This document shows positions 1 through 64,000 of a DNA stretch of 64,000 nucleotides, one piece after another. Made by a program: the position numbers and the translations under genes. Origin of the DNA: Psammoneis japonica (lineage: Eukaryota); assembly GCA_008632985.1 (NCBI GenBank), contig QPGO01000182.1, positions 62,001 to 126,000 on the forward strand, written 5' to 3'. Numbering within the stretch: the first letter of the stretch is position 1; each line of letters starts with the position of its first letter. The notes under the pieces were generated by a model, which made no database searches, had not been told where the DNA came from, and saw nothing but the letters and a program-made list of their open reading frames with translations.

Positions 1-1590
1 TGGTCACATGCTTGCAACATGACTGGCACATCTGGCGAGCGGCTTCACAAGCCACAGTGGCACTGGCGGGAGACGTCGCAGTTTCCTGGGATCAAGGTTC
101 CTTCTTCAAGGATGGGCTTCATGTCAAAGACACCGGTGAAGTGGACACAGCAGCACCTGCTGAATCCGCCAACACAGTCGGCGCCATTGCCAGCCTTGCA
201 CCACAAAATCTTGATGGGACAAGGGAGATGGTCGTAACGATTCTGCATCTTTTCTTCAAAGCGCTTGCAGTCAAACTGCGAGAGGCTCTTGAAGATCTTG
301 AACGTGAAAAAGCCAACCTCCTTGGCCTTGGGGACGTTGAGGTGACGTTCATTTGGCAAGGTGACTGGAGCAACCTGAGTGGAGTCAAAAGCAACCTGTG
401 ATCTGTTTGTCCCTCCAATGCCACGAACCAAAAAGTCAAAAGCTTCGAGATCCAAGAGATGCTGCTTGGTGATTCCAATGCAAGCACCAAAGTCGAAGTC
501 ACGGCTCATGACTTCGTCCACCGTGCGACCACCGAGCTCGGGCCACTTCTTGACTCCACACAAATGCTCGACGGCTTCATCGAGAGCTTTGTCAGACATG
601 CGCCGACCGCTGGCAGCAATCTGGATGTTCATCTCGTCAATCTTGCGGCAAGTGCTCTTGCGACGGCGAGATTCGCGGCAACTCATGTTGGTCTTTTTCA
701 CGAAACTCACCATTGTCACTTAGACGCTGGCGCTTGTTGGACTCGTTCAAGTTGGCAATCCTTTCGCATCCATCCTGCAGCTGAGTCGACTTGGTGCAAT
801 CAATGCTCTTGGTTCCAATGCTGCCGACGGTGCCATCGCAACGTTCGACAGCCGCCATGTCCACCTTGGCAGGAGCAAGTTGGGAGATGCGCGATGTCAT
901 GGCTTGACAGAGAGCTTTGTCGTTCGGTGGGGTGACACCAAAATGCTTGTAGACGGTCTTGGCAGATTCAACAATTGCGGTGATTTCCGACTTGGGTTTG
1001 TTGCGACGTTGCGTGGTGGGGTCACGCCACTTGAGATCGAGCATGGCAACAACATTGAGAGCGTCAAGATGACTCATGAGTCCAATGCTTGCACGCAGGA
1101 TCTCCAGCCAAGCCAAGAATGGTGGGAGGGTGCGTCTTTCCATCAATTTCCTTGACTCCCTTGATTTCCTGTGGTGGGAAATTGAACAGCTTGGCACACT
1201 TGTTGACACCGGCTTGCGTCAGCTGACCGCAGACGGAGACAGCACGCAGTTTCGCTTTCTCTTCTTTGGTGTGCGGGCGCGGCTTGGTCATGGCAAGTTG
1301 CTGTGTTTTTTGCTTTTGCTGTTGCTGCGGCTGTTGTTTGTGCTGATGGAGTTGTGTTGTGTGTCGGTGTTGATTGTGGCGGCCGCGGCAAAATTCGCTG
1401 CGTTGTCTTTGCATGATGGAGAAGCGCCGTTCAATCCAGTGCGGCGCTCCACCTGCTTGTCACACTTGGACGCAGGCTGCGCATTCCCGTCGGCACAAAA
1501 TCCCCGCCAAAGGGATTTTTGAATCGACCAGCACTGAGGTGCTGTGCGATTGAATGCGCACTGGCCATCTTGTTGGTTGTGGCAGCAATT
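1..1590 (-). pseudogene. Copy 1 of a tandemly repeated gene of unknown function, TpA-hypermutated and frameshifted
   Basis: Overlapping minus-strand ORFs (1064..1414, 637..1209, 45..719) join into one protein (MTKPRPHTKEEKAKLRAVS...GVKKWPELGGRTVDEVMSRDFDF...). Homologous to 2448-3975, 3973-4620 and 10620-11670. Confidence 0.6.
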
Positions 1591-2374
1591 CTACGCGCGG
1601 GTTCCGCTGTTGCGTCTTTCCCGCCAAGAAGTTTTTTGGACCAACCGCGTGGTTGCTCGTGGTTCTGTCACGGAGTCATCAATTCATGGTTGTGTTTGCA
1701 TGGAAGAATTGACAAATCTCATCATTCGTTTTACGCTGTTGGTTGCGAAAGAGTCGTTGTCATGGTCGTCACACATGTCGGGCTTGGTGTGGTTCGTTTT
1801 TACCAAACTTCAGTCTTTTCGGTTTTAGGTGACTGTGCTTTCACCACTTTAGAATGATGTTTCTTTTGACTTTGTGCGCGCATGGCATCTCATTCTTTGT
1901 GCTGTGTGTGTAAAATGCACTCTCCAATGCAAGGTTTCATCAGTGTGGTGGCAGGACTCGACCATCAGTGAGTGCGAGGTGGCGGTTTTGAACTGGCGAT
2001 AAAGTTGGTGCATGATGGACGCCATCGTCGGCACGACTGGTGATGCTGGGAGGACACCTGCCATTGTGCATCTGAGTTCAACTCTGTCGCAACATTGGCC
2101 GGTGTGATGGCCTCTAGAGCAGAGTGGAAGGGCAAGACCAGCCAATCTCACGGCACCTGTTAAAGGAAATGGCAAGCAAAGAATGAACGGCGACTGTCAT
2201 GTGAACGCGAACCTCATTTCACTGATCCTTTGCGCCTTTTCCAAATGACAGGAGCAATTTCATCAAATCAACTGCAGTTCTGCAGCACTTTGCATTCATT
2301 GCAATCCCACAAGAGGACCGCCTTGCCAAGGGGAAAGCCACGAGTTTACTGAGAAATGTTTTTGGCCAACACAA

Positions 2375-3975
2375 ATGATGAACAATCCAGCGCCACACGT
2401 CGGCAATGTGTCTGGCAGTCAAAATGATGGAGCACAGCAATCAAACGTGGTCACGTGCTTGCAACATGGCCAGCATGTCTGGCGAGCAGCTTCACAAGCC
2501 ACAGCAGTGCTGGCGGGAGACGCCGCAGTTTCCTGGGATCAAGGTTCCTTCTTCAAGGATGGGCTTCATGTCAAAGACACCGGGAAGTGGACACAGCAGC
2601 ACCTGCTGAATCCACCAACACAGTTGGTGCCATTGCCAGCCTTGCGCCACAAAATCTTGATGGGACAAGGGAGATGGTCGCAACGATTCTGCATCTTTTC
2701 TTCAAAGTGCTTGCAGTCGAACAGCGACAAGCTCTTGAAGATCTTGAAGGTGAAGAAACCAACTTTCTTGGTGTTGGGGACATTGAGGCAGCATCCGCTT
2801 GGCAAGGTGACTGGAGCAACCTGAGTGGAGTCAAAAGCAACCTGTGATCTGTTTGTCCCTCCAATGCCACGAACCAAAAAGTCAAAAGCTTGAGATCCAA
2901 GAGGTGCTGCTTGGTGATGCCCACGCAAGCACTGAAGTCAAAGTCACGGCTCATGACTTCGTCCATCATGCGACCACCGAGCTCGGGCAATCTGGATGTT
3001 CATCTTGTCAATCTTGCGGCAAGTGCTCTTGCAATGGCGGTGCTCGCAGCAACTCATGTTGGTCTTTTCACGAAACTCACCATTGTCACTTGAATGCCAG
3101 CGCTTGTTGGACTCGTTCAAGTTTGCAGTCCTTTCTTTGTGTGTGTCCTGCAGCTGTGCCAACTTGGTGCAGTCAATGCTCTTGGTTCCGACACCACCAA
3201 CGGTTCCATTGCAACGTTCGACAGCCGCCATGTCGTCTTGGTGGAAGCAAGTTGCAAGATGCATGGCATTGTGGCTTGACGGAGAGCCTTGTCATTTGGA
3301 GGGGATGTGTCAAAATGCTTGCAGACGGCCTTGGCAGATTCAACAATTGCAGTGATTTCCAACTTGGGTTTGTTGCAACGTTGAGTGGTGGGGTCGTGCC
3401 ACTTGAGATCGAGCATGATGACAACGTTCAGAGCATCAAGAGAAGTCCAATGCTTGTGCACAGGATTGCCAACCAAGCCAAGAATGGTGGAAGGGTGTGT
3501 CTTTCCATCAATTTCCTTGATGCCCTTGATTTCCTGTGGTGGGAAATTGAACAGCTTGGCATGCTTGTCGACACCGGCTTGCGTCAATTGACCGCAGACG
3601 GAGACAGCATGCAGTTTTGCTTTCTCTTCTTCAGTGTGCGGGCATGACTTGGTCATGGTGTGGTTGTGCTGCTGTTGCGTTGTTGGTTTTGCCATCGCTG
3701 CCACTGTTGTTTGTGTTGATGGAGTGTTGTTGTGTTGTGTCGGCTTTGATTGTGGCAGCCGCGGCAAAATTCGGCACGTTGTCTTTGCACGATGGAGAAG
3801 AGCCATTCAATCCAGCACGGCGTTCCACCCACTTGTCACACTTGGATGCAGGCTGCGCAGCCCAGCCCCGTCGGTGCAAAATCCCTGCCAAAGGGATTTT
3901 TAAATCAAAATGCGCTGAGGTTCTGTGCAATTGAATGCACACTGGCCATCTTGTTGATTGTGGCAGCAATTCTGT
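2375..3975 (-). pseudogene. Copy 2 of the same tandem unit, with an internal deletion and more CpG loss
   Basis: From 2448 the sequence aligns with position 1 onward (tggtcacgtgcttgcaacat vs tggtcacatgcttgcaacat) and gives the same translated motifs. Confidence 0.65.
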
Positions 3976-4620
3976 GATCTGTTTTTCCCACCAACACCAT
4001 GAACCAAACAGCCAGAAGCTTTGAGATCCAAGATGTGCTGCTTGGTGATTCCAATGCATGAACTGAAGTCAAAGTTGGGACTCACAACTTTGTTGATCAT
4101 GTGACCGCCAAGCTTGGGCCACTTCCTGACCACACAACTGAACTCAACGGCTTTGTTTAGATTGTTGTCAGACATGTGCCAGCTGCCAGCAGCAATCTGG
4201 AAGTTCATGTCATCAATCCCATGGCATTGCAGCAATTCTTGGTCATCTTGGTGCAAAACTCACCATTGCAACTTAGACACTGGCACCAGTTGGACTCACT
4301 CAAGTTTGCAATCTTCTCCTTGTGCCCACCACTCAGCAGAGTTGGCAGAGCACAATCAGTGCTCTTGGATTTGATGCCACCAACAGCTCCAACACTTGAC
4401 AGAGAGGCTGCACAAGTTTTTGTTGGGTCAATTGAGAGATGTGCAAATTCATGGCTTGACAGAGATCTTCATTTGGAGGTGGTGGGTCAAATTTCTTGCA
4501 GACAACCTTGGCGGAATCAACAACAGGGCTGATTTTGGACTTGGGCTTGTTGCTGCATTGAGTTGTGGGGTTGCACCACTTGAGGTCCAGCATGACGACA
4601 ATGAGCAAATGCAGTCATGC
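3973..4620 (-). repeat. Partial, more degraded copy 3 of the tandem unit
   Basis: ctgtgatctgttt...gaacca...agcttt..gagatccaag resembles 396-460. Translated VVRKWPKLGG and VVMLDLKWCNPTTQ. Confidence 0.6.
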
Positions 4621-4655
4621 TGTTGCTGAATGTGTTGTTTGGCAAAGACCATCAC

Positions 4656-5085
4656 TGTCGCCAACACAGAGGGTGGCATGGAATAACCTCACAATTTCTA
4701 GAACCTGTTGTTTGCCGTGCCAACACTTTCTATCGTATCTTGTCAAATTCCTAGAGACTGCGGCACAAATTGCTCACTTTGTCAGAGCCAATGATGTCTC
4801 TCTTTGTTCTGTAGCCTGGAACGGGCAATGGCCCAGCGGCCATTCTATCGATTTTTGCGGCAAGCGCCATGGTCCATGGACGCTCGCACAATCGAAATTG
4901 TTCACTGTAAATGTGATGCAGTTGTGGGCATGAACATGTTTCGCTCGTTGGACCTGAGCGATGCACAACGGAAATTAATCGTTGGGAACAATCAAATGCA
5001 CGCGCAATGCTGACACATGCTGGGACATGTTGAGCATGGAACCATTGAGGGAAATTGATGTTCCGTTAATTTGCCGATTTCAACA
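4656..5085 (+). repeat. Possible 5' LTR/leader of the copia element
   Basis: TG...CA-bounded segment just upstream of gag that keeps TpA and CpG, unlike its flanks. There is no second LTR to confirm it. Confidence 0.35.
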
Positions 5086-6637
5086 TCGTTGGTTGAGCCA
5101 ACTTTTGCTGTTGGCGATCGCGCACCGGGTGCACGATGGAAACACACCACGACCTCACTTTTCTCGTGAAAATCGAAACAAAACACGCACACACGCACAT
5201 CAAACCTCTGACGAGGCCATTTCGACAGCTGCCGCCGTCGCTTTTAATGCAACCCTTACCCGGATCGGGTTCAACGCTGCTGCCAGGGCCTGCATTGTGG
5301 CGCAAGGGGTCAACGATGCTGATTCCTGCCACCAGATTCCACTGTCTGAGGTTGGGGACATGGACAAGGGGTTCATCAAGGACACTGTTGACGACCCAGC
5401 CACACAGTTCCCGCACCTGTCGATCAGGAAGTTCAAGGCATTTCGAGCTTTTCTAGATCATCAGACGACACGTGGGGAACCAAGGCAGGCCCAAGCTTTT
5501 AACGACGCCGCTGTCACTCGTTGGACGGAACGTTTGAGTGAGTTGTCAAATGTCCAGAAGGACAAATCGGATGACGACTCTCCAAGTGCTACACCTCTGA
5601 GTCAAATGCATGACTTCCACAGTTGGGACGAGCTGTTTAGGACCGAGCTCCAGCACCACAGCAACGCTGTTACGGGCGTCCCACTTTTGCACATCATTTG
5701 CGAGACTTCGGATGTCACCGATGAGGTGCACAATGCCACTCACTCCAACGTCGATGAGGACCTCATAGCTGCCACGATCCACCAAGGGACTTCATGCAAA
5801 ACTGACAACAAGCGGGTTTGTGATCTCTTGAAAAAGCTGATCATTGATGGGCCAGGGTGGGCCTTTGTCAAACCATCCAACCACGCAAGGAATGGGCGCG
5901 AGGCTTGTCTTGCCCTGAAGAGGCAGGCGGAAGGCTCTGCTGCGACTGCTGCTCACAAGAACTGCGCGTGCGCTCAAATCGCTGCCACAAAACATGCTGG
6001 ACGCGGTCGTCACATGTTCGACCAGTGTGTCACACGTCACCAGAAGGCACACAACGACCTCCTCGACTTGGGAGAGCCGGTGGCAGAGACCAAGAAGGTC
6101 TTGGATTTCCTGAAGGGAATCACGGACCCAAGGTTGGAGACCGGGAAGAGCGTCGTGGATGGCGACAAGGCAAAACTCTCCAACTTTGAGTTGTGTCAAC
6201 AGTGCATGAAGACACTGGTCAAAAACTTGAAAAATCGGGCGTCGGAACACCGCCAAATCATGGCATTGGAACGAGACAATGCCAGGAACAGGAACCAAGG
6301 CCGTGGAAAAGGCAAGGGCAAAGACAAGCCTCGGATTGGGGCAGGCCACTGTCCCAAGGAAGAGTGGGATGACCTTGACCAAGAGGAGAAGGCCGAAGTC
6401 AACAAGCTCCGAGAGAAGAAGAAGCGTGAGAAGGAACGCCGAGCTGCTGCTCTGAAGACGGAGGAAACCAAAGAACCTTCAAGGAAACTTTCTAAGGTGA
6501 CAATCACTGATCCCAAGGACGTTGAAAAGGATGAGACCCCAAAGGAAAAAGGGGGTGCCAATGCTGGGAATCAGTTCGGACGCGGAGCGCACAAGCCTGC
6601 GGCTGCAACTGCTGTTGAAGCCGAGAAAAAGGAATGA
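4982..6637 (+). CDS. Copia gag-like ORF, hypermutated; true start probably near 5200
   Basis: Motifs GVPLLHII, DNKRVCDLLK, NGREACLALK and KKVLDFLKGITD match diatom copia gag with Y->C/H changes. No Tyr seen in 551 aa. Confidence 0.8.
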   Translation: MGTIKCTRNADTCWDMLSMEPLREIDVPLICRFQHRWLSQLLLLAIAHRVHDGNTPRPHFSRENRNKTRTHAHQTSDEAISTAAAVAFNATLTRIGFNAAARACIVAQGVNDADSCHQIPLSEVGDMDKGFIKDTVDDPATQFPHLSIRKFKAFRAFLDHQTTRGEPRQAQAFNDAAVTRWTERLSELSNVQKDKSDDDSPSATPLSQMHDFHSWDELFRTELQHHSNAVTGVPLLHIICETSDVTDEVHNATHSNVDEDLIAATIHQGTSCKTDNKRVCDLLKKLIIDGPGWAFVKPSNHARNGREACLALKRQAEGSAATAAHKNCACAQIAATKHAGRGRHMFDQCVTRHQKAHNDLLDLGEPVAETKKVLDFLKGITDPRLETGKSVVDGDKAKLSNFELCQQCMKTLVKNLKNRASEHRQIMALERDNARNRNQGRGKGKGKDKPRIGAGHCPKEEWDDLDQEEKAEVNKLREKKKREKERRAAALKTEETKEPSRKLSKVTITDPKDVEKDETPKEKGGANAGNQFGRGAHKPAAATAVEAEKKE

Positions 6638-6736
6638 AAGATTGCGCCGACGAGCAAGGACGACAACTTTGTAGAAGTTAAAATAGAATCTTGAATTGAT
6701 TCTCACGTCACTGCTTCTGTCGGCACCAACAGAAAT

Positions 6737-9700
6737 GTGTCTGCACCTTTCGCCAAATCCTTAAGGCGCACTGCCTTGGTCGACACCGATGCAAGCAATG
6801 GCTCCTTTTTCAACGAGCTGGACACGCACACTGACACTTGCGTTGCAGGATCTAGCTGTGTTCCCTTCTCAGATCCCTCCTGCACTGTTGCGGCACATCT
6901 GCACTCAAGCGAATGTGACCCGACAAGGAACATCCCGATGCAGACAGTTGCCACTGTCTGGGTTGACCCGAGTTCCAGCCAGCCATGTCTCCTCATCTTG
7001 AATGAGGCTTTGCACTTTGGGGACAGAATGAAACATTCGCTGATGTGTCCCAATCAGCTCCGTGCTGACGGCTTGACGGTGCATGATGTGCCGAAACAGT
7101 TTGACAGCTCCAGCACTCATTCAATCACCTTCCTGGACTCTAAGGTCCGGATCCCATTGCGACTTGATGGGGTTGTTTCTGCTTTCGAAACAAGCAAACC
7201 GACAGAAGATGACCTTGAAAACTTGCCTGGGCTTGAATTAACCTCGCCCCTTGAATGGGAACCAAGCTCCAACGAGTTCACACAAAAGGAAAACTCAATC
7301 AAGACTGCACCTCAAAGGGTGGCAGGGCTTGGCCATTCCCCAGGGCAGAGCCCAACAAGGGAATGCAGGGACAACAACATGGTGCATTGCATTGCGTCCG
7401 TTAGATCCTACAATCAAGCTTTCAACAGCAACACCATAGCAGCTGGGGATGATGACCTTGAACTCCACAAGGCTCTTGTTTCTGAGGTGAGTGCACAGCA
7501 CCTTGATGCAAAAGGAGATGGATTGCATGACGGGTGCGACATCAATGTTCACGAGGATCATGAGGAGAGACTGCGCGTCTGCGCACTCTCCACAACTGAG
7601 AGCAGGGGCACTCTCACCCCTGAGATTCTGTCTAGAAGATGGGGCATTGGTCTCACTGCCTCCAAGAACACTCTGAAGGTTGCTGCCCAAGCTGGAGTGC
7701 GGAACGTCCATGTGCCCTCAGAAAGGAAGGTGCGGAAAAAGGCACCCTGGCTCAAGTTCCCGAGCATCAAGGACAGGTTCTATGTGGACCAAATGTTCTC
7801 GACTGTGAAATCTATACACGGGGACGTGGGTGGTTCCACATTTACGAATGGTTGTGGATGCGACTGCTTCCATCCATGGAAATCAAAGGGAGATCAGCCC
7901 AATGCAACTGTGTCGTTTGTGCATGACGTGGGTGTCCCGATGGAAATCGTGTGGGATGGGGCTTCTGAGCTCACCGATGGACGCACGAAGGAAATTTGTG
8001 AAGAGTGTCGAATCAAACAAGGGGTCACTGTCCCTCACAGTCCATGGCAGAACTTGGCCAAAGCCTCCATTCGCGAGCTAAAGAAGAAAGTGCGGATTGC
8101 AACAAGGCGTGCGAACGCACCAAAACGCTGCTGGTCCTACTGTGCCAAGTGGGCCACGGCCATCAGGAGGCTCACAGCCTCTGAGCATCCAGAAATGGAT
8201 GGGAAAGTCCCCGAAGAGGACATTGCGGGTTCAACGCCAGACGTCTCAGCTCACGCCCTCTTTGACTGGCACCAGCCGGTGCACTTTATGATGCCTCAGG
8301 CAAAATTTCCCTTTGAAAGGAAGTGCATCGGGTGCTGGTCAGGTGTCACAGAAAACTGGACAGACAACATGGCATTTGCAATCCCACCTGAATCAGGTGC
8401 ACCTCTCATTTGGAAGGATGTGTGGGCTCTGCCTGAGGATGACCTAAAGACTGACGCGATTCGGCAAAAGATTGAGCAACTCGATGCCAGTCTTGAACTT
8501 AGGCTGGGGGACGGTAAGGAAGGGAATGACAAGTTCCCAGAACCACCCGAAGACCTGTTTGGCAACGAAGACGCCAATGCAGAGCCGTTTGAAGAAGATG
8601 CAACTCATCCAGCAGCAGACGATTTCATGCCGGAGGCAATGGATGAGCATCTAATGGCAGAACTCAGGCTCCCACGAGGTGGTGAGCTACAACACGCAAA
8701 AGTCATTGCTGGGGAGCGCGATGCAGACGGGAATCCGACAGGGAAGTGGCACGAAAAGCCTGTCCTTGATTCGAGGCTTTACGAGGTAGAGTTCCCGGAC
8801 AGATCTGCCGATGCGTTCACGGCTAATTTGATTGCCAAGAACATCCACTCCCAGGTTGACGGAGAAGGACGATCTTGCCAGATTGTCAAAGAGATTGCAG
8901 GTCACCAAAGTGACACGCGTGCAGTGCACAGGGATGATGGTTTCTTTGTCACAAAGAGCGGCACGCGCAGACCCCGCCGAATGACGATTGGCTGGGACTT
9001 GCAATTCGAGTGGAAAGATGGAAGCACTAGTTGGCTCCCTTTGTCGGAAGCTGAGGAGTCCTTTCCCGTCCAAGTCACGGAATGCGCTGTCGCAAATGAG
9101 ACAGCGAGCAAGCCAGCATTTAACTGGTGGGTTCGAGACGTGTTGCGTCGTCGAGCCAGGATGGTCATGAAAGTCAAGACCAGGCACTGGAAGCGCACCC
9201 ACAAATTCGGCATTGAATTGCCAAAATCCGCAGAGCAAGCCTTGACACTGGACGAACAATCCGGGCTCGACCCATGGGGAAAGGCAATTGAGAAGGAAAT
9301 GCGCAATGTAATGCCAGCCTTTGAATTTGTCGATGACGACCAGATGCCGGTCGGATGCAAGGAGATCAAATGCCACATGGCATTTGATGTCAAGTCGGAC
9401 TTGACTGGGAAAGCGCGACACGTGGCCGGAGGCCACATGACCGACCCACCAAAAGAATCGACTCATTCTAGTGTGGTCTCATGCGACAGCGTGAGGACAG
9501 CTCTTATGATGGCAGCTCTGAATGACTTGGAAGTCATGTGTGCCGACATTCAGAACGCTTGTCTGAATGCACCAACAAAGGAACGTTGTCACACGATTGC
9601 TGGCCTGGAATTTGGCAAGCAGAATGTCGGTCGACCCATTAAGATTGTTGGAGCTCTGTGGACCAAAGAGTTCTGGCGCTGCTTTTAGGGAACATGTGGC

Positions 9701-10195
9701 AGCGGCGCTAAGGCCAGCAGGTTTCACTTCTAGCAAGGGCGACCCCGACGCATGGATGCACAAGAACACTGAGCCGGATGGCTTCAAGCACTGGGAACAT
9801 GTGCTTGCACATGCAGACGACTTGCCAGTTGTCTCGCACGAACCCCAGAAGTTCATGGATTGTGTGGCTTTGAGACATGTGCTAAAAGAGGGAAGCATCA
9901 AGGAACCGGAAGAGCACCTTGGTGCCGAGGTGAAAAAGTTCCAACTATCTGACTCGGACGGCAAGACACGTTGGGCCCTTTCATCTGATTTGCATGTCAA
10001 ACGGGCCATTGCCGACATTGAGTTTGAACTCGGCCATGCAGGCCGGGGACTCAAGAAGAGAGTCACCATGCCGTTGAGCTCGGGGCATTGCCCTGAGCTT
10101 GACGCTACGCAGCTGGACACCCGGAGGGCAACTTGCTTCCAGGGACTCATTGGCGTTTTGCGTTGGATGGTGGAAGTGGGGCGCATTGATGTTTT
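6737..10195 (+). pseudogene. Copia pol (protease, integrase, reverse transcriptase), frameshift near 9655
   Basis: Protease ELDTHTDTCVAG. Integrase FYVDQMF / VWDGASE / PWQNLAKASIRELK. RT FDVKSDLTGKARHVAGGH, ADIQNACLNAP, KSSGAAFR and EHVLAHADDL (YVDD position). Confidence 0.9.
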
Positions 10196-11670
10196 GCTCC
10201 ATCAAGAAGTTTTTTTTACACCACACAGTTGCTGCACATGCTGGTTCCGGACACAGAAACACAAATTCATGGTTGTCTCTGTGGAGGAAACAGATCAGCA
10301 AGAGCTGGTTTTGAGCGCATCTGACAGCATGAGGAGTGTTGCTTTGGCTCATGTGCCAGTGGGTGACTTCAGGTCTGAATGGCATTTTGTTTTTCATCAT
10401 TCAGCGTGTGTGTCACTTTGACAGCTTTGCTCTTGATGTGCGTGTGTGCATGCTTGTGTGCGGCAGTCACAGAAAATGTGATGCACTCAGCATTGGTTGT
10501 TTGTGCTGTGTTTTTTGTGTCTCTTGTTGGTTGGTCACAGATGTGAGGGATGCTGTGAGAAGCAGCTGCAACACAGTTGACGTGATGGCAGTCTTGGGCC
10601 TGCCAGCAGCACAGCCCAACATGGCACATTGGCAACATTTCTGGCCACCACAATGGTGCTCAACAACCCAATGTTGTTGCACACTGGCAATGTGTCTGGC
10701 AGTCAAAATAATGGAGTGTGACAATCAAACATCTTGCATCAGCAACACATCTGTCAAGCACCAGCACTTCACAAGCTGCACTGGCACTCATGGAAGGAGA
10801 TGTTGCAGCTTCTTCCTGGGGTCAAAGTTCCATCTTCAAGGGTGCACTTCATGTCAAAAATGCTGGCAAAGCAGACACAGCAGTGCTTGCTGAATTCTTG
10901 AACACAGCCACAGCCAGCACCAGCAGCAGCAACCTTCTACAAAGTTTTTGCAGCCAAAGGGAGATCATGGTCACAGCAACTTGTGCATCTTCTCTTCAAA
11001 ATGCTTGCAGTCAAACAGTGACAAGGCTCTTGAAATCATTGAATTTGAGAAAGCCAACCTCCTTTGCCTTGGGGACATTGAGGCAGCTTCCATTTGGAAA
11101 GGTGACAGGAGGAACCCAATGACAGCTGGGAGAAATCACTGATTTGTTGTTGCCACTGTAACTCCATGAACCAAAACCTCAAATGCTTTGTGATCCAGGA
11201 CATGCTGCTTGGTGATTCCAGTGCATCCAAAGTTGAAGTTGGGTCTCATGACTTTGTCAGCCATGCAGCCACCAAGCTTGGGCCACTGCACAACTTTACA
11301 CAGATGCTTGACAAGATCATTGAGATCTTTGCCAGACATTTGCTGACTGCCGGCAGCAATCTTGATGTTCATCTTGTCAATCTTGTGTGGCAAGGAGACT
11401 TGTGGTGGCAGGACTCATGCATCATGAGTGTGCTTGTTGGATTTGTTCAAGTTCACAATCTTTTCCTTGCATCTGCCATGCAGCTGAACCAACCAAGTGC
11501 AGCCAATGCTCTCAGATCTAATTTTTTGTCAATGGCTCCATCACAATGGCACTTGACAGCCACCTGTGCCACCAACCTTGGCGGGAGTCAATTGTGAGAT
11601 GCATGGTGTCATGGCTTGATGGAGAGCTTTGTCGCTTGGAGGGGCGGGCATCAAAAAATGCTTGCAAATG
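10195..11670 (-). repeat. Copy 4 (spacer plus gene remnant) of the tandem unit, highly degraded
   Basis: 10195-10280 resembles 1615-1700. 10680-11670 resembles 2400-3330 (KVVQWPKLGG, GITKQHVLD). Confidence 0.6.
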
Positions 11671-13216
11671 ACCTTCCTTGCACACCTCGCAAGAGCAATG
11701 CATCCACCCATTCAGGGCAAGAGGATTGGCTTTGAGCTTTGAATGCAGACAGCCAACTCCTGAGTTGTTGGGCAGGCCACTGCTTTTGTTGTTGCATCAT
11801 CTGTTCTGCTGAACAACAAGTTTTGCTTCTCCAAGAAGAAAATGATGCGCTTTTTCAGACTTGCTCCAGCTCTGGGTGAAATGACATGGACAATTTTCTG
11901 TCATTTTTCTGAACTTTGATCATCATCCATTCATTGATGTGTTGCACAGATCTGGTTTGGATGCCTCATGTGTTGACTTTGTGCGAAGCAACAAGACAGA
12001 AAAAATCCTTCAAATGCAACAGGTTTGTTCTCACAAGAAGCACACAATGTCCACTTTGTGTCATTGATTTGCACCACTTCTGCAGCTGCAAAGTTGCAAG
12101 AAGTCATGAGAAACTGCTGTGCAAACTGCCGTGGAAACTTGCAACAAAAAACACATGTTGGCCCACAACACAGAATCCCACATGTTGGTCAGTGCATGAA
12201 GTTCACTCCACATGTCTGTCTGCATGAACATTTTCATCACTGGCCTGAAAGCACTCTCCATGTGTGAGGGAAAAAAAACAATGTCAAATTTTTGATGTTG
12301 TGAGTTCTTGAGCAAGAAGCACAGGGCTGCACATCTTGAAACTCTTGCCAATTTGTTCACTCACATGGACAAACAACACAAAGCTTTGCTGTCAAATTCA
12401 ACAACCCTTTGTGTTGGAGTTAAATCCCCTCCTTCAGAACAAGTGCAAAACAAAGCAGGTGCTTTCAAACACAGAGGAGGGCATCTCACCTGCATTGGAG
12501 TGCCCTTGGGTTGGTGCACAAATCATTTTTGGTGGAGGAGATGCAACCCCAACATGCAGCATTTGCGCAAAATTGCACAAAACATCCAGTTTTGCACACC
12601 ATCATTTCATGCATGGCTGGAACAAGTCTTCCTCACCTTCTCAAAAATGAGAATGGCAGCCACCAACCTGAAGTGTGCTGGCAGCAACAATGGCGGGGGG
12701 CTTGCAAGTTGCAGGACATCCAGCTGCAAGCGCCAAGATTGGCGCCATTTTGTGAGAAGTCACAAACTCATTTTTGTCCCAAAATTGCTGGTGTTTGGCA
12801 ATTTTTTGATTTAGTTGGTCTTTTTAAATGTTGGGTTCATCCCATCAGGAGCCCGACACAGAGGCCTCCATGTGTGGGCACAAAATTTTGCGCGGTGCTC
12901 ACTCTGGCGCTGCCGTTTTGCGCGCTGCAAGTGAGGAGCATGCTCTCACGCAGGCTGCCATGCATGCAGATTTGCTGCCAGAGCTTGAACTGTAAGGCAG
13001 AGGCCCTGCTGCATGCACATCATGAGGCCCGGGCCCACCCCTCTTGGCATGATCTGCCCATCATTGTGATGGCACTACTGTCACAGATGCTGTTTTGAGC
13101 AAGGCAGACAAAGCACACACACAGAATCCGCAACTTTCACACACCCGAGATCCTGACAAAATAACTTCAAAGTTCAAGAAGAATTCCAGAATGATGGCCA
13201 TGATTTGGCATGATCC

Positions 13217-16200
13217 ATGATGACAGATGGCTGGAACTTGAACGAAACAGAGCGTGAAACACCGATGCAAATGCAAATGGCCGCCCCTGATGTCTTTTTG
13301 TGTCATGCTGGCTATGGAGCACAAAAGGCGGGTATTGTGTCACTGGTCTACGAAAAATTGAAACGCCGGAGCATTACCAATGTGTTCTTCGACAAGGAGA
13401 GCTTGAAAAACGGGGAACCCGTCGCACCCCACGTGATACGAGGGGTCGCTACGGCCAAGGTCGTTGTCGTCTTTCTCAGCCCTCAATTTCTTTGTCGGGA
13501 GTGGACGCTGAAAGAGCTGGAGATAGCCTTGGCGCGAGACAATGGCGCATCTCCCCGACGTGAAGACGCACGTCGATTTCGCGAGGAAAGATCTTTCACA
13601 GAATTTCTCGAGCACAAGCTTTCCCAAAGAGAGCAAACTCTGGTTAAGGACCTTGAGGATGGGCCTCCAGGGGAAGTTCTGCCTCTCTACTTCCACCTTA
13701 GTCCAAGGATATTAGCAAACGATATTTACGCGAGCTTGTGCAGAGAGAATCCAATGTGACCTCGCAGTTCGCGGAGTGGTCAATGGAGGAGGAAGGGTAC
13801 CCCCGCGCTGGAAAATGGCTTTGACCGCATTGAAGGAGATAAAGGGGCCAAGGCACTACCAGAATACGACCAGACGGAACAGCAGTATGCCAAAGTGGCA
13901 GCAGATTGGATTGAGAATAGGTTACCTGGACGATCCAGATTGAATGAGCCAATTGACCCATCGCCGAGAACGGTAGCGGGGAGGTTAACCGAAAGCTGCA
14001 GTGTTTCACCGATAAAGATCGAGGACCTACTTCACCTCAAAGTGAAAGATTATTTCCCGCTCCTTGGAGAGGAGAAGCACGAGTTTGGCCTTCTTCAGGT
14101 TTTGCATATTACTCGCGAAGGCAAGCCCACTGCGACAGATTATCACATACTCGATCGCCTCGAGGAAAGAGGAAGAACCGAGAGTGGCATTCATCACGGC
14201 GACCTTGACCTCAGAGATTATATCAATGAGGATGAGAAACCTAGTCTCGGACTCCATGTTGACAATGGCAGAGTCTTGATTGCAGGCAAAACGTACGACA
14301 CGTCGAAAATTCGCCTAGGTAGACGCTGGTACAAGTATGTCAGGGCGAACGCTATGGTCGACAAGTGCTTCCGAGACTGCTGTGCCGTCTCTGACTTGCT
14401 GGAAGAGCCCATATGCAGGCAAGAGGAAAGAGTGGTTCTCGCGGTTGTTACCGCTGCACACGAAGCTTCTTTGGAAGAAACGCATGAAACAGAGGGAGGT
14501 TGGTGGTTTAAGTGGGGCACAACACCGTTTAACCGCCAAGTAAGGAGTCCAATTTGGTTTGACGCGGTAGTCGGAATCCGCTTGCGATGCTTCGCATTGA
14601 GGAGAAACGTGGATCGCTGGGAAATAGCAGGCGGCTATGACGCTAGAAACCGCCAAAACTTTGAGAGTTTGCGACTAGAGATGATGGAGTGGATGACTCC
14701 AAATGTTCTTCGTTTGTTCCCAGGTTGGGCAACAGTTTCTGTGGATTTTAGGCGTCTCAAGACCGAAGATGACATCCTGTCAGATCTAAAAGAGCAAATA
14801 CTACGTAGGTCACCAATTGCGGAGCCTGTTTCACAACCAGCGAGTCTGGGCGTGCTAGGTTGGACTGCCATGCCTTTTGTTGTTTTCTCTTTTTGCCTTG
14901 CTTGCAGTGATGTAGTCCCCGGAATAGATGTGATCCCATGGATGGACAAATGGCGCAAGAAGGTACAAGAACATTTTGTTACTTTCTTTTTTTGCGCTTT
15001 GGTCGGTGTGATTGGTGGAAGCGCCGCCCGAACTGATCATCTAAGGCTAGTTGTCCCAGTGCGGCTGATGTTGGCAGCAAATTTGTGGGAAAGTTCGTCA
15101 GCCATCGCTAGGGAGGAAGAATGCGCTGAAAACACGTGGATTGGCGCAGTGATCGCCGCAGTGTCCGGTGTTATGGTTGGAGTTTTTATTACTTCGTTTC
15201 TGCCCATTGGGGTGCTGCGTCGAAGAGTCAATACAGAAGACTTACCAGAAAACAGAGCCGTCGAATTTATTTTGCATTCGCCTGAAGCTCTTTACACTAA
15301 TAAGTTTGAGCTTGATCAATATCTGAACTGGGAAAGAGGCGACAAAGAGGCTTCTGTGGAAGAGAAAGCTAAAATGCTTGGATCTATATTGGAAATGATG
15401 AAAGCCCTCTCCACCGTTGGGTCATTCAAGATTCGACCGCTAAGGAAGAATGATAAAGGCCGGGCTGTGTCCCTTCTAGATAAGATCAAAGACCCCGAAG
15501 ACCTAAAGAGAGAGCTGCGAGATCTAATTTTCTGTACTGACGATTCGGGGTCTTCTTTCTCCCTCAACCTAAACGTCAACGACGACGGCTCTGTTACCGT
15601 TTCTTTTATTTTGAGTGATGTTGAGCAGTTGACATCGTTGCGAGACAAATGCCTACTAGGTGGAGAAGCCGAGGATGAGCTAACAAGGGCATTTCGGCGG
15701 CGAGTCAATGAAGATATTCGAATCGATCTCACTTCCGTCGCATTAATGTATGAGTCAATGCTCTTGCGGTTTGAATTACTCACAGAGCACCAGAAACAAA
15801 AGCTCAAGGAATGTAAGAACACCGACCGAATGCATGTGAACGGACCTGCTGGGAGCGGGAAAACTTATATTGGATTGAACAAAGCCTTTAGCCACCTCGA
15901 AAGAAAGAACAGCAGAGTCCTCTACGTGTGTCGAAATATGTCACTCGGGTACTTCTTCTGCAAGTGGCTTTTTCACAGGCTTCAAAAGCTTCGTCAAGGA
16001 ACTGCAGAACTATATAGGATTTTTGTTATGGTTGACGAGCGCCCGTGCAAGATTTTAGGGGTCCAATACGATGATGCAACCGGAAGAGGCATTCTCGAGC
16101 AAACTGCACATAGTAAGGACACGTACGGTTTGATTATTGTCGATGAGGCCCACGATGTCTTTGCGTTGGACAAGCACCGCCAACGCAATGAGTTCGGCGG

Positions 16201-17974
16201 TGAAGTCTCAGATCTGCTAGAAAAGAACAAAGATCGTGATTTGGTTTTGCTGTCAGACCTTGCTCAAGCATCTGTCCCGGAAGACCTCATAGATTTTCCG
16301 ATACCACCTTCCGTAGAACTTTCGGAGGTGTGTCGATGCAGTAAACGCATTATGTTGGGAGCCCATAGCTTCCGACTCTCCAGTGACGCTGGAGTCGAGT
16401 GCTCTCATGATTCCGATGGATTGCCCTTAAGAACATACCTATTCGACGCGCCAGAAGACGACACCAATATCTACTCTATTTACTCAGAAAAGATATGCGC
16501 TGGGATCAAGCAAGCTCTCGGAGAATTTTCTTGTCTCGATCTTCATGGTCGCCTCGCCATAGTTGTGCCCGATCAGAAATTTCTGGAAGCTTTACGTGAG
16601 AATTTGATTGACTCACTCAGGCTAATTAAAAACACCAATTCGGGAAAAGCATTCGCGCTCGTATCTGCTGCTGAAGCGTATGAAATTTGGCATTTGGACG
16701 TTGAATCGCGTACAGAGTCGAGCATTATTTTTGACACAATCGATGAAATGGACGGACTTGAAAGTCTCTTGGTATTTGGTGTTGGACTTGACGCTCCAGT
16801 TTATCGAAAACCAAGGCTTGTGTGCTCACGAATCTACCGCGCAATTACTAGAGCGCAGCTATCATTCTCATTGATTAACGAAAGAGTCGATAATGGTTGG
16901 TTCAATTGGCTCGAAATGATGAGAATTGAACAAGGCGAGGAAAAAGTTGATCTAAAGGTAGAGGCGCAGAAAGTGTCCAACACGTTTGCGTCGGACATAG
17001 TCAATGTGTACGGTGACTTTGATCAGACGAACGCTGAGCGCATCCAGCCCGACGCTCAGGCGAAAGAAGTTGCGACCGAAGCACGTCATCAAGCAAGCCA
17101 CTCCTCTCCGGATGGTCCTCTGGCTCCAACAGAAACACACTTCCGACCAGAACAAGAAACCGAGAATAAAATCTGGGACGGCTCTCCAAACCAAACGGCA
17201 GAAAAAATGATGACTCGTGCGCGCCCTTCTTCATTCGATCCACGGATGTCTCAGGCCCACGTCTCGCCGATTACAGCTGGTCAACGAAACGTCTCTAGCT
17301 TGTACACGCAAGCACTTTTGGATGGTATCGAGACAAATGTGGGAGAGTTGTCGATGGTAGGTATTTCGGATCCTAGCAGTATTTGGCTTGTCAATTCTGG
17401 TGCCGATCCGTATGTTTTTTTGTCGTACAGAGGAGTCGATACCAAGGAGACTATTGCTCGTCCTACGCATTGGTTCCTATCAGAAATATTGGGTCTAACC
17501 GCTTTCTTTGACAACGATAGCATGAAATCTGGTGACAATATGATGCGTCAAATAATGGAGGCTGCGTATAGCTCTTCGCATGCTTTGGTTTTGTTGTCAC
17601 CTGGTTATCGAAAGAGTGCTTACTGTGTCAAGGAGCTTAATACCTTCATGATGCGTCGGAGCAAGGGAAACATAGTTGTGCTCCCATGTCTTTGGAAACT
17701 ACAAAAAATCGATCAGCAGTTCGCACCAGCTGTGAAGGAGATCAATTGGTGGATAAAGTCTCGGACTGAGGATCCGGCAGATTATTTGGTGGACATACTG
17801 TGGCCAAACCTCATTGAGATCTTCAAAGGTGGACGAAAAGACCGTTCATATTGGGATGCGGTGCCATTAAAATACAGGCTAATCCAGTACGTCGAAGAGA
17901 ATCGGGGGAAGCAAAGCTTTCCGAGTATTCCATCGAGTCTGGAAAGCTTTGTTCGAGTTCACAAAGGTGGATAG
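13217..17974 (+). CDS. TIR - transmembrane - Schlafen-like SF1 helicase - TIR protein; probably one gene of about 1570 aa, interrupted near 13700-13850
   Basis: N-terminal TIR DVFLCHAG..VFFDKESL..VVFLSPQFL..WTLKELE. Three hydrophobic segments. Helicase LLTEHQ, GPAGSGKT, LYVCRN, IIVDEAHD, DEMDGLE, IYRAITRA. C-terminal TIR VFLSYRG..FFDNDSM..LVLLSPGY..YCVKELN. ORFs 13217..13759 and 13895..17974 share a frame. Confidence 0.85.
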
Positions 17975-18613
17975 TAGGCAGTGCGAAGGTGTGGCTAATC
18001 TGAGATGCCGGCGTTGCAGGGCGGATGCGTAGCAACGCTAAAATGATCGATCGACCTATCGACACCTGCTCCTCTCTCTCATTTTAGGAACTCGTTTATT
18101 TAAATCAACACTCCTTCTACAATTGAAATTTAACATTCCAACTACCCTCGCATTAACGGCGTCTTAGCATTCACTCGAATGGTTGCAGCGGATAAAGGGT
18201 TTTTCATTTGGCTGCCTTGCATTTCGAGAAGGCTGGCCGACTAGACACCGCAATTCACTTGCTGAATTCGACGTGGCGCCAGTTCCACGAAACTTTTGGT
18301 GTCAAAAGGAGATGAGCGCCCTGCTTTTGCCAAAGTTAGAATGCTCTTGACATCTTGTTCGGGACGTTGAGCTTTATCCGTATGGCAAGGTGACTTCGAC
18401 TAGTGTGACTGGGGGGAACCACCCGACAGGTGGCGACGAGACGGCTCAGTCCATGAAGCAGTGCTGCAGCACCTGCTCGAAGATAGTCGGTATTAGTCCT
18501 GGCCGGGTTGCTCGGAGATCCGTTCAGAGCACTCTAGAGCTGCGAGTACGCTATCTGACCTGCGACCTATTTTTGGCCTGCTCTGGCATCTGTTTCATAA
18601 TGAACGACTGTTG

Positions 18614-20880
18614 CTACAACTCCTCCCTGGACGTGGAGTCTCCCTTCTGGTCAGCTTCCACGCCCATCCCCACCCTGTTGACAATCATTGCCAGGCCGTC
18701 CGGCAAACGCATTGGTCCTCTGTTCTCCCGGCTTTGCGCCATCTTCAAAGCCAGCGAAACGAGAGATCGACGGCGGGACGTTTGGCTCTGGAGAGCAGCA
18801 AGAACGTACGTTCGAATAATGATGGGCAAATCCTCATGCGCATGTCCCATTTCGTCTACTATTGGCACCAGCGTATGATTGTCCCGGTAAATCGCAGGCA
18901 GGACCATTACTGCGGCCGGTGTCTGTTCCTTGATTGTCAGTTTCCAGCACAGCATATGGATGTCCCCTGGTTCCGACAGAACTAGACCGTCCGGCGCCAC
19001 GATTGTCCAGGGAGCCTCCCAATCGACAGTTGTCAAATGATAGCCCTTTGCTATCTGGTATGCCCCGCTGCTAGGTGGTTGTCCAATCTTCAAGAGCTCC
19101 CCCCTGGCTTCCACCCGCCGCTGTAACTCCTCCTCTGCTGAAGACAAGAGTTCCCTAAATGACTGCACAACCTGATCGGCGGAAAAGTCAGAATCTATCC
19201 ATTTCCAGGTGCTGCGAATCTCTTGTTCTCTTTGCTCGGTGGCTCCCGAGGCTTGGATATCGAGTAAGCCTGGAGCTGTTGACGGCCGCTCCTTCTCTAG
19301 TTTTTCTCTTTTCGCATGTCTTTTTGACGCGACGTAATCCTGGTAAAGGGCACCCAACGCATCAGCAATTCCCTCCACATTGGGCAGTGCCATCTCGTAC
19401 AGCCCTCCGGGCGTCCGAACAGTCTGGCGGTACGGAACCGACGCACCCAGACGGGTAAAGTCGCCCATGGCGGTGTAGTTTGTGGTGATTACCGGCGTTC
19501 CAAGAGCCTGGCACTCGAGAACATTCATTCCAAAGCCCTCCACCTTGCTTGGGAGAAGGCAAACATTTGCCCTCTGCTTGTACGCGGCTACAATCTCGGG
19601 CTGGTGCAGCGCAATGTCAATTGTGTAGGCATGATGTGGCAAGCCCGACTCGTGAAGGGTCAAGTGAAGATTCAAACCCTTGGGAAGAACATCTGGTGGA
19701 GGATCGATGTCCTTGTTCATTTCCGACGACACTAGGTATGACTCAATCGAGTGGAGGAAAAGGTGAGCACGAACGCGTCCAGAGTTGGTTCTTCCTTGGA
19801 AAAAGGAGAGCGAAACGGGAGAGTGTCAGTTGTCGATAACGACACAGCAAACTCTTTCGTTCACTCTTTTCATTCATACATACCAGTGACTCTGCTGTCA
19901 TTATTAGTATCGAACGTTGCTTTGTAGAAACGCACAAACGCCTGAATTGCCACATCCCAACCCTTTCGATCCAACGTATCGTAGTTTCCCCCTTGCATCA
20001 GAACGAAAAACGTTTCGTCTGTCGCATTTGCAAAAAGAGGATTCGGACCAACCTTCTTGCTTGTCCTCTGTTTACTATTTTGCGTTTGGTCCCGGAGCAT
20101 CAAATCAGCTTCGCGAGCATCCACATGGTTCAACAGTCTCAAGCCAGTAGCAGCTTTCTCTTGCAGGACGGGGCGGTCAATAATGTGCGGCACAAACTTG
20201 ACGTGTGTCGTTCCAAACATTTTTTGCAGCAAGGGAGACGGAAATTCCTGTACCGGCTCAGATCTTTGCCCCACGGCATTGTCAATAGCCCTCGCGGCGC
20301 TGGGACTGAGCGCCGCCACGCTGTGGTAGCTCTTGAGGACCCAGTAATCGGGTCGGCTTTTGGAAACAACCTCACTGTGAAGCGGCACCCACGCTACAAC
20401 CGGTACACGAAAGGGCACGTCAGGAACAACCTTTCCAATGTCAAACAAAAAGATGTAAGCATCGAGTTTGTGTCGGTCAGCGACTGCGTTGAGATCCGAA
20501 GCAAACAAGTGGTCGCTCTGTTGCTGGCCCATGCCGATAAAGGTGAGATGATCCAAAGGAAAGTCATCTGGTGGCGCAACAAGGTTGGGTAAATGGGGTC
20601 GCATCTCTTGCCAGTCTTGATAAGTACCAACAGGCATGGCTGCCTGCGGAACAAACGATATCCAGTGCGTATCATACAATGCTCTGCCGTTTTCCTGCTG
20701 TATCGACAGGAGCAGACTCAGTGCATACATCTGGCTCTGGTACGGGCCGAATATCCAAGGCACTGACGCAGTCAGGAGCCCGATTCTTTTTCTTCCTTTT
20801 TCCCGTTCGGCCTGAACGAAGCAAGTGGACAAGAGTAGAGCCAACCACGCCAATAGTAATGAACTAAACACCAGAGCCAT
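18614..20880 (-). CDS. GT-B glycosyltransferase (Glycos_transf_1/GT4-like) with signal peptide, spliced
   Basis: LLPSKVEGFGMNVLECQALGTPVITTN (EX7E motif), DRKGWD, and a hydrophobic N-terminus MALVFSSLLLAWLALLLS. Probable intron near 19735-19880. Confidence 0.85.
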
Positions 20881-21139
20881 GTTGTAGCGATGACGACGAC
20901 GACACGATGTCATGGTCAGGTACGCTGCTCTTTACTCTTTCACAGAGTGACAAAGCGGCATCAACACAGTGCCGCCATAGCAGGCAGTGCATCAAAGTCT
21001 TGAACAACTCGCAGCGGAGCAAGTTCTTTCTTTTGCTTGCTTCGCCATCGTCTTCTGTGCTTCCCGCCAAAAAAAAAACGCACCTCGTACCTCGTCGTCC
21101 GTCTGTCGATCGTCTGTGCACCATTAGGCCCCTCTCGCT

Positions 21140-21400
21140 CTCTCTCCTCTACAGTACTCTACTCTAGCTACCGTAGCTAGAGAATGCTACTAGCTCTACT
21201 CTAGTAGAGAGCTACTCTAGCTAGCTCTACTCTAGAGGAGTAGTAGAGAGTGCTCTAGAGAGTGTGCTCTAGAGAGTGTGCTCGCTACTGGTAGAGTGGT
21301 GATAATAGAGAGGGCATCTACTCTAGTAGAGTAGAGAGTAGTGGTAGCTACACCAAGTGTCGCCGACACCTAGAGCTCTATTAGTTCGGTTCCGCTAGAG
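21140..21400. repeat. CTAG/CTCTA/TAGAG-rich low-complexity repeat
   Basis: ctactctagctaccgtagctagag...ctctactctagtagagagctactctag. A similar tract lies at about 59875-60060. Confidence 0.75.
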
Positions 21401-21770
21401 AGACATACCTAACGTCTTGTCATCGTCACATCATCTTCACAAGGAATGTAGCGCTTTGCATCAACACTCTTTGAACAGCTCAAGAATGAAGCAGGAAGCA
21501 TACGAAGGAAACCTATAAGCTGGAGAAGATACTGTGGAGTAGTTTGGGAGTATTCCGTCCTCCTCGAAACTTCAAAATTCAGAGACACCCACTGGACAGT
21601 TCCACTACATGTTCAACATTCCAGCCAGACAAACAAAAAGATGACTGAACCGATCATTCAATGGCATCAGTAATCAGTTATCCAGCGCGTCATAATTTTG
21701 GTGACTTATGCTTTTGCAAAACACAATAGATAAAAGTAACGTCTACACTAACAGTTTATGCAGAACTTAT

Positions 21771-23323
21771 TCAAGCACCAAAAGACGAAAAGAAGTCATC
21801 GGAGCTTTCGACTTTGGGCTTGCCAGGAGTAGAGTTCATCATGGGCCGATTGCCCGACGACGGAGCAGAAGAAAACGATGGTTTCTTTGGCGGAAGGGCC
21901 GCGTTATTGCCACTGGATGGGGCACGAGGTGGTGCGGGAGCGGCAAAGCTGTTGTTCCTGGGTGGAGTGGCGGAACCTCCGCCGCCACTGTATGACGACG
22001 ACGATGCAGAGCCCATGCCGCCACCGCCAAATTTGGCAGCCATGCGGGCCTTGGCTTCTTCTCGAAGACGTGTCTGTCGAGCAACGTACTGCTCGTCCGT
22101 TTCACCAGTGAGAGCAGCAACGCCATTGGGATCCTCACCGGGAAGTCCGACTGCTTCGCCAACGGTTCCGTTGCTAGTCACTGGAACACTGTTGCTGTTG
22201 TTCATACCAAACGATGAGCTATTGTTGGAACCAAAAGACGACGTGCTCCCACCGACATTGTTGGAAGAACCAAAACCGGCATATTTCGAGTCTCCCATAC
22301 TAGCCTTTGACTGCATCTGTCTTTGCAACTCGAGCAAGCCATCATCACCGGCATCTGGTTGAGAAATGTTCTGAGCAACGGCTGAAACCGACGAACTAAG
22401 GCTGTTCCAAAAGCTTGTCCCAGTCGATTTGACACTACCAGCTAGGTTTGATACAGCCTGCTGTGTGCCCTCGTCACTTACAAAAGCCGTCACAGACTGA
22501 GTTGCTGATCCAAGAGCACGAGTGCTCGAACTCCACGCCGAACCAAGACCCGACACAATGGAGTCCATATCAGGACCTCCACCACCATAGCCACCACGAG
22601 ACGGATCATACGACGAGTCACTTCCAATACCACCCATTCTGCTACTGCCCACTCCTCCCATGCTACCCGAGCTTCCAAACTTGGACGCCATTCTCGCCCG
22701 AGCCGCTTCCTTTAGCCGCGTTTGTCGCGCTACATACTGCTGCTCTGTTTCTCCCGTCAATCGTTCCATGCCATTAGGATCTTCTCCAGGCTTGCCTACA
22801 CCACTGGGTGCTCCCATACTCGGAGGAGCAGACCTCGTTACTGTTGGTTTGGGCAACTGCGTCGGTTCAGGACGGCCCTCGGCACGAGCCTTGAGAACTT
22901 CCTTGTACAGCTGCGCCGCGGGACTCTCGTACTTGGCCTTAATGGGGGTGTGGGGATTAACACCCTTTTCCTTTAGGAATGCTGCGCACTTGGCATTGCC
23001 GCCAGCCTTCATCAACTTGAGCTGCGAGTCTGTCCAGGAATCCATCGCGATGCTTCGAACAAACGAAATGTGGACTCCGAGCGATCTAAAAAATACGTAA
23101 AATTTCATAAGTATTTGCATACGAAGCCATATGGCTCTCCCAATTCTATCCTAAAGTCACCTTAGTCTTTCACTTACCGATGAACTCCGGAGCATTCGAG
23201 GCAAAAAACAGTTCCAAAACTAACGCTTGCCCACTGAGGGTTCTTCATACCGCAATCGGCACACTGAACGTTCCCAGGTATCGATTTCACAATCATCTGG
23301 TCGGCCGCTGACATTTGCACCAT
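21771..23323 (-). CDS. ADP-ribosylation factor GTPase-activating protein (ArfGAP1-like), 2 exons
   Basis: Zinc finger CADCGMKNPQWASVSFGTVFCLECSGVHR, intron 23086-23177 (GT..AG), then SLGVHISFVRSIAMDSW. Confidence 0.92.
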
Positions 23324-23864
23324 GGTTGCCAACGATTCGACAAGGGCGTCGGGGGCCTAATCTTATCAACAAAACGATGTAACAAAATGCCTCTGAGAGA
23401 CTGCAGCAGAACAAAAGCAACGGCGACCTGTCGTTGTGTTCACGTCGTGTTCACGCACTCCTCTCTCGAAAAAACGCCGCACATCACGCGCGGCACGATG
23501 ACTGCGATGAATGACCGTTGTGGACGAAAAAACTGTCCACGCAGGCTTCACGTAGGATTGATACTGAAATTGTAATATTCAGAAGCTTAAGTTTGCATAT
23601 CATTAATGGAACCTTCAGAAATATATATAACATTTTGTTCCGGAATTGAATATCAAGTTGTATACAAATATATATAAATGTATTCACATACGTGGTGGCA
23701 AGTTTCGCTGAGAAAGTGCGAGCCAAAATGCCGATGAAGCCGATGCATGCCGGAAGATTGCGGGTGTCGTCAAACCTCCGACATCGCATCACTTTTCTTC
23801 TTGACTCACAACATCCAATAGCTTTCTCATTATTGTGGTGAAGAAAGCTGAATCATTTCTTACA

Positions 23865-26499
23865 ATGGCTGCAGTGTTAATCACGATTCTCCAACTAGCA
23901 TGCAGTGCTCCTCTTCTTTCGGTACATGCGTTCGTCGCAAACAACCAACAACCGCAAGCTCATGCAACGCAGCCATCATCATGCACAGCTCGACATGTCA
24001 CTTTACACGATTTTGATGACGGAACGTCCAAATTGAAATCCTTTGCCACGAAATTCGTCAAGATGCGCGCTTTTGAATCGAGATTAGAAGTGCTGGAACG
24101 TGGAGCACCAACGGCCTTGTCCAACTTTTTTGAACCCCATCTCAACAGTTTCTCAGTCAAACCAGGAAGTGTACAGGTGTGAATGTGTGTGTGAGAGAGA
24201 GTGGTACAGTTTTTTCGAGGCGTTGCTGTTCTCTGATAATTCTCTTTTTCTGCTTTTTTCCTTTCTACAGCGAGTCAGCATCACAAGCACCTGCTACGCC
24301 CTACAAACATTAATGTCCGCAGTGACTCGTCCTGTATGATTCCGTGGCGTCCATGGACATGTCACCCTTGTTGGAGGACGAACATCGTCATCGATGGAAC
24401 AAGATGCTGACAAGATTCAAGTTCGAGCAGTTGTTCAGGCGTTGCTCAAGGCGGAATGGCGGGAGGATGATTTGTTTCAGGTACCGTTATTGCTTCATAC
24501 AATTTTGGCTGTAGACAAGTCGCGTGCTGTAGTTGGTGATAATATGGATGAGCAGCTTGCAACAAAGGTAAGACTATGCAAGAAGATTTGTTTGTTCTCC
24601 ATCGAAGATATTCAGAATGGTCTCAGTAGCTCAAAACATGTTTTTGGTACAGGTCCGAAAGCTTGTAGAAGCTGTGTTGTCGGCACGCCCAACACGACGA
24701 AGTGGATCCAACCAACAGTATTCGGATTATATTCAATATCTCTGCTGCCAGGCATATGCGACTCTTTACGAATCGACCGATGTTCCGACAGCGCAAGGCA
24801 TTGATGAAGGCGGGCGTCGGGGGTCTTCCCGAAAGTGCCCTCCCGACGGTGCGGCTCTCAGCTCTCGCTTGCACTTGCTCGGTATGTAGTCGGCACAATG
24901 ACTGCATTTTGCAATCAATTCTGAATTATGGTACGCGTTGAATCTTACACACGTTTGCTGCTTCTTTTCTATTCAAGATGTGCCGAAGTTAGTTTCAATG
25001 AGCTGTGTCGACAGCTAGCATATCGAACGGCTGGTGAACGGACTTCGTTGATGTGATTCGTCTAGCTTACTCCCTGTTGACCTATGTCACTGCATCAAAC
25101 AGTCTTGCTGGTACTGCGGGAAGAGAGCTTGTTCCAGGTGCTGGTCCTTCACCGGGGACAAGGGTCAGCCCACCCAACAAACGACTCGTCGCAGCTGCCT
25201 TGGATGCATTCTTTGCGGAACAAAACGATGATGGGTTATGGGGCAAGGGACAGCCAATCTACAAGTCCTTTCGACGTAGTGGAAGGAATGTGGAAATGCT
25301 TTTGTATTCGTTGTAGCCGATACTTTGGGATGCTTGATGGAGAAACTCCCATCAGAGGATTTTCGCCCTCACCTTGACGGATTGCAAAAGTCATTGAAAT
25401 GGATAGAGACGCATCAAACGGTTGAGGTCATTCCGGATTATTGTGATGTCGAGAGCGGGCAGTGCTACGGTAAGGCCCTTCGAGGCTGGGCCTCTCCACA
25501 TCTCACCGAAGATACGGGCCCAGTGTCTTGGAGCACGGCTCAAACGCTCACGTGCGTGTCGAGGATGCGCCAAGTTATTCGGGATTTGCAACACACGGAC
25601 GTTCTTGCCGAATTTCAGGGTGTGGAGAACACCGAAAAGACACCCAACTTGCTGCTTGGAACCGACTTTTAGATACGGATTTGGGGGCGTGTAATGGAGG
25701 GCCGAGTCGCACGTTAAAGGAGGTCCTCGAGGAGCGCGTCATTACGCCCTTCTCGGAGTCGAGTAGTAGTCCGTCGTATGGGCAGCTTACTCTGCTATCC
25801 TCTTTGGTCCACCGGGTACTGCCAAGACGACGATTTGTGAATCTCTCGCCGAGAGGATGGGTTGGGACTTTCTTGTCATTGATACTGCAGCATTTCTAGC
25901 GGATGGCCTATCGAATGTTGCAGCGCGGATTCGCTATGTATTTGAACGCCTCCAATCCTTGGAGCGATGCATCATTTTGTTTGACGAGATTGAGGAGTTT
26001 TGTCTTGACCGCGAAACTCCAGGATTGGGAATGGAGAGTCGCATGTTGACAACTGCCATGCTCACAGCAATCAATGATTTGAGACGAGCCAAGAGGAGCA
26101 TCTTCTTCTGGCGACAAACCGACTGCGAGCATTCGACTCAGCAATCACTCGACCAGGTCGTTTTGACATGCAGCTATTCGTAGGTACTCCCAATATGGAA
26201 GCGCGGTGCATTCAACTTCGACAAAAGCTTGCATCAGTCCCTGTTAGCGAGAAGCGCAAGAAGAAGCCGAAAAAGCTTACAAATCCTTCCTCGAGTCCGT
26301 TTGGACGGAAGATGCAATGTTTATGAATTATTTGGAGGGCATGCAGTTTGCAAAAGCATGTGCTAATATTGTCGCATCGCGAATGGAGCTAACAGAAGAA
26401 GAAATGGGAGCAATACTCGAGACTCAAGCTGCAGTTATGACAGCAAGGGGAGCCGTTCGCGATGAATACCTTGCCTCGATGGAAATGTCAAGACTGTAG
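23865..26499 (+). CDS. AAA+ ATPase with likely bipartite plastid presequence, multi-exon; frameshifts probably assembly errors
   Basis: Signal peptide then AF (SVHA-FVANN). Walker A GPPGTAKT, Walker B ILFDEIEEF, and RPGRFD. Single-base deletions relative to the copy at 43537-44538. Confidence 0.8.
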
Positions 26500-27074
26500 A
26501 CGATGATGTTTCTCTAGCTACTGTAAACTAGTTTTCAAGTCGAATGGCACCACCATAGGCCCGACACCAAGACGCCTTTGTCGTTGTCGTTGCTCATTGG
26601 TGTCCAAACGGCTATTAGTGACCATTTCATGGGCGCTCCATTTCGTCGGAATTGGTTTATGTAGTTAGGTTTTTCCTCTAAATCAGATCACCACTTTTTA
26701 CGCTTTTCGCATTCTGGGTGTTACTCGTAGTTAGTTCCATGCTCTGGCTCTGTCGATTTCACCCTTCGTGCTATTCATTTTTCCCGCGGAACCGTGGACC
26801 ACACCGAGCGCGAACCCAGATTTTTTTCTTCGCGCTGATTTTTTTTTCGCGCGCCGCGGTCAAAGGCGCGTTGGCTCGAAACACATCCTCAGACGCCTCC
26901 AGGGCAATGATCACCAGCAGCCCCCCGGTGCGCCATCTGGTGAACAATCCTCTCAAGGCTGGAAGGGTTCTTTAGACGTGGTGTCGAGTCCTGAATCAAA
27001 AAACTCGTCCGAAGATAACTCGCTTGTCAACGGGTGCAAGCACAGACCTTCTGCTTCTTCCTCGACGGACGTCT

Positions 27075-28750
27075 CCAATTGCGTCTGACAGCAATGATGA
27101 TTCTCAATGTCATGATGACGACAAGGACGACAACGAAAATACAGCCGATGGTTGGAAGAAGAGGAAACGAAAATGAAGGATGCGCCGCTTCCACGCCCAC
27201 TGAAGAAATTTCGCTGCTGCCAAAGAAGCGAAAGCAGGTCGCTGGGCATGAGCCCAGCTCAATTGGAGTGGCCAAGTCCAATGAGGCAGCTCAAAAGGTG
27301 CTGTCCCATGTGGAGGAAGCCCGAGAAGTTGCATTGGATCATGAGGGAAAACTGGACGAATGCTGCGAATCATGCAACGACCTTGTCGATCGAACCAGGG
27401 GATGTGAGACAGCGCTTGGGCGTCAACGAAAATGCAACACATCCCTTCAAAGAACGACAGAGAATGACCAGAAAGTCAAGAAACAACACAAGGAGTCTCC
27501 AAGGATGGGGCTGCTCTTAAGAATGAGCTGGCAAGCATGAAGCACAAGAGCTCGACTCTCGAGGGCAAGTTGGAGAAAAAGCGGACCAAGGTCAAAGAAT
27601 TCAGTGACAAGTTGAATGGCAACAAAGACAAACAGGAGAGAGACAAGTTCAATGCCAAAGTCAGTGTGAGATCAAGAAGCTGAAACAAACCAAAGCTGCT
27701 AAAGAGAGCAAGAGAATTGAAGCAGAAAACAACAAGGTGCTCCAACCGCAGAAGGAACTCAACAGTGCTCAAGCTGCTGAGCTGAAATCTGACATCAAGC
27801 TCATTGCCAAGAAGGAAGAAAAGGCACAGGCACTGAACAGCAAGACCATGTTGCAGGGGCTGCCAAATGCAAGCATTGTGTTTCCAATTTCCGTTGCAAA
27901 ATGATGGCGCACCTGCCGGTTCTCACCAAAGATTCTCTCATTGCTGTTCTACACTGCACATGCATCAGGCACAGCATCAGCAACAGATGCCAGCTCAGAA
28001 CATGGAACTTTTGTCTCAAGGTTTTTCCAACATCTTGGGCTTCCAAGATGACATCCTTCAAGGCGTTGGTGCAAATGTCGGGCACCATCCTCAAGCTCAC
28101 GCACCGCCGGCATGCCAACAAGTCTGTTTGTCAGCCCTGTGTCAACCTCCAGTGCAGCAGCAAGGGTGTCAGCAGGCGCATCTGCCAAGCCAGCAGCCAT
28201 GCCAGCAGTCTGTGGCTGCCATCATTCAGCCCTTCTAGCTGCAGCATTGCCAGCCAACTTTGCAGCAGCAGCAGCAGCAGCAGCAGCACCATCAACCATT
28301 TCAATTGACCCACAAATCTGCAGCCTCCACAATTTGTTCAGCAACCACCTCCAGAGTCAACAACAACCGTGCCAGCAACCGCAGCCACATCAGCTGCTGC
28401 AGCAGCAGCACATCTGCAGCACCAACATGCTCATCAGCCTCAGGTGTTGCACCAGCAACTGCAGCAGAACCAGGATCACCAGCAGCTGCAACTGACCCGG
28501 CGCCATGTCACCATTGCAGCAGAGCCAACAACAACCTCCCCCACCATCCAGCAACTTGCCAGCCAGAAGACCGGCGTCAATCACTCCAGTTGCAGCAAGG
28601 CAATCATGCTCAAAAGCCATTGGGATGCCGTCAGCCGCAGGAGCGGAAAGTCCCCCCCCCCCCCGACTGTCAATCACCGCACTCAGACCCCAGATCTGTG
28701 AAGCGTTGTGGACAAGCCACTGCTACTGCGGCAGGAGATCAAAGTCCATG
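27075..28750 (+). pseudogene. Degraded second ORF inside the Tc1/mariner element (charged coiled-coil followed by Gln-rich region)
   Basis: Broken plus-strand frames rich in E/K, then (CAG)n and CAGCAA runs. TpA nearly absent. Confidence 0.45.
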
Positions 28751-29339
28751 CCAGGTGCATGTTGTTGTGTTTGCTGTGCTGTTCTTTGCTTTTTCCTTGA
28801 ATGTGCGCTGCTGGCCTTGTTGCACTGAGTCGGACGAAGACGACCTGTAAATCAACTGTAACTGCATTAGATCTCTGGCATATTTGTTGGAAAGGCGAGA
28901 TTCAAATGTGGTAGACAAGTTTAGTTATGAATTAGGTTTGGTGTGGATGGCAGTGTGGTCCATCTCGGCGATTGCAATCTCGAAATCGGCAGCTTTTTCA
29001 CTCGTGACTTCGAATCACGAGTCGGGAATGGGTGTTGACTAAATCGATTGAATGAGTCACGATTCGGGATTGAAATTTGATCCATTCGATTTGAATCGTT
29101 TGCACAATAAATGGAAAAACTTTGACCCCGCCAGAGAGACAGAAATGCCCAAGAAACGAGCATTATCAGTCTCCTAGTCTCTAAGCCAATGTCTTGTGAG
29201 AATGGAACAAGTGTGCATTGTTCATGGTGTTGGGCATTGGAAAATAAAGCCGATTCACGAGACAATCATTTTTTCTGCCCAAAAACTTCCTCATCCAGAG
29301 CTTTGCGTTGGTCTCATGTGATGCATGAGCATCAAACTA

Positions 29340-30150
29340 GTCAGTTGAAAACATTTCTAAGTTCACACTGCAATGCTGCAGATGTTGTGTCTGCATTTGC
29401 AGTGCATCTTCTTCGCCAGATTCCGTGGAGAGAATTCGTTCACAATGGCGGCAGTTGCAGTGAGCGGACCGATCAGCCCCAGTCCCCAAAATCTGCATTT
29501 GCTTGAGTCTTGCAACCAACACACTCCAAAGCTTTTCAACAGGATTCAATTCAAGGCAGCACACACCAAGCATCAGCAGATGAATGTTGAAACTGTCCCA
29601 GCCAGAGCCAATCTTCTGGCACCGAGTTCTCGCCACACACGTGGATGCTGGCATTGTCGAGCACAAGAACGTCCCCAGGCAACAAAAATGCAGAGATAAT
29701 CCCTCTTTAATGGCAGTGGCAAATGCAGTTGAATCATTTGTTCCATCATTGATGTTGAAAAACACAGGATGCCGCCTTGGATCAACACCGCAAAATCCAA
29801 TTGTCGTGCGCGTGTTCCTAAAGTCCGGGTCGGTGATGACAGGAGAGACACCTCCCCTGCAATTGGATCACATCTGACTTGCTTGTTGAATGTCTCTGCT
29901 GCCTTCAGCAACTTTTCATCTCCAAATTTGATGCGATTGTGGGTCAAGCCAACACAAGCTGAACATGTTCAATTGCTTGTTGGATGTTTTCGGGCTTGCA
30001 TTTGTCAATGGGGACCTTGTCGGTTTTACGGAGATTTGCCTTTGTGTCAAAACTGTCTTTCCAAAAGTGTTGGAGAGTGCGAATGGATGCAAGTGCATCT
30101 GTCCTGTTGAACAGTTCCATCTGACAGCTTGAAAGTGCCCGACTCGGGCA
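29340..30150 (-). pseudogene. DDE transposase remnant (Tc1/IS630 type)
   Basis: IKFGDEKLL, LVLDNASIH (29641-29667) and ELNPVEKLWS (29522-29552), with a frameshift between them. Confidence 0.8.
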
Positions 30151-30699
30151 TTCTTGAAGCACAGCAACACCAGTGAGAGCATGTCAAGAGAGCCCATCGT
30201 TTTGGCACCTGGACCCTTTAGACGCTGAGGTTGTTGATGAGTTGGATCAATCAACCCATCTTCACTGAGCAGCTTGTAACAACCTTGAGGGCCCAAGCAG
30301 GAGATGCTTTGACCACCTTTCCAAGGTGCATCTGACGGCCTTTCACCTGCTGATTCCAGGAGCTCAAAACACGCGTTTGCTGATTCAATTTTCTTTTCTG
30401 TGCCATGGGCCTTGTCAGGGGCATGGCATGCCACCATGGGCATTGGTTTCCAGGCCACTGGAGTCATGCAGTGATGAAACCAGGTGCTCATTGTTGAGAA
30501 ATGGGTGTTGGCACAGGGTTGGCAGCAAAAAAGAAGCCACATGAGCTGAAAAACATTTTGGGGTTCGCAGGGTGTCCACGGTTCCGCGGGAAAGACAACA
30601 TGATGCCTCAGCATTCTGCAACAATTTTGTGTTCAATCACCCTGCAGACAAAACATGCAATCACAGATTTGGGGGTGTGGAAAAACAGACCTTGTGGAC

Positions 30700-33600
30700 T
30701 TTAGCCTCTCTCTGCTCTGCTCTGCTCTGCTCTGGTGGTTTCTGTGCAAATGGCACATTTGGACAAAATGTGCTGTCAACATGATGTCTCAGTCCAAAAC
30801 TCCACCACAATTTTTCCAATGCTCCCCAGCTGTTTTGCCATTGAGAGCAATGCATCAAACACCACAGGGCATGGGGGCATGGACAACACAAGGGAAAATC
30901 AATTTGTGGTGGGCATTTGAAGGCTTCTGAATGCATCATGAGAAATGAGTTTGTCACAGTTGGGGGCCACAAATCAATCGCCGGCATGCTTTTTTTTTTT
31001 GCGCAAAACATGCCATTTTGTGTGCTGTCTTGTGGAATCAGTGCCAGGATTGCTGCAGCCAGAATTGGCACACATGGTGTCACAGCATCTGTGTGGCAAC
31101 CACTGTTTGACATGTTTCAATGTGACATCTCACGCAACCCTCCACCTCCATCTCAGACACCGTCAGACCTCGGTGTTAAATTTCATGCACAAAACAAGCA
31201 AATGCATGTAAGCACTTTGCACAGATTGCACATGATGTGACATTTTCATGTTGTGTTCATCAAACTGTTGCAGGAATGCATGACACATCACAATTTGTGG
31301 AGATTTGCTTCATGATGGTTGAAGGGTTGATTGCAGCACACATCAGGCAGGCACATCACGACCACCATCAGCAGACAATCATGGAAACTGGCACTTGATT
31401 TGCAATGCACCCCATGGAAAAGCATTGCTTCTTTTTCTCAAAAGAGTCAAAATGCACACAGCAACATGCTGAGCCAATTGACAGGGAGCAGACTGTGCCA
31501 AAGCTCCCAACAACATGAGGTGAGAAACAACACTGTGAGATGTGATGAGATTGGACACAACTTGCCATCATTGCAGCTCAGTTTGGAAGGTGCAGAGATG
31601 CCAAGTGACAGCTCAGTGGGTGCCAATGCACCAGTGTCAAAAGTGATGCAACAAAGTGGCAGATAAATTGTCATGGGTGGGTCTCTTGCCACATCTGCAA
31701 TGGAAGAGCAAGATGACATCACGAGCAAGCAACAAAAGAAAAAGTGGTGCAGCAGCAAAATGAGTGACAGGAACAAGATTGCACTGGAGAGCTGCTGCAA
31801 GAATGCATTGTTTGGACAGCACAACTTTCTGAATGACAAGGCCACTGAGAGTCCTGACTGATGGATTGCAGCAATTGTGCTGTCAGAGCTGAGTGGCACT
31901 GTGCCCAAGAAAAGAGAGTGTGAATTTGGGATGTGTCCAAGCATGAGATGAGAAGGCAAGTGACAAGAAGGAGAAATGGTGCCAGCAGGGAACTGAAGAA
32001 AGAATTCTTCTGCAAGCACCACACAAAGCATGCAACAGATGGGAAGTGGAGAAAAAACGGACAAATGGCACCTTGCTGTTCACATGCTCACAGGGCACAT
32101 TGTGGATCACAACAAGAAGAACCCACAAGCAGAAAACAATGACAGGATGCTGACTCTGGAGGAGATGCCAGAGGGGAGGAACAACATGAGAGCCCAAAGT
32201 CATCTCACCTTGCACTTCCTGCCAACTGTGGTCAGAAAGATGATGTGCAAACATCAGCTCAAATCAAGACATTGCCTGAACAAGTTGGCACCTGTGAGGG
32301 ACAAGGCATTTGGTCTGCTGGTGTTGGAGAACAATTGGAGCAAGTGGGCACGCATGTGCAGTGAAACAAAGGAAGAGTTGGGGAGGAGAAAGAGAAGGGA
32401 CTTGTTCCCAATGCAAAATGCGGCAATGGGAAAGGAAAGCAAGCAAGAAGAAGGGGTCACAGTTAGAACAAGCAAGGATCAGAGAGGTGCCAACAACTGG
32501 AAAACACGCTCACAACCCATTGCAGGCAAAGAAAAACAGAGTCTGATGGGTGCTGCCAGAGGCAAAATTCTGGCTCAGTTGTGACCTGCAGTGACTGCTC
32601 ATCCTGCATCTCAACTTCTTCATTTTCCCCTTCTGGTTCTTTCTCCACAACACCAGAATGACTGGTGTGATCTTCTCCCATGCTGCACTTTTGCATCAAA
32701 AGAGAGGCAAAACAAACTGTGGCAATTGCTTGTTTGCTTTCTCTCTGCATGTGCTGGCACTGGTGCAAGTGAAAATGAGTGGCGGTGCTTGCCAGACTGG
32801 GGCCCCCACACTGCAGTCAAAATGACTCAGTGCCCATTGTCTCCAATTGCAGCCGACTGCAACAATGGACAACAGCACTTGCAATCACATTGACCGTGTG
32901 TGGCAAATGCCCAATGCAGTCATTGTTTTTGGATCTGGGGATCAATTGCTTTGCAATTTCATGACAGCTTTTCTTGACATGCCGCTTGTTGGCCTGTGCC
33001 CTGATGTTGCATTGGAAAAACCACCAATCTTTGCTGAAGCTGGCATTCTCATGGGAGACAAGCTGCAACTTTCTGGGAAATGCTGAGACAAGCGGCAATT
33101 GACAGGCTCTTTGCATGTCTGCATTCTCCAAGCTAGAGATCCTGCATGGTCACCACCACAGTCAATGCACTCCACCATTGGACTGTCACATGTCTCACAA
33201 ACTGACAAAGTTTGACCTGTCACAGGAATTTTTTGTTCTGGCAAACGTGTGCATTCAGTGTGCATCTCCGGCAATTGTTTCTCATGTCAGTGGTTGGTTG
33301 ACAGGAAAACAGAAAAAAGGAGGAGATTTGAAATGGACCATGCAAGCTTTTGTCATCCAGGGGGGTGGCTGCTGCAGAGGCACAAAGAGCAGGCCAAAAC
33401 TGCAGCTGAAGGAGGGTGACAATGTGGTGCTGAGTAAGTGAAGTCAAGCTGAGCATCGTGGCTCAGCTTTGAGCCAAAACCCTGCCAGAGATGCCAGCCA
33501 AAGCTGCCAGCTCCAGGCACTCCTCTCTCACTGGGGCGTTTGGGCTGCTCAAGCTGTGCACCAGTGCATTGCTTGGCTCAAAGACTGAACTTTTGGCATG

Positions 33601-33850
33601 GCAAGCTGGAGAGACAAAACCTTGTCAGCTTGACTGCTTGCCTTAGACCCTGCATTGTGAGCAAGCTGCTCTGCAGAACAAATGAGAGACACTGGTGCTG
33701 CCAGTGTGCTGGCATCTTGAGCCACCTCCTCAGGGTGCTCCATGGCCATTGGGCCCCAACCTTGCTTGTGGCTTCCTTGCCTTTCAGCTGCACAAATGTG
33801 CAACATGCATTGCAAAACAGAAAAGAAGTGTGCATCTTAACAATTGCACA
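30700..33850. repeat. Heavily degraded TpA- and CpG-depleted repeat remnants, family not identified
   Basis: TG/CA-saturated sequence. The fragment DKAFGLLVLENNWSKW at about 32300 suggests former coding DNA. Confidence 0.4.
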
Positions 33851-33859
33851 TTGTCACAT

Positions 33860-35082
33860 GTGTCAATCACACCACAATTGTGGATGCATGCAAAGGACAG
33901 ATCAGTCACACAGATCTGAGCAATGGGTCAGTTGTCACACCACACTGCAATGGAAAAAGGACTTCTGTCCTTCTTCTGTCTGTTGTGGAAACACTTGAAG
34001 AATTCTGAAATGTGCTCTTTGGCCAACACATGAACATGTGCACAGATCACAAAAATCTCACACGGAAGACTTCACTGCAGACATGCAGAGTCATGCACTG
34101 GTGACTCAACAGAAGAGTGCAGTCCAAAAATGATTCACCTCAAGGGCAAGGCAAATGTTGTTGCCTGTGAGTGTGGAAGTGAGTTCATCAGACACCAATT
34201 CCGGAACATGGGTTGAAGATGACTGTGGCATCAAATGCAAGCCCACAACTGCACAAAATCCACAAGCAAATGCTGTGATGGAGAAAGTGCACCAAGCGCT
34301 GGGCAACATGCTTCACACATTTGACTTGCAAAATGCATCTTTGGACACAACAAATTTGTTCTCTGGAACTCTGTCAGCAGTGGCCTCTACAGTGCAGTGC
34401 ATTCTGTGCAGCATGCTGCTGTGCAAGCTGTGTCAGGACAACTTGTCTTCAACAGAGACACGACATTTGATGTTCAACACATTGCTGGCTGGAAGTTCAT
34501 TTAGAAACAAAAACAAGAAATTACAAACAAGAATGATGCTCAAGAGAATGCTCAACACACTCCATGCACATGCAGAGTGGGAGAAAGAACACTGCTCAAG
34601 AAAGACTCTCAAAAGTCAGTGCAGCCCCATGTTGGACCACATGAAACAACAACGGTGCATGCCAATGGCACAGTGCAGATCAAACACAGTGGCATCATTG
34701 ACACCATCAGTCCAGTGTCCATCATGCAATGCCATTCAATGAATGACTCTGATGTGCAACTGGGGAGGCGAGTGCAAATGTGGATGCGCATGCAAAGGAC
34801 AGATCAGTCACACAAATCTGATTGAATGTTGAGAATTGCAGGTGCAATCAACAGACAATGTTGACACACAAGACATCAATGCTGAATCATGTCCAGACAA
34901 TCTGTTGTCACAATTGGATTCTCCTTGAGGCCTTTTGTTTGTAGAAGCAGTGCGAATGGTTTGAGCCATTGAGAACTCCTTCGGAGAAACCCAAAATCAT
35001 TGAACAAAATTCAATCTTACAATTTTCCACTTTTTGTGATTTGCTCTGCTTTTGTTTGCACTCATTCTTTGAGCACAGTGCA
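33860..35082 (+). mobile_element. Older Ty3/gypsy remnant: RNase H and integrase pieces, PPT and 3' LTR (34773-35082); same family as 35621-40246 in the opposite orientation
   Basis: LLSVVETLEEF*NVLFGQ..CTDHKNLT, GIKCKPTTAQNPQANAVMEKVHQALGNML, and PPT ggggaggcgag before tgca. The LTR end is the reverse complement of the 39881 LTR start. Confidence 0.8.
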
Positions 35083-35620
35083 AATGGCACCCCAGAGCAT
35101 TGTGCTGGCTTCTTTGTGGCCCAGGAGGATGGCTGCCACATGCACAACAGAGGGCAGCAGGCATGCATCATGACACAGCTGCAAGTGATGGTGCAACATT
35201 GCTGCTCCAAACCCCAAGCTGGCCACCAGCTCTGAGTGCCTCCAGCATGCCTTTTTGTTCAGAGCTGTGCCATGCCAACTCCACAACACTGCTTCATGGT
35301 GGCTTGCATGCATCAAGGAGGCAGCCAGGCCCCCATGTGATGAAGACCACACATGCCACTGACCCCGCGCAAAGCTGTGTTGCCCGGCACAGAGATCTGC
35401 AATGATGGCTGGCTCACATGTGTTGCAAAGAGGGTGTGGAGGCAGTGGCGTGCACAGTCAGTTGTGGCAAAGTCTTGTGCATGACATTGGTGTGTGAACA
35501 GGGGGTCGGGCAAGATTTTTGCCGTGTGTTGTGAAGTCACTCATTTGACTCAGAGCCAGCACTGGCTGTGAACAGCTGCAGTGTGAAAGTTTGGGCAGCC
35601 CAGCCAGCTTGTGCTCCTTG

Positions 35621-35987
35621 TGCACTGTGCTCGAAGAACGAGTGTAAACGAAAGTAGAACAGTGTGCGAAAAGTGGAAATTATGAGATCAGATTTTACTC
35701 TGTGATTTTTGGTTTCTCCGAATGAGCTCTCAATGGCCTGAAGCTTCTGCACTGCTTCCACAGACAAAAGGCCTTTCGGAGAATGTGATTGTGACAACAG
35801 ACAGTCCAAATGCGATTGCTTTTGACACACAAGATGTCAGCATTGTCTGTCGATCGCATTTGCGATTTTCGACTTCCGATCAACTCTGTGTGATCGTTCT
35901 GTCCTTCGCACGCATCCACGACTGTGGCACGATTGACACACAAATGACACGCAATCACATGTGTGTGTGCAACAGTCGCGTGCTGCA
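35621..35987 (-). repeat. 3' LTR (367 bp), TpA-hypermutated
   Basis: Aligns end to end with 39881-40246. Only 4 TpA remain. Confidence 0.95.
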
Positions 35988-36000
35988 CTCGCCTCCCTAA
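35988..36000 (-). other. Polypurine tract
   Basis: Minus strand reads ttagggaggcgag immediately before the 3' LTR TGCA. Confidence 0.8.
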
Positions 36001-39000
36001 TTGCACATTAGAGTCATTTGTTAAGTGGGTCATTCGACGGATGTTGACAGTGTCAACAATGTCTCCACGTTCACTGCATTGTGCCATTGGCAATGGCTGT
36101 TGTCGTTTTGTGTGGGCCATGTGGGGCCATTCCAATTTCCGAATGTCTTGTGAGAGTGACATCGTTTGTTTCTCACTTTGTGTGTGTGCATGCACGGCAT
36201 TGCGTCGAGTGTTCTCATTGACGTTCTTTGTTGACATGAACACAAGGACCAATTGTCCTGCAGTGTTTTTCATGATGTCGATTGCACCTGGCATTGTGCC
36301 CAGCACCCAATGTGCACTCTTTTAATTGTTGTGGCGTTCGCTTCACTTGTGGAGTTCATGCAGTTCTGGCTGGCTAACTTTGTGTGTGCCACATTGCTCT
36401 GCTGCACTTCCACGTGTCGCAAGCAATTGACGATGGTCAAGGACATTTTCTGACCATTTCGTCTTGACAATCCTGGGATGGTTGTGGACTCCTTTGTGGA
36501 TTTCTTTGTCACTTCAACCATCTTTCCTTTGGATTTTGATCGTCATTTGGACGTTTCTTTTTGACATGCCGGCGACATTTTGTCATTCCGAAGGCACTGC
36601 TTTTGTGCACTGTTTGGACAAATGTCCATTTTTTGTGTTTTGTTTCTGAATCTTTGGCACATCTCGTGTGACATCATTTATGTCTTGCCTCGCACATCGT
36701 ACATTGCAGTTGTGCGGGTGCTGCGAGATTGTCTTTTGCCAATGTGAAGCAGGTGCGTGTGATGTGCGCCAATCTGTCACTGATTTTTTTCTTTGACCGT
36801 CCCCAAATGAGGCGATTTTTTCCTTGTGACATGAGCATTTTTGATCTCGCTCGCCTCCACGAAAAGTGTTCACATGACATGTCGCGCCCGACAATTTGGA
36901 GGAAATGTCTTTGTCCCGTTTTGTTCAGTGTCGAGAACTTTGCAATTTAACGGAAAGACATTGTCGCAGGATTTTGGTGGGACCTTTTCAGCCAACTCTT
37001 CTGTGCTGAGGTTTTCCATGGGTTCTATTTTTTTTGCAGCAAGTCGGCTGATCGCTCTTGCGATGACGTTCGCCTTGCCCTCGATGCATTTTATTTCGGG
37101 ACTGGAATTCTGTGTTCTAAGTCGTCAACGCATGACTCTGTCCATTGTGTGTTGTGAACCGTGTGTGCAACAATCTGTTGGCCAAACAGTGTGTTCCGGG
37201 AATTGTTGAGTGTTTCCACTGTGGACAGAAGTTCTTTTTCCGTTGTGACTTGAACATTGCAATGCCATGTTTGACAACAACACAGTTTTTGATGTGATGC
37301 GCTCCACATTTTCGGAGACTTTTCATTCTGTGCTTGTCCTTTTGCCGTTTGACCTTTGTTGAGGTGGATTTGGCCAGAAATGCACAGGAGATCATTGAGA
37401 CTGCATGTCTTCATGGCAGCAACACACATCGACAAGCTGTCGTAATTTTCTTTGCATTTTGCTCAATGTTGCAATTGCCGGAATCGCCTCCATTTTCTTT
37501 GCAATCGGATGTGTGCCGTTGCGTGTGGAAGTCTTGATAATTTTTTTCAAGTCAAGCAGTGAAGGACTTTTGTTTGTCAACCTTCAAAGCGACTGTTCTA
37601 GTCGCATGAATGCCGTTTCAAGTTTTTCTTGTGCAGGTGACATTTTGAAGTTATTTTCTGTCAGGTGTAAATGTTCATTCTCTGACAACTCCAAACCTGC
37701 CATGAGTTCGCTCATGCGTTGCATGAAAACACATGGGGCTCCACAGATTCTTGTCGGAAGTCCACAGCACTCATTTTCCCCCACGGCATTGTTCTGATGT
37801 GAGCACGACGTGTGCTTTTTGATTTTGTGTTGTGGTGTTCCATGATTGAATCGCAGCTTCATTTTTAAAACTTCAATCTTTCACAATTGGTTGAATTCCT
37901 TTCAAATGAATGCCTCCAAAGACTGTGATGGGAGAAGGTTCTCACACGTCGTGGAATCACGTCAGATTTTTTCACGGCGAGATCCATTGATTCTTTCAAC
38001 TCATTTGTCCAAGGAACTTTTCAAAAGGATTTCAAACCTCTTAAGAAGGAGACTGAGTGGTTTATCTTCTTTTGGTTAAGATGCATTGCTGCAGCTGTCA
38101 CTTGATTGGAATCAACGGCGTGACAATGTGAGTCGAGAACCATCGGTCTCGTCATTAACTCCATTCACCGCGTGATGTTTTTCAATGTGATCGGCACTCA
38201 GCTGGAACATTTCTGCATCGAAGAGTGCATCAACATTCTTCACAGGGTAATTGCTTCATTCCCATTTGATTTCTTCAATTGCGCAGTCCAGTGTGATTGC
38301 AAAACTGGACATTGAGTCGCGTCCCATGATCACATCATTCGACCTTGAAGGGCATTTGGTGTCATTGACATGTGCTGTTTGAATGTCAGTGAGTCTTAAA
38401 TTCGCACACTGAGAACTGAATTCGGTGTTCACTGTCAGTCGTAAAGAGCTCACCCTTGGTTTCCCAAGTTTTTTGGTGGCGGACATCTTGGTTCTCAACT
38501 TTGCACGATTTTGCGCAAAATCATGGGCTGACGATGTTCTTTGTCGAGAGAACACGCAGAAGCTTGTTTTTTGCTTTTCTCAGAGAAGCAGTCATGTGGA
38601 CAGCGAGAACAGGACTCGCGTGACATGCTGTGATGCTTTTTCTGGGTTTCCAGACGTCCTGCAACGCGTCACACTCCTTGAGCGGCACAAATTTTTGATC
38701 GGACTCGATCGGGTCAATTTTTCTAAATTGACAGTTTTGTTCGTCAAGCGTTTTAGAGTCTTAATTTTCGCTCTCATTTTTACGTTCCTTTGTCGAGGAA
38801 CTCGCTTTAATTGTTTTTGTGAACTGCCCAGTTCATGGTTCAGTTCAACTCCTCTTTCACAGAGGCATTTCTGCTCTCGTCATGTTCGCGTGCGATTGCC
38901 ATTTAGAGCGTCGTATTTTTGGGTCTCTTTTAGAGCCACCCTTGCACTCTTTCGCTGATTCATTTTCAGAACAGCTTCAATCCGTGATGTGGGTGTTCTT

Positions 39001-39880
39001 TTTTCAAAGATTGGACCTTTCATTCACTTTGGATTGTGGTGGCACCACACAGGAGACCATTTTTGGAACCAAAATTGGAGCCTTTTTGATTGTGGAATCA
39101 ACTGCGCCATCAGAGCCCGAATTGATGTGTTTTTTTGTCATAGACGTCCTTGCCGACCTCTAGACGACTCAAACCTCAATCAGCTCGTAAAGGGCATGAT
39201 CCAGCAGTTCAACATTTTGGACAGCAGGCTGATGCTGCCATCCTTGCGGTGCGAGTGATAGCTGATAAATCAGCGCTCGGTTTCCCGCTAGATTCGACTT
39301 AGAATCCATCTGAGGGTCGCACAGACTCTCATCGTTGACCTCTTGGGTCTGTCAGAGGCTTTCTTGCTGTTGAGCGGCTCTGGTTTCTTCAGGTCGTCTC
39401 GAAAATAATTTCCCTGATTCTGAAGTGCATTTCCTCGGAGGACATGAGTTATGAGACGCTTGAGGCACTTTCCAACGATTCCCTCTTGCTCCTTGGACTC
39501 GAGGATCATCGATTCGGTCTCAAAAAACTCTCCAATAGTCTCTCCTTGCATGGTAGACGTGTTTCTCGGATCTGATCGACTCGGAACTTGCACTCTCTGC
39601 AACCATGACTTGGTGTAGATTTTTTGATGATGCTGTGTGCTTGAGAGCCCTTGATCCTTGGGTGCTTGGAATAGACCGTATTAGAGCGAATCCTCTTGTT
39701 TGGTAGACGAAAAACAGCGTTCCATCTTGAGGCACTGCTCGGCTTGAGCTTCTTCCGCTCGGAAATCGATTCCAGCAGAACTGGTGCGATTCGTTCCTGT
39801 TTATAGAAGAATTTGCAAAGGCACATTAGTTGAAATTTTCATTTTCCGTGCTTTTTACCTTCTGTGGTGTGTGTACACAA

Positions 39881-40246
39881 TGCACTATGCTCGAAGAACG
39901 AGTGTAAACGAAAGTAGAATAGTGTACGAAAAGTGGAAATTATGAGATTAGATTTTACTCTGTGATTTTGGTTTCTCCGAATGAGTTCTCAATGGCCTAA
40001 AGCTTCTGTACTGCTTCTACAGACAAAAGGCCTTTCGGAGAATATAATCGTGACAACAGATAGTCCGAATACGATTGCTTTTGACACATAAGATGTCAGC
40101 ATCGTCTATCGATCGTATTTGCGATTTTCGACTTCCGATCAACTCTGTGTGATCGTTCTGTCCTTCGCACGCATCCACGACTGTGGCACGATTGACATAT
40201 AAATAACACATAATCATATATATGTATATAACAGTCGCATACTGCA
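39881..40246 (-). repeat. 5' LTR (366 bp), nearly unmutated
   Basis: About 29 TpA retained, including catatatatgtatataac. Confidence 0.95.
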
Positions 40247-40983
40247 CTTGCTCACATGGTGCAAAGCACTGTCAGCTGCGCTGGCCTTGGCGTGCACTCT
40301 GCCAGCAAAGCCAGCAGCCAACAAGAGCACAGCACTGGGAAGTCACGCAAGGAGAAGGGCTCAGCCTTGCCACCAAAGCACCAAATGTGTTGCTTGCCAC
40401 ATCTTGTGATTTGAGCCTGCAACCCAAAGTTGTTGGACACATCTGCTGGCAACAGGGAGCACAGGCTGGCATGTGGTGAGGGTGGTGCCTTTGCCAAGAG
40501 CTGCTCTGCACTGGAGGAAGAGGGAAACAGGCCAAAAAGTTTTGCAAGAAATGTTTGATCAATGGTCAGGATGGTGGCCTGGACTTTGATGACAGACAAA
40601 GCAGCTGCAGCACAAAGTGCTTTTGTGATGCAGAGTGCGGGATGAGCAAAGCTTGAGCAAGAGAGCTCTCTCTCTGCTCAGGCTCAAACAAGCAGCACAC
40701 TCTAAAGATGCTGCTGCACATGGCTTGTGCACCAACATGCTCAAAGCTGCAAGTCATAAAAACTGCCACCAACGTTTCAACCAACCGCAGATCAAACAAT
40801 CAACGCCGCTTGGCTGAGCCCCCCCCCCCCCCCCCAAGCTCAGGGGGCAAGAGTGGCCCATTGACTTTCTTCTGGTTTTGTGCACTCAAGAACTTCTTGT
40901 TCTGCAGAAAGTTTTCAAGGTGCTGGAAATTTGAAAAGGTGGTGCTGATTCTTAAAGGTGCTAAGTACTCGTACAAATTTATT

Positions 40984-41172
40984 CAAGTGGGTATCTCCAG
41001 CGGTGGCCTTGACTTCAAAGATCACCTCTTCAATCGTCAAGAGAGAAACATCAAAGGTTCCTCCACCGAAATCAATAATCAAAACATTCTTCTCTTCACC
41101 CTTCTTGTCGAGACCATCGGCAACGGCGGGCACAAGCCCCGAGATGGAACCGGCATCCTTGATGGCCTGACG
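40984..41172 (-). pseudogene. HSP70: HSP70 gene fragment with an internal deletion
   Basis: [57 protein letters not shown]. The NVLRIINEPTAAA segment is missing. Confidence 0.9.
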
Positions 41173-41174
41173 AA

Positions 41175-41872
41175 CTCGGCTGCCTGGGGCTTGCACCAAC
41201 GCCCGAATGTATTTGGGTGACGACGCCTCAATCCCATCTTTTCGCTGAACAAAATCTGATAAAGCCTCTTGTTCATTGTGGGGAAACCAGGATAATCAGA
41301 TAGCAAGGCACTCCATTCTTCTTGTTCTTCTTGCGTCAGTTCCCCAGAGTAATCGAAATTACAGTTGGGCGAAGTGGCGTCAAAGTGAAACTCGGAGAAC
41401 CAGTGCATGCCATACTTGGACGAGGTTGGAAGTTTCATGGCGTACAATGACTGTGCCCTATCCATTGGCAGTCCAAACCCAACAATGCGATCGATTCTCC
41501 TTGCTTGGAAAATTTCGAGAATCTTGTCTTCAAACTCGTCTGCCGCCTCGTCTCCCAGATCTTTGCGCACCTTGTTCAACAGGTTCACCAGCTCATAAAG
41601 GAGATTGAGAATCGCTTTACGATCCATATTGAGAGATGCGGACTTTGGATCATCACGATCCCGCTTGGCAATGTACAGTTCTTTGGCCCATTCTTCAACA
41701 TCTTGACTTCCTTGATCCACAGTGAGCCGTTGCAACGCATCCTGAATGCTCGTGTCGTCGAACTGGTTCTTTAGGGCTTTCAAGGCCTCGATAGCTTCCT
41801 CCATGGTGATTTGGGATAGGAAAGGGCTGTCCTGGACGTTCAACTGAATACAGTATCTCTGTTACTTTTTTA
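41175..41872 (-). pseudogene. Inverted duplicate of the 45252-45935 gene, 3' end joined to the HSP70 fragment
   Basis: Near-identical translation (QDSPFLSQITMEEAI...RWCKPQAAE). Confidence 0.8.
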
Positions 41873-42218
41873 TGTTGAATGGGTATGAACGAATTGGGAC
41901 GGCAACGTTCAACGTTGGGGGACGTGTCGTGTCTCTCTAGAGTACCGGTAGAGAGAGTAGACAACTTCTGTTCGTTTTACGAATACCGAATACCGAATAC
42001 AGTCTGTGCGTTTGGGGTATTTGCGCGCGCAACAAACGAAAACATCCAAAACATCGTAAAAAACAGCGGCAATAGCAAAGGAGACGGCTACTTTGACGGT
42101 GATATAATATTCTTGCAACCACAATGTGTCCAATGCCTCCAGTTCATATTGTTACACCCAATAGTACGAGTGATGATGAGAGTGGCTCATCAAGTGGCGT
42201 GCGTATTGTGTAAGAGAT

Positions 42219-43040
42219 TTGCGCCAGGGACAAATTCAAAATGCTTCCGCCGTTGCCCGCCGGTGGCAATGTCCCGATTCCACCCTTCGGCACTGGAAAA
42301 GCTGGACGAATCCAAAGCATCAAACCGAGCTTCAGAAGAAGCTCAAAGAAGCTATTCCGCACGCCAAGAAAACTGCCGCCGACGGACGTCGCGTGGCCCT
42401 CTCCCTCCTCCTTGATGCTGGGACTCTTGAAGAGAAGCTCATTGTAGTCAACTGGTGGTATAATTTGTCTGTGGATGAGAAACATCGAGAGTTTGATAGG
42501 CTCAAGGGCGTATACCAGCGTCCGACTGTGTCAAACAATCGAGTTCCAGAGCCCAAAAAGGTTGTTCTATGTTCCGATCCTCAAGAAGTGTTGGACGAGT
42601 ATGCAAAGAACAGCGCAAGCGGCAAGAAGCTTTCTGGAAAGCGTTATCGCACGTTGGATGATCCACTTGTAAGGGCACATCATGCAATGGCGAAACCCGT
42701 TCGCAGAGCAGCAACGAAGCTTGAGAGATGCGCTGTTGACACCATGGAATTGTTGCGACAGACTCCCGTTAAATACAATGTATCCCTTGTTTTGGAAAGG
42801 CAAGTAGGAAGTCCCCGCAAAACTGGAGATACCCCACAGGATGAAGCCATTCTAGAGCACCCCAAGAGAATCGCCATTGGTCTCAATCGTGAGAATCTTC
42901 CGTTCAATGATGAAACCGTTGAACGCATGACAACGGACGAGCACACGACCCTCTGGTGTACGGACGAGAATGACAAGGAGACTTACTCGGAGAACAGGGC
43001 GAGGATTCGTGGTCGTGAAAAGGTCAAGGACTCGGTATAG
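42219..43040 (+). CDS. Hypothetical protein (273 aa)
   Basis: Open frame with normal composition. No motif recognised. Confidence 0.5.
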   Translation: MRQGQIQNASAVARRWQCPDSTLRHWKSWTNPKHQTELQKKLKEAIPHAKKTAADGRRVALSLLLDAGTLEEKLIVVNWWYNLSVDEKHREFDRLKGVYQRPTVSNNRVPEPKKVVLCSDPQEVLDEYAKNSASGKKLSGKRYRTLDDPLVRAHHAMAKPVRRAATKLERCAVDTMELLRQTPVKYNVSLVLERQVGSPRKTGDTPQDEAILEHPKRIAIGLNRENLPFNDETVERMTTDEHTTLWCTDENDKETYSENRARIRGREKVKDSV

Positions 43041-43536
43041 AGACGAGCCAACACACTTGCCACGAGTCGTGCATCATCGACTTGGAAAATGATCTTTGAA
43101 GATATCAAGCGAAACGGTCTCAACGGACCTCCTCAAATTGCTCCTAGCACTCGTCGTACCAATGGTACTATTGTCTCACGAATCAGTCAGCTGTTGCTGG
43201 AATGACTAACACGATGCCCGCCATCTTCTGCTCTCTCTATACTTGTATCGAGATAGAGCTTTGTCAAACTCTTGGATCCAATTTGTTTCTGATATGGACA
43301 GTACAATAACTGCTATAGATTGTCTTGGCTACAGCAAGTTCTTTACTTGAAGATAGAAAGGATCCGTGCGAGCAGGGATCTTCCCGCAGGTCTAAGAAAT
43401 GAAAACGGTGTACCGCATTGTACATGCCTTCGTCCAAAGGGTGGGGGGCAACACTCCCCCCTGCGGGTTGCTCCGGTCGGACGTGAGGAGCAGTCGGGTG
43501 AGACGACAACTGCAAGTACTTCATTCACAATCATCG

Positions 43537-44538
43537 CACCGAAGACACGGGCCCAGTGTCTTGGAGCACGGCTCAAACGCTCACGTGCGTGTCGAGGATG
43601 CGCCAAGTCATTCGGGATTTGCTGCACATGGACGTTCTCTAGCCGAGTTTCAGGGTGTGAAGAACACCGAAAACACACCCAAGCTTGCTGCTTGGAATCG
43701 ACTTTTGGATACAGATTTGGGTGCGTGCAATGGAGGGCCGAGTCGCACATTGAAGGAGATCCTCAAAGAGCGCGTCATTACGCCCTTCTCAGAGTCGAGT
43801 AGTAGTCCGTCATATGGGGCAGCTTACTCTGCTATCCTCTTTGGTCCACCGGGTACTGCCAAGACGACGATTTGTGAATCTCTTGCCGAGAGGATGGGTT
43901 GGGACTTTCTTGTCATTTACACTGCTGCATTTTTGGCAGATGGCCTATCAAACGTTGCAGCGAGGATTCGGTATGTGTTTGAACGCCTCCAATCCTTGGA
44001 GCGATGCATCATTTTGTTTGACGAGATAGAAGAGTTTTGTCTTGACCGCGAAACTCCAGGATTGGGAATGGAGAGTCGCATGTTGACAACTGCCATGCTC
44101 ACAGCAATCAATGATTTGAGACGAGCCAAGAGGAGCATCTTCTTCTTGGCGACAAGTCGACTATGAGCATTCGACTCAGCAATCACTCGACCAGGTCGTT
44201 TTGACATGCAGCTATTCGTAGGTACTCCCAATATGGAAGCGCGGTGCATTCAACTTCGACAAAAGCTTGGGTCAGTCCCTGTTAGCGAGAAGCGTAAGAA
44301 AGAAGCCGAAAAAGCCTACAAATCCTTCCTCGAGACCGTTTGGACGGAAGATGCAATGTTTATGAAAAATTTGGAGGGCATGCAGTTTGCAAAAGCATGT
44401 GCCAATATTGTCGCATCGCGAATGGAGCTAACTGATGAAGAAATGGGAGCAATGCTAGAGACTCAGGCTGCAGTCATGACAGCAAGAGGCGCCGTTCGTG
44501 ATGAATACCTTGCCTCGATGGAAATGTCAGGACTGTAG
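43537..44538 (+). pseudogene. Duplicated 3' part of the AAA+ ATPase gene with a premature TGA (44164-44166); homology continues to about 44840
   Basis: Aligns with 25504-26499 and downstream sequence. CGA->TGA relative to the original. Confidence 0.88.
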
Positions 44539-45251
44539 TCGATTGTGTTTCTCTACCTACTGAACTAATTTTCAATTCGCTTGGGACCACCAAGGTCCGA
44601 CACCAATGCGCCTTTGACGTGTTCATTGCCAATTCATTGGCGCTCAATTTCGTCGGAATTTCATTATGTAGTCATGCTTCTACTGCACTGTAAAGCAGTC
44701 ACCGCTTATTACGCTTTTCGCACTCTGGGTGTTAGTTCCATGCTCTGACTCTGCCACTCTGTCGATTTCACCGTTCGTGCTCATGACGCCTCAGTGTTCT
44801 GCGATGATTTTTTGTTCTGGCACCCGCGCAGACGAAACATTCGGTCTATCTCCATCATATACCATACATACACAGATTTGGTCTATCGGTGACCCTACAT
44901 CTTGAGAGGTAATAGACTTGGTGGTCTTGGTCCTACCTTAGAGCATGCAAACAAGGATGCAAAATGACTCGAGTCTTGCATCCCTTGCACTCCTCGGGGG
45001 GATCTCCCGCAGGTCTAAAAACGAAAAATGTCCACAGCTTTGTATCTAGAGTAGAAGCAGTACATACCTTCGTCCAAGTACTTCTAGGAGGAGTGAGTCG
45101 AGTAGAGGGGGGGNGGGGGGGGGGCAGACATGGAGACAGCGCAACGGTACGGTGACAACTGCAACTTCGCACGTTCGCCCTTCATCCATTCATTCATACA
45201 CATCACAAAAAAAGAAACAAGTAAAACAATAAAAAGTAACAGAGATACTGT

Positions 45252-45935
45252 ATGCAGTTGAACGTCCAGGACAGCCCTTTCCTATCCCAAATCACCATGG
45301 AGGAAGCTATTGACGCCTTGATAGCCCTAAAGAACAAGTACGACGACCCGAGCATTCAGGATGCGTTGCAACGGCTGACTGTGGATCAAGGAAGTCAAGA
45401 TGTTGAAGAATGGGCCAAAGAACTGTACCTTGCCAAGCGGGATCGTGATGATCCAAAGTCCGCGTCTCTTAATATGGATCGTAAAGCGATTCTCAATCTC
45501 CTTTACGAGTTGGTGAACCTGTGGAACAAGGTGCGTAAAGATCTGGGAGACGACGCTGCCGACGAGTTTGAAGACAAGATTCTCGAAATTTTCCAAGCGA
45601 GGAGAATCGACCGTATTGTTGGGTTTGGGCTGCCAATGGATCGGGCACAGTCATTGTATGCAATGAAAATTCCAACGTCGTCCAAGTATGGTATGCACTG
45701 GTTCAGCGAGTTTCACTTTGACGCGACTTCGCCCAACTGTAATTTCGATTACTCCCAGGAACTGACGCAAGAAGAACAAGAAGAATGGAGTGCCTTGCTA
45801 TCTGATTATCCTGGTTTCCCCACAATGAACAAGAGGCTTTATCAGATTTTGTTCAGCAAAAAGATGGGATTGAGGCGTCGTCACCCAAATACATTCGGGC
45901 GTTGGTGCAAGCCCCAGGCAGCCGAGATTGTGTAG
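45252..45935 (+). CDS. Hypothetical protein (about 212-227 aa)
   Basis: Intact ORF with a conserved inverted paralog at 41175-41872. Confidence 0.65.
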   Translation: MQLNVQDSPFLSQITMEEAIDALIALKNKYDDPSIQDALQRLTVDQGSQDVEEWAKELYLAKRDRDDPKSASLNMDRKAILNLLYELVNLWNKVRKDLGDDAADEFEDKILEIFQARRIDRIVGFGLPMDRAQSLYAMKIPTSSKYGMHWFSEFHFDATSPNCNFDYSQELTQEEQEEWSALLSDYPGFPTMNKRLYQILFSKKMGLRRRHPNTFGRWCKPQAAEIV

Positions 45936-46498
45936 ATATTGGAACAGCGGAAGGCAGTACAGGGGTCACCGATCTAGTGTTCAGTAGTTGTTTGTTAGTA
46001 ATGCTATGTTATGTTAGAACCCTTTTTCAGACAATGTTAAGTAGTCAAGATATAGGGTGAACGTCTCTTGAAGCTTAAAATGTAATGCATTGAGTGAACC
46101 ACCGACCGCTGACTGATCCAAGTGAACAGGAAAGCTCTCTGTCGATTACAAGTCCATGGCAAATCTCTCGCGAGGCGCAGAATGCACGATTCGCACAATG
46201 CACGATTCGCGGCTGGAGGAATGAAAAAAATCCTTGCACAACCCACACCATGAGAATTCTTTTCAATGGCATGACCGAGTCCTACCAAAGTTTGATAAAG
46301 TTAGAGTCGGAACGATTGAATCAAAACTGACTGAAGTGGCATTGTCTCCACAAAGCGATTTGCAAAGCCTTCCGCTGCCCCTTTCTAGGAAATTTCACAA
46401 GATTGCATGACAATAGATACGAAAATGGGACGCCATAGTAACACAGAAATTAAAAGATATGCTACTGGAATACAGACTACTACATTGACACACTTTCT

Positions 46499-47649
46499 TT
46501 ATTCTTCCACATCCTCACGAGCCCGGTCCAGAGCCGAGGCAATGTCATCGGGCAAGCTGGGGTCGAGCCACGAGGGTTCCGGCAAGCCCTTTTCCTTTAG
46601 GAATTCACAATTAAACATTTTGCCCTGATAACGAGATGCCGAATCACACAAAATTGTGGCCAGCGTGTGTCCCGGCCCGAGTTCATTGGCGAGCCGTTCG
46701 GCTCCCGCCACATTAATGCCCGACGACATGCCCAGGGCAAGACCTTCCTTGGTCAAGAGTTCAAAACACGCATTGAGTGCGGTCGTGTCGTCAATCTCGT
46801 AATTGTAATCGGGAGTAAAGCCTTCCAAATTGGCCGTGACGCGGCCTTGTCCAATTCCTTCGGTAATGGAATTGCCTTCCGACTTGAGTTCGCCGTCCTT
46901 GTAATAACGATGCAATGCTGCTCCACAGGGATCGGTCAATCCCACCTTGACGTCGGGATGGAATTCACGAAAATACATGGCACATCCCGCAATAGTTCCG
47001 CCCGTCCCAATGGCGCAGGAAAAGGCATTGAGTTCAGGAAGTTGTGCCATGATTTCGGGCGCCGTCGTTTCGTAATGAGCGCGCCGATTGTCGACATTGT
47101 CAAACTAATGTTGGAAAACGAGTCAGTTACGAATCAGTACCGCGAGCACTTTTTCCACCAATCTCAACAAACCGAAATGTTGCTTACCTGATTGGCCCAG
47201 ACACCGCCCGGAATTTCACTCGCCAGTCGTCCCGACAGTTTGATGTAGTTGTTGGCATGGCGATAGGGTTTGGCGTCCACTTCAATCAACGTCGCACCTG
47301 CCTGACGCAGCGTGTCTTTTTTCTCTTGAGTCTGTGTACGAGGAATCACAATGATGCTCTTGTATCCCTTGGCATTCGCCACGTACGACAATCCAATTCC
47401 GGTATTGCCTGCCGTCCCCTCGACAATGGTTCCACCGGGCTTGAGCTTGCCATCACGCTCCAATCCCTCCACCAAACTGCGAGCCGCGCGGTCCTTGACG
47501 GATCCGCCTGGATTGAGAAACTCAGCCTTGCCGTAAATCTTGCAACCCGTCCGTTCCGACGGTCCACGCAACAAAATGAGCGGCGTGTTTCCAATGGCAT
47601 CAACAAAGCCATCATAGACGGCAGGAACGAAGGATTTGGATTTTGACAT
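46499..47649 (-). CDS. cysK: Cysteine synthase (PLP-dependent O-acetylserine sulfhydrylase family); intron about 47105-47187, possible extra 5' exon
   Basis: IGNTPLI, KAEFLNPGGSVKDRAA, EGTAGNTGIG, GTGGTIAG, TEGIGQG, GMSSGIN. Confidence 0.92.
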
Positions 47650-48894
47650 ATGGTGACGCTTCTGATGAAGAAAAAAAAGAAGCATGAAAGTGAGTGGTCG
47701 TAAGAGTTTCTCCGTTTCTCCGAACACATCATGTGAAAAAACCGAAGCATCGTGACTTCTGACGCTTTGAAACATCTGCTTCCTTCCGGCGAGGACTACT
47801 CTCTACGACTAGGGCCTACTAGGAAAGGACGAAAGTAGCGCTTACCGTCAACTGTGATCTCTTGTCAATGAAGCAGAATGCGACTGGGTTAGCTGGCACT
47901 GAGGTGATGTTGATTGTGTGATGCAAACCACTGTAATCATACATCGCAGAAAGATCTGATGGATCGGGCGACAAAGATCGTGCGTGCGTTCCTTGCTCGT
48001 TTTGCGGCGCAGATTTCGCCATCGATGTTTTCTGCACTCGTAGCTCGAAATCAATCTCAATGTGTCTATAAATAATGCTTCATGAATAAAGATATAATAA
48101 TCGCGCTAAATTTATTGATAAAACAGGTATGGCAGTGGCGGCTATGGTGACAGACAGAAGGCCATGAGCAAGTTGTGAGAAAGGACATGCCTTGGCCAGG
48201 AACTACCGCACGGTAGAGTAGAGAGTAGAAAGTTGGAAGTGGAAAGTGCAAAGGGAAGTCGATGTTCATGGAGGAGCGAGCTCAAAATCACATGTGCTGC
48301 AGGTGATGAGCTGGTGCACACCATCCTGCGCTGGCTGCATTTTTGCTTCAACCCAGTTGCCCCACAACGTGATGATGCTCCCTGTGTTTTTGTGGCACAA
48401 AAGCGGCAGTTTCCATGCATGTGTTCAAAGGGTGCCACCATTGGCAGCTTGCCACCTTGCTCTTTTTTCAATGAAAAATGGCAAAATGGGCCAGGACCCT
48501 CTCATTCTCTCTGGAGCATCTGTGGCAAGCAAAACAAAAAAATTGAACTCTTTGGCTCTGATGGTGGCTGGAGGTGGCAACTGTGAATGACAAAAGTCAG
48601 GCAGATTTGTGAAACATGAACGGAGATGATTGGCTTGCGACAGACAGAATTGAGCAAGTGACAACAAAGACTCAAGATGAAGATTTGGCATTGCAGGCCC
48701 GTCTCTCCTGGATGGAACAACGCGCATCACCTGGAAAGCAATGTCGCGCATCTGTCATGTCTGGTGTGAAGAGTGGGGCATGATGGGTGCCCCTGCAATC
48801 CAAAGAGTGCTCCTGAAAACCTGACACATGACACAACATGCTCTCTCATCTCATTTCTCTGACTCCCCGCTTGCCAAAAAGGTTGTCACGTGCC

Positions 48895-49756
48895 ATGGAC
48901 TTCAACCAGTGCAATGCCCACCCGAGGGATGCCCACATTGATTTTAATGCAGAGGCTCATGAGCCTTTCATTGATGGGTTGTCTAAAAGCATGACAAGCA
49001 CAACAACCCTGCTGGGAAATTTCTTCCAAAGTTTGATGCCGATGCCATCCTGGCAAAGTGCTGTCACCGATGGCAGCAAAATCTCTACAAGAAGCCTGGG
49101 TGCCATGGAAAGACAAAAGAGGAGACAAAGGAAATGTGGAGAGCCAACAAAGAAGATGCGGCTTCACAGGGCACACATCTCCACACAGCCAGTGAGCCCT
49201 GCTGTCCAGGCAAGGATGTCGATTGTGACCAGGAAACAATTGATTGGAGACAATTCCTGTCATTTCAAGAGGAAAATCAGTTGTCACCCTTTCGAACAGA
49301 GATGCGTCTTTGGTCAAGTGATCACTGGCTGGCAGGGACAATTGACATGGCAGTCATGAATGCAGATGGAGCACTTTCCATTTGTGACTGGAAAAGGACC
49401 AAGGGGAAAGCATCTTCCAGAATGAGAGGTCATGGGGTCGCCATGGCTTCGGTCCTCTCTCCAATCTTCCCGACAACCACTTTTGCAGGTGCAGGATGCA
49501 GTTGAACTTGCACCGGGAACTGCTGGAGAGCTGCTGTGGCCATGAAGTCAGCTCCATGCACGTCATGAGCTTTCATCCAAAAGCTGGAACCTGTGAATCA
49601 ATGGCCACAGATCGCATGGAAACTCATGCCAGGGCCCTTCTGGATCTCCAGCATCTTGATGTTGAGCCTGGCAACGTTCAGCAGTTAGCCTCAAATGTCA
49701 GTGCTCTGGCAATCAGTGATGGCAAACAAGCCATGAGGGAAGAACTTGAAAATTAA
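48895..49756 (+). pseudogene. PD-(D/E)XK nuclease-family gene, frameshifted and TpA-hypermutated
   Basis: NAHPRDAHIDF..TSTTT, GTHLH, PFRTEMRLW..LAGTIDM..LSICDWKR, QLNLHRELLESCCG..MHVMSFHP. Confidence 0.75.
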
Positions 49757-50349
49757 GTCGGCTGCACGGACTGTGGACTGTGGGCCCAAGAAGACAGTCC
49801 CTGACCGCACCGCACGATTGGCTGCTTTCCTTCTGAGCTTTTGTGTTGTGCTGCAACACGCATGTGAAATGCAGAGAGACAGGGAAATGATGACCAGTTT
49901 GTCATTCCACAAACCAGTTGGCAAAAGATCATTGTGCTCATGTTGCACGGAGCGTGAAAGATTGCATCAATCAGCGCAAGGTCCAAATCGTGTTGGTTTT
50001 TGCAGCGCAGATTTTTACGAGGTCATGTGGCCGCAAGGCTGCGCGGCAGGGTGCGAGGCATTTCTTTCAAGCACCTGGCACAGCATTTGGCAGGCTCCGG
50101 AAGCTCTCTGTTGACCACAGCCAGAGGAGCATTTTAGTGGAACTCGCAGAATGCTAAAATTTGAAATTGGATGATTGTCTGGCTGGAACAATGTTCAAGG
50201 AACCCTGAACTGCCCACACCCAAAGTTCTGCATCTGTGATTTTGCAAACCCATTTGTCATTTTCTGCCATTCTTGAGCATTTGACAGCTCACATTTGTCA
50301 GATTTGAATGTCATTGATGTTTTCAGCCATGAAGAAAAACAAGGGCTCC

Positions 50350-53300
50350 AGACATCCCACCATTGTGCATGAAGCCACAAATGGCCCCAACTCTGAAGAA
50401 TGGATCAAGGCAGTCAAAACTGGCAAATGCCCAGTGTGAATGTTTCTCACCCAGGTGATGGGCATTTTGGCTCAAGAGACTTCTGAGTGGGGCTCCACTG
50501 TGAGGAAGTGTGGGGCATCATGTTGTGTTCATGGCAGCCTTCAGAAACATGGGGTGGACCACATTGAAGAACACACAATTGTTTTGTGCAGTTGTCAATG
50601 CAGTCACTCACTGTCTCCTCACCACTGTGCTCAAGAGCCAGGGAGGTTGGGTGGCCATTCATGTGCACTGCCTGCACTCAGCCTCCACAATGGTTTGCAC
50701 TGGCAGGAAAACTGAGCAAAGTTTTGGAGCTTTGAAAGTTCCATGGTCCCGAGCAATCACCAAAATGTTGCCGGTCCCATCAAAATGTGGTTGGACACCA
50801 TCCAACATTGACCCCAGCCCTCACCTCAAAAAGGTGGCATGTGATGGGTGTTGTTCATGTTGACAACAATGCAGCCATCCAAGAGAATCTTCTCACAAGT
50901 TTCCTGAGCCCCCCACAGATTCAAACCTGCAGAGCTTCCAAGTGCAAATTTTGGCCACCATGTGTTCTTTTGAGCTGTGTGATGAAGAAGAAGTCTGAAA
51001 CTTTCTTTGGGGTCAAGATTGACAGACTGTCCAATGGCTGATTTTTGCCAACTCAACCTGGTCTCATTGAAAATGTTCTGTGTGCCTCCAAAATGGAAAG
51101 CTCTGCAAGCAACCAAGCACACATCCCAGCTCTTCCTGAGCCTGTTGTGTGCGGGCAAAAACAGAAGGCATTTGAAAAACTCTGAGATTGTCAATCTGTT
51201 GTTGGAGTGCTGGGCACACCTTGCAATCAATGGTTGGAGACAAACCATGTTGTGCACACAACATGTTTTGCATGCACTGCATGCATCTCATGCTGCTGCC
51301 ATTGAGCTCATTCTTCATCATCTTGCATCACCACTTTTGACCAAAGCCTTGTTTTTTTTTAAACCAGCTTCCAAGAACAAGAGCCAAGTTGGCTGATGCA
51401 CCAACTCTGATTTCACACCAGGCGAGACTCTTTGGCATCAAAGATGGGCAAGAGACTCAGTGTCAGCAGCCAGGTCCCCATGTGGGCCATCATCTCATTC
51501 TTTGTTGTGAGGGTGATGGCACTCAATTGTCAGGGGTGTCCAAGCTGGTGGGAGCCTCTGCAGTCTCTGATCACTCTCTCCTCTTTTTGGGAGGGGTGGA
51601 GCACCATGGTGTGACACTTTCTTGTCCTGTGCTGTGACCTGACCCCCCTTTTGGGAAATTCTCAAGGAAATCAATGCTCTTATTTTTGGGCAGTCAGATG
51701 GTCACAACTTCCTCTTTTGCTCCTGCTGTGTGCCATGTGCACTCCAAAGCATTCACTCTTGACAGCTGTTGAACACCGACGCATCATCATCTCCCAATTT
51801 CTTGCCTCTGCCTGGCACATCTGCTGCTGTGCATGAGGACAGTGTTGCCTGCCTCAAATTCACCTGTGTGCTGCAAAATTTTCTCTGAGAGAACCAAGCA
51901 CACTGGTGTGTGCATGTTCTGCATCACTGGCCTCATGCTGAAAAGAGGAGAATTTTGGAGATTCGCGGTGCACCCAAAAAACCCACCCTCTGCCAGCGTC
52001 CCACCTCCAAGCAACTGGCCAATCAGTTTGAGAAGGGGCTGCAGCCTGTTGAAATGTTCCACGCTGTTTGCAAGGCTCTTGTGGGGTGGTGAACACTCTC
52101 TCAAGGGATGAGAGGGAGAGTCACCACTCAACTGTGTGTGCGGGGTCATGCTTCAGCCAAAACTCTGACCCCCTCCTCCCACTTTGTTTTGTGCCTGAGC
52201 TCTGACTTGAATGACTTTTTTCTCTGCATCAAACAATTGCAACCATCATGACTTTTAGACTCTGTGTTTGTCAAGGTTCGCCACCACCTTTTGCACTGTT
52301 GCTGTTGTCCAACCTCTCAGAGGTCTCCAGCTCAAAGCAGACTGTTGTCACGAGTGCATGATGATGTGCAGCATGCATGCAGACAAAAGGTTGTTTTTGT
52401 CACGCCCTTTGTGACATTTAAAGGCTGCAACACGTCGCCGTGACACATTGGCTCTTGTCAGCAGCTGTGTGTTGCACTTCTCCCCATGTGTCGCGCGTCC
52501 ATGCGGCTCTTTGCTAACGTGCACTGACACTGCACGGTTTTGGCGGAACAGTGTGGGTACGTGCGAAGGAACACACAGAACTGCACAGAGTTTTACGCGT
52601 TCGACAGTGATCAACGTTGCTGCAGACAACTCCCACTCAGGGTTTCGAACCCCTGGCCTCCTGCCCAATGGTTGCGATGAACCACTCCGCTGTGAATTCA
52701 CAATGCAGCATGCACGCAGACAAAAGGTTGTTTTTGTCACGCCCTTTGTGACATTTAAAGGCTGTGACACGTCGCCGTGATGCATTGACTCTCACCAGTG
52801 GCTGTGTGTTGCAGATGAGGCAGGTGCGACAACACGACACGGCACTCCTGCCATTGCATGTGCCTTCTCCTTGCCAATGCCAACAGACTCAAAACCACAG
52901 AGACTGCAAACAAAAACTGGCCACCATGTGTTCTTTTGAGCTGTGTCATGAAGGAGAAGCCTGTGACTTCCTTTGGGGTCAAGATCAACAAACTGCACAG
53001 TGGCTGATTTTTGTCAGCTCAACCTGGACTCATTGAAAAATTCTGAGTGCCATTTCCAAGATGAAAAGCTCTGTGCAAGCAATGGAGCACACCACACCCC
53101 AGCTCTTCTCAAGCCTGTTGTGTGTGGACAAAACCAGGTTGCCATTTGAAGAACCCTGAGATGGTTGATCTGTTGTTTGAGCACACCAGCAGCATGCCTT
53201 GCAGCCAACAGTTTGGCAGTCAGGTTGTGCGTGATGTTTTGCACGCACCACAAGCATCTCATGCTGCTGCCATTGAGCTCATTCTTCACAATGATTGTCA

Positions 53301-54297
53301 CAAGAAAAGATTGCCTCTGACCAAAGCCTCACATTTTTGAAGCCAGCAGCTTCCAGCAACCAAGTTGGCGCTGCTGTTGTGCTGGCTCTGTTCATTTTGC
53401 AGAACTCTTTGGTGCCAAAGATGGGCAAGAGACTCAATGTCACCAGCCAAGTTCCCATGTTGGCCATCATCATTTTTCTTTGTTGTGATGGTGATGGTGC
53501 CTGATCATTGGGGGTGTCCAAACTGGTGGGAGCCTGCAATCTCCAGTCACTCTCTCCACTTTGGGGATGGAGCATGCCACACTTTCTCATGCCCCGTGCA
53601 TGACCTGAGCCCTGTTTGGGAAATTGTCAAGGAAGCCAGTGCTTGTGACTTTGGTGGCAGCCTGACAATGGTGTCACAGGCAAAAGCTGTTTCACAGCCA
53701 AAACACTCCAGAAGACCTTTGCAATCTCAGTGCTGGTGCAGGCACCCCCTGTTGACCCTGCCAAGAACTTGTTGCCTGCATCTGCTGTGCATCATGAGCG
53801 AGTGAGGAAAGTGTGCTGCCTGCCCAAAACACTTGCCCATGCCTCAAAAACACTTGCCCGTGCACCAAAGTTTCATCTTCCCAAGCCAAGCATGTTGATG
53901 TGCTCCACATTGGTGGCTCTTTTGTGTCCCCAACCAAGTGTGGGGAGGGTCGTGAGATTTGGAGATTGGCTGATGACACCCAGCACAGCACCTCTGTGTC
54001 AGCACTGCTGCCAAGCATCAACTGGCCTGCCAGTTTGAGAGAAAGGTGCAAGAAGGGGCTGCCCGGCAAAAATGTTCCGTGCTGTTTGCAAGGCACTTGT
54101 GGGTTGATGAACATCTTCTCCACCGGTCTCCCACAGCGCTCTGATCTCTGATTTGAAACTCTCTTTTTTTTCTTTGCATCAAACAAAAATTGCAACTGTC
54201 ACAATTTTTAGACTCTCTGTTAGTCAAGGTTCACAACTCCCTTTCACGTCGTTGCTGTTGTCCAAACCCTCAGAGGTGTAGACTCCAGCTCAAAGCA
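50350..54297 (+). mobile_element. Two tandem, highly degraded copia-like RT remnants (about 50350-52340 and 52900-54297) with a spacer containing an about 85-bp direct repeat
   Basis: VMGVVHVDN (YVDD position) and FFGVKIDRLSNG..TQPGLIENVL. 50950-52340 aligns with 52915-54298. 52369-52455 is repeated at 52705-52792. Confidence 0.6.
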
Positions 54298-54545
54298 GAG
54301 TGTCACGAGTGGCAAGACAAGGCCGACATCGCACGCACGGACGCGAGAAAAGCACTCCACAGCAAGCGCGGCGCGCGCGAGCGGAGAGCCGCCAAGACAC
54401 CGGCACTACGGCGACCGAAACCGAAACGCACACGCGAGGGCGACCAGACTCGCGGACTCAACACACACACTCAATTCATTCACGTCTCGTTCTCGGTGCT
54501 CTGCTGTTGCATCCGTCCCAAACATACAATCAATCCATTCAAACA

Positions 54546-55805
54546 ATGAGCGAACGCCATCATTTACGTGATCGTACTCTTATTCTCCGTGTCCTGGTTC
54601 CTTCTCTGGAGACGCGTCTTCGTGACAAGATGAAAATGGCGGAAGAACAGGCCAAACGCGCCAAGAAACCTGCTGCCGGTGACTCGTCGTCGTCCTCGGC
54701 CTTGTCTTTTATGGATCTCGATGGAGTCACGTGTGAACCAAGTCGAGACGGATCGACCTTGTGGAACTTTCACTGTGACGGGGCTGTGTATCCCGGTCGT
54801 CTTGTGAATTTGCCGTGTCCGGGTGAGTAAAAGAAATTCATACATAACGAGGCTGAGGGAGATATTCTCTGAATTTTCCTCGCTTTGATTCGTGCTCGAT
54901 CTATTGTTTTACTTGCTCGTTATTACACATTACTTACTTATATCACTTACATTACACATCATTTGCTTCTTTTCCCTTTTTTCGTTTCAGTCGAATTACA
55001 CAAGACGCACGATCACGCTGTTTATTTCAAGTCGGTCGATGTCGCTCAGCTCTTGATTGTATACGAAGATCGCATGGAAATGGAAGAGGCCGAAGCCGCA
55101 CCGGGTTACAAATCGGAAAGCTTTCCCAGTTATTACCATTCGGGTTTGACCCCACCCATGAAGCGCGTCGTGGAACGCCGCTACGAAGCCCGCGATCACA
55201 AGGCGGTCCCACCGCCACGACTGGAAGTTCAACAAGTCGAGGATGAACTCATTACGCTGATTGAACGCGTCAGCAAGGATTCTGGGAAGGGCAGTGGACG
55301 AGGCAAAAAGAGTAGCAACAATGCCACGGTGGCACATAAAGTTATTGAAGAAGTTGTCGAAGATGTGGTGGATTATGAACCGTGGATGGATGATTATGGA
55401 CGAACGCCGTATGGAATTGAAATTGATGAAAAGGACATCATGTGCAGCAAACATCCCGAATTGTGGATTGATCCACAAGAAGTGGCGAAAATCAAAAAGG
55501 AACAAACGGAAAAGGAGGACGCGGCCAAGAAGAAAAAGGAAGAAAAGGCTGCCAAGAAAAAGGAGAAAAAGGCTAAAAAGGCACAAGAAGAAGCCGCCGC
55601 CGCGAAGAAACCTTCCGTCAAGAAGGGCATTCCGGCCAAAAAGAATATGGAACCCTTGGACGAAGTCGGTCAAGCTGCCGCACAAATGTCACAAGAAATG
55701 GACGATGAAGACTTTCTCGAGTATGACCTGGGTTTCAGTTTTGATGGGGATGACAAATTTGAAGAATCGTCCGTGGTGGGAATCAATTTGGATGATCTGA
55801 GTTAA
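54546..55805 (+). CDS. TAF7: TFIID subunit 7 (TAFII55_N domain); intron 54823-54990
   Basis: LILRV..YPGRLVNLPCP/VELHKTHD..YFKSVDVAQLLIVY..HSGLTPPMKRVVERRY. Confidence 0.85.
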
Positions 55806-55902
55806 AGAAGGACAGTTTTATTTTGATACGGATATATCTAGAGAGTTGGCCAGGACATTGCTCCGAGGGGACGCACTGAACGAGGCTTGACGAGAGGTTC
55901 CT

Positions 55903-57606
55903 TTAGTGTTTGATTCTCTTGGTTTGAGGGGCTACATGGATATTCAGCAGGAGCTTCATCAACCACAATTGAAGACTTGCGTCTGATCCTACGCTCGTAA
56001 AACTCTGATTGACGGCAGCCGTGGCTTCACTTGGTTTGTCGTCGGGCTGTTGCGTGGATGAAGCAAGGCTATGAAAAGTCTCGTCGTCGCCAAACTTGGA
56101 CGTCGCCCTCTTTGGCGACGAGGCGGGAGTGGATAGAACAGGCACTCCATTTTGGCTTGCTTGTGACTCAACATCCTCATTGGCCTCGCTTGGAAACAAC
56201 ATTCCGTCCTGGCTTGTTTGGGGCTCAGCATCGTCCACGTCCTTGCTTGGTGAGGGCGGTAAGGAATCATCCACCGAGGCTGGATCTGGTCGAGACAAAA
56301 ATACGGGCCCGTAATCGTCTCCAAGATCCATGGAAGAAGGCAATTCTGTATCCAGATAGGGCAGAACGGGCTCAACCTTGGCTATCTCCCTTGACGTATC
56401 CTTCTCGGAAGACGAGCACTCGTGCGAGGCCTCCTCTGTAATCATGGCGAGACGACTCGCCGTGAGGGACGGAAGAGATCTCTTACTCTTGCCAGAGTCA
56501 GACGTAAGGTCGGATACGCTCCAGGTGGCAGAGCGAGTCTCTAACTGATTCCCCACATGGGATCCTCCAAAGGAACTCAGTTTGCTGTCGCCACCATCAA
56601 TCATTTTCTCAAAGTAATTGCCACTCCGACGCCGAATTCCAATTTGTCCCGCTAGCGGAGATTTCTTTTGCTCCTTCAAGAGCTTGGTGTTTGATGTTCT
56701 TCGCCGAAGAATTCCATAGGTGAAAATGGCGGCAATGACAAAAAAGGTGGCCGCCATGGAGAGTGCCACCGTTGTGGTCGCCGAGGTGGAGTCTCGGCTC
56801 GTGCTACTATCGACGTCGTCGGGAAGAATGGAGAGTGTCTCGAGAAGAGCGTAGCGGAAATCGGCTCGTAGTATGTCGGAGGAGTACTGCTCAAGCAGCG
56901 TATCATTCGCCAGGACGCCTTCAATGGCCATGTAGGCAGTAAACTTGGCTCCGGTGGCACCTGTGTTTGTAAGACCATGGGCATCGCTGGTATGAGTTTC
57001 TGTTAAACTGTGAATAGTACATTTGCGTTGTTATAAAATGATGCGTGTACCTACCTTGGTTGAGAAAGATTGCATTGTATCCGCTAACTATCTGACACGT
57101 ATCTGACGGTATCAAGCACGTTTCTTTCGTTGGGACAAACACGGAAACAACAGAATTAGGTTGAATGCATCATAGACGAACCTTCGACCTCGTTCCGCTG
57201 ACTCACCATTCGAGATGAACTCATCCGTAAGCGCTGCATCAATTAGGTACATTGGACTATCATAAGTGTCACACGTATCAAGAGATGAAACAATGGCGTG
57301 AAGAATGGCCAGTTGTACCTTCTCGAGTGCATCGAGAGGATCACTGCCCTCGGCAACGTCCAACTCGTACTCGTAGTTCAACTCAAGCTTCGCTCTGTAC
57401 GTCTTTTGGGTGATGTTGTTACAGTTTGTCGTTGCAAGTCTAGTCAACTCTCGATAAGAGTCAAGTCTATTCGACTCATAAGAAGAATGGAGTCTTCGAG
57501 CGCTCATTTGCGTGGATCGGAGAAAAGAGCCACTGGCAAGCGCCATATTCGCGAGAAGAAGCATAAGCATCATTGTCATTGACGCACGTTTGTTGGCAGC
57601 GTTCAT
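55903..57606 (-). CDS. Hypothetical single-pass membrane protein with signal peptide, multi-exon
   Basis: Hydrophobic N-terminus, TM segment VALSMAATFFVIAAIFTYGILRRR, and a Ser/Asp-rich tail. Confidence 0.6.
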
Positions 57607-57889
57607 TTTGCCGTTGTGCTCGTTTGATCGTTCCAGGATGAAATAAATTGATCGTTTGAATTGAAGTTGTCGCCGCAATGCCATTTGGTAAAGAGTAGGA
57701 GTTGTCTCCCTCAAAACCTGGTTTACCATGTGCCTTGCATTCAAAAATGTGAGCGAATCATTCTGGTTCGTGCCGGCGCGGCAAGTCTGTAGAATGTACG
57801 CCGTTTTTGTACCAAATGGGTCGCGCCGCACGGTTTTGAGTGAGTCCCGCGAGCCCAAAAATTCCCGCCCATTATTCACAAGTCACAAG

Positions 57890-58100
57890 ATTTGAAATTC
57901 AATCACTTGCTTGACGACTAAGTATGGATTATGTGCAACGGCAACGTTCCAACGTTTCATTCATGAACGACTCTATTTTCAAATAGTTTGACTGGTACGA
58001 AGGATTCCAAATGCATTTCTTTGTTGCTATGACAATATCAACGATCAAAACGAATTCGACGTGTTGAAGATTTGCGACCCGTCAATGAGAAAGGAGAGCG
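57890..58100 (+). repeat. About 200-bp intergenic segment duplicated at about 60160-60350
   Basis: gcaacggcaacgtt..tcattcatgaacgac..aaatag.ttgac.gg..gaaggattccaaa is shared. Confidence 0.75.
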
Positions 58101-58115
58101 TTGCTGTAACAAGTC

Positions 58116-59506
58116 ATGGAAAAGTCATTTCTTACTCAGACAGAATGGTCTCGCTGGTTGACAGAAAAAGCGACGGATGCGTGGGAAGATATTACGTTCA
58201 ATTCCGACTCTTTTGAGAACAACAAAGCCCCCGAGCCTGTCGTGTCCTTCTCAATCGGTGCCGGGTTGGCGGGAGTTACAGCCATTTGGTGGTTTCTGCG
58301 GTGGAAGAAGCTCGTAGAGTCGGATGAGTTGACCAAGCAGCTTAGAAGTTGTGAAGGGAATATGTTTGTTTGGTCGTTGGCTCCCTCTATTCGGGCCCTG
58401 AGCACCAACGATTCGGTAGCTTTCGCCATGTTGAGAATGGGTGCTCAGACATTTTTGTTCTTGGGAGGCTTCCAGCAGAATTATCAGCAAGCGTTTTGGA
58501 TCATTATTATCATTCTAGCACTAGAAATTGCCGTGGATGCCACCACAACTATTGTTTATGCTAATTATCAAGCAAAGGGGGTGAGGATGACCCTGTCGAA
58601 GCATCCTTTGTTCTGCTTATCTTTGTGCATTGAGATGCTACTTACACTGGCTCTTGCCCTTCGTTCTCTACGTGTTGAATTTGTCTGCAGAAAACGACGC
58701 TTGAACACACCACTACAAGTATTTACGATGGCTTCGACCGCTCGTTCTTGCTGACTCTGATCTTTTTTGGCGCACAATCTCTTTTGATTGTGTTTCTATT
58801 GACTCAGACCTATGATCGAGAGACTATGGTAGCAAGGGATGGTACGCCGGGCGTGCCAATTGTAGGCACTCTTGGTTCATATCTCTTGTATTTGCTCGGG
58901 TTTCTTTTACAATGCGTCATTTTGCTAGGCCCTCGTGTCGGCTACGGTTTGAGCGCGACCATTCGTGATTTTCAGTTTTGGGGGAAAGTATGGCGGGTGA
59001 CTTCCTCATCCTCCAAGGCGCAGTTTGAATATACACACAGCGCCAAACAAAAGGAACAGTCCATTCCGTTGCAAAAGGGGGATCCCGTAGTTTGGCTTCG
59101 GTTTGGTATGACCTCTTTTGTCAATGGATTCGGGTACCACACTTTGAATCACTTGATCCCCATCTTCGCTGCTTCACAAGCTACTGTTGCCGGTGTAATC
59201 TCAGTCGCTCTCGGCATTGGATATCTCTTCAGTCTCGACAAGTCGTCGGGTGGCTCGGATGTACGCCTTGTCATGGACGATGGAGTGAAGCAAGACAAAA
59301 AGGATGCATCTGATAAAAGCGACGGTGAGAATAGAAAGTCTACCAGCAGTAAGGACGCTGCGACACTGATCGAGGAGGCACAAGAGCAGGCGCGGCTGTT
59401 GGAAAAAGAGATGGCCGAGAAGGCTTCTAAAATACACGAACAGTTGCAGAAAGACTTGAGTGACTTGGAGATTAGGCATGTCGCAAAGAATGACGAAGTT
59501 GCTTGA
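58116..59506 (+). CDS. Hypothetical multi-pass membrane protein, intron about 58581-58690
   Basis: Two ORFs with several hydrophobic helices and a C-terminal coiled coil. Confidence 0.65.
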
Positions 59507-60536
59507 TGAGAGCTGAATCCTGTAAGTTGGATCGGGTATCTGAGTTCCAGCAGTAGAATATGACAGATATATTTGGCTGACTTGATCATTTATCGCAGAT
59601 CAAGATGATCGCAGGAAAAAGCAAACAATTTGTCATTTATGTCGCAGCATTGTCGACACTGTTCGTACGAAGCAACGTGGTCGTTTTAGGTAGTGTGCAT
59701 CCTAAAGTATCATTCAAAAATTCACCGTTGTGAACAACCTGGCTTAGTTCTAGTGTTGGGGTCACCACATGAAGAGATTGAGATTGTATCATCGGAGCAG
59801 AGCCGTTTTCTTTCCATTCATCGTGCATAGACCATGGAATGCGGTTTAGTAGGCTATTTTTTCTAAAGAGGCCTGCAGTAGAGAGAGATTTCCGTGCTTA
59901 TGGCAGAGTGTCTAGAGTGTAGACAGCAGCTGTGGTGTCTGTACTCTACACTACTACTAGCTAGAGAGAGCCTCTTGTTGAGAGTATATACCCCATGGCA
60001 CTCTGTGCTGATACTTACACCTGCTGTTCTTATGCTGCAGCACCCACTAGCTAGATTCCTCCTGTAGGGTGTGCAATTGTGAACTCGTTACGTAAGATTT
60101 TGTGTCAATCGAGCCTTGATGGAATAACTCACGAAGTTTTGCTTTCAGTCAGATTCGAGATTCAATCACAAAGCATGGACATGCAACGGCAACGTTTCAT
60201 TCATGAACGACATGGTTTCAAAATAGATTGACCGGCATGAAGGATTCCAAACGCACTTCTTTTCTTGCAATGAGCACATTAACGATCATGACGAAGTCGA
60301 CGAGAGAAAACTCAATCGCAAGTGCACTTTAATGAGATTAAAAGGAGAAGTAGTTTCACTTGCTATCAATCAAGTCATTCCGAGCGCCAGGGATTGAATT
60401 GGATGCCGCATAGCAATCGTCGCTAATACGATTATAGTAATCTATGATTCTAAAGGCTGATGCTGGAACCAAAAATGTTCGAAGCAAGAAGTGGTCGAGC
60501 CAAAGGGTACCATCTCTGCTGTTCACCCCACTATAA

Positions 60537-61549
60537 CTAGCTGCTGTCAGCGATTGTCTTCTTTGTAGAGGACGGAGCATCCGCTTCAACGCTCTCTTCT
60601 GCTTGCAAATCAAAACGGTTCTCCAAAGGTGTCGCCAAACACTACTTCATTCATACTCAGGCGCGGAGTTCGCTTAACTCCCCTCCTTCTTCATATTCAT
60701 ACCCTGTCGCAACTAGGAGCGGAATGTCGTATCGATCCGGAACGCGTAAAATCTCCTTGACTCGTCGCGCATCGAATCCTTCCATGATGCACGTTGCCAA
60801 ACCATGGCTCGTGGCCGCTAAAACATAGGTTTGAGCCATGAGCGCTGCATTTTTATAACTCCATGATTGAATGGGCTCCACCGATGGCATGGGTTGAACC
60901 TGTGACAGCACGTCGGTGGCAATCGTTTTCGCCAGTGTGGCCGCGTGTCCTTCTCCAGTCAGAAAGGACGATGCGACGGGCAACACCGCCATGTAATTGA
61001 TATCTCTCATGTTTGCTTTGGTTTCTAACTCAATGATTCGATTTATTCGTTTTCCCACCTCCAAGTCAGCCAAAAAGACAGCCAAGGTGGAAGCGTCTCT
61101 GGTTCGAAAGTTATTGCCGGCACCCAACATTGCATTCTTGGAAAGTGATTCTTTGATTTTTGGGCATTCCACCATGAGAACTTGAGTTGGTTGGAGATTG
61201 AAACCTGAGGGAGCTCTCTATTTCGAAAAAGAAAATGAGGACAGGGCCGTGAGAATCAACGGATGTAGTAGCAGCTGGGTTGGCAGAAATGCAGATATTC
61301 ATACCAGTGTCGACTCGAGAACGTCGGCAAGAACTGATCTGGGGATTATTCGATCTGTTTGGAATCTTTTTGTGGAGTGTCTGGCTCGAGCGATTGCTCG
61401 AAAGGATGATGCGTTTGCATTGTTGGTGGTAAGGGAGTACTTTTTGGTCGAGAAGGGAAAGTTGAAAGTAATGACGAGGTTGCATGCGGTGCGTGCCGAT
61501 CATTGTCGGTCGTCGTTCTGGCTCCGCGTTCCGTGACAAGAGCTCGCAC
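60537..61549 (-). CDS. Nitroreductase-family flavoprotein, spliced; ends approximate
   Basis: RAPSGFNLQP and AQTYVLAATSHGLATCIMEGFDARRVKEILRVP..LLVATGY. Confidence 0.85.
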
Positions 61550-61688
61550 GAGAAAATAGAGAAGGAACCTGGAATCTTAACAGATTCTCTGATTTTGAAA
61601 TATCTTTCGTCCAGCCATCATGATCAGCCATCCCAAAAAACAGACACAAGAAACAAGAATGGGATGTTGAATGTTATGAGATTGCACC

Positions 61689-62831
61689 ATGATGTTTGCT
61701 TTAAGAGTTAACCAGCATCACCGCAGCCTCGTTTGGCTGCTACTGTTGTGTTTTGCTTTTGGTATTGTGCTGGGATTTACTGCGAGGACGTCGTTTCTGA
61801 GACCCTCCTCATCCTCCACAAGATCCAGCAGATTGTTCGATGGCACGGGCGTAGCAAAAGACTATTCGTGGAGAGAAGACGCGCTCGAGATTGAAATCAC
61901 TGTTACTGTTCCAGCGAGAGTTCGTGCTAGGAATGTGTCCTTTAAGGCGAAACAAAAGTCGATTGATTTGAGACTCAAAGCCGATGACGAACACGAGGAG
62001 GAGATCTTGTTGGACGGAGACCGAGAAATGAGAGGAAAAGTGTGCTTTGATGGGACGTACTGGGTGATTGAGGAGAACGAAGAGGATCGGACCAAGAAGG
62101 AAATCACAGTGACAGTGGAGAAGAACATGAGGCCTCCCAAGGATGACTTTGAGATTATTGAGTACGACTGGAAAGGGGTTTATCTGGATGATGAGGATGA
62201 AGTTACAGAGCGAAAGTATGAAGAACCTGAAGAACTTAACGTCAGGGAGTATGCTGCTAGTATGGGAGTGGATATTGATAATATAAACATGTCAAAGGTC
62301 GACAAGTCAATGTTCTCATCAGGGCTCAATATGACACGGCGGACGCTCGACGAACTCACCAAGGCTGGCTATGTTCAAGAGGTTACTCAACAGGCGGACG
62401 GCAAAGAATTCACGGAAGGCGAAGATGGTGAAGCAGTGCCTTTCTCCATGCTGGGAGACAAAATTGGGCACGAAGAAACCGAACCAGCACCCGGTACTGC
62501 AAAGATTCCATTTTTAGACACTGCATCACCATGGCACAAATCTGTACCCGTTGAAGATCTAAAGTATGACGGGCCTGAAACGATGGATTCAAATGTGCCT
62601 GCAGCAGAACAAGAGGTCGTTGAAGAGGCAGTAGAGGATCCTGCAGACAAACCCTTGGATTTACGAGAAGCTATTGATCCAATTGATACACTCACAGTCA
62701 AACGCCTCCGAGAGGTACTTCGAGAGCAGGGTCTCAAAGTATCGGGTAAGAAGCAAGAACTGCGCGACCGCCTTCGGAATCATGTGCAAAGCTTGATGCG
62801 AGAAGATGACAATAAAACCAGCCAAGGATAG
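61689..62831 (+). CDS. CS (p23/NudC-like) plus SAP domain protein with likely plastid presequence
   Basis: Signal peptide then GF. YSWREDALEIEITVTVP..TYWVIE..VTVEK. C-terminal LTVKRLREVLREQGLKVSGKKQELRDRL. Confidence 0.8.
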   Translation: MMFALRVNQHHRSLVWLLLLCFAFGIVLGFTARTSFLRPSSSSTRSSRLFDGTGVAKDYSWREDALEIEITVTVPARVRARNVSFKAKQKSIDLRLKADDEHEEEILLDGDREMRGKVCFDGTYWVIEENEEDRTKKEITVTVEKNMRPPKDDFEIIEYDWKGVYLDDEDEVTERKYEEPEELNVREYAASMGVDIDNINMSKVDKSMFSSGLNMTRRTLDELTKAGYVQEVTQQADGKEFTEGEDGEAVPFSMLGDKIGHEETEPAPGTAKIPFLDTASPWHKSVPVEDLKYDGPETMDSNVPAAEQEVVEEAVEDPADKPLDLREAIDPIDTLTVKRLREVLREQGLKVSGKKQELRDRLRNHVQSLMREDDNKTSQG

Positions 62832-62885
62832 CGCCAACTAACGAACTCTCCCTTACATAATCTTTTTTTTTCATCTTGATTTACT

Positions 62886-64000
62886 TCAATCACAAACGTT
62901 TCGTTTCCACTCTTGAGGGATGGTCTTGAGGATGGTTGCCATCCTGTGATCACCAGGCCTTCGTGTCTTTGGTATTCCGAGAAGCTGCCGGAATTGCTTA
63001 TCTGAACATGCATTCCGGACTTGAGTTAAAACAAAACTGTCTACCTGGCCGTCGTCGCAACATTGTTTGAAGGTAGAGGCCAATAATTCTGTTCGCGACT
63101 TGTCTGTAGGTGTCAGATTTGATATTGCTTTGAACAGTGTCCCGTACGTGATAAAATTAGGACGTTCCACTTTGCAGAGCTTTCGAAATGTCCTCATGGC
63201 GACAGCAAACGCATCGCGTTTCTTTCTTGGAGGGTTGCCAGCGCCCTGGTATGCAGCACAGTTAATCACAGACGAGTAGGTTGTAATGTCTGGGCGTAAT
63301 CCATGCGGATCAGAACGATACCTTTCTTCTAACTTCTCGAGTATTCTTTCGGCGCGATGAATTGCATCTGGTTCCTTGCTTCTTCCCCATGCCTTGATGA
63401 CTATATTGTAGCACACAATAGATTGGTGAAAACCCCGTTCCTCTACCGTCATCTCTTCTAGATGATCGAGAAGCTGCTGTGCCCGCCGAGCGCCCCCATT
63501 GCGTGCTTGATTCGCCCACGCATTCAGCACACCGCAAAACGTCATATGATCAGGCCTGACAGACTCATCTCCGTTTCTATACTCAGCTTCCATCCACTTT
63601 ACAATCTTTTCAGCCTGTACCGCGGCTTGACGATGGTCACTTTGAGACCACGCGTTGATTAGAGCATTGAAAACTATCCGGCTCGGCTTCTCGAAGCTAC
63701 TATTCTCCGTATGGAGTCTCATTACACGACGCACTGTTTCTTGTGCCCGTTGTGCAGCGACAGTCTTATCGCTAATCTTGCGCTGAAACGCGTTTATCAT
63801 CGTCACATAAGTGATGGCGTTTGGTTTCAAGTCTGGATCTCCGGTCTCGGCAAACTTCTGTTCCAAACGTTTTAGAATATCTTCGGCACGATCCACGCCA
63901 TCTTCATGCCCACTGTGACTCCATGCTCTCATAACCGTCGTGTAGCAGACAACATTGGCTCGAATTGAGACTTGACCCATTTCGAAGAGCTGCTCGAAAT
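62886..64000 (-). CDS. Pentatricopeptide repeat protein, C-terminal part (extends beyond the window)
   Basis: Repeats VCYTTVMRAWS, ITYVTMINAF, IVFNALINAWS, VCYNIVIKAWG, TTYSSVINCAA. Confidence 0.9.
   Translation of the reverse strand, partial: FEQLFEMGQVSIRANVVCYTTVMRAWSHSGHEDGVDRAEDILKRLEQKFAETGDPDLKPNAITYVTMINAFQRKISDKTVAAQRAQETVRRVMRLHTENSSFEKPSRIVFNALINAWSQSDHRQAAVQAEKIVKWMEAEYRNGDESVRPDHMTFCGVLNAWANQARNGGARRAQQLLDHLEEMTVEERGFHQSIVCYNIVIKAWGRSKEPDAIHRAERILEKLEERYRSDPHGLRPDITTYSSVINCAAYQGAGNPPRKKRDAFAVAMRTFRKLCKVERPNFITYGTLFKAISNLTPTDKSRTELLASTFKQCCDDGQVDSFVLTQVRNACSDKQFRQLLGIPKTRRPGDHRMATILKTIPQEWKRNVCD

Follow-up and report, generated by a model that had tools for sequence, protein, structure and literature searches.

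Repeat relics in a diatom chromosome have lost nearly every TA to TG or CA, probably through local mutation at the DNA level

Three blocks in a 64,000-nucleotide stretch of Psammoneis japonica DNA (QPGO01000182.1:62001–126000; hereafter the window) most probably represent repeat relics in a diatom nuclear chromosome in which nearly every TA has been turned into TG or CA by fast, local mutation acting on the DNA itself (probability of about 0.8). Window composition was scored as observed/expected (obs/exp) dinucleotide ratios in 64 one-kb windows, and edges were refined on 200-bp windows. TA obs/exp was 0.00–0.21 in 30 of the 64 one-kb windows, all of which fell in three contiguous runs (1–13000, 27001–39000, and 49001–54000), and 0.28–0.92 in the remaining 34. 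The TG and CA obs/exp values in these runs were mostly 1.4–2.3, with minima of 1.12 and 1.15, respectively. Three TA-poor, TG/CA-rich blocks had been described in an earlier note on this DNA, and their composition was confirmed, with the first coordinates accurate to within a few hundred bases. The edges fell at approximately 13,200–13,600; 26,800; 39,800; 48,200–48,400; and 54,200–54,800, with the transition from depleted to normal TA spanning 200–600 bp; the second block as first drawn contains an island of normal TA (39,800–40,400), followed by TA-free DNA (40,400–40,800). The depleted regions are as follows:

1–13400, no strand assigned: TA-depleted block 1 (per-kb TA obs/exp 0.02–0.21; 0–3 TA per 200 bp at 12,000–13,000)
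26800–39800, no strand assigned: TA-depleted block 2 (one-kb and 200-bp composition windows)
40400–40800, no strand assigned: older, TA-free stretch on the right-hand side of a young LTR element (0–2 TA per 200 bp)
48200–54200, no strand assigned: TA-depleted block 3 (composition windows; same sequence in contigs of X1, a public sequencing run, at a depth of ~36–72, like the flanks)

Block 1 continues past the left end of the window and its right edge is gradual (13,200–13,600), and partial TA depletion with normal CpG extends beyond block 3 to approximately 54,800. TA is also mildly under-represented throughout the whole window (obs/exp 0.4–0.9).

The deep parts of the blocks (29,802 bp) contained 164 TA (5.5/kb), as compared to 1,067 (37.8/kb) in the gene blocks (28,203 bp). 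CG density was also lower in the deep blocks (27.9/kb vs. 56.9/kb), while CA (105.1/kb vs. 68.6/kb) and TG (106.6/kb vs. 73.7/kb) were higher, giving a CA and TG sum of 211.7/kb vs. 142.3/kb; the losses of TA (−32.3/kb) and CG (−29.1/kb) approximately match the gains of CA (+36.4/kb) and TG (+32.9/kb). AA (78.9/kb vs. 76.2/kb), AT, and TT were all essentially unchanged. The footprint of 5-methylcytosine (5mC) deamination, a process that also yields TpG and CpA in methylated transposons, is present in the same blocks, as CpG depletion with TpG/CpA that includes five CpG-type changes in the LTR pair described below; CpG obs/exp falls to 0.08–0.3 in parts of the blocks. Across 60 windows of 500 bp, TA and CpG depletion co-vary (Spearman 0.61), but a CpG obs/exp >0.7 is retained in 8 of the 45 windows with TA obs/exp <0.15. 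CpG decay is thus slower than, and separable from, the process acting at TpA; it accounts for approximately half of the gain in TG and CA and for none of the loss of TA, the removal of TpA being beyond the chemistry of 5mC deamination. These windows, together with the 25 TA-type vs. five CpG-type changes in the young LTR, argue against the coupling to methyl-CpG deamination proposed in the earlier note, whose view that fungal repeat-induced point mutation (RIP) and 5mC deamination are insufficient to explain the TA loss was borne out.

The polarity of the change is most evident in the coding relic of a Ty1/copia element in block 1, which, as the note had proposed, is among the affected DNA:

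6695–10331, + strand: hypermutated relic of a Ty1/copia (RVT_2) polyprotein (best of 248 homologues at 53% identity)
4979–6634, + strand: 552-aa ORF without tyrosine (Tyr 0%), upstream of copia pol

At 17 columns with Tyr in at least 70% of 33 homologues, the window has His in seven, Cys in five, Tyr in three, and Phe and Trp in one each, while the same test on 12 control homologues found 27–30 of 30 Tyr retained. In the reverse transcriptase region, all nine Tyr of P0001 are replaced (seven by His and two by Cys), including the tyrosine of the YxDD motif, which is His. The Tyr content of the copia ORF is 0.4%, as compared to at least 2.5% (median 3.5%) in all of the 120 homologues listed, and its TA obs/exp is 0.18, as compared to 0.46–0.87 in 80 of 80 related metagenome loci, none of which showed hypermutation. 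Since these relatives have normal TA and Tyr, the copia element was mutated in place and does not descend from a TA-free active family. Identity to conserved columns was 78% in the relic vs. 89–96% in controls, Arg being replaced by Cys, Trp, or His as well; many other amino acid changes around the Tyr replacements fit an old relic, as expected. The 552-aa ORF may represent a gag-like ORF of the same element; its protein-atlas matches (scores 0.95–0.96) are to unnamed clusters, and the single one with taxa recorded is mostly diatom, which serves as a lead only.

A second case, in and beside block 2, allows the mutation to be placed after an insertion:

35621–35989, + strand: hypermutated 5′ LTR of a young element (4 TA remaining)
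39881–40248, + strand: 3′ LTR of the same young element, spared (29 TA; TA obs/exp 0.64–0.84)
34780–35090, − strand: solo LTR belonging to the young element's family, older and TA-free (2 TA)

The two LTRs of the young element differ at 31 positions, all of which are transitions (0 transversions), with 25 of TA type, five of CpG type, and one other. Of the 29 TA present in the 3′ LTR, 25 are replaced in the 5′ LTR, by TG at 13 sites and by CA at 12, while only 1 of 268 other positions has changed, corresponding to a rate per base at TA approximately 500 times the background (lower bound approximately 100 times). Because the LTRs belong to a single insertion yet differ, these changes postdate integration, and the TA loss represents mutation in place rather than a TA-free family. 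For 19 TA sites of the 3′ LTR that align with the solo LTR, the latter has TG or CA in 14, TA in one, and something else in four; ten sites are mutated in the 5′ LTR as well as in the solo LTR, five of them with different outcomes. The 3′ LTR has been spared although TA-free DNA flanks it on both sides, a pattern that a simple model in which a whole silent domain is mutated does not predict.

Besides these elements, two further repeats were identified in the blocks:

1–3973, + strand: tandem duplication (copies 1–1592 and 2448–3973; 84–91% identity)
52013–53014, no strand assigned: copy of a high-copy repeat inside block 3 (X1 depth 38,000–48,000 vs. 55–60 elsewhere)

The tandem copies frequently have TG in one copy and CA in the other at the same site (6 and 19 double differences); overall, CA/TG double differences between repeat copies numbered 6, 19, 20, and 12, and none occurred in either of two control pairs of duplicates from DNA with normal TA. 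The high-copy repeat carries 110-bp direct repeats (52367–52476 and 52704–52813) and a tRNA-like stretch at approximately 52620–52690, in which ARAGORN found no tRNA; many of its high-copy versions have TA where the copy in the window has TG or CA (52513, 52522). Three kinds of sequence in the blocks were thus confirmed as repeats, namely the Ty1/copia relic, the LTR family (three copies), and the tandem duplication, and the mutated DNA is confined to the three blocks, within which the copia, LTR, tandem, and high-copy repeats lie. Among the elements that the earlier note had listed as affected, copia and the tandem repeat were supported, while gypsy, Tc1/mariner, and a nuclease gene were not: Pfam found no transposon or nuclease domain in 266 of the 324 stop-to-stop ORFs (at least 60 aa) of the blocks, the other 58, outside the scan, being the 60–109 aa ORFs of block 1. 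These three may still be present, since the mutation also degrades the protein signals by which they would be recognized. As most of blocks 2 and 3 could be assigned to no TE family, the term "transposon-rich" rests on the copia relic, the LTR family, the tandem duplication, and the high-copy repeat.

The loss of TA depends strongly on neighboring bases. Relative to the gene blocks, whose composition stands in for that of the ancestral repeats, TA survival was 1–2% in RTAY and 20–70% in YTAR contexts. A four-parameter, strand-symmetric additive model over the 16 contexts gave an R2 of 0.96, with fitted rates by 3′ neighbor of 2.05 (T), 1.71 (C), 0.68 (G), and 0.05 (A), i.e., a 40-fold contrast between TAT and TAA. 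The gains per kb provide independent agreement (TGC +13.6, TGT +10.3, TGA +4.7, and TGG +4.3), and an A that follows T and precedes a pyrimidine is strongly preferred (TAY > TAG >> TAA). Runs tests for strand coordination gave z values of −0.4 to +1.0 in the blocks, and 17 runs vs. 13.5 expected in the LTR; the two strands are mutated independently, without strand-coordinated tracts.

The process was regarded as undescribed in the earlier note; the same TpA to TpG/CpA hypermutation is reported, however, in a preprint from 2026 on Bigelowiella natans (Mettrop et al., bioRxiv 10.64898/2026.01.13.699255). According to that preprint, A>G/T>C hypermutation arises de novo in mutation-accumulation lines, exclusively at TpA, the target being integrated NCLDV and virophage DNA, at ~6e-7 per site per generation vs. 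a background of 3.5e-10; the footprint consists of TpA-poor, CpA- and TpG-rich 1-kb clusters, with an excess of RT and DDE domains among the coding sequences, and the authors put forward an ADAT2-like deaminase as the agent. The diatom process is of the same kind: both involve almost only A>G/T>C, only at TpA, with TpG or CpA according to strand, and both are regionally confined, the roughly thousandfold rate difference given there being compatible with our LTR estimate. They differ in host (a diatom here and not a rhizarian, from another supergroup branch) and in targets (here repeats, a copia relic, and an LTR element, with no recognizable viral inserts). Depletion here is near saturation (TA obs/exp 0.00–0.2), as compared to 0.45 in the NCLDV region of B. 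natans. The preference for a pyrimidine at +1 is resolved here, while the words "context" and "trinucleotide" do not occur in the preprint's main text. CpG decay co-occurs in the diatom, and de novo events are reported for B. natans, as compared to a footprint only here. No report of TpA hypermutation in diatoms was found in the literature searched; recurrence in a diatom suggests a wider, still enzyme-less form of genome defense.

An artefact of sequencing, base calling, or polishing, in which a modified base at TpA is misread within the blocks, is a very unlikely source of the TA loss, and the artefact check set out in the earlier note came out against it. In nanopore data, modified bases lead to systematic miscalls of purine for purine and of pyrimidine for pyrimidine; the library type of X1 is unrecorded, and X1 may be the data behind the assembly or its polishing; independence of its technology is suggested by k-mer depth and contig behavior. 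The X1 contigs nevertheless carry the TA-free state over block 3 at a k-mer depth of ~55–60, equal to that of the flanking genes, and, among the X1 contigs listed, four cover 4,560 bp of block 3 with only 12 base differences. Among the 15 differences listed inside block 3, X1 has TA where the window has TG or CA in three, two of which lie in the high-copy repeat, and four of the 15 are of the TA/TG or TA/CA type in either direction, which would be the sole hint of de novo change in the diatom. A strand-specific miscall should also give mixed TA and CG calls at many sites, but CG is depleted too, and the Tyr to His/Cys replacements in copia stand among many other amino acid changes.

Of the mutational explanations, the one that we tentatively favor, at somewhat less than even odds, is that a candidate TadA/ADAT2-like deaminase recruited to silenced repeats deaminates adenine in DNA, yielding hypoxanthine. 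The A to inosine chemistry of TadA and ADAT2-ADAT3 would give A:T>G:C; in their natural substrate, the edited A34 is always preceded by U, and bacterial TadA reads U-A-C, which resembles the TAY preference found here. The natural enzymes, however, act on RNA loops, and most substrates of eukaryotic ADAT have a purine after A34, opposite to the +1 preference observed. Pfam found no deaminase domain in 283 ORFs of the window, a scan that leaves aside shorter ORFs and the spliced genes of the gene blocks. Because TpA is its own reverse complement, all results fit equally well a chemistry directed at thymine with a 5′ purine preference, in which the T of 5′-RTA-3′ is modified and is occasionally taken for C during reading or repair, so that T>C results; one example would be a silencing mark in which a TET/JBP-type dioxygenase oxidizes thymine to 5-hydroxymethyluracil (5hmU). 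The LTR, density, and context data do not favor either chemistry, and 5hmU replaces much of the thymine in dinoflagellates, with a reported preference for TpA and TpC. However, 5hmU has to our knowledge not been reported from diatoms, the titles among the literature matches listed all concern dinoflagellates, and 5hmU pairs mainly with A, so that near-saturation would require either very long periods or repair with a dedicated bias; adenine deamination is also preferred, as a hypothesis only, by the authors of the B. natans preprint. We thus regard a thymine-directed process, with or without 5hmU, as rather unlikely.

Error-prone repair of the polymerase eta type (A>G at WA), which the earlier note had suggested to be recruited by repair of methyl-CpG deamination, would be consistent with the co-variation of CpG and TA loss but appears improbable. 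Polymerase eta predicts A>T and A>C along with A>G, at AA as well as at TA, whereas AA is undepleted, transversions are absent from the 31 LTR mismatches, only one change outside TA and CpG occurs in 268 positions, CpG is retained in 8 of the 45 most TA-depleted windows, and the TAT vs. TAA contrast differs from the WA motif. RNA editing, through ADAR-like A to inosine conversion on double-stranded TE transcripts or through editing of cDNA, with the products fixed by retrotransposition, would fit copia and LTR elements that replicate via RNA, and the 5′ U preference of A>G changes resembles ADAR, as stated in the Discussion of the preprint. The LTR asymmetry largely refutes this explanation and leaves it a very small chance: the changes in the LTR pair arose after integration, both strands are affected equally, with 13 TG and 12 CA interleaved in one LTR and runs tests near 0, and tandem-repeat and unclassified DNA is mutated too. 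ADARs act on one strand of RNA and favor a 3′ G, while the process here acts on both strands of DNA and prefers a 3′ pyrimidine (T, C > G >> A), and the ADAR hyper-editing signature was therefore rejected. The least credible of these explanations is compositional selection, with families evolving TA avoidance against, for example, a TA-reading nuclease or TA-targeting integration. Nothing specific favors it beyond the mildly low TA throughout the window, and it is refuted for the copia and LTR elements, since a working polyprotein needs tyrosine but the catalytic YxDD tyrosine is His, relatives have normal TA and Tyr, and sister LTRs differ at 25 TA sites.

Tyrosine loss in copia and the LTR pair support the earlier proposal of a DNA-level A:T>G:C mutator acting on repeat DNA, here confined to TpA. 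A>G on the top strand yields TG and A>G on the bottom strand yields CA; mutation follows insertion and proceeds in place, in the one dated case about 100–500 times faster than background substitution, and ends within a few hundred bases of the neighboring genes. CpG decay to TpG/CpA, the expected mark of cytosine methylation, proceeds alongside at a slower pace. Elements would be killed without new stop codons, as every Tyr codon would become His or Cys, that of the catalytic YxDD tyrosine included. The window shows the footprint together with its polarity, its dinucleotide specificity, the neighboring bases that it favors, and its origin in place after insertion. The process may represent a targeted defense tied to silent chromatin.

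Such a defense would share with AID/APOBEC and ADAR the principle that a deaminase hypermutates foreign or repeated nucleic acid at a short motif, but APOBEC produces C>T in strand-coordinated clusters, as opposed to interleaved A>G on both DNA strands here. Fungal RIP is similar in being dense, local, transition-only, and dinucleotide-specific, in inactivating repeats in place, and in its sharp contrast to genes. RIP, however, changes C to T at CpA, destroying CpA/TpG, making TpA, and creating stop codons, while the diatom process has the opposite direction and creates none; with TA reduced, CA and TG raised, and polarity fixed by 33 outgroup proteins, a RIP signature was rejected. Most of block 3 is single-copy at a likeness of at least 88% by depth, and present-day duplication is thus not needed to retain the mark.

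The composition described in the earlier note proved to be real: 30 of the 64 windows of 1 kb presented TA obs/exp values of 0.00–0.21, as compared to 0.28–0.92 in the remaining 34, and the low-TA windows form three contiguous runs (1–13000, 27001–39000, and 49001–54000). At 200-bp resolution, the block edges span 200–600 bp and agree with the coordinates of that note, with the addition of a normal-TA island within block 2; the normal-TA DNA between the blocks is referred to as gene blocks.

~1–13,400: block 1, TA-depleted
~26,800–39,800: block 2, TA-depleted
39,800–40,400: normal-TA island within block 2
~48,200–54,200: block 3, TA-depleted

These blocks most likely represent local, high-rate, TpA-specific A:T>G:C hypermutation of repeat-derived DNA. 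When the deepest parts of the blocks (29,802 bp) and the gene blocks (28,203 bp) were pooled and compared, the 61.4 per kb lost as TA and CG approximately equaled the 69.3 per kb gained as CA and TG; other dinucleotides mostly shifted by <3 per kb (maximum ≤13), and base composition and G+C were nearly equal.

Dinucleotides per kb in the deepest block parts and in the gene blocks
TA: 5.5 in deep blocks, 37.8 in gene blocks
CG: 27.9 in deep blocks, 56.9 in gene blocks
CA: 105.1 in deep blocks, 68.6 in gene blocks
TG: 106.6 in deep blocks, 73.7 in gene blocks

Two edge zones (26,800–27,400 and 54,200–54,800) presented TA obs/exp values of 0.0–0.44 with normal or high CpG (7–20 per 200 bp); either the TpA process extends past the CpG-depleted core here, by a few hundred bases, or the targets may be younger.

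Comparison with public sequencing reads, carried out over 45,500–60,500 of the window, indicates that the TA depletion is real. One run (X1) contained 0.89 of the sampled words, with contig word depths of ~36–72 in block 3 and ~55–66 in the flanking genes. Among the contigs listed, four covered 4,560 bp of block 3 with 12 base differences, as compared to the ~170 expected were TA sites miscalled; X1 contigs thus carry the TA-free state, which speaks against the basecalling artefact considered in the earlier note. The differences listed between X1 and the window (40 of 116) are too few for a substitution spectrum; among them, 3/15 in block 3 read TA in X1 where the window reads TG or CA, and two of these three fall within a very high-copy repeat. 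Because X1 contigs also depart from the window elsewhere (e.g., one 2,667-bp contig with 10 substitutions and 21 gap letters), X1 is not merely a re-filed version of the assembly; from its depth and contig behavior, we infer that X1, whose library type is not on record, represents accurate short-read data.

A young LTR element in block 2, with 369-bp direct repeats enclosing a 3.9-kb internal region, allowed change to be followed in place.

35621–35989: 5′ LTR of the young element, hypermutated
39881–40248: 3′ LTR of the young element, spared
34780–35090 (−): older third copy, an inverted solo LTR

All 31 mismatches between the 5′ and 3′ LTRs are transitions, and 25 of these present TA in the 3′ copy and TG (13) or CA (12) in the 5′ copy; the others comprise five CpG-type changes and one other C/T change among 268 positions outside TA and CG. 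The 5′ LTR, mutated at 86% of these TA sites (25/29), retains four TA dinucleotides, as compared to 29 in the 3′ LTR. Set against the single change in 268 other positions, the TA-type changes indicate a TpA per-base rate in the 5′ LTR ~500 times the background, a point estimate that rests on one background change and has a lower bound of ~100 times. This estimate is compatible with the ~1,700-fold rate contrast given for TpA hypermutation in the chlorarachniophyte alga Bigelowiella natans in a preprint (Mettrop et al., bioRxiv 10.64898/2026.01.13.699255). A 4-bp target-site duplication (CTTG) around the element is possible by eye and hinges on where the LTR ends are placed.

Repeat copies within the blocks also differ from each other by CA in one copy and TG in the other at the same site (6, 19, 20, and 12 such differences in four pairs), while two duplicate pairs of normal DNA presented none. 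Ten sites are mutated in the 5′ LTR as well as in the solo LTR, and five of these have discordant outcomes. For all of these differences, an ancestral TA is the sole explanation that requires one step per copy. A reverse, RIP-like polarity, in which TG or CA would have become TA in the 3′ LTR, is ruled out by these discordant outcomes and by protein outgroups. Along the young element, TA obs/exp is 0.06–0.25 from the 5′ LTR to ~38,500, 0.19–0.39 at 38,600–39,800, and 0.64–0.84 (i.e., normal) in the 3′ LTR; the rate thus shifts at least 25-fold within ~1 kb of one element. TA-free DNA lies on either side of the element despite the spared 3′ LTR, and a model of a uniform silent domain does not predict such a rate boundary. 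The sparing might reflect a local boundary or patchy episodic tracts such as those of the B. natans lines.

Proteins provide independent polarity through a relic of a Ty1/copia (RVT_2) polyprotein at 6695–10331 (+). The ORF at 6695–9685, which represents the first two thirds of the polyprotein, has 248 homologues (best identity 53%; typically 1,370–1,400 aa with RVT_2), with Fragilaria as the named relative; the relic extends to 10,331. Tyrosine makes up 0.4% of this ORF and 0% of three further block ORFs, as compared to 2.0–2.4% in three flank genes and ≥2.5% in every copia homologue among the 120 of 248 listed. In an alignment with 33 homologues, the 17 columns with ≥70% Tyr hold His (7), Cys (5), Tyr (3), Phe (1), and Trp (1) in the window; 12 homologues put through the same test as controls retain 27–30 of 30. 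In the RT region (9654–10199), all nine Tyr of a homologue are His (7) or Cys (2) in the window, including the catalytic tyrosine of the YxDD motif. As TAY>CAY yields His and TAY>TGY yields Cys, these replacements match the predicted outcome. Together with the 25/31 TA-type changes of the LTR pair, they support the core claim of the earlier note, a DNA-level A:T>G:C mutator acting on repeats. Conserved Arg residues in the relic became Cys (3), Trp (2), and His (1), a signature of CpG decay. TA obs/exp is 0.18 in the window copy and 0.46–0.87 (median 0.67) in 80 metagenome relatives, none of which presented TA depletion (lowest 1-kb window 0.32); this sample is skewed to intact, well-matching copies and therefore has little bearing on how widespread the process is. 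An HSP70 fragment (40918–41295, −), taken as a host-derived test, offers a single conserved Tyr position, which is Asp in the window.

The sequence context of the changes narrows the range of possible agents. TG outcomes are as frequent as CA outcomes and alternate with them without clustering (runs-test z of −0.4 to +1.0 in the blocks; 17 runs in the LTR pair, as compared to 13.5 expected); the strands are hit independently, without strand-coordinated tracts. With gene-block composition as a proxy for ancestral repeat composition, TA survival relative to the gene blocks is 1–2% for RTAY, 5–21% for RTAR and YTAY, and 20–70% for YTAR (0.70 for TTAA). A model that assigns either adenine of the step a mutation rate set solely by its own 3′ neighbor fits the 16 contexts with an R2 of 0.96 (rates: T 2.05, C 1.71, G 0.68, A 0.05). 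These rates, and gains per kb of +13.6 for TGC and +10.3 for TGT as compared to +4.7 for TGA and +4.3 for TGG (approximately half of the CGN loss being allowed for), indicate a target of 5′-T-A-Y-3′ on the A strand or, equally, 5′-R-T-A-3′ on the T strand. TA loss and CpG loss are correlated (Spearman 0.61; 500-bp windows, n = 60), but CpG obs/exp stays >0.7 in 8 of the 45 windows with TA obs/exp <0.15; the TpA process is faster than CpG decay and independent of CpG loss, and the coupling to CpG deamination proposed in the earlier note is not supported.

Adenine deamination is the simplest chemical fit to the strict 5′ T, the exclusive transitions, and the per-strand additivity; bacterial TadA reads U-A-C, which resembles TAY. 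Modification of thymine at RTA would leave a footprint formally indistinguishable from this by sequence alone; we regard it as less likely. DNA polymerase eta, which the earlier note had also put forward, is disfavored, as AA, like AT and TT, is almost unmoved between deep blocks and gene blocks and the LTR pair shows no transversions; RNA-level editing, compositional selection, and artefact are likewise disfavored, each running counter to specific results. Under a more specific reading, to which we give a probability of roughly 0.3, diatoms and chlorarachniophytes would share an ancient "inverse RIP", in which a DNA adenine deaminase descended from the tRNA-editing TadA/ADAT2 lineage, with a 5′-TAY-3′ motif, would be guided by chromatin or small RNA to silenced transposons and integrated viruses, where it would erase each tyrosine codon without making stop codons.

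Before a preprint of 2026, we know of no eukaryote with local, high-rate A:T mutation at a defined dinucleotide. That preprint (Mettrop et al., bioRxiv 10.64898/2026.01.13.699255) describes the same process arising de novo in B. natans mutation-accumulation lines, so that the term "undescribed" in the earlier note is outdated. In an integrated NCLDV and virophage region, 230/231 mutations were A>G or T>C, those all at TpA; the footprint consists of TpA-depleted clusters enriched in CpA and TpG, TpA-depleted coding sequences are enriched in RT and DDE domains, and the agent that its authors put forward is an adenine deaminase of the ADAT2-like kind (bioRxiv 10.64898/2026.01.13.699255). Diatoms and trinucleotide context are absent from its main text (bioRxiv 10.64898/2026.01.13.699255), and no diatom report of TpA hypermutation was found in the literature searched. 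What is new here, within a very recently described kind, is the lineage, the targets, and the level of saturation, along with details of the mechanism (the preference at +1, the independence of the strands, and the timing in place read from the LTR pair). That a diatom carries this footprint at saturation suggests that the process extends beyond a single rhizarian alga; a very large, ecologically dominant group may have inherited it from a common ancestor or acquired it repeatedly. Relative to the published text, constraints are added by the independence of both strands, the +1 pyrimidine preference, and separability from CpG methylation decay, as well as by retrotransposons being among the targets and by rate boundaries that span ~1 kb within a single element. 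Laboratory-tractable relatives, in which candidate deaminases or thymine-modifying enzymes might be knocked out, are also indicated. If true, inverse RIP would join fungal RIP and animal APOBEC as the third major system by which eukaryotes defend their genomes through mutation; it would be widespread across the SAR clade and hence among a large fraction of the primary producers of the sea, and its natural adenine-deaminase activity in a dsDNA context would be of interest for base editing.

Changes of TA to TG or CA turn no sense codon into a stop, and TAA and TAG vanish, so that either strand keeps long open frames. With TGA as the sole stop, TA-free DNA will also hold long spurious ORFs on either strand, and the ~15 block ORFs of ≥200 aa are near a rough chance estimate for such DNA. 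Gene prediction within such islands will probably yield too many genes. The blocks contain 116 ORFs of ≥110 aa on both strands in ~33 kb. The element types named in the earlier note are confirmed only in part: copia is borne out by the relic and its 248 homologues, but no Pfam TE domain was found in the 266 stop-to-stop block ORFs scanned, out of 324 of ≥60 aa, the cutoff in block 1 being 110 aa. Hypermutated elements thus lose Pfam signals and keep open frames, suggesting that diatom annotations may under-call TEs and over-call genes in these islands.

The genes beside block 1 (13214–19732) resemble a cluster of the immune or conflict type.

13214–13756: TIR-domain ORF, directly right of block 1
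13895–17974: 1,359-aa ORF with a DEAD/ResIII/Schlafen-type helicase region and a C-terminal TIR domain
18614–19732 (opposite strand): ORF matching glycosyltransferase group 1 and the Pfam family "GT4 in conflict systems"

Block 3 holds a copy of a high-copy element (52013–53014) with an X1 word depth of 38,000–48,000, as compared to 55–60 elsewhere, and with depth in a second run (X2, labelled "DNA?") as well; a third run (X3) gave no coverage over 45,500–60,500. This copy contains direct repeats of 110 bp and, at ~52620–52690, a tRNA-like stretch in which ARAGORN called no tRNA; searches of the window for Rfam families and tRNAs gave no matches. The window copy has TG or CA at 52513 and 52522, two sites at which TA is present in many of the high-copy versions. 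Within block 3, X2 covers the high-copy repeat only, which was not taken as a sign of silence. X2 otherwise covers gene regions only, with very uneven depth, and skips 83 bases at 47104–47188 (ends listed as CT..AC) and 168 bases at 54821–54990 (GT..AG ends), and so behaves like RNA; the skipped stretches are probably introns of the genes flanking block 3. The host is a diatom: a flanking ArfGAP gene has named relatives in diatoms only (identity ≤59%), and the named copia relative is from Fragilaria. A single N at 45114 marks an assembly gap. Normal DNA in the window also contains two segmental duplications.

25499–26584 and 43532–44620: direct, 92.8% identity, overlapping an AAA-ATPase ORF
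41175–41876 and 45225–45926: inverted, 94.7% identity

The HSP70 fragment overlaps the start of the inverted pair. Mismatch spectra of both duplications are ordinary, with Ts:Tv of 45:26 in the direct and 15:22 in the inverted pair.

Follow-up and report, generated by a model that had tools for sequence, protein, structure and literature searches.

How a copia-type retrotransposon could lose nearly all tyrosines from its gag and pol frames while the frames themselves stayed open is the question raised by an element near the start of the 64-kb window (the whole stretch of DNA analyzed here). A first-pass annotation had counted no tyrosine in gag and four in pol and had proposed that the element was inactivated by recoding of tyrosine to cysteine or histidine. 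Recounting gave the same tyrosine numbers, and the lengths given at that stage (551 and 983 residues) depart from the stop-to-stop lengths in Table 1 solely because the ORF start was defined differently.

Identity and Coding Layout of the Element

The element, a Ty1/copia-type retrotransposon inside a repeat block, is dead and truncated at its 3' end (Table 1). Its earlier assignment to copia is borne out by a Pfam scan of the pol ORF, in which a weak rve match (residues 411–450) precedes a weak RVT_2 match (residues 885–965; 14.4 bits, where the cut-off is 31.6 and one intact relative scores 58.7 bits), by the presence of PF07727 in its pol relatives (matched at E = 0), and by the gag ORF, whose match is the ORF lying upstream of pol in all 11 intact relatives tested. 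Homology to the gag of the relatives begins at about residue 80 (position ~5219); the 14 gag homologues (E = 5e-100 to 6e-41) contain 9–19 tyrosines apiece. Of 16 intact relatives examined, 13 have gag and pol in a shared frame with a single TGA between them, and the pol of the relatives opens straight after that codon. The second TGA of the relic lacks a counterpart in this architecture; by enumeration, CGA>TGA is the sole stop obtainable from the two dinucleotide processes described below.

Homology to pol stops at approximately residue 1140–1165 of ~1370 in tblastn comparisons, which detected no further pol match elsewhere in the window, and the RNase H part and 3' end of pol are thus missing. 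The ORF at 9567–10418 contains no tyrosine. A search for an LTR pair belonging to the relic found none. At the reverse transcriptase active site, the codons read CAT GTG CTT GCA CAT GCA GAC GAC TTG, and the two histidine positions are occupied by tyrosine in 26 and 27 of 27 relatives, respectively.

Table 1. Features of the window, with coordinates counted from its first base (o/e, observed/expected).
Feature	Position	Strand	Description
TpA-poor repeat block 1, contains copia relic	1..13100	.	TpA o/e 0.02–0.21 per kb
gag ORF	4979..6634	+	552 aa stop-to-stop; 0 Tyr, 15 Cys, 26 His
gag-terminating TGA	6635..6637	+	Same frame as pol; family's native arrangement
Additional in-frame TGA, gag/pol interval	6692..6694	+	From sequence; no counterpart in family architecture
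pol ORF	6695..9685	+	997 aa stop-to-stop; 4 Tyr, 28 Cys, 38 His
pol frame 1 (protease, integrase, reverse transcriptase start)	6707..9661	+	tblastn, four relatives, 48–53% identity
pol frame 2, past +1 frameshift	9654..10232	+	tblastn and sequence; frameshift near 9650–9660
RT active-site stretch	9798..9824	+	HVLAHADDL in relic, YVLCYVDDL in relatives
TpA-poor block 2	26800..39800	.	TpA o/e 0.02–0.41 per kb
Mutated short-repeat copy	35621..35992	+	4 TA left; internal gauge of the process
TA-retaining short-repeat copy	39881..40251	+	29 TA; 91% identical to 35621–35992
TpA-poor block 3	48300..54200	.	TpA o/e 0–0.10 per kb from 49001; CpG o/e 0.11–0.49

Tyrosine Loss and the Substitution Spectrum

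Tyrosine columns are those at which 70% or more of the 27 relatives (pol, n = 26) or 7 or more of the 11 relatives (gag, n = 8) carry tyrosine. At these 34 columns the relic reads His 18 times, Cys 12 times, Tyr 3 times, and Thr once, amounting to tyrosine loss at 31 of 34. The gag columns contribute five Cys and three His, and the pol columns 15 His, seven Cys, three Tyr, and one Thr; in pol, 92% of the relatives' cells are tyrosine, and seven intact relatives retain it at 20–24 of the 26 columns. The loss is specific, with 436 of 558 conserved non-tyrosine pol columns retained compared to 3 of 26 tyrosine columns (Fisher p = 3.8e-12). Tyrosine content ranges from 2.47% to 4.63% in 99 pol relatives and from 1.9% to 4.5% in host ORFs of the same window, and a content below 1.5% was not seen in any of 145 further representatives. 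A mild asymmetry favors histidine over cysteine at the tyrosine codons.

Three of the four motifs originally read as former tyrosine sites, RHWKRTHK (9185), NACLNAP (9560), and HVLAHADDL (9798, 9810), fall on columns with tyrosine in 25–27 of 27 relatives. At the fourth, REACLAL (codon 5906), only 2 of 11 relatives have tyrosine. Intact relatives carry tyrosine, rather than cysteine or histidine, at the conserved positions, and tyrosine usage in neighboring genes is ordinary, so that neither finding named in advance as contradicting the first-pass reading was made.

Across 582 conserved pol columns, the relic differs at 144–145, including 47 TA-type and 28 CG-type changes (CpG>TpG/CpA decay), whereas the seven intact relatives show 1–4 TA-type and 4–9 CG-type changes among 68–165. 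TA-type changes make up 33% of the differences in the relic compared to 1–3% in the relatives (Fisher p = 6e-29), and they are split between TA>CA (25) and TA>TG (22). Both predicted routes of tyrosine loss, TA>CA to histidine and TA>TG to cysteine, are seen at conserved columns. The predicted side changes V>A (5), L>P (3), I>T (2), and I>M (2) occur as well, while L>S does not (0); changes of A to G across codon boundaries add T>A (3), R>G (3), K>E (3), M>V (2), and I>V (2).

Enumeration of the genetic code showed that TpA>TpG/CpA creates no stop from any sense codon, in support of the earlier claim, which had allowed for edge cases, and this is why the gag and pol frames are open. As the change also erases TAA and TAG, inherited frames would remain long without selection, and because tyrosine is the only amino acid with TA-initial codons, its removal is near-complete. 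The description of frames that stay open is accurate for the long ORFs but not for the additional TGA, the +1 frameshift, and the 3' truncation. Similarly, inactivation by missense agrees with the TA-type recoding; as the sole cause it was overstated, given those same lesions and the CpG decay.

Regional TpA Depletion and the Direction of Change

The relic is not an isolated case in the window. TpA o/e is 0.0–0.2 in three repeat blocks, reaching 0.0 across entire 200-base windows, compared to 0.5–0.6 over Pfam-supported host genes. In the first block, CpA and TpG are at o/e 1.15–2.27, and the flanks of the relic are poorer in TpA than the relic itself, which has 48 TA compared to ~191 expected at its relatives' median o/e of 0.67; TpA o/e is at least 0.64 from position 13601 on, at a host TIR/helicase gene. 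No Pfam family was matched at E ≤ 0.001 in 20 scanned ORFs flanking the relic or in the scanned ORFs of the second and third blocks. CpG o/e falls to 0.08–0.28 within 30001–35000 of the second block. The cause of tyrosine loss is therefore regional, and the process is neither copia-specific nor aimed at the relic. Duplication by itself is no trigger of TpA depletion in this window: host sequences duplicated over 1.27 kb (at 92.7% identity) and over 0.7 kb (at 94.7%) still have a TpA o/e of 0.42–0.58. None of 80 metagenomic relatives is TpA-poor (o/e 0.49–0.95), in a search whose tyrosine-containing patterns disfavored mutated copies.

A pair of short repeats serves as an internal gauge (Table 1). 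Their 32 differences are all transitions, with no transversions, and 25 of the 29 TA in the TA-retaining copy read TG (13) or CA (12) in the other, the remaining four being shared. The TA-retaining copy has a TpA o/e of 0.64–0.68, in contrast to 0.0–0.39 in the adjoining DNA on either side. As this pair shows, the change runs from TA to TG or CA. Sister copies in the one DNA run containing the stretch differ at 137 transition and 16 transversion places; the 40 listed differences represent 32 events, and 6 of these events are adjacent CA/TG double differences.

TA survival proved to be strongly context-dependent, a property newly found here: RTAY sites are nearly all erased and YTAR sites mostly spared. 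Relative to host DNA, the density of surviving TA is 0.019 for RTAY, 0.14 for mixed contexts, and 0.44 for YTAR (chi-square p = 1.6e-26), and survival in ATAT and TTAA contexts is ~65-fold apart. Among sites of known ancestry, 31 of 31 RTAY sites were converted compared to 24 of 31 others (p = 0.011). RTAR sites yielded CA six times and TG twice; YTAY sites yielded each seven times.

A Model for TpA-Directed Mutation and Its Alternatives

The spectrum, its direction, the near-equal use of the strands, the confinement to repeat blocks, and the dependence on flanking bases are features observed in the window. The repeat block holding the dead relic was very probably hit by a block-confined process that acts at the DNA level and changes TpA to TpG or CpA. 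In such a model, TpA steps within repeat blocks would undergo A:T>G:C conversion, whichever strand is hit; TAY>CAY would give histidine and TAY>TGY cysteine, and xTA codons as well as A-initial codons following a T would also be altered. A slower CpG>TpG/CpA decay would proceed alongside, as for methylated repeats. The target would be integrated DNA rather than RNA or cDNA, and the agent is presumably an enzyme, which would be an ADAT/TadA-like deaminase of adenine or one that modifies thymine; chromatin state or the recognition of repeats may guide it. Targeted mutation of this little-known kind would kill mobile DNA without making stop codons.

A thymine-based variant of this in situ, DNA-level process is possible but unlikely. 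Here, the T of TpA would be oxidized by a TET/JBP-type enzyme, and the resulting 5-hydroxymethyl- or 5-formyluracil would mispair with G, resulting in T>C. The dinucleotide TpA reads identically on both strands, which makes A>G on one indistinguishable from T>C on the other, and the sequence is as compatible with the latter as with the former. 5-Formyluracil induces T>C, and dinoflagellate DNA contains 5-hydroxymethyluracil preferentially at TpA and TpC; a literature search found no paper on 5-hydroxymethyluracil at TpA in dinoflagellates. Against this variant, the sole published proposal for the signature is an ADAT2-like adenine deaminase (Mettrop et al., 2026, bioRxiv 10.64898/2026.01.13.699255).

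Editing prior to integration is improbable. An ADAR-like or other adenosine deaminase could have acted at UpA/TpA on element RNA or first-strand cDNA, with the edited copy reverse-transcribed and inserted, comparable to APOBEC-type editing of retroviruses. The relic is a retrotransposon, metazoan ADARs favor an A with U on its 5' side, as Mettrop et al. note, and the excess of histidine over cysteine would suit some minus-strand editing. However, editing of a single-stranded intermediate is expected to leave one outcome, and the two are instead nearly equal both in pol and in the short-repeat pair. Moreover, depletion is stronger in the non-copia flanks than in the relic, the same change affected a 371-base repeat without sign of a reverse transcriptase, and the edges of depletion coincide with borders between repeat blocks and host genes rather than with those of a single element. 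Mutation of the relic after its insertion, as the in situ model holds, is suggested by the flanks, the short-repeat pair, and the even strand use.

An assembly or base-calling artefact, in which modified TpA in repeat chromatin would be misread as TG or CA by a long-read base-caller, is very improbable. Systematic miscalls at modified bases do occur in nanopore data. The relic, however, has the CpG decay, frameshift, truncation, and ordinary divergence of a real pseudogene, each site shows one fixed outcome (TG or CA), and a TA-rich repeat copy is embedded in depleted DNA. In addition, contigs of run X1 agree with the TpA-poor sequence without a difference over 261–695 bases in six of eight listed pieces, an agreement that may not be independent, as these contigs could stem from the assembly's own sample.

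An undirected origin, by neutral decay or from foreign base composition, is scarcely credible: old repeats do decay and the host DNA is itself somewhat TpA-poor, but this reading is already contradicted by the share of TA-type changes, the lack of transversions in the repeat pair, the survival gap between ATAT and TTAA, and the 200-base intervals devoid of TpA. Least credible, and contradicted as well, is a gag/pol that is functional, domesticated, or read in another genetic code, since the long ORFs are predicted by the spectrum without selection, the YVDD motif has become HADD, the frameshift, additional TGA, and absent RNase H part remain, Pfam thresholds are no longer met, and tyrosine usage in the neighboring host genes is normal.

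Comparison with Known Systems

RIP (repeat-induced point mutation) in Neurospora and other ascomycetes changes C to T mostly at CpA, creating TpA and AT-rich DNA, as well as stops (CAA>TAA, CAG>TAG, and TGG>TAG). Both processes are dinucleotide-directed transition mutators that ruin mobile DNA in place and on both strands, leaving blocks of skewed composition adjoining normal genes. Chemistry and direction are opposite, however, with TpA destroyed and GC raised here; RIP creates stops whereas the TpA process creates none, and duplication, as the host duplicates indicate, is insufficient here. Animal ADAR and APOBEC enzymes, which edit retroelements and viruses, have RNA or single-stranded cDNA as substrates and leave a one-strand signature. 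They share with the present case a deaminase-type transition signature, a neighbor preference, and action against selfish nucleic acids, but here the two strands were hit about equally, non-retroelement DNA included.

Diatom Ty1/copia elements of the CoDi groups, as far as covered in the available parts of Maumus et al. 2009 (PMC2806351), have the pol order PR, IN, RT, RH, and in their putatively active copies gag and pol are separated by at most one stop or frameshift; all tested LTR retrotransposons of P. tricornutum are cytosine-methylated, in CpG context at one probed locus. The gag-TGA-pol layout and CpG decay of the relic fit this description, and those parts of that paper contain no mention of TpA-directed decay. 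The literature searched yielded no diatom report of TpA-directed hypermutation.

The closest known case is that of Bigelowiella natans, in which integrated DNA of giant viruses (NCLDV) and virophages undergoes hypermutation at TpA (Mettrop et al.). New mutations in culture lines are A>G/T>C only and all at TpA, and the strand determines whether TpG or CpA results; only foreign or mobile DNA is affected, the remaining genome mutating normally, and reverse-transcriptase and DDE domains are overrepresented among genes that are TpA-poor and rich in CpA and TpG. The terms tyrosine, stop codon, nonsense, missense, context, and trinucleotide are absent from the main text. B. natans is a chlorarachniophyte and the host of the relic a different eukaryote; new mutations were measured there, while the relic presents the end state alone, and the depletion of TpA is 1.8-fold in the B. 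natans NCLDV region compared to an o/e of 0.0–0.2 here. The two cases nevertheless have the same TpA-only A:T>G:C spectrum, confined to foreign or mobile DNA in one and to repeat blocks in the other.

Tyrosine Codons of the Copia Relic Read as Histidine and Cysteine Codons

The gag and pol ORFs of the copia-type relic contain zero and four tyrosines, respectively, and the shifted pol ORF contains none. A pol column was considered conserved for Tyr if this residue occurs in 70% or more of 27 relatives. At the 26 columns so defined, which hold Tyr in 92% of the relatives' cells, the window reads His at 15, Cys at seven, Tyr at three, and Thr at one; the other conserved pol columns are kept in 436 of 558 cases (Fisher p = 3.8e-12 against the Tyr columns). 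Eight conserved-Tyr columns in gag read Cys (five) or His (three). All His codons at conserved-Tyr sites are CAY and all Cys codons TGY, and 30 of the 34 conserved Tyr codons now belong to one of these two classes. The first-pass annotation, which had proposed that gag and pol lost Tyr to His and Cys through conversion of TA to CA or TG, is borne out on this point. Three of the four motifs on which it relied fall on columns with Tyr in 25–27 of the 27 relatives, but the gag motif does not, Tyr being present there in only 2 of 11. At the reverse-transcriptase site, the relatives' YVLCYVDDL has become HVLAHADDL.

An alternative genetic code, or a family that is poor in Tyr throughout, is excluded because Tyr is normal in host ORFs of the window (1.9–4.5%), in 99 pol relatives (2.47–4.63%, none of them Tyr-poor), and in 145 further representatives, none of which falls below 1.5% Tyr, although mutated members may go unseen behind representatives chosen at 50% identity. 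Relatives with Cys or His at these positions and a deviant code, which the first-pass annotation had itself named as counterevidence, are thus both contradicted by the Tyr-normal relatives and host ORFs. None of the loci among 80 metagenomic relatives is poor in TpA, in a search biased toward intact copies by patterns that contained Tyr.

Substitutions in Pol and the Persistence of Open Frames

Differences from the relatives' consensus were classed by whether a single TA-to-TG/CA or CG-to-TG/CA step explains them. Over 582 conserved pol columns, the window has 144 differences, 47 of TA type and 28 of CG type; seven intact relatives show 1–4 and 4–9, respectively, among 68–165 differences in the same columns (Fisher p = 6e-29 for the TA-type excess). 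The other 69 window differences do not exceed what ordinary divergence produces among relatives. The inferred TA changes in pol comprise 25 to CA and 22 to TG. Most of the further replacements anticipated by the first-pass annotation were recovered (V>A five times, L>P three times, I>T and I>M twice each), with the exception of L>S, which is absent. Changes across codon boundaries account for T>A, R>G, and K>E (three each) and for M>V and I>V (two each).

All codon contexts were enumerated for three dinucleotide processes. Under conversion of TpA to TpG or CpA, no sense codon becomes a stop, and TAA and TAG are removed; CpG decay can create a stop only via CGA>TGA, and RIP-type conversion of CpA to TpA creates stops from CAA (TAA), CAG (TAG), and TGG (TAG). 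In the gag/pol frame over 4982–10195 there are no TAA, two TAG, and ten TGA codons, all located in the gap between ORFs or past the frameshift. Given the enumeration, the long ORFs are inherited and uninformative on function.

The Copia Relic Is Broken in Several Ways

The relic and neighboring features are listed in the table below. The pol ORF aligns to RVT_2 (PF07727) proteins of about 1370 aa with E = 0, at 46–53% identity and over 95–99% of its length, which identifies a Ty1/copia-type reverse transcriptase. A direct Pfam comparison gives RVT_2 only 14.4 bits (E = 0.029; cut-off 31.6), compared with 58.7 bits in an intact relative (E = 8.4e-16 for the relative P0001). A weak rve match at residues 411–450 precedes RVT_2 at 885–965, so that integrase lies 5′ of reverse transcriptase in the Ty1/copia order, and the window's pol is collinear with full-length relatives. 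The element may belong to the CoDi lineage of diatom copia elements, a name given by the first-pass annotation. The upstream ORF matches the ORF immediately 5′ of pol in all 11 intact relatives tested (E 6e-70 to 8e-24) and is therefore the family's gag; no Pfam gag family matches in the window or in the relatives. The first ~80 codons of this ORF lie 5′ of the relatives' gag protein starts and may be untranslated or LTR sequence.

Coordinates of the copia relic and of neighboring features in the window
Feature	Position	Strand	Details
Copia relic	4979–10232	+	Copia-type retrotransposon
gag ORF	4979–6634	+	552 aa; 14 homologues, E 5e-100 to 6e-41
5′ extension of gag ORF	4979–5218		First ~80 codons
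TGA ending gag	6635–6637		Shared with the family
Second in-frame TGA	6692		
pol ORF	6695–9685	+	997 aa; same frame as gag
pol, first frame	6707–9661	+	tblastn
pol, second frame	9654–10232	+	tblastn; after +1 shift near 9650–9660
~1.5-kb repeat, copies and part-copies	1–1592; 2448–3973; 3972–4601; 10686–11675		70–91% identity
TIR/helicase ORF pair	13214–17971	+	One frame, split by in-frame TGA 13757–13759
Duplicated host segment	25499–26772; 43532–44781		1.27 kb, 92.7%
Second duplicated host segment	41175–41876; 45225–45926		0.7 kb, 94.7%
Short repeat, inverted copy	34780–35082	−	
Short repeat, mutated copy	35621–35992	+	4 TA
Short repeat, TA-holding copy	39881–40251	+	29 TA
NAD-GH ORF	40657–41217	+	PF10712, E = 7e-6

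Among 16 intact relatives, picked from the 80 loci for carrying upstream flank, 13 have gag and pol in one frame with a single TGA between them (L001, L003, L007, L008, L009, L017, L020, L023, L024, L027, L032, L041, and L048), and three have one continuous gag–pol ORF of 1857–1930 aa (L055, L072, and L078). The former arrangement suggests, from sequence, that pol could be expressed by stop-codon readthrough. The window retains the family's gag TGA and has a second one in frame.

Homology to pol stops at about residue 1140–1165 of ~1370, and tblastn found neither the RNase H part nor the 3′ end of pol in the window. No LTR pair was detected: a transition-tolerant local alignment of 4600–5300 against 10200–13200 yielded nothing above 43 columns. 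Since the element is truncated at ~10232, the 3′ LTR has most likely been lost; the missing LTRs reflect an incomplete copy and do not exclude the Ty1/copia family. The relic is dead on several counts: its active site reads HADD, it carries the additional TGA and the frameshift, and it is truncated. The initial interpretation, Tyr loss by TA>TG/CA without new stops, therefore holds for the codons but is too narrow as an account of how the element was inactivated.

TpA Depletion Is Regional

The TpA observed/expected ratio (o/e) is 0.02–0.21 per kb over 1–13000 and similarly low at ~26800–39800 and 48300–54200. Across these three repeat blocks it is 0.0–0.2, compared with 0.5–0.6 over Pfam-supported host genes, and CpA and TpG are in excess within the blocks. 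The blocks are bounded at about 13.1, 26.8, 39.8, 48.3, and 54.2 kb, and the limits of depletion are sharp where repeat blocks adjoin host genes. Thus, the TpA process is regional and not a property of the copia element, and the original proposal of inactivation by missense was drawn too narrowly: depletion is block-wide and other lesions also break the element.

The host ORFs identified by Pfam encode TAFII55, ArfGap, PPR, SAP/CS, PALP, AAA, and TIR/helicase proteins (103 of the 112 ORFs of at least 130 aa were scanned; the other nine lie in 4979–10418, whose three sense-strand ORFs were scanned separately). The window is eukaryotic nuclear DNA, although a protein-cluster comparison of a fragment of the host PALP ORF returned bacterial clusters only. 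No Pfam family was found in the scanned poor-block ORFs, 53 ORFs at E ≤ 0.5 giving noise-level matches only, and Rfam returned no rRNA or other RNA family over the whole window.

Within the relic, TpA o/e is 0.17, with 48 TA against ~191 expected at the relatives' median. It is less TpA-depleted than its flanks (o/e 0.02–0.06) and richer in CpG (o/e 0.72 versus 0.13–0.6), from which we infer a younger insertion into already mutated DNA. CpG o/e is 0.08–0.3 in the stretches poorest in TpA (10001–13000, 30001–35000, and 49001–54000) and 0.53–0.84 in the relic; TpA thus seems to disappear more rapidly than CpG within the same DNA.

Several neighboring features deserve mention. The ORF pair directly adjoining the first repeat block encodes, in order, a TIR domain, a ResIII/DEAD/Schlafen-like helicase, and a second TIR domain (Pfam), an immune-like architecture. 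Over the first ~400 bases of this gene TpA is low (o/e 0.17–0.32 at 13001–13600), possibly as spill-over of the mutation process. The NAD-GH ORF occupies a small patch where both TpA and CpG are low. The ~1.5-kb repeat flanks the relic, and its copies differ mostly by transitions, with 6–19 adjacent CA/TG doubles per pair and many CpG-type changes; doubles of this kind are what would arise if an ancestral TA or CG common to both copies had decayed separately in each.

Direction and Strand Symmetry of the Changes

The direction of change can be read from a 371-base repeat whose TA-holding copy has a 91% identical counterpart in a poor block. All 32 differences between the two are transitions, without a single transversion, and 25 of the 32 are at TpA in one direction; the 25 sites read TG (13) or CA (12) in the mutated copy. 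The repeat (~300–370 bases) has three copies. Two of them form an inverted pair ~540 bases apart in the depleted block: in one, TA alone has been lost, and in the other, CpG as well. The third is TA-rich though both its sides are depleted, and may have escaped targeting because it is too recent or too short.

Editing of RNA or cDNA before insertion would act on single strands of the retroelement. The even use of both strands and the depletion of non-copia DNA speak against such editing and point to integrated double-stranded DNA as the molecule that was mutated. For the copia element itself, which offers no LTR pair for the test, we infer the same. ADAR-type RNA editing, with its one-strand signature on retroelement transcripts only, is rejected on the same even strand use and on the depletion of non-copia flanks and of a short non-coding repeat.

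The stretch occurs in one DNA run, and no RNA run was listed as containing it. Between the window and sister copies in contigs of the DNA run there are 137 transition and 16 transversion places. Inspection of 40 of these 153 places (32 events) revealed six adjacent CA/TG double differences and 15 CpG-related ones. The run possibly derives from the sample used for the assembly, and hence these contigs give no independent confirmation.

Survival of TA Depends on Flanking Bases

For each context, the density of TA remaining in the depleted blocks was compared with that in host DNA, an imperfect baseline because transposons may differ in composition; such a difference cannot explain the 65-fold range across contexts.

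Relative density of TA remaining in the depleted blocks (host DNA as reference), by flanking bases
Context	Relative density
TTAA	0.78
CTAA/TTAG	0.46
GTAA/TTAC	0.22
CTAG	0.21
ATAA/TTAT	0.14
CTAC/GTAG	0.11
ATAG/CTAT	0.07
GTAC	0.024
ATAC/GTAT	0.019
ATAT	0.012

Grouped, the densities are 0.019 for RTAY, 0.14 for mixed contexts, and 0.44 for YTAR (chi-square p = 1.6e-26). Where the ancestral state is known, in Tyr codons and in the repeat pair, RTAY was converted in 31 of 31 cases and the others in 24 of 31 (p = 0.011). RTAR sites became CA six times and TG twice, and YTAY sites seven times each; either the purine 5′ of the T or the pyrimidine 3′ of the A may be the base that is read.

Interpretation and Comparison with Known Systems

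A bolder reading of these data, which we offer tentatively and with more doubt than confidence, is that a host defence enzyme, either a DNA adenine deaminase or a thymine-modifying enzyme, would edit integrated mobile DNA at TpA, guided by chromatin or small RNA, preferring RTAY and largely sparing YTAR. For the causal enzyme, a DNA-acting adenine deaminase is the foremost candidate, with thymine modification as a serious alternative. No work linking 5-hydroxymethyluracil with TpA in dinoflagellates was found in the literature searched. The preference for RTAY over YTAR, a rate well above CpG decay, and the sharp block limits provide handles for finding the enzyme.

Annotation is affected as well. 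Hypermutated elements retain long ORFs that gene finders will call, yet these contain no Tyr and escape detection at Pfam thresholds; relics of this kind can therefore be flagged cheaply by an ORF devoid of Tyr and over-rich in Cys and His. LTR-divergence dating in such genomes would be badly biased.

Among the papers listed in literature searches, as judged by titles and abstract openings, none reported TpA-directed repeat decay in a diatom, and a preprint on Bigelowiella natans was the one account of a TpA-erasing process. Maumus et al. (2009) report that in diatom copia elements gag and pol are separated by a single stop or by none, and that LTR elements carry CpG methylation; the gag–TGA–pol layout and the CpG decay in the relic fit both points.

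Two features of repeat-induced point mutation (RIP) are contradicted. RIP itself, C>T at CpA with TpA excess and AT-rich products, is opposed by TpA depletion, CpA/TpG excess, and a relic GC content of 0.528, compared with ~0.47–0.50 in most relatives. Duplication alone as a RIP-like trigger is opposed by the duplicated host segments, which keep TpA o/e at 0.42–0.58. The longer of these segmental duplications carries an AAA-ATPase gene fragment, with the 0.7-kb repeat inverted alongside.

The closest parallel is the B. natans process. According to the preprint (Mettrop et al., bioRxiv 2026), two integrated viral regions mutate ~1000x faster than the rest in mutation accumulation, with changes almost only A>G/T>C and all on TpA, and an ADAT2-like DNA adenine deaminase is proposed. 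The window shares A:T>G:C change at TpA (in the repeat pair, the Tyr codons, and the TA-type excess), use of both strands (in pol and the repeat pair), and confinement to mobile DNA rather than host genes. The process acts here on retrotransposons, near saturation. The main text of the preprint makes no mention of tyrosine, stop codon, nonsense, missense, context, or trinucleotide, and the flanking-base dependence of TA survival is a new detail. Provided that the process is genuine and enzymatic, Psammoneis would possibly be a further lineage, the second, in which TpA-directed editing serves as a defence, one whose chemistry is newly reported. On the bolder reading above, the same TpA-only signature in a chlorarachniophyte means that such a system may have an ancient origin and a wide distribution in SAR-group algae. 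Compared with fungal RIP, a defence of this kind would be a counterpart with opposite chemistry that silences elements purely through missense changes, recognizable by the long ORFs without Tyr that remain.

Follow-up and report, generated by a model that had tools for sequence, protein, structure and literature searches.

Two LTRs of one retrotransposon insertion point to localized TpA hypermutation of transposon islands in a diatom-like nuclear genome

Introduction

Why would the two long terminal repeats (LTRs) of a single retrotransposon insertion differ almost exclusively at TpA dinucleotides, and why would all of these changes be found in only one of the two LTRs? The LTRs of a new copy are made from the same template ends and are hence identical at the start. 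This question is raised by an element located at positions 35621-40246 of the 64-kb window analyzed here (i.e., the whole stretch of 64,000 nucleotides). A preliminary description of this DNA had proposed that the element experienced post-integration mutagenesis of its DNA from TA to TG or CA on both strands, and three lines of evidence presented below agree with this proposal: an older copy of the same family, the loss of tyrosines in a copia polyprotein, and the rho(TpA) of the TA-rich LTR. The reading that we favor, to which we assign a probability of about 0.8, is that the nuclear genome applies localized, TpA-specific DNA hypermutation to transposon islands.

Results

The element presents the marks of an LTR retrotransposon: direct terminal repeats, TG...CA ends, a short target-site duplication, and a polypurine-like run. 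Both the left LTR (35621..35987) and the right LTR (39881..40246) possess TG...CA termini, and the CTTG duplication that had been claimed for this insertion was read directly at both ends of the element (35617..35620 and 40247..40250). The polypurine-tract-like run adjoins the left LTR (35988..35998, minus strand, with a purine-rich reverse complement), and its first 10 bases are kept in the older copy of the family, which is itself only ~74% identical overall. The position of this run beside the left LTR suggests a minus-strand orientation, in which case the left LTR would be the 3' LTR and the right LTR the 5' LTR. The TA-rich copy had previously been called the 5' LTR; it is the right-hand LTR, and the earlier name is correct only for a minus-strand element. 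We found no Pfam family in 26 ORFs or three read-through frames of the element (the best match was RT_RNaseH with E = 0.042). The element did not resemble any of 11 copia polyproteins, and a TGG-type primer site was lacking beside the right LTR. The element is therefore non-autonomous or decayed.

The element family is high-copy in the reads. One contig of run X1 resembles an empty site, with position 35615 joined to position 40248 and two letters in between. In addition, the two LTRs share A residues at the sites equivalent to 40062 and 40068; in the family, T and G account for ~95% of the read depth at these sites. The empty-site-like contig and these shared family-rare variants support a single insertion with sister LTRs. 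The objection that the two LTRs might come from different insertions is mostly answered by the same evidence, i.e., flanks that are contiguous in an element-free read contig and rare variants common to both LTRs. The insertion split an older, CpG-poor right flank (40247..40950; 2 TpA, rho(TpA) 0.05, rho(CpG) 0.17) from the main repeat block.

We then compared the two LTRs using MAFFT (35621-35987, 367 bp, against 39881-40246, 366 bp; 366 aligned columns). We identified 31 substitutions, all of which are transitions, and no transversions; the sole indel is 1 bp long and lies within a T run. The right LTR contains 29 TpA (rho(TpA) 0.86, GC 0.39) against 4 in the left LTR (rho(TpA) 0.15, GC 0.46), and 25 of the 29 TpA of the right LTR are altered in the left LTR: 13 to TG, 12 to CA, and none to CG. 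All 25 TpA changes are located in the left LTR and none in the right LTR (binomial p = 6e-8). Five other differences are of the CpG type, three with CG in the right LTR and TG/CA in the left and two with CG in the left LTR and CA in the right, and the remaining substitution is one T to C in a TT context. This alignment reproduces the differences listed in the preliminary description (about 25 of 29 TpA, about 13 to TG and 12 to CA, five CpG-type sites, the T to C change, the indel, and no transversions), and the string given there as an example was found at 40213-40230 against 35955-35972.

Overall, 26 of the 31 substitutions are A:T to G:C changes in the left LTR. The proportion of changed bases was 25/58 within TpA against 1/~266 outside TpA and CpG (Fisher p = 2.8e-20), and the 25 TpA changes against a single other non-CpG change point to an excess mutation rate at TpA. 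With 17 runs observed against 13.5 +/- 2.4 expected, the changes do not form strand runs. LTR dating would be wrong here, as the preliminary description had anticipated, because the total divergence of 8.5% (K2P 0.093) compares with ~0.4% outside TpA and CpG. This is the one pair of LTRs within the window for which the "before" state is known (n = 1).

The direction of the changes can be assessed from the older copy of the family (34633..35082, plus strand, ~74% identical), which comprises an LTR with the adjoining internal part and forms an inverted repeat with the left LTR, ~540 bp apart. We used its LTR (34780-35082) as an outgroup covering 16 of the 25 changed sites, the other nine being gaps. 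At seven sites the outgroup shares the derivative of the left LTR, and at five it has the opposite one (TG versus CA); it keeps the base of the right LTR at the changed position in three cases, and one site carries no information. With TG/CA as the ancestral state, the five opposite-derivative sites would need two substitutions each.

The affected tract is bounded within the element. The four surviving TpA of the left LTR are all located in its first 80 bp, where 4/8 TpA are kept. The internal region next to it (35988..38913, minus strand) is hypermutated as well (rho(TpA) 0.14), and its surviving TpA are found chiefly in the contexts TTAA, CTAA, TTAG, and CTAG. The edge of the tract is held by the zone 38914..39140, across which the contexts of surviving TpA shift: TpA lie mostly in resistant contexts to the left of this zone, and the sensitive contexts ATAG, ATAA, GTAG, and GTAT are common from 39141 rightwards. 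The last part of the internal region (39141..39880, minus strand) is spared, with a rho(TpA) of 0.43 near the values of the gene blocks (0.54-0.58). A chromatin edge within a 4.6-kb element would be unusual, and a mosaic of two alleles could mimic such an edge.

At a larger scale, the window is a mosaic of gene blocks with ~37 TpA/kb (1,144 in 30,810 bp) and repeat blocks with ~5.5 TpA/kb (173 in 31,406 bp). The repeat blocks present an excess of TG/CA, and their oldest parts have also lost CpG (rho(CpG) 0.13-0.32). The block hosting the LTR element (26800..35620) has a rho(TpA) of 0.08, a rho(CpG) of 0.32, and a rho(TG/CA) of 1.8; two further depleted blocks are located at 1..13050 (rho(TpA) 0.11) and 48250..54200 (rho(TpA) 0.04, rho(CpG) 0.27). 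Block edges are sharp, within ~200 bp, and one of them lies inside the LTR element. Pfam families were found in 0/25 of the ORFs tested in depleted blocks against 12/22 in TpA-normal blocks, where the hits correspond to host genes (e.g., ArfGap, TAF7, AAA, PPR, PALP, and TIR). Host families are found only in the normal blocks; the copia and LTR elements lie within the depleted blocks, which are rich in long open frames. As a control, we considered two duplications within gene blocks, whose ratios of transitions to transversions were 62:49 and 15:22. Among their double mismatches, TG versus CA was observed in 0/25 and 0/4 cases, against 6/9, 19/51, and 22/77 in repeat pairs of the depleted blocks.

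The survival of TpA depends on its neighbors. Relative to gene blocks, whose ancestral composition may differ, the survival of NTAN words in depleted blocks ranged from 0.72 (TTAA) down to 0.012 (ATAT), and these values fit an additive per-strand model. The 25 events of the LTR pair were distributed as 15 TAT, 5 TAC, 4 TAA, and 1 TAG. For sites with one "sensitive" strand, this strand was the mutated one in 8/11 cases, which lends weak support to the same bias.

A copia (Ty1-type) polyprotein remnant is located in another TpA-poor block (6737..10199, plus strand), with a frame open over 983 codons. We found 89 homologues, with E values up to 0.0 and most of them with PF07727, and no Pfam model scored on the window copy itself. 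The identity to its closest homologue (P0121) is 53% over 965 residues and 60% over 184. Of the 44 tyrosines of this homologue, 20 are matched by His, 11 by Cys, and only 3 by Tyr in the window copy; with 31/44 tyrosines replaced by His or Cys, this corresponds to a pattern of TAY to CAY/TGY. The YxDD box of the reverse transcriptase reads HADD. At the 10 columns with Tyr in at least 80% of 17 homologues, the window copy has 1 Tyr, 6 His, 2 Cys, and 1 Trp; retention of W, P, H, and C at columns of comparable conservation is 100%. Tyrosine accounts for 0.4% of the residues of this ORF against at least 2.35% (median 3.5%) in 89/89 homologues, and rho(TpA) is 0.18 against 0.46-0.96 in 80 metagenomic relatives. 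His exceeds Cys (20:11), where a strict TAY rule would predict Cys to be at least equal, and 7/20 His sites are preceded by a pyrimidine. The preference for a 3' pyrimidine is therefore a bias and not a rule.

Discussion

The spectrum of the changes, their direction, their symmetry between strands, their block structure, and their context bias are observed directly in this window, and they lead us to propose the following process. Each change from TpA to TpG or CpA would amount to a single A-to-G transition on one strand or the other, and the site would then cease to be a target. The mutated A is preferentially followed by a pyrimidine (TAY >> TAG > TAA). The process would be limited to sharply bounded intergenic blocks, with a rate far above that of ordinary substitution and above that of CpG decay. 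It cannot create stop codons, so that elements would be disabled by missense changes, e.g., by losing all of their tyrosines. Most probably, the LTR element inserted as a normal, TA-containing copy near the edge of a depleted block and was then overwritten across ~3.3 kb (35626 to ~38900). The affected tract does not reach the final 1.1 kb of the element, to which the right LTR belongs. The lesion is probably an enzymatic deamination of adenine in DNA, the targeting would rely on silent chromatin and not on sequence homology, and the hypermutation would presumably serve genome defense. A homology-triggered process should have mutated both LTRs.

This process is best read as one resembling fungal RIP with a reversed polarity, whose signature was already known in 2026 from the chlorarachniophyte Bigelowiella natans. 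RIP of Neurospora and other fungi, which depends on a cytosine methyltransferase-like protein and takes place in the premeiotic dikaryon, is likewise a dinucleotide-specific transition mutator of repeats and transposons, and it likewise leaves blocks of distinct composition beside normal genes. However, RIP converts CpA to TpA, with a gain of AT and stop codons, whereas TpA is here converted to CpA/TpG with a gain of GC and no stops; RIP also mutates each member of a duplicated pair, whereas here the changes left one of the two originally identical LTRs untouched. We rejected RIP itself on the direction of the changes (TA to TG/CA), on repeats that are nearly TA-free and rich in open frames, and on the 25 against 0 changes of the LTRs. 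The deamination of 5-methylcytosine (CpG decay) also yields TG/CA and appears as a second process at 3 + 2 LTR sites, but it is slower, roughly symmetrical between the LTRs, and targets C rather than A/T.

The one-sidedness of the LTR changes might also result from mutated and unmutated alleles joined by the assembly or by mitotic gene conversion. Diatoms are diploid, and several features are in line with this: the mutated tract is internal to the element (half of the TpA survive at the start of the left LTR and the far end is spared), the pattern resembles a conversion tract or two haplotype switches, and no read contig bridged the unique flank to either LTR. Epiallelic differences are also conceivable, since hypermutation in B. 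natans is described as active only in some lines (bioRxiv 10.64898/2026.01.13.699255). This scenario, however, needs two switch points within 4.6 kb, the read contigs show no second version of the LTR-flank junctions, and the zone 38914-39140 differs in surviving contexts and in no other way. We consider such a mosaic unlikely but worth keeping in mind; even if true, it would leave the main finding intact, as it explains the one-sidedness and not the mutation process. A sequencing or polishing artefact, by which TpA with a modified base (e.g., T or A) in silent chromatin is basecalled as TG/CA, appears considerably less probable. Modified bases do cause systematic, context-specific errors in long reads, the effect is block-wise as expected of a chromatin-linked modification, and the short-read contigs of X1 contain only 0.42 of the words sampled from the window. 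But changed sites are cleanly TG or CA (CG 0/25), where strand-wise miscalls should produce mixed or CG calls; older blocks carry proportionate transversions, indels, and CpG decay, as in real ageing; 610/3,420 contigs from an independent run match the window at 99% or more; and the preprint on B. natans reports the same signature from Illumina data (bioRxiv 10.64898/2026.01.13.699255).

The opposite direction, with TG/CA ancestral and the right LTR mutated by a Neurospora-style C-to-T process at CpA/TpG, would agree with RIP being the classical repeat-directed mutator, which yields CA/TG-versus-TA differences between copies, and with the density of 79 TpA/kb in the right LTR against the gene blocks. 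It is very improbable: it is contradicted at 8/16 outgroup sites, including the five requiring double substitutions; copia shows Tyr to His/Cys and not the opposite; the rho(TpA) of the right LTR lacks the TA excess left by RIP; values of 0.04-0.11 in depleted blocks are impossible as the ancestral state of once protein-coding DNA; TpA is normal in host genes; and the stop codons made by RIP are at odds with the many long open frames of the depleted blocks. We give the least credence to ADAR-type hyperediting (A to I) of the element RNA before reverse transcription, and we rejected it. A-to-G hypermutated retroelements are known. A U 5' of the edited A is favored by ADAR according to the Discussion of the B. 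natans preprint (bioRxiv 10.64898/2026.01.13.699255). As the preliminary description had argued, though, RNA editing can neither produce differences between LTRs of the same insertion, identical as they were at the start, nor act on both strands: one-strand editing gives sense TA to TG only, against 13 TG and 12 CA observed. Flanking DNA that does not belong to the element is also depleted in TpA, and the 3' preference is for a pyrimidine here against the G of ADAR.

Localized TpA hypermutation of DNA has its closest precedent in B. natans. Mutation-accumulation lines of this species showed de novo hypermutation from TpA to TpG/CpA at ~6e-7 per site per generation, located in two integrated viral regions (Mettrop et al. 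2026, bioRxiv 10.64898/2026.01.13.699255). As described in that preprint, the changes are almost exclusively A-to-G/T-to-C, restricted to TpA, and found on both strands; they affect bounded regions of foreign or mobile origin in an otherwise normal genome, with long-term loss of TpA and gain of CpA/TpG, and TpA-poor genes are enriched in reverse-transcriptase and DDE domains. The window likewise presents transitions almost only of the A-to-G/T-to-C type, targeted at TpA, in bounded regions of mobile origin. The two systems differ in lineage (a rhizarian against a diatom-like stramenopile), in targets (giant-virus and virophage inserts against islands of LTR retrotransposons), and in depth of depletion (rho 0.45 in the NCLDV region of B. 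natans against 0.04-0.15 here). The natural before/after pair, the 3'-pyrimidine bias, the edge inside one element, and the later stage of CpG decay have no counterpart in the main text of the preprint; conversely, de novo events were measured in B. natans, whereas the process is known here from sequence differences in one assembly window. We found no report of TpA hypermutation in diatoms in the literature, and the available text on mutation accumulation in P. tricornutum reports a GC-to-AT bias and no TpA effect (PMC6604790).

It is tempting to speculate, at slightly less than even odds, that diatoms, chlorarachniophytes, and perhaps many SAR lineages (Stramenopila, Alveolata, Rhizaria) share a chromatin-directed "reverse RIP" defense based on adenine deamination in DNA and spreading along the DNA from established silent blocks, independently of homology. 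If so, TpA would be erased from silenced transposons and viruses, which would be killed by missense changes with their frames remaining open, and a large share of diatom intergenic DNA would be the end product of this erasure. LTR insertion dating, the annotation of transposable elements, and ORF calling would then be systematically misled in such genomes.

We did not identify a TadA/ADAT-type gene in the window, nor an ADAT2-like candidate for a DNA adenine deaminase among its scanned ORFs. An ADAT/TadA-like deaminase has been proposed for Bigelowiella in the preprint, which also cites DNA editing by ADAT2 in amphioxus (bioRxiv 10.64898/2026.01.13.699255). The tRNA adenosine deaminases TadA and ADAT2-ADAT3, and their DNA-editing derivatives, resemble the process proposed here in that they deaminate A to I where a U/T precedes the A. 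For a TadA-8e variant, a YAC context preference has been described (review PMC13109818), whereas TAY is preferred in this window and TAT is no worse a target than TAC.

TpA transitions distinguish the two LTRs of one insertion

We realigned the direct repeats of the insertion at 35621-40246, namely the left LTR (35621-35987, 367 bp) and the right LTR (39881-40246, 366 bp). Both start with TG, finish with CA and are flanked on either side by CTTG, the target site duplication proposed in the preliminary description. Over 366 columns, the alignment contained 31 substitutions and one 1-bp indel, and every substitution was a transition (31/31). The right LTR possesses 29 TpA and the left LTR only 4; 25 substitutions fell at TpA sites of the right LTR, which were read as TG (13 sites) or CA (12 sites) in the left LTR. 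Five further substitutions were of the CpG type, with CG in the right repeat at three and in the left repeat at two, and the remaining one was a T to C change within TT. These numbers, including the absence of transversions, reproduce exactly those of the preliminary description. Of 58 TpA bases, 25 were changed, versus one of the ~266 bases that belong to neither TpA nor CpG (Fisher p = 2.8e-20), an excess well above chance. All 25 TpA changes fell in one repeat and none in the other (p = 6e-8), in agreement with the preliminary description. The observation is thus confirmed, and its interpretation as context-specific DNA mutagenesis acting after integration is supported.

Each altered TpA was changed at exactly one base, and CG was never found in its place (0/25). 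This fits a target consisting of an A preceded by T, because a change from TA to TG leaves the A of the other strand preceded by C. The two strands were hit equally (13:12) and formed 17 strand runs along the LTR, against 13.5 ± 2.4 expected. Since the strands were equal and the runs presented no excess clustering, the TpA changes are many independent events; the runs test rules out processive, strand-coordinated editing. RNA editing of the ADAR type, already dismissed in the preliminary description, is excluded by the asymmetry between the LTRs combined with the symmetry between the strands.

Direction of change

We used as an outgroup an older inverted copy of the same LTR family (34633-35082), which comprises the LTR and adjoining interior with ~74% identity. 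Nine of the 25 TpA sites correspond to gaps in this old copy, leaving 16 comparable sites: seven present the derivative of the left LTR, five present the opposite derivative (TG versus CA or the reverse), three present the base of the right LTR at the changed position (one as a full TA) and one is uninformative. If TA was ancestral, all the states of the old copy are one step away, whereas an ancestral TG/CA would require two substitutions at each of five sites and parallel changes at three. In addition, the right LTR shows no excess of TpA (observed/expected ratio, rho, of 0.86), and a copia polyprotein remnant at 6737-10199 has exchanged Tyr for His and Cys. Because the outgroup, the polyprotein and the rho(TpA) of the right LTR all agree on a change from TA to TG/CA, the direction originally claimed holds, and we rejected the reversed, RIP-like direction (TG/CA to TA).

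Distribution of TpA along the window

Across the whole window, TpA was found at 0.33 of its expectation and TG and CA at 1.41, and the depletion is bimodal along the sequence. The depleted blocks (1-13050, 26800-38500, 40247-40950 and 48250-54200) contain 173 TpA in 31,406 bp versus 1,144 TpA in 30,810 bp for the rest of the window. These blocks start and stop abruptly. Dense TpA ends at 26772, with the next TpA at 26973 and 27016, and equally sharp edges occur at 48226/48945 and 54209. Pfam families were identified in 12 of the 22 ORFs tested from the TpA-normal blocks, including ArfGap, TAFII55, AAA, PPR, CS+SAP, PALP, nitroreductase, TIR and glycosyltransferase, versus none of the 25 ORFs tested from the depleted blocks. 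The best matches of the ArfGap ORF are diatom proteins with 58% identity, indicating a diatom-like organism rather than Bigelowiella. The TpA-normal blocks carry host genes, and about half of the window is the end product of the mutational process.

Several stages of this process coexist in the window. The right LTR is unmutated (rho(TpA) 0.86, rho(CpG) 1.49). TpA was lost and CpG kept in the left LTR and interior (rho(TpA) 0.14-0.15, rho(CpG) 0.84-1.03) and in the copia remnant at 6737-10199 (0.18 and 0.67), and both were lost at 33000-35620 (0.05 and 0.13). These graded stages indicate that TpA loss is fast and early and that CpG decay is slower. We also confirmed that LTR-divergence dating fails, as anticipated in the preliminary description: divergence of the LTR pair overstates the age of the insertion ~20-fold.

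Two segmental duplications within the gene blocks, used as controls, presented ordinary substitution spectra, with 62 transitions and 49 transversions between 43532-44781 and 25499-26772, and 15 transitions and 22 transversions between 45225-45926 and 41175-41876. No TG-versus-CA double mismatch was found in either pair (0/25 and 0/4 double mismatches, respectively). Among repeat pairs of the depleted blocks, such mismatches represented 6/9, 19/51, 22/77, 17/81, 12/66 and 18/69 of the double mismatches, which is expected if the copies lost TpA and CpG independently. The first duplication covers an AAA ATPase ORF with 88-91% identity, and the second is inverted with 94.7% identity.

A copia polyprotein depleted in tyrosine

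The ORF at 6737-9688 belongs to a different TpA-poor block and encodes a copia polyprotein, whose match goes on to 10199 in another frame. Its 89 homologues are ~1,370-1,400 residues long and most carry PF07727; some are named from Fragilaria and Phaeodactylum. Opposite the 44 Tyr of the closest homologue, the window has 20 His, 11 Cys, 3 Tyr and 10 other residues. In the 10 columns with at least 80% Tyr among 17 homologues, the window presents 1 Tyr, 6 His, 2 Cys and 1 Trp, and equally conserved Trp, Pro, His and Cys columns were 100% kept. The replaced Tyr codons read CAY and TGY, the YxDD box of the reverse transcriptase reads HADD, and Tyr constitutes 0.4% of the ORF versus at least 2.35% (median 3.5%) in the 89 homologues. 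Over the entire element (4982-10199), the polyprotein frame is open for 983 codons and is preceded by an upstream ORF of 551 codons with 0% Tyr. Neither the polyprotein nor the upstream ORF obtained any score with Pfam models, although the homologues carry PF07727.

Metagenomic relatives of this element (80 kept of 505 confirmed) presented rho(TpA) values of 0.46-0.96 and none was TpA-depleted; one peptide pattern of this search includes Tyr/Phe and disfavours mutated copies, and these values carry no inference for other species. Given this range, TpA poverty is not a trait of the copia family. An LTR-like repeat unit is found in four copies at 1-1592, 2448-3973 (in tandem), 3972-4601 and 10686-11675, all of them TpA-free. 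CpG is unevenly distributed among them, with 52 in 43-949 versus 4 in 10767-11664. It was lost in copies flanking copia and kept in the copia interior, indicating that CpG decay, too, differs between parts of a single element.

Sequence context of the mutations

TpA survival in depleted relative to gene blocks varied strongly across NTAN contexts: TTAA 0.72, CTAA 0.44, GTAA 0.21, CTAG 0.20, ATAA 0.14, CTAC 0.10, ATAG 0.066, GTAC 0.023, ATAC 0.018 and ATAT 0.012. These values fit a per-strand model in which the decay of A is set by its 3' neighbour, with roughly 2.2 log units for TAT, 1.9 for TAC, 0.8 for TAG and 0.17 for TAA. The 25 LTR events were distributed as 15 TAT, 5 TAC, 4 TAA and 1 TAG, and the TpA left in the mutated interior are mainly in TTAA, CTAA, TTAG and CTAG. 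This 3'-context bias is not absolute. At LTR sites with one "sensitive" strand, that strand was hit in 8 of 11 cases; in copia, the His:Cys ratio is 20:11, with a pyrimidine preceding 7 of the 20 His.

By logic, changing TA to TG or CA makes no stop codon in any frame, because stops contain no C and TGA arises only from TAA. This property agrees with the abundance of long, overlapping open frames in the depleted blocks and with the 983-codon copia frame, which stayed open with its catalytic tyrosine gone.

The LTR element and its flanks

The left repeat is adjoined by a run that consists of purines when read on the minus strand and that is kept in the diverged old copy. This places the element most likely on the minus strand, with the right, TA-rich repeat as its 5' LTR. 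Within the 3.9-kb interior, no Pfam family was detected in 26 ORFs or three read-through frames (best: RT_RNaseH, E 0.042), and no similarity was found to 11 copia polyproteins. We take 35621-40246 as a non-autonomous or decayed LTR element.

We compared the window with contigs of the sequencing run X1, which contain 0.42 of its sampled words; two other runs of the same sample were nearly empty, and no RNA run was listed. The family is present in many copies, as its summed depth in the X1 contigs was 1,600-45,000 versus 83-133 for the flanks. In one contig, 35615 and 40248 are separated by two letters only, which implies that the flanks are contiguous around a single target copy in some allele or paralogue and argues against two unrelated insertions. 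Moreover, both LTRs present an A at the counterparts of 40062 and 40068, where the family presents T (31,906 of 33,360 depth units) and G (24,607 of 25,916), respectively, as does the old copy. The LTRs are therefore sister copies. Together, the flank-joining contig and the shared rare variants speak against the possibility, raised in the preliminary description, that the LTRs belong to different insertions. Immediately ahead of the target site, the flank-joining contig has TT in place of the CC of the window, and a contig of the left flank differs from the window at 11 of 217 positions. Given these mismatches, either the flanks are themselves a repeat or X1 comes from a diverged allele or strain. 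Among the contigs compared, none ran from unique flank sequence into either LTR.

Between the element and the gene-side limit of its block lie 700 bp (40247-40950) that were depleted earlier than the element. The old copy and the left LTR with its adjoining interior (35621-36119) constitute an inverted repeat whose arms are ~540 bp apart. Transcription of this repeat, if it occurs, could yield a hairpin RNA close to the mutated end of the element, which may act as a signal for silencing to spread from that end.

Possible mechanism and alternatives

The pattern suggests that the lesion would be the deamination of adenine to hypoxanthine in DNA. Alternatively, the lesion may be a conversion of T to C at R-T-A, which is formally equivalent since TpA is self-complementary. 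Neither GC-biased gene conversion, which is not dinucleotide-specific, nor selection against TpA was retained as an explanation; synonymous and non-coding parts of the gene blocks retain TpA.

Targeting would appear to track silent chromatin rather than homology, because one LTR of an identical pair was spared in a high-copy family and because the affected tract, which extends from 35626 to ~38900 with an edge between 38914 and 39141, stops within the element. The one-sidedness of the LTRs could alternatively reflect an allele mosaic or a conversion tract instead of a domain edge, and an assembly artefact due to modified bases is unlikely.

Comparison with known systems and implications

A similar signature was described in mutation-accumulation lines of Bigelowiella natans, where two integrated viral regions received 231 of the 302 new nuclear substitutions; nearly all of these were A-to-G or T-to-C changes, every such change was at TpA, the rate was ~6e-7 per site per generation, and some lines only were affected (bioRxiv 10.64898/2026.01.13.699255). 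The B. natans genome also contains clusters that are poor in TpA and rich in CpA+TpG, in which reverse-transcriptase and DDE domains are enriched, and the authors of the preprint proposed an ADAT2-like deaminase (bioRxiv 10.64898/2026.01.13.699255). The signature in the window is the same, but it belongs to another lineage, targets retrotransposon islands and is far deeper in its depletion. The main text of that preprint makes no mention of diatoms, LTRs or trinucleotide context (bioRxiv 10.64898/2026.01.13.699255). Fungal RIP is a functional analogue, although its polarity is opposite. The available text of a diatom mutation-accumulation study describes a GC-to-AT bias and reports no TpA effect (PMC6604790), and our literature search found no report of TpA hypermutation for diatoms or other stramenopiles. 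The present case is best filed as TpA-specific DNA hypermutation of retrotransposons in a diatom-like genome, a kind of process described once, in 2026.

The first report of a TpA-specific mutator of mobile DNA concerned a single alga in laboratory lines, and the window constitutes a second, independent case. The occurrence of a near-saturated signature in retrotransposons of a diatom-like genome, together with a natural before/after pair, suggests that a eukaryotic genome defence is widespread and has been overlooked so far, and the window is a place to seek the responsible deaminase and the targeting signal. A natural enzyme with a TA(Y) preference on chromosomal DNA would also be of interest for base editing. 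Finally, hypermutated elements escape Pfam models and, as no stops are created, dead elements retain very long open frames: copia-type frames of this kind could be called by gene finders and missed by domain scans.

Additional features of the gene blocks

The gene blocks (13051-26780, 40951-48230 and 54201-64000) present rho(TpA) values of only 0.54-0.58, which may reflect either the usual avoidance of TpA or the same process acting at a low background level. At 13217-17974, a 180-aa TIR ORF precedes a 1,359-aa ORF that joins a helicase/ATPase region (ResIII, DEAD and Schlafen-type helicase) to a C-terminal TIR domain; this immune-like TIR/helicase architecture begins at the very edge of a depleted block. 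A lone N is present in the assembly at 45114.
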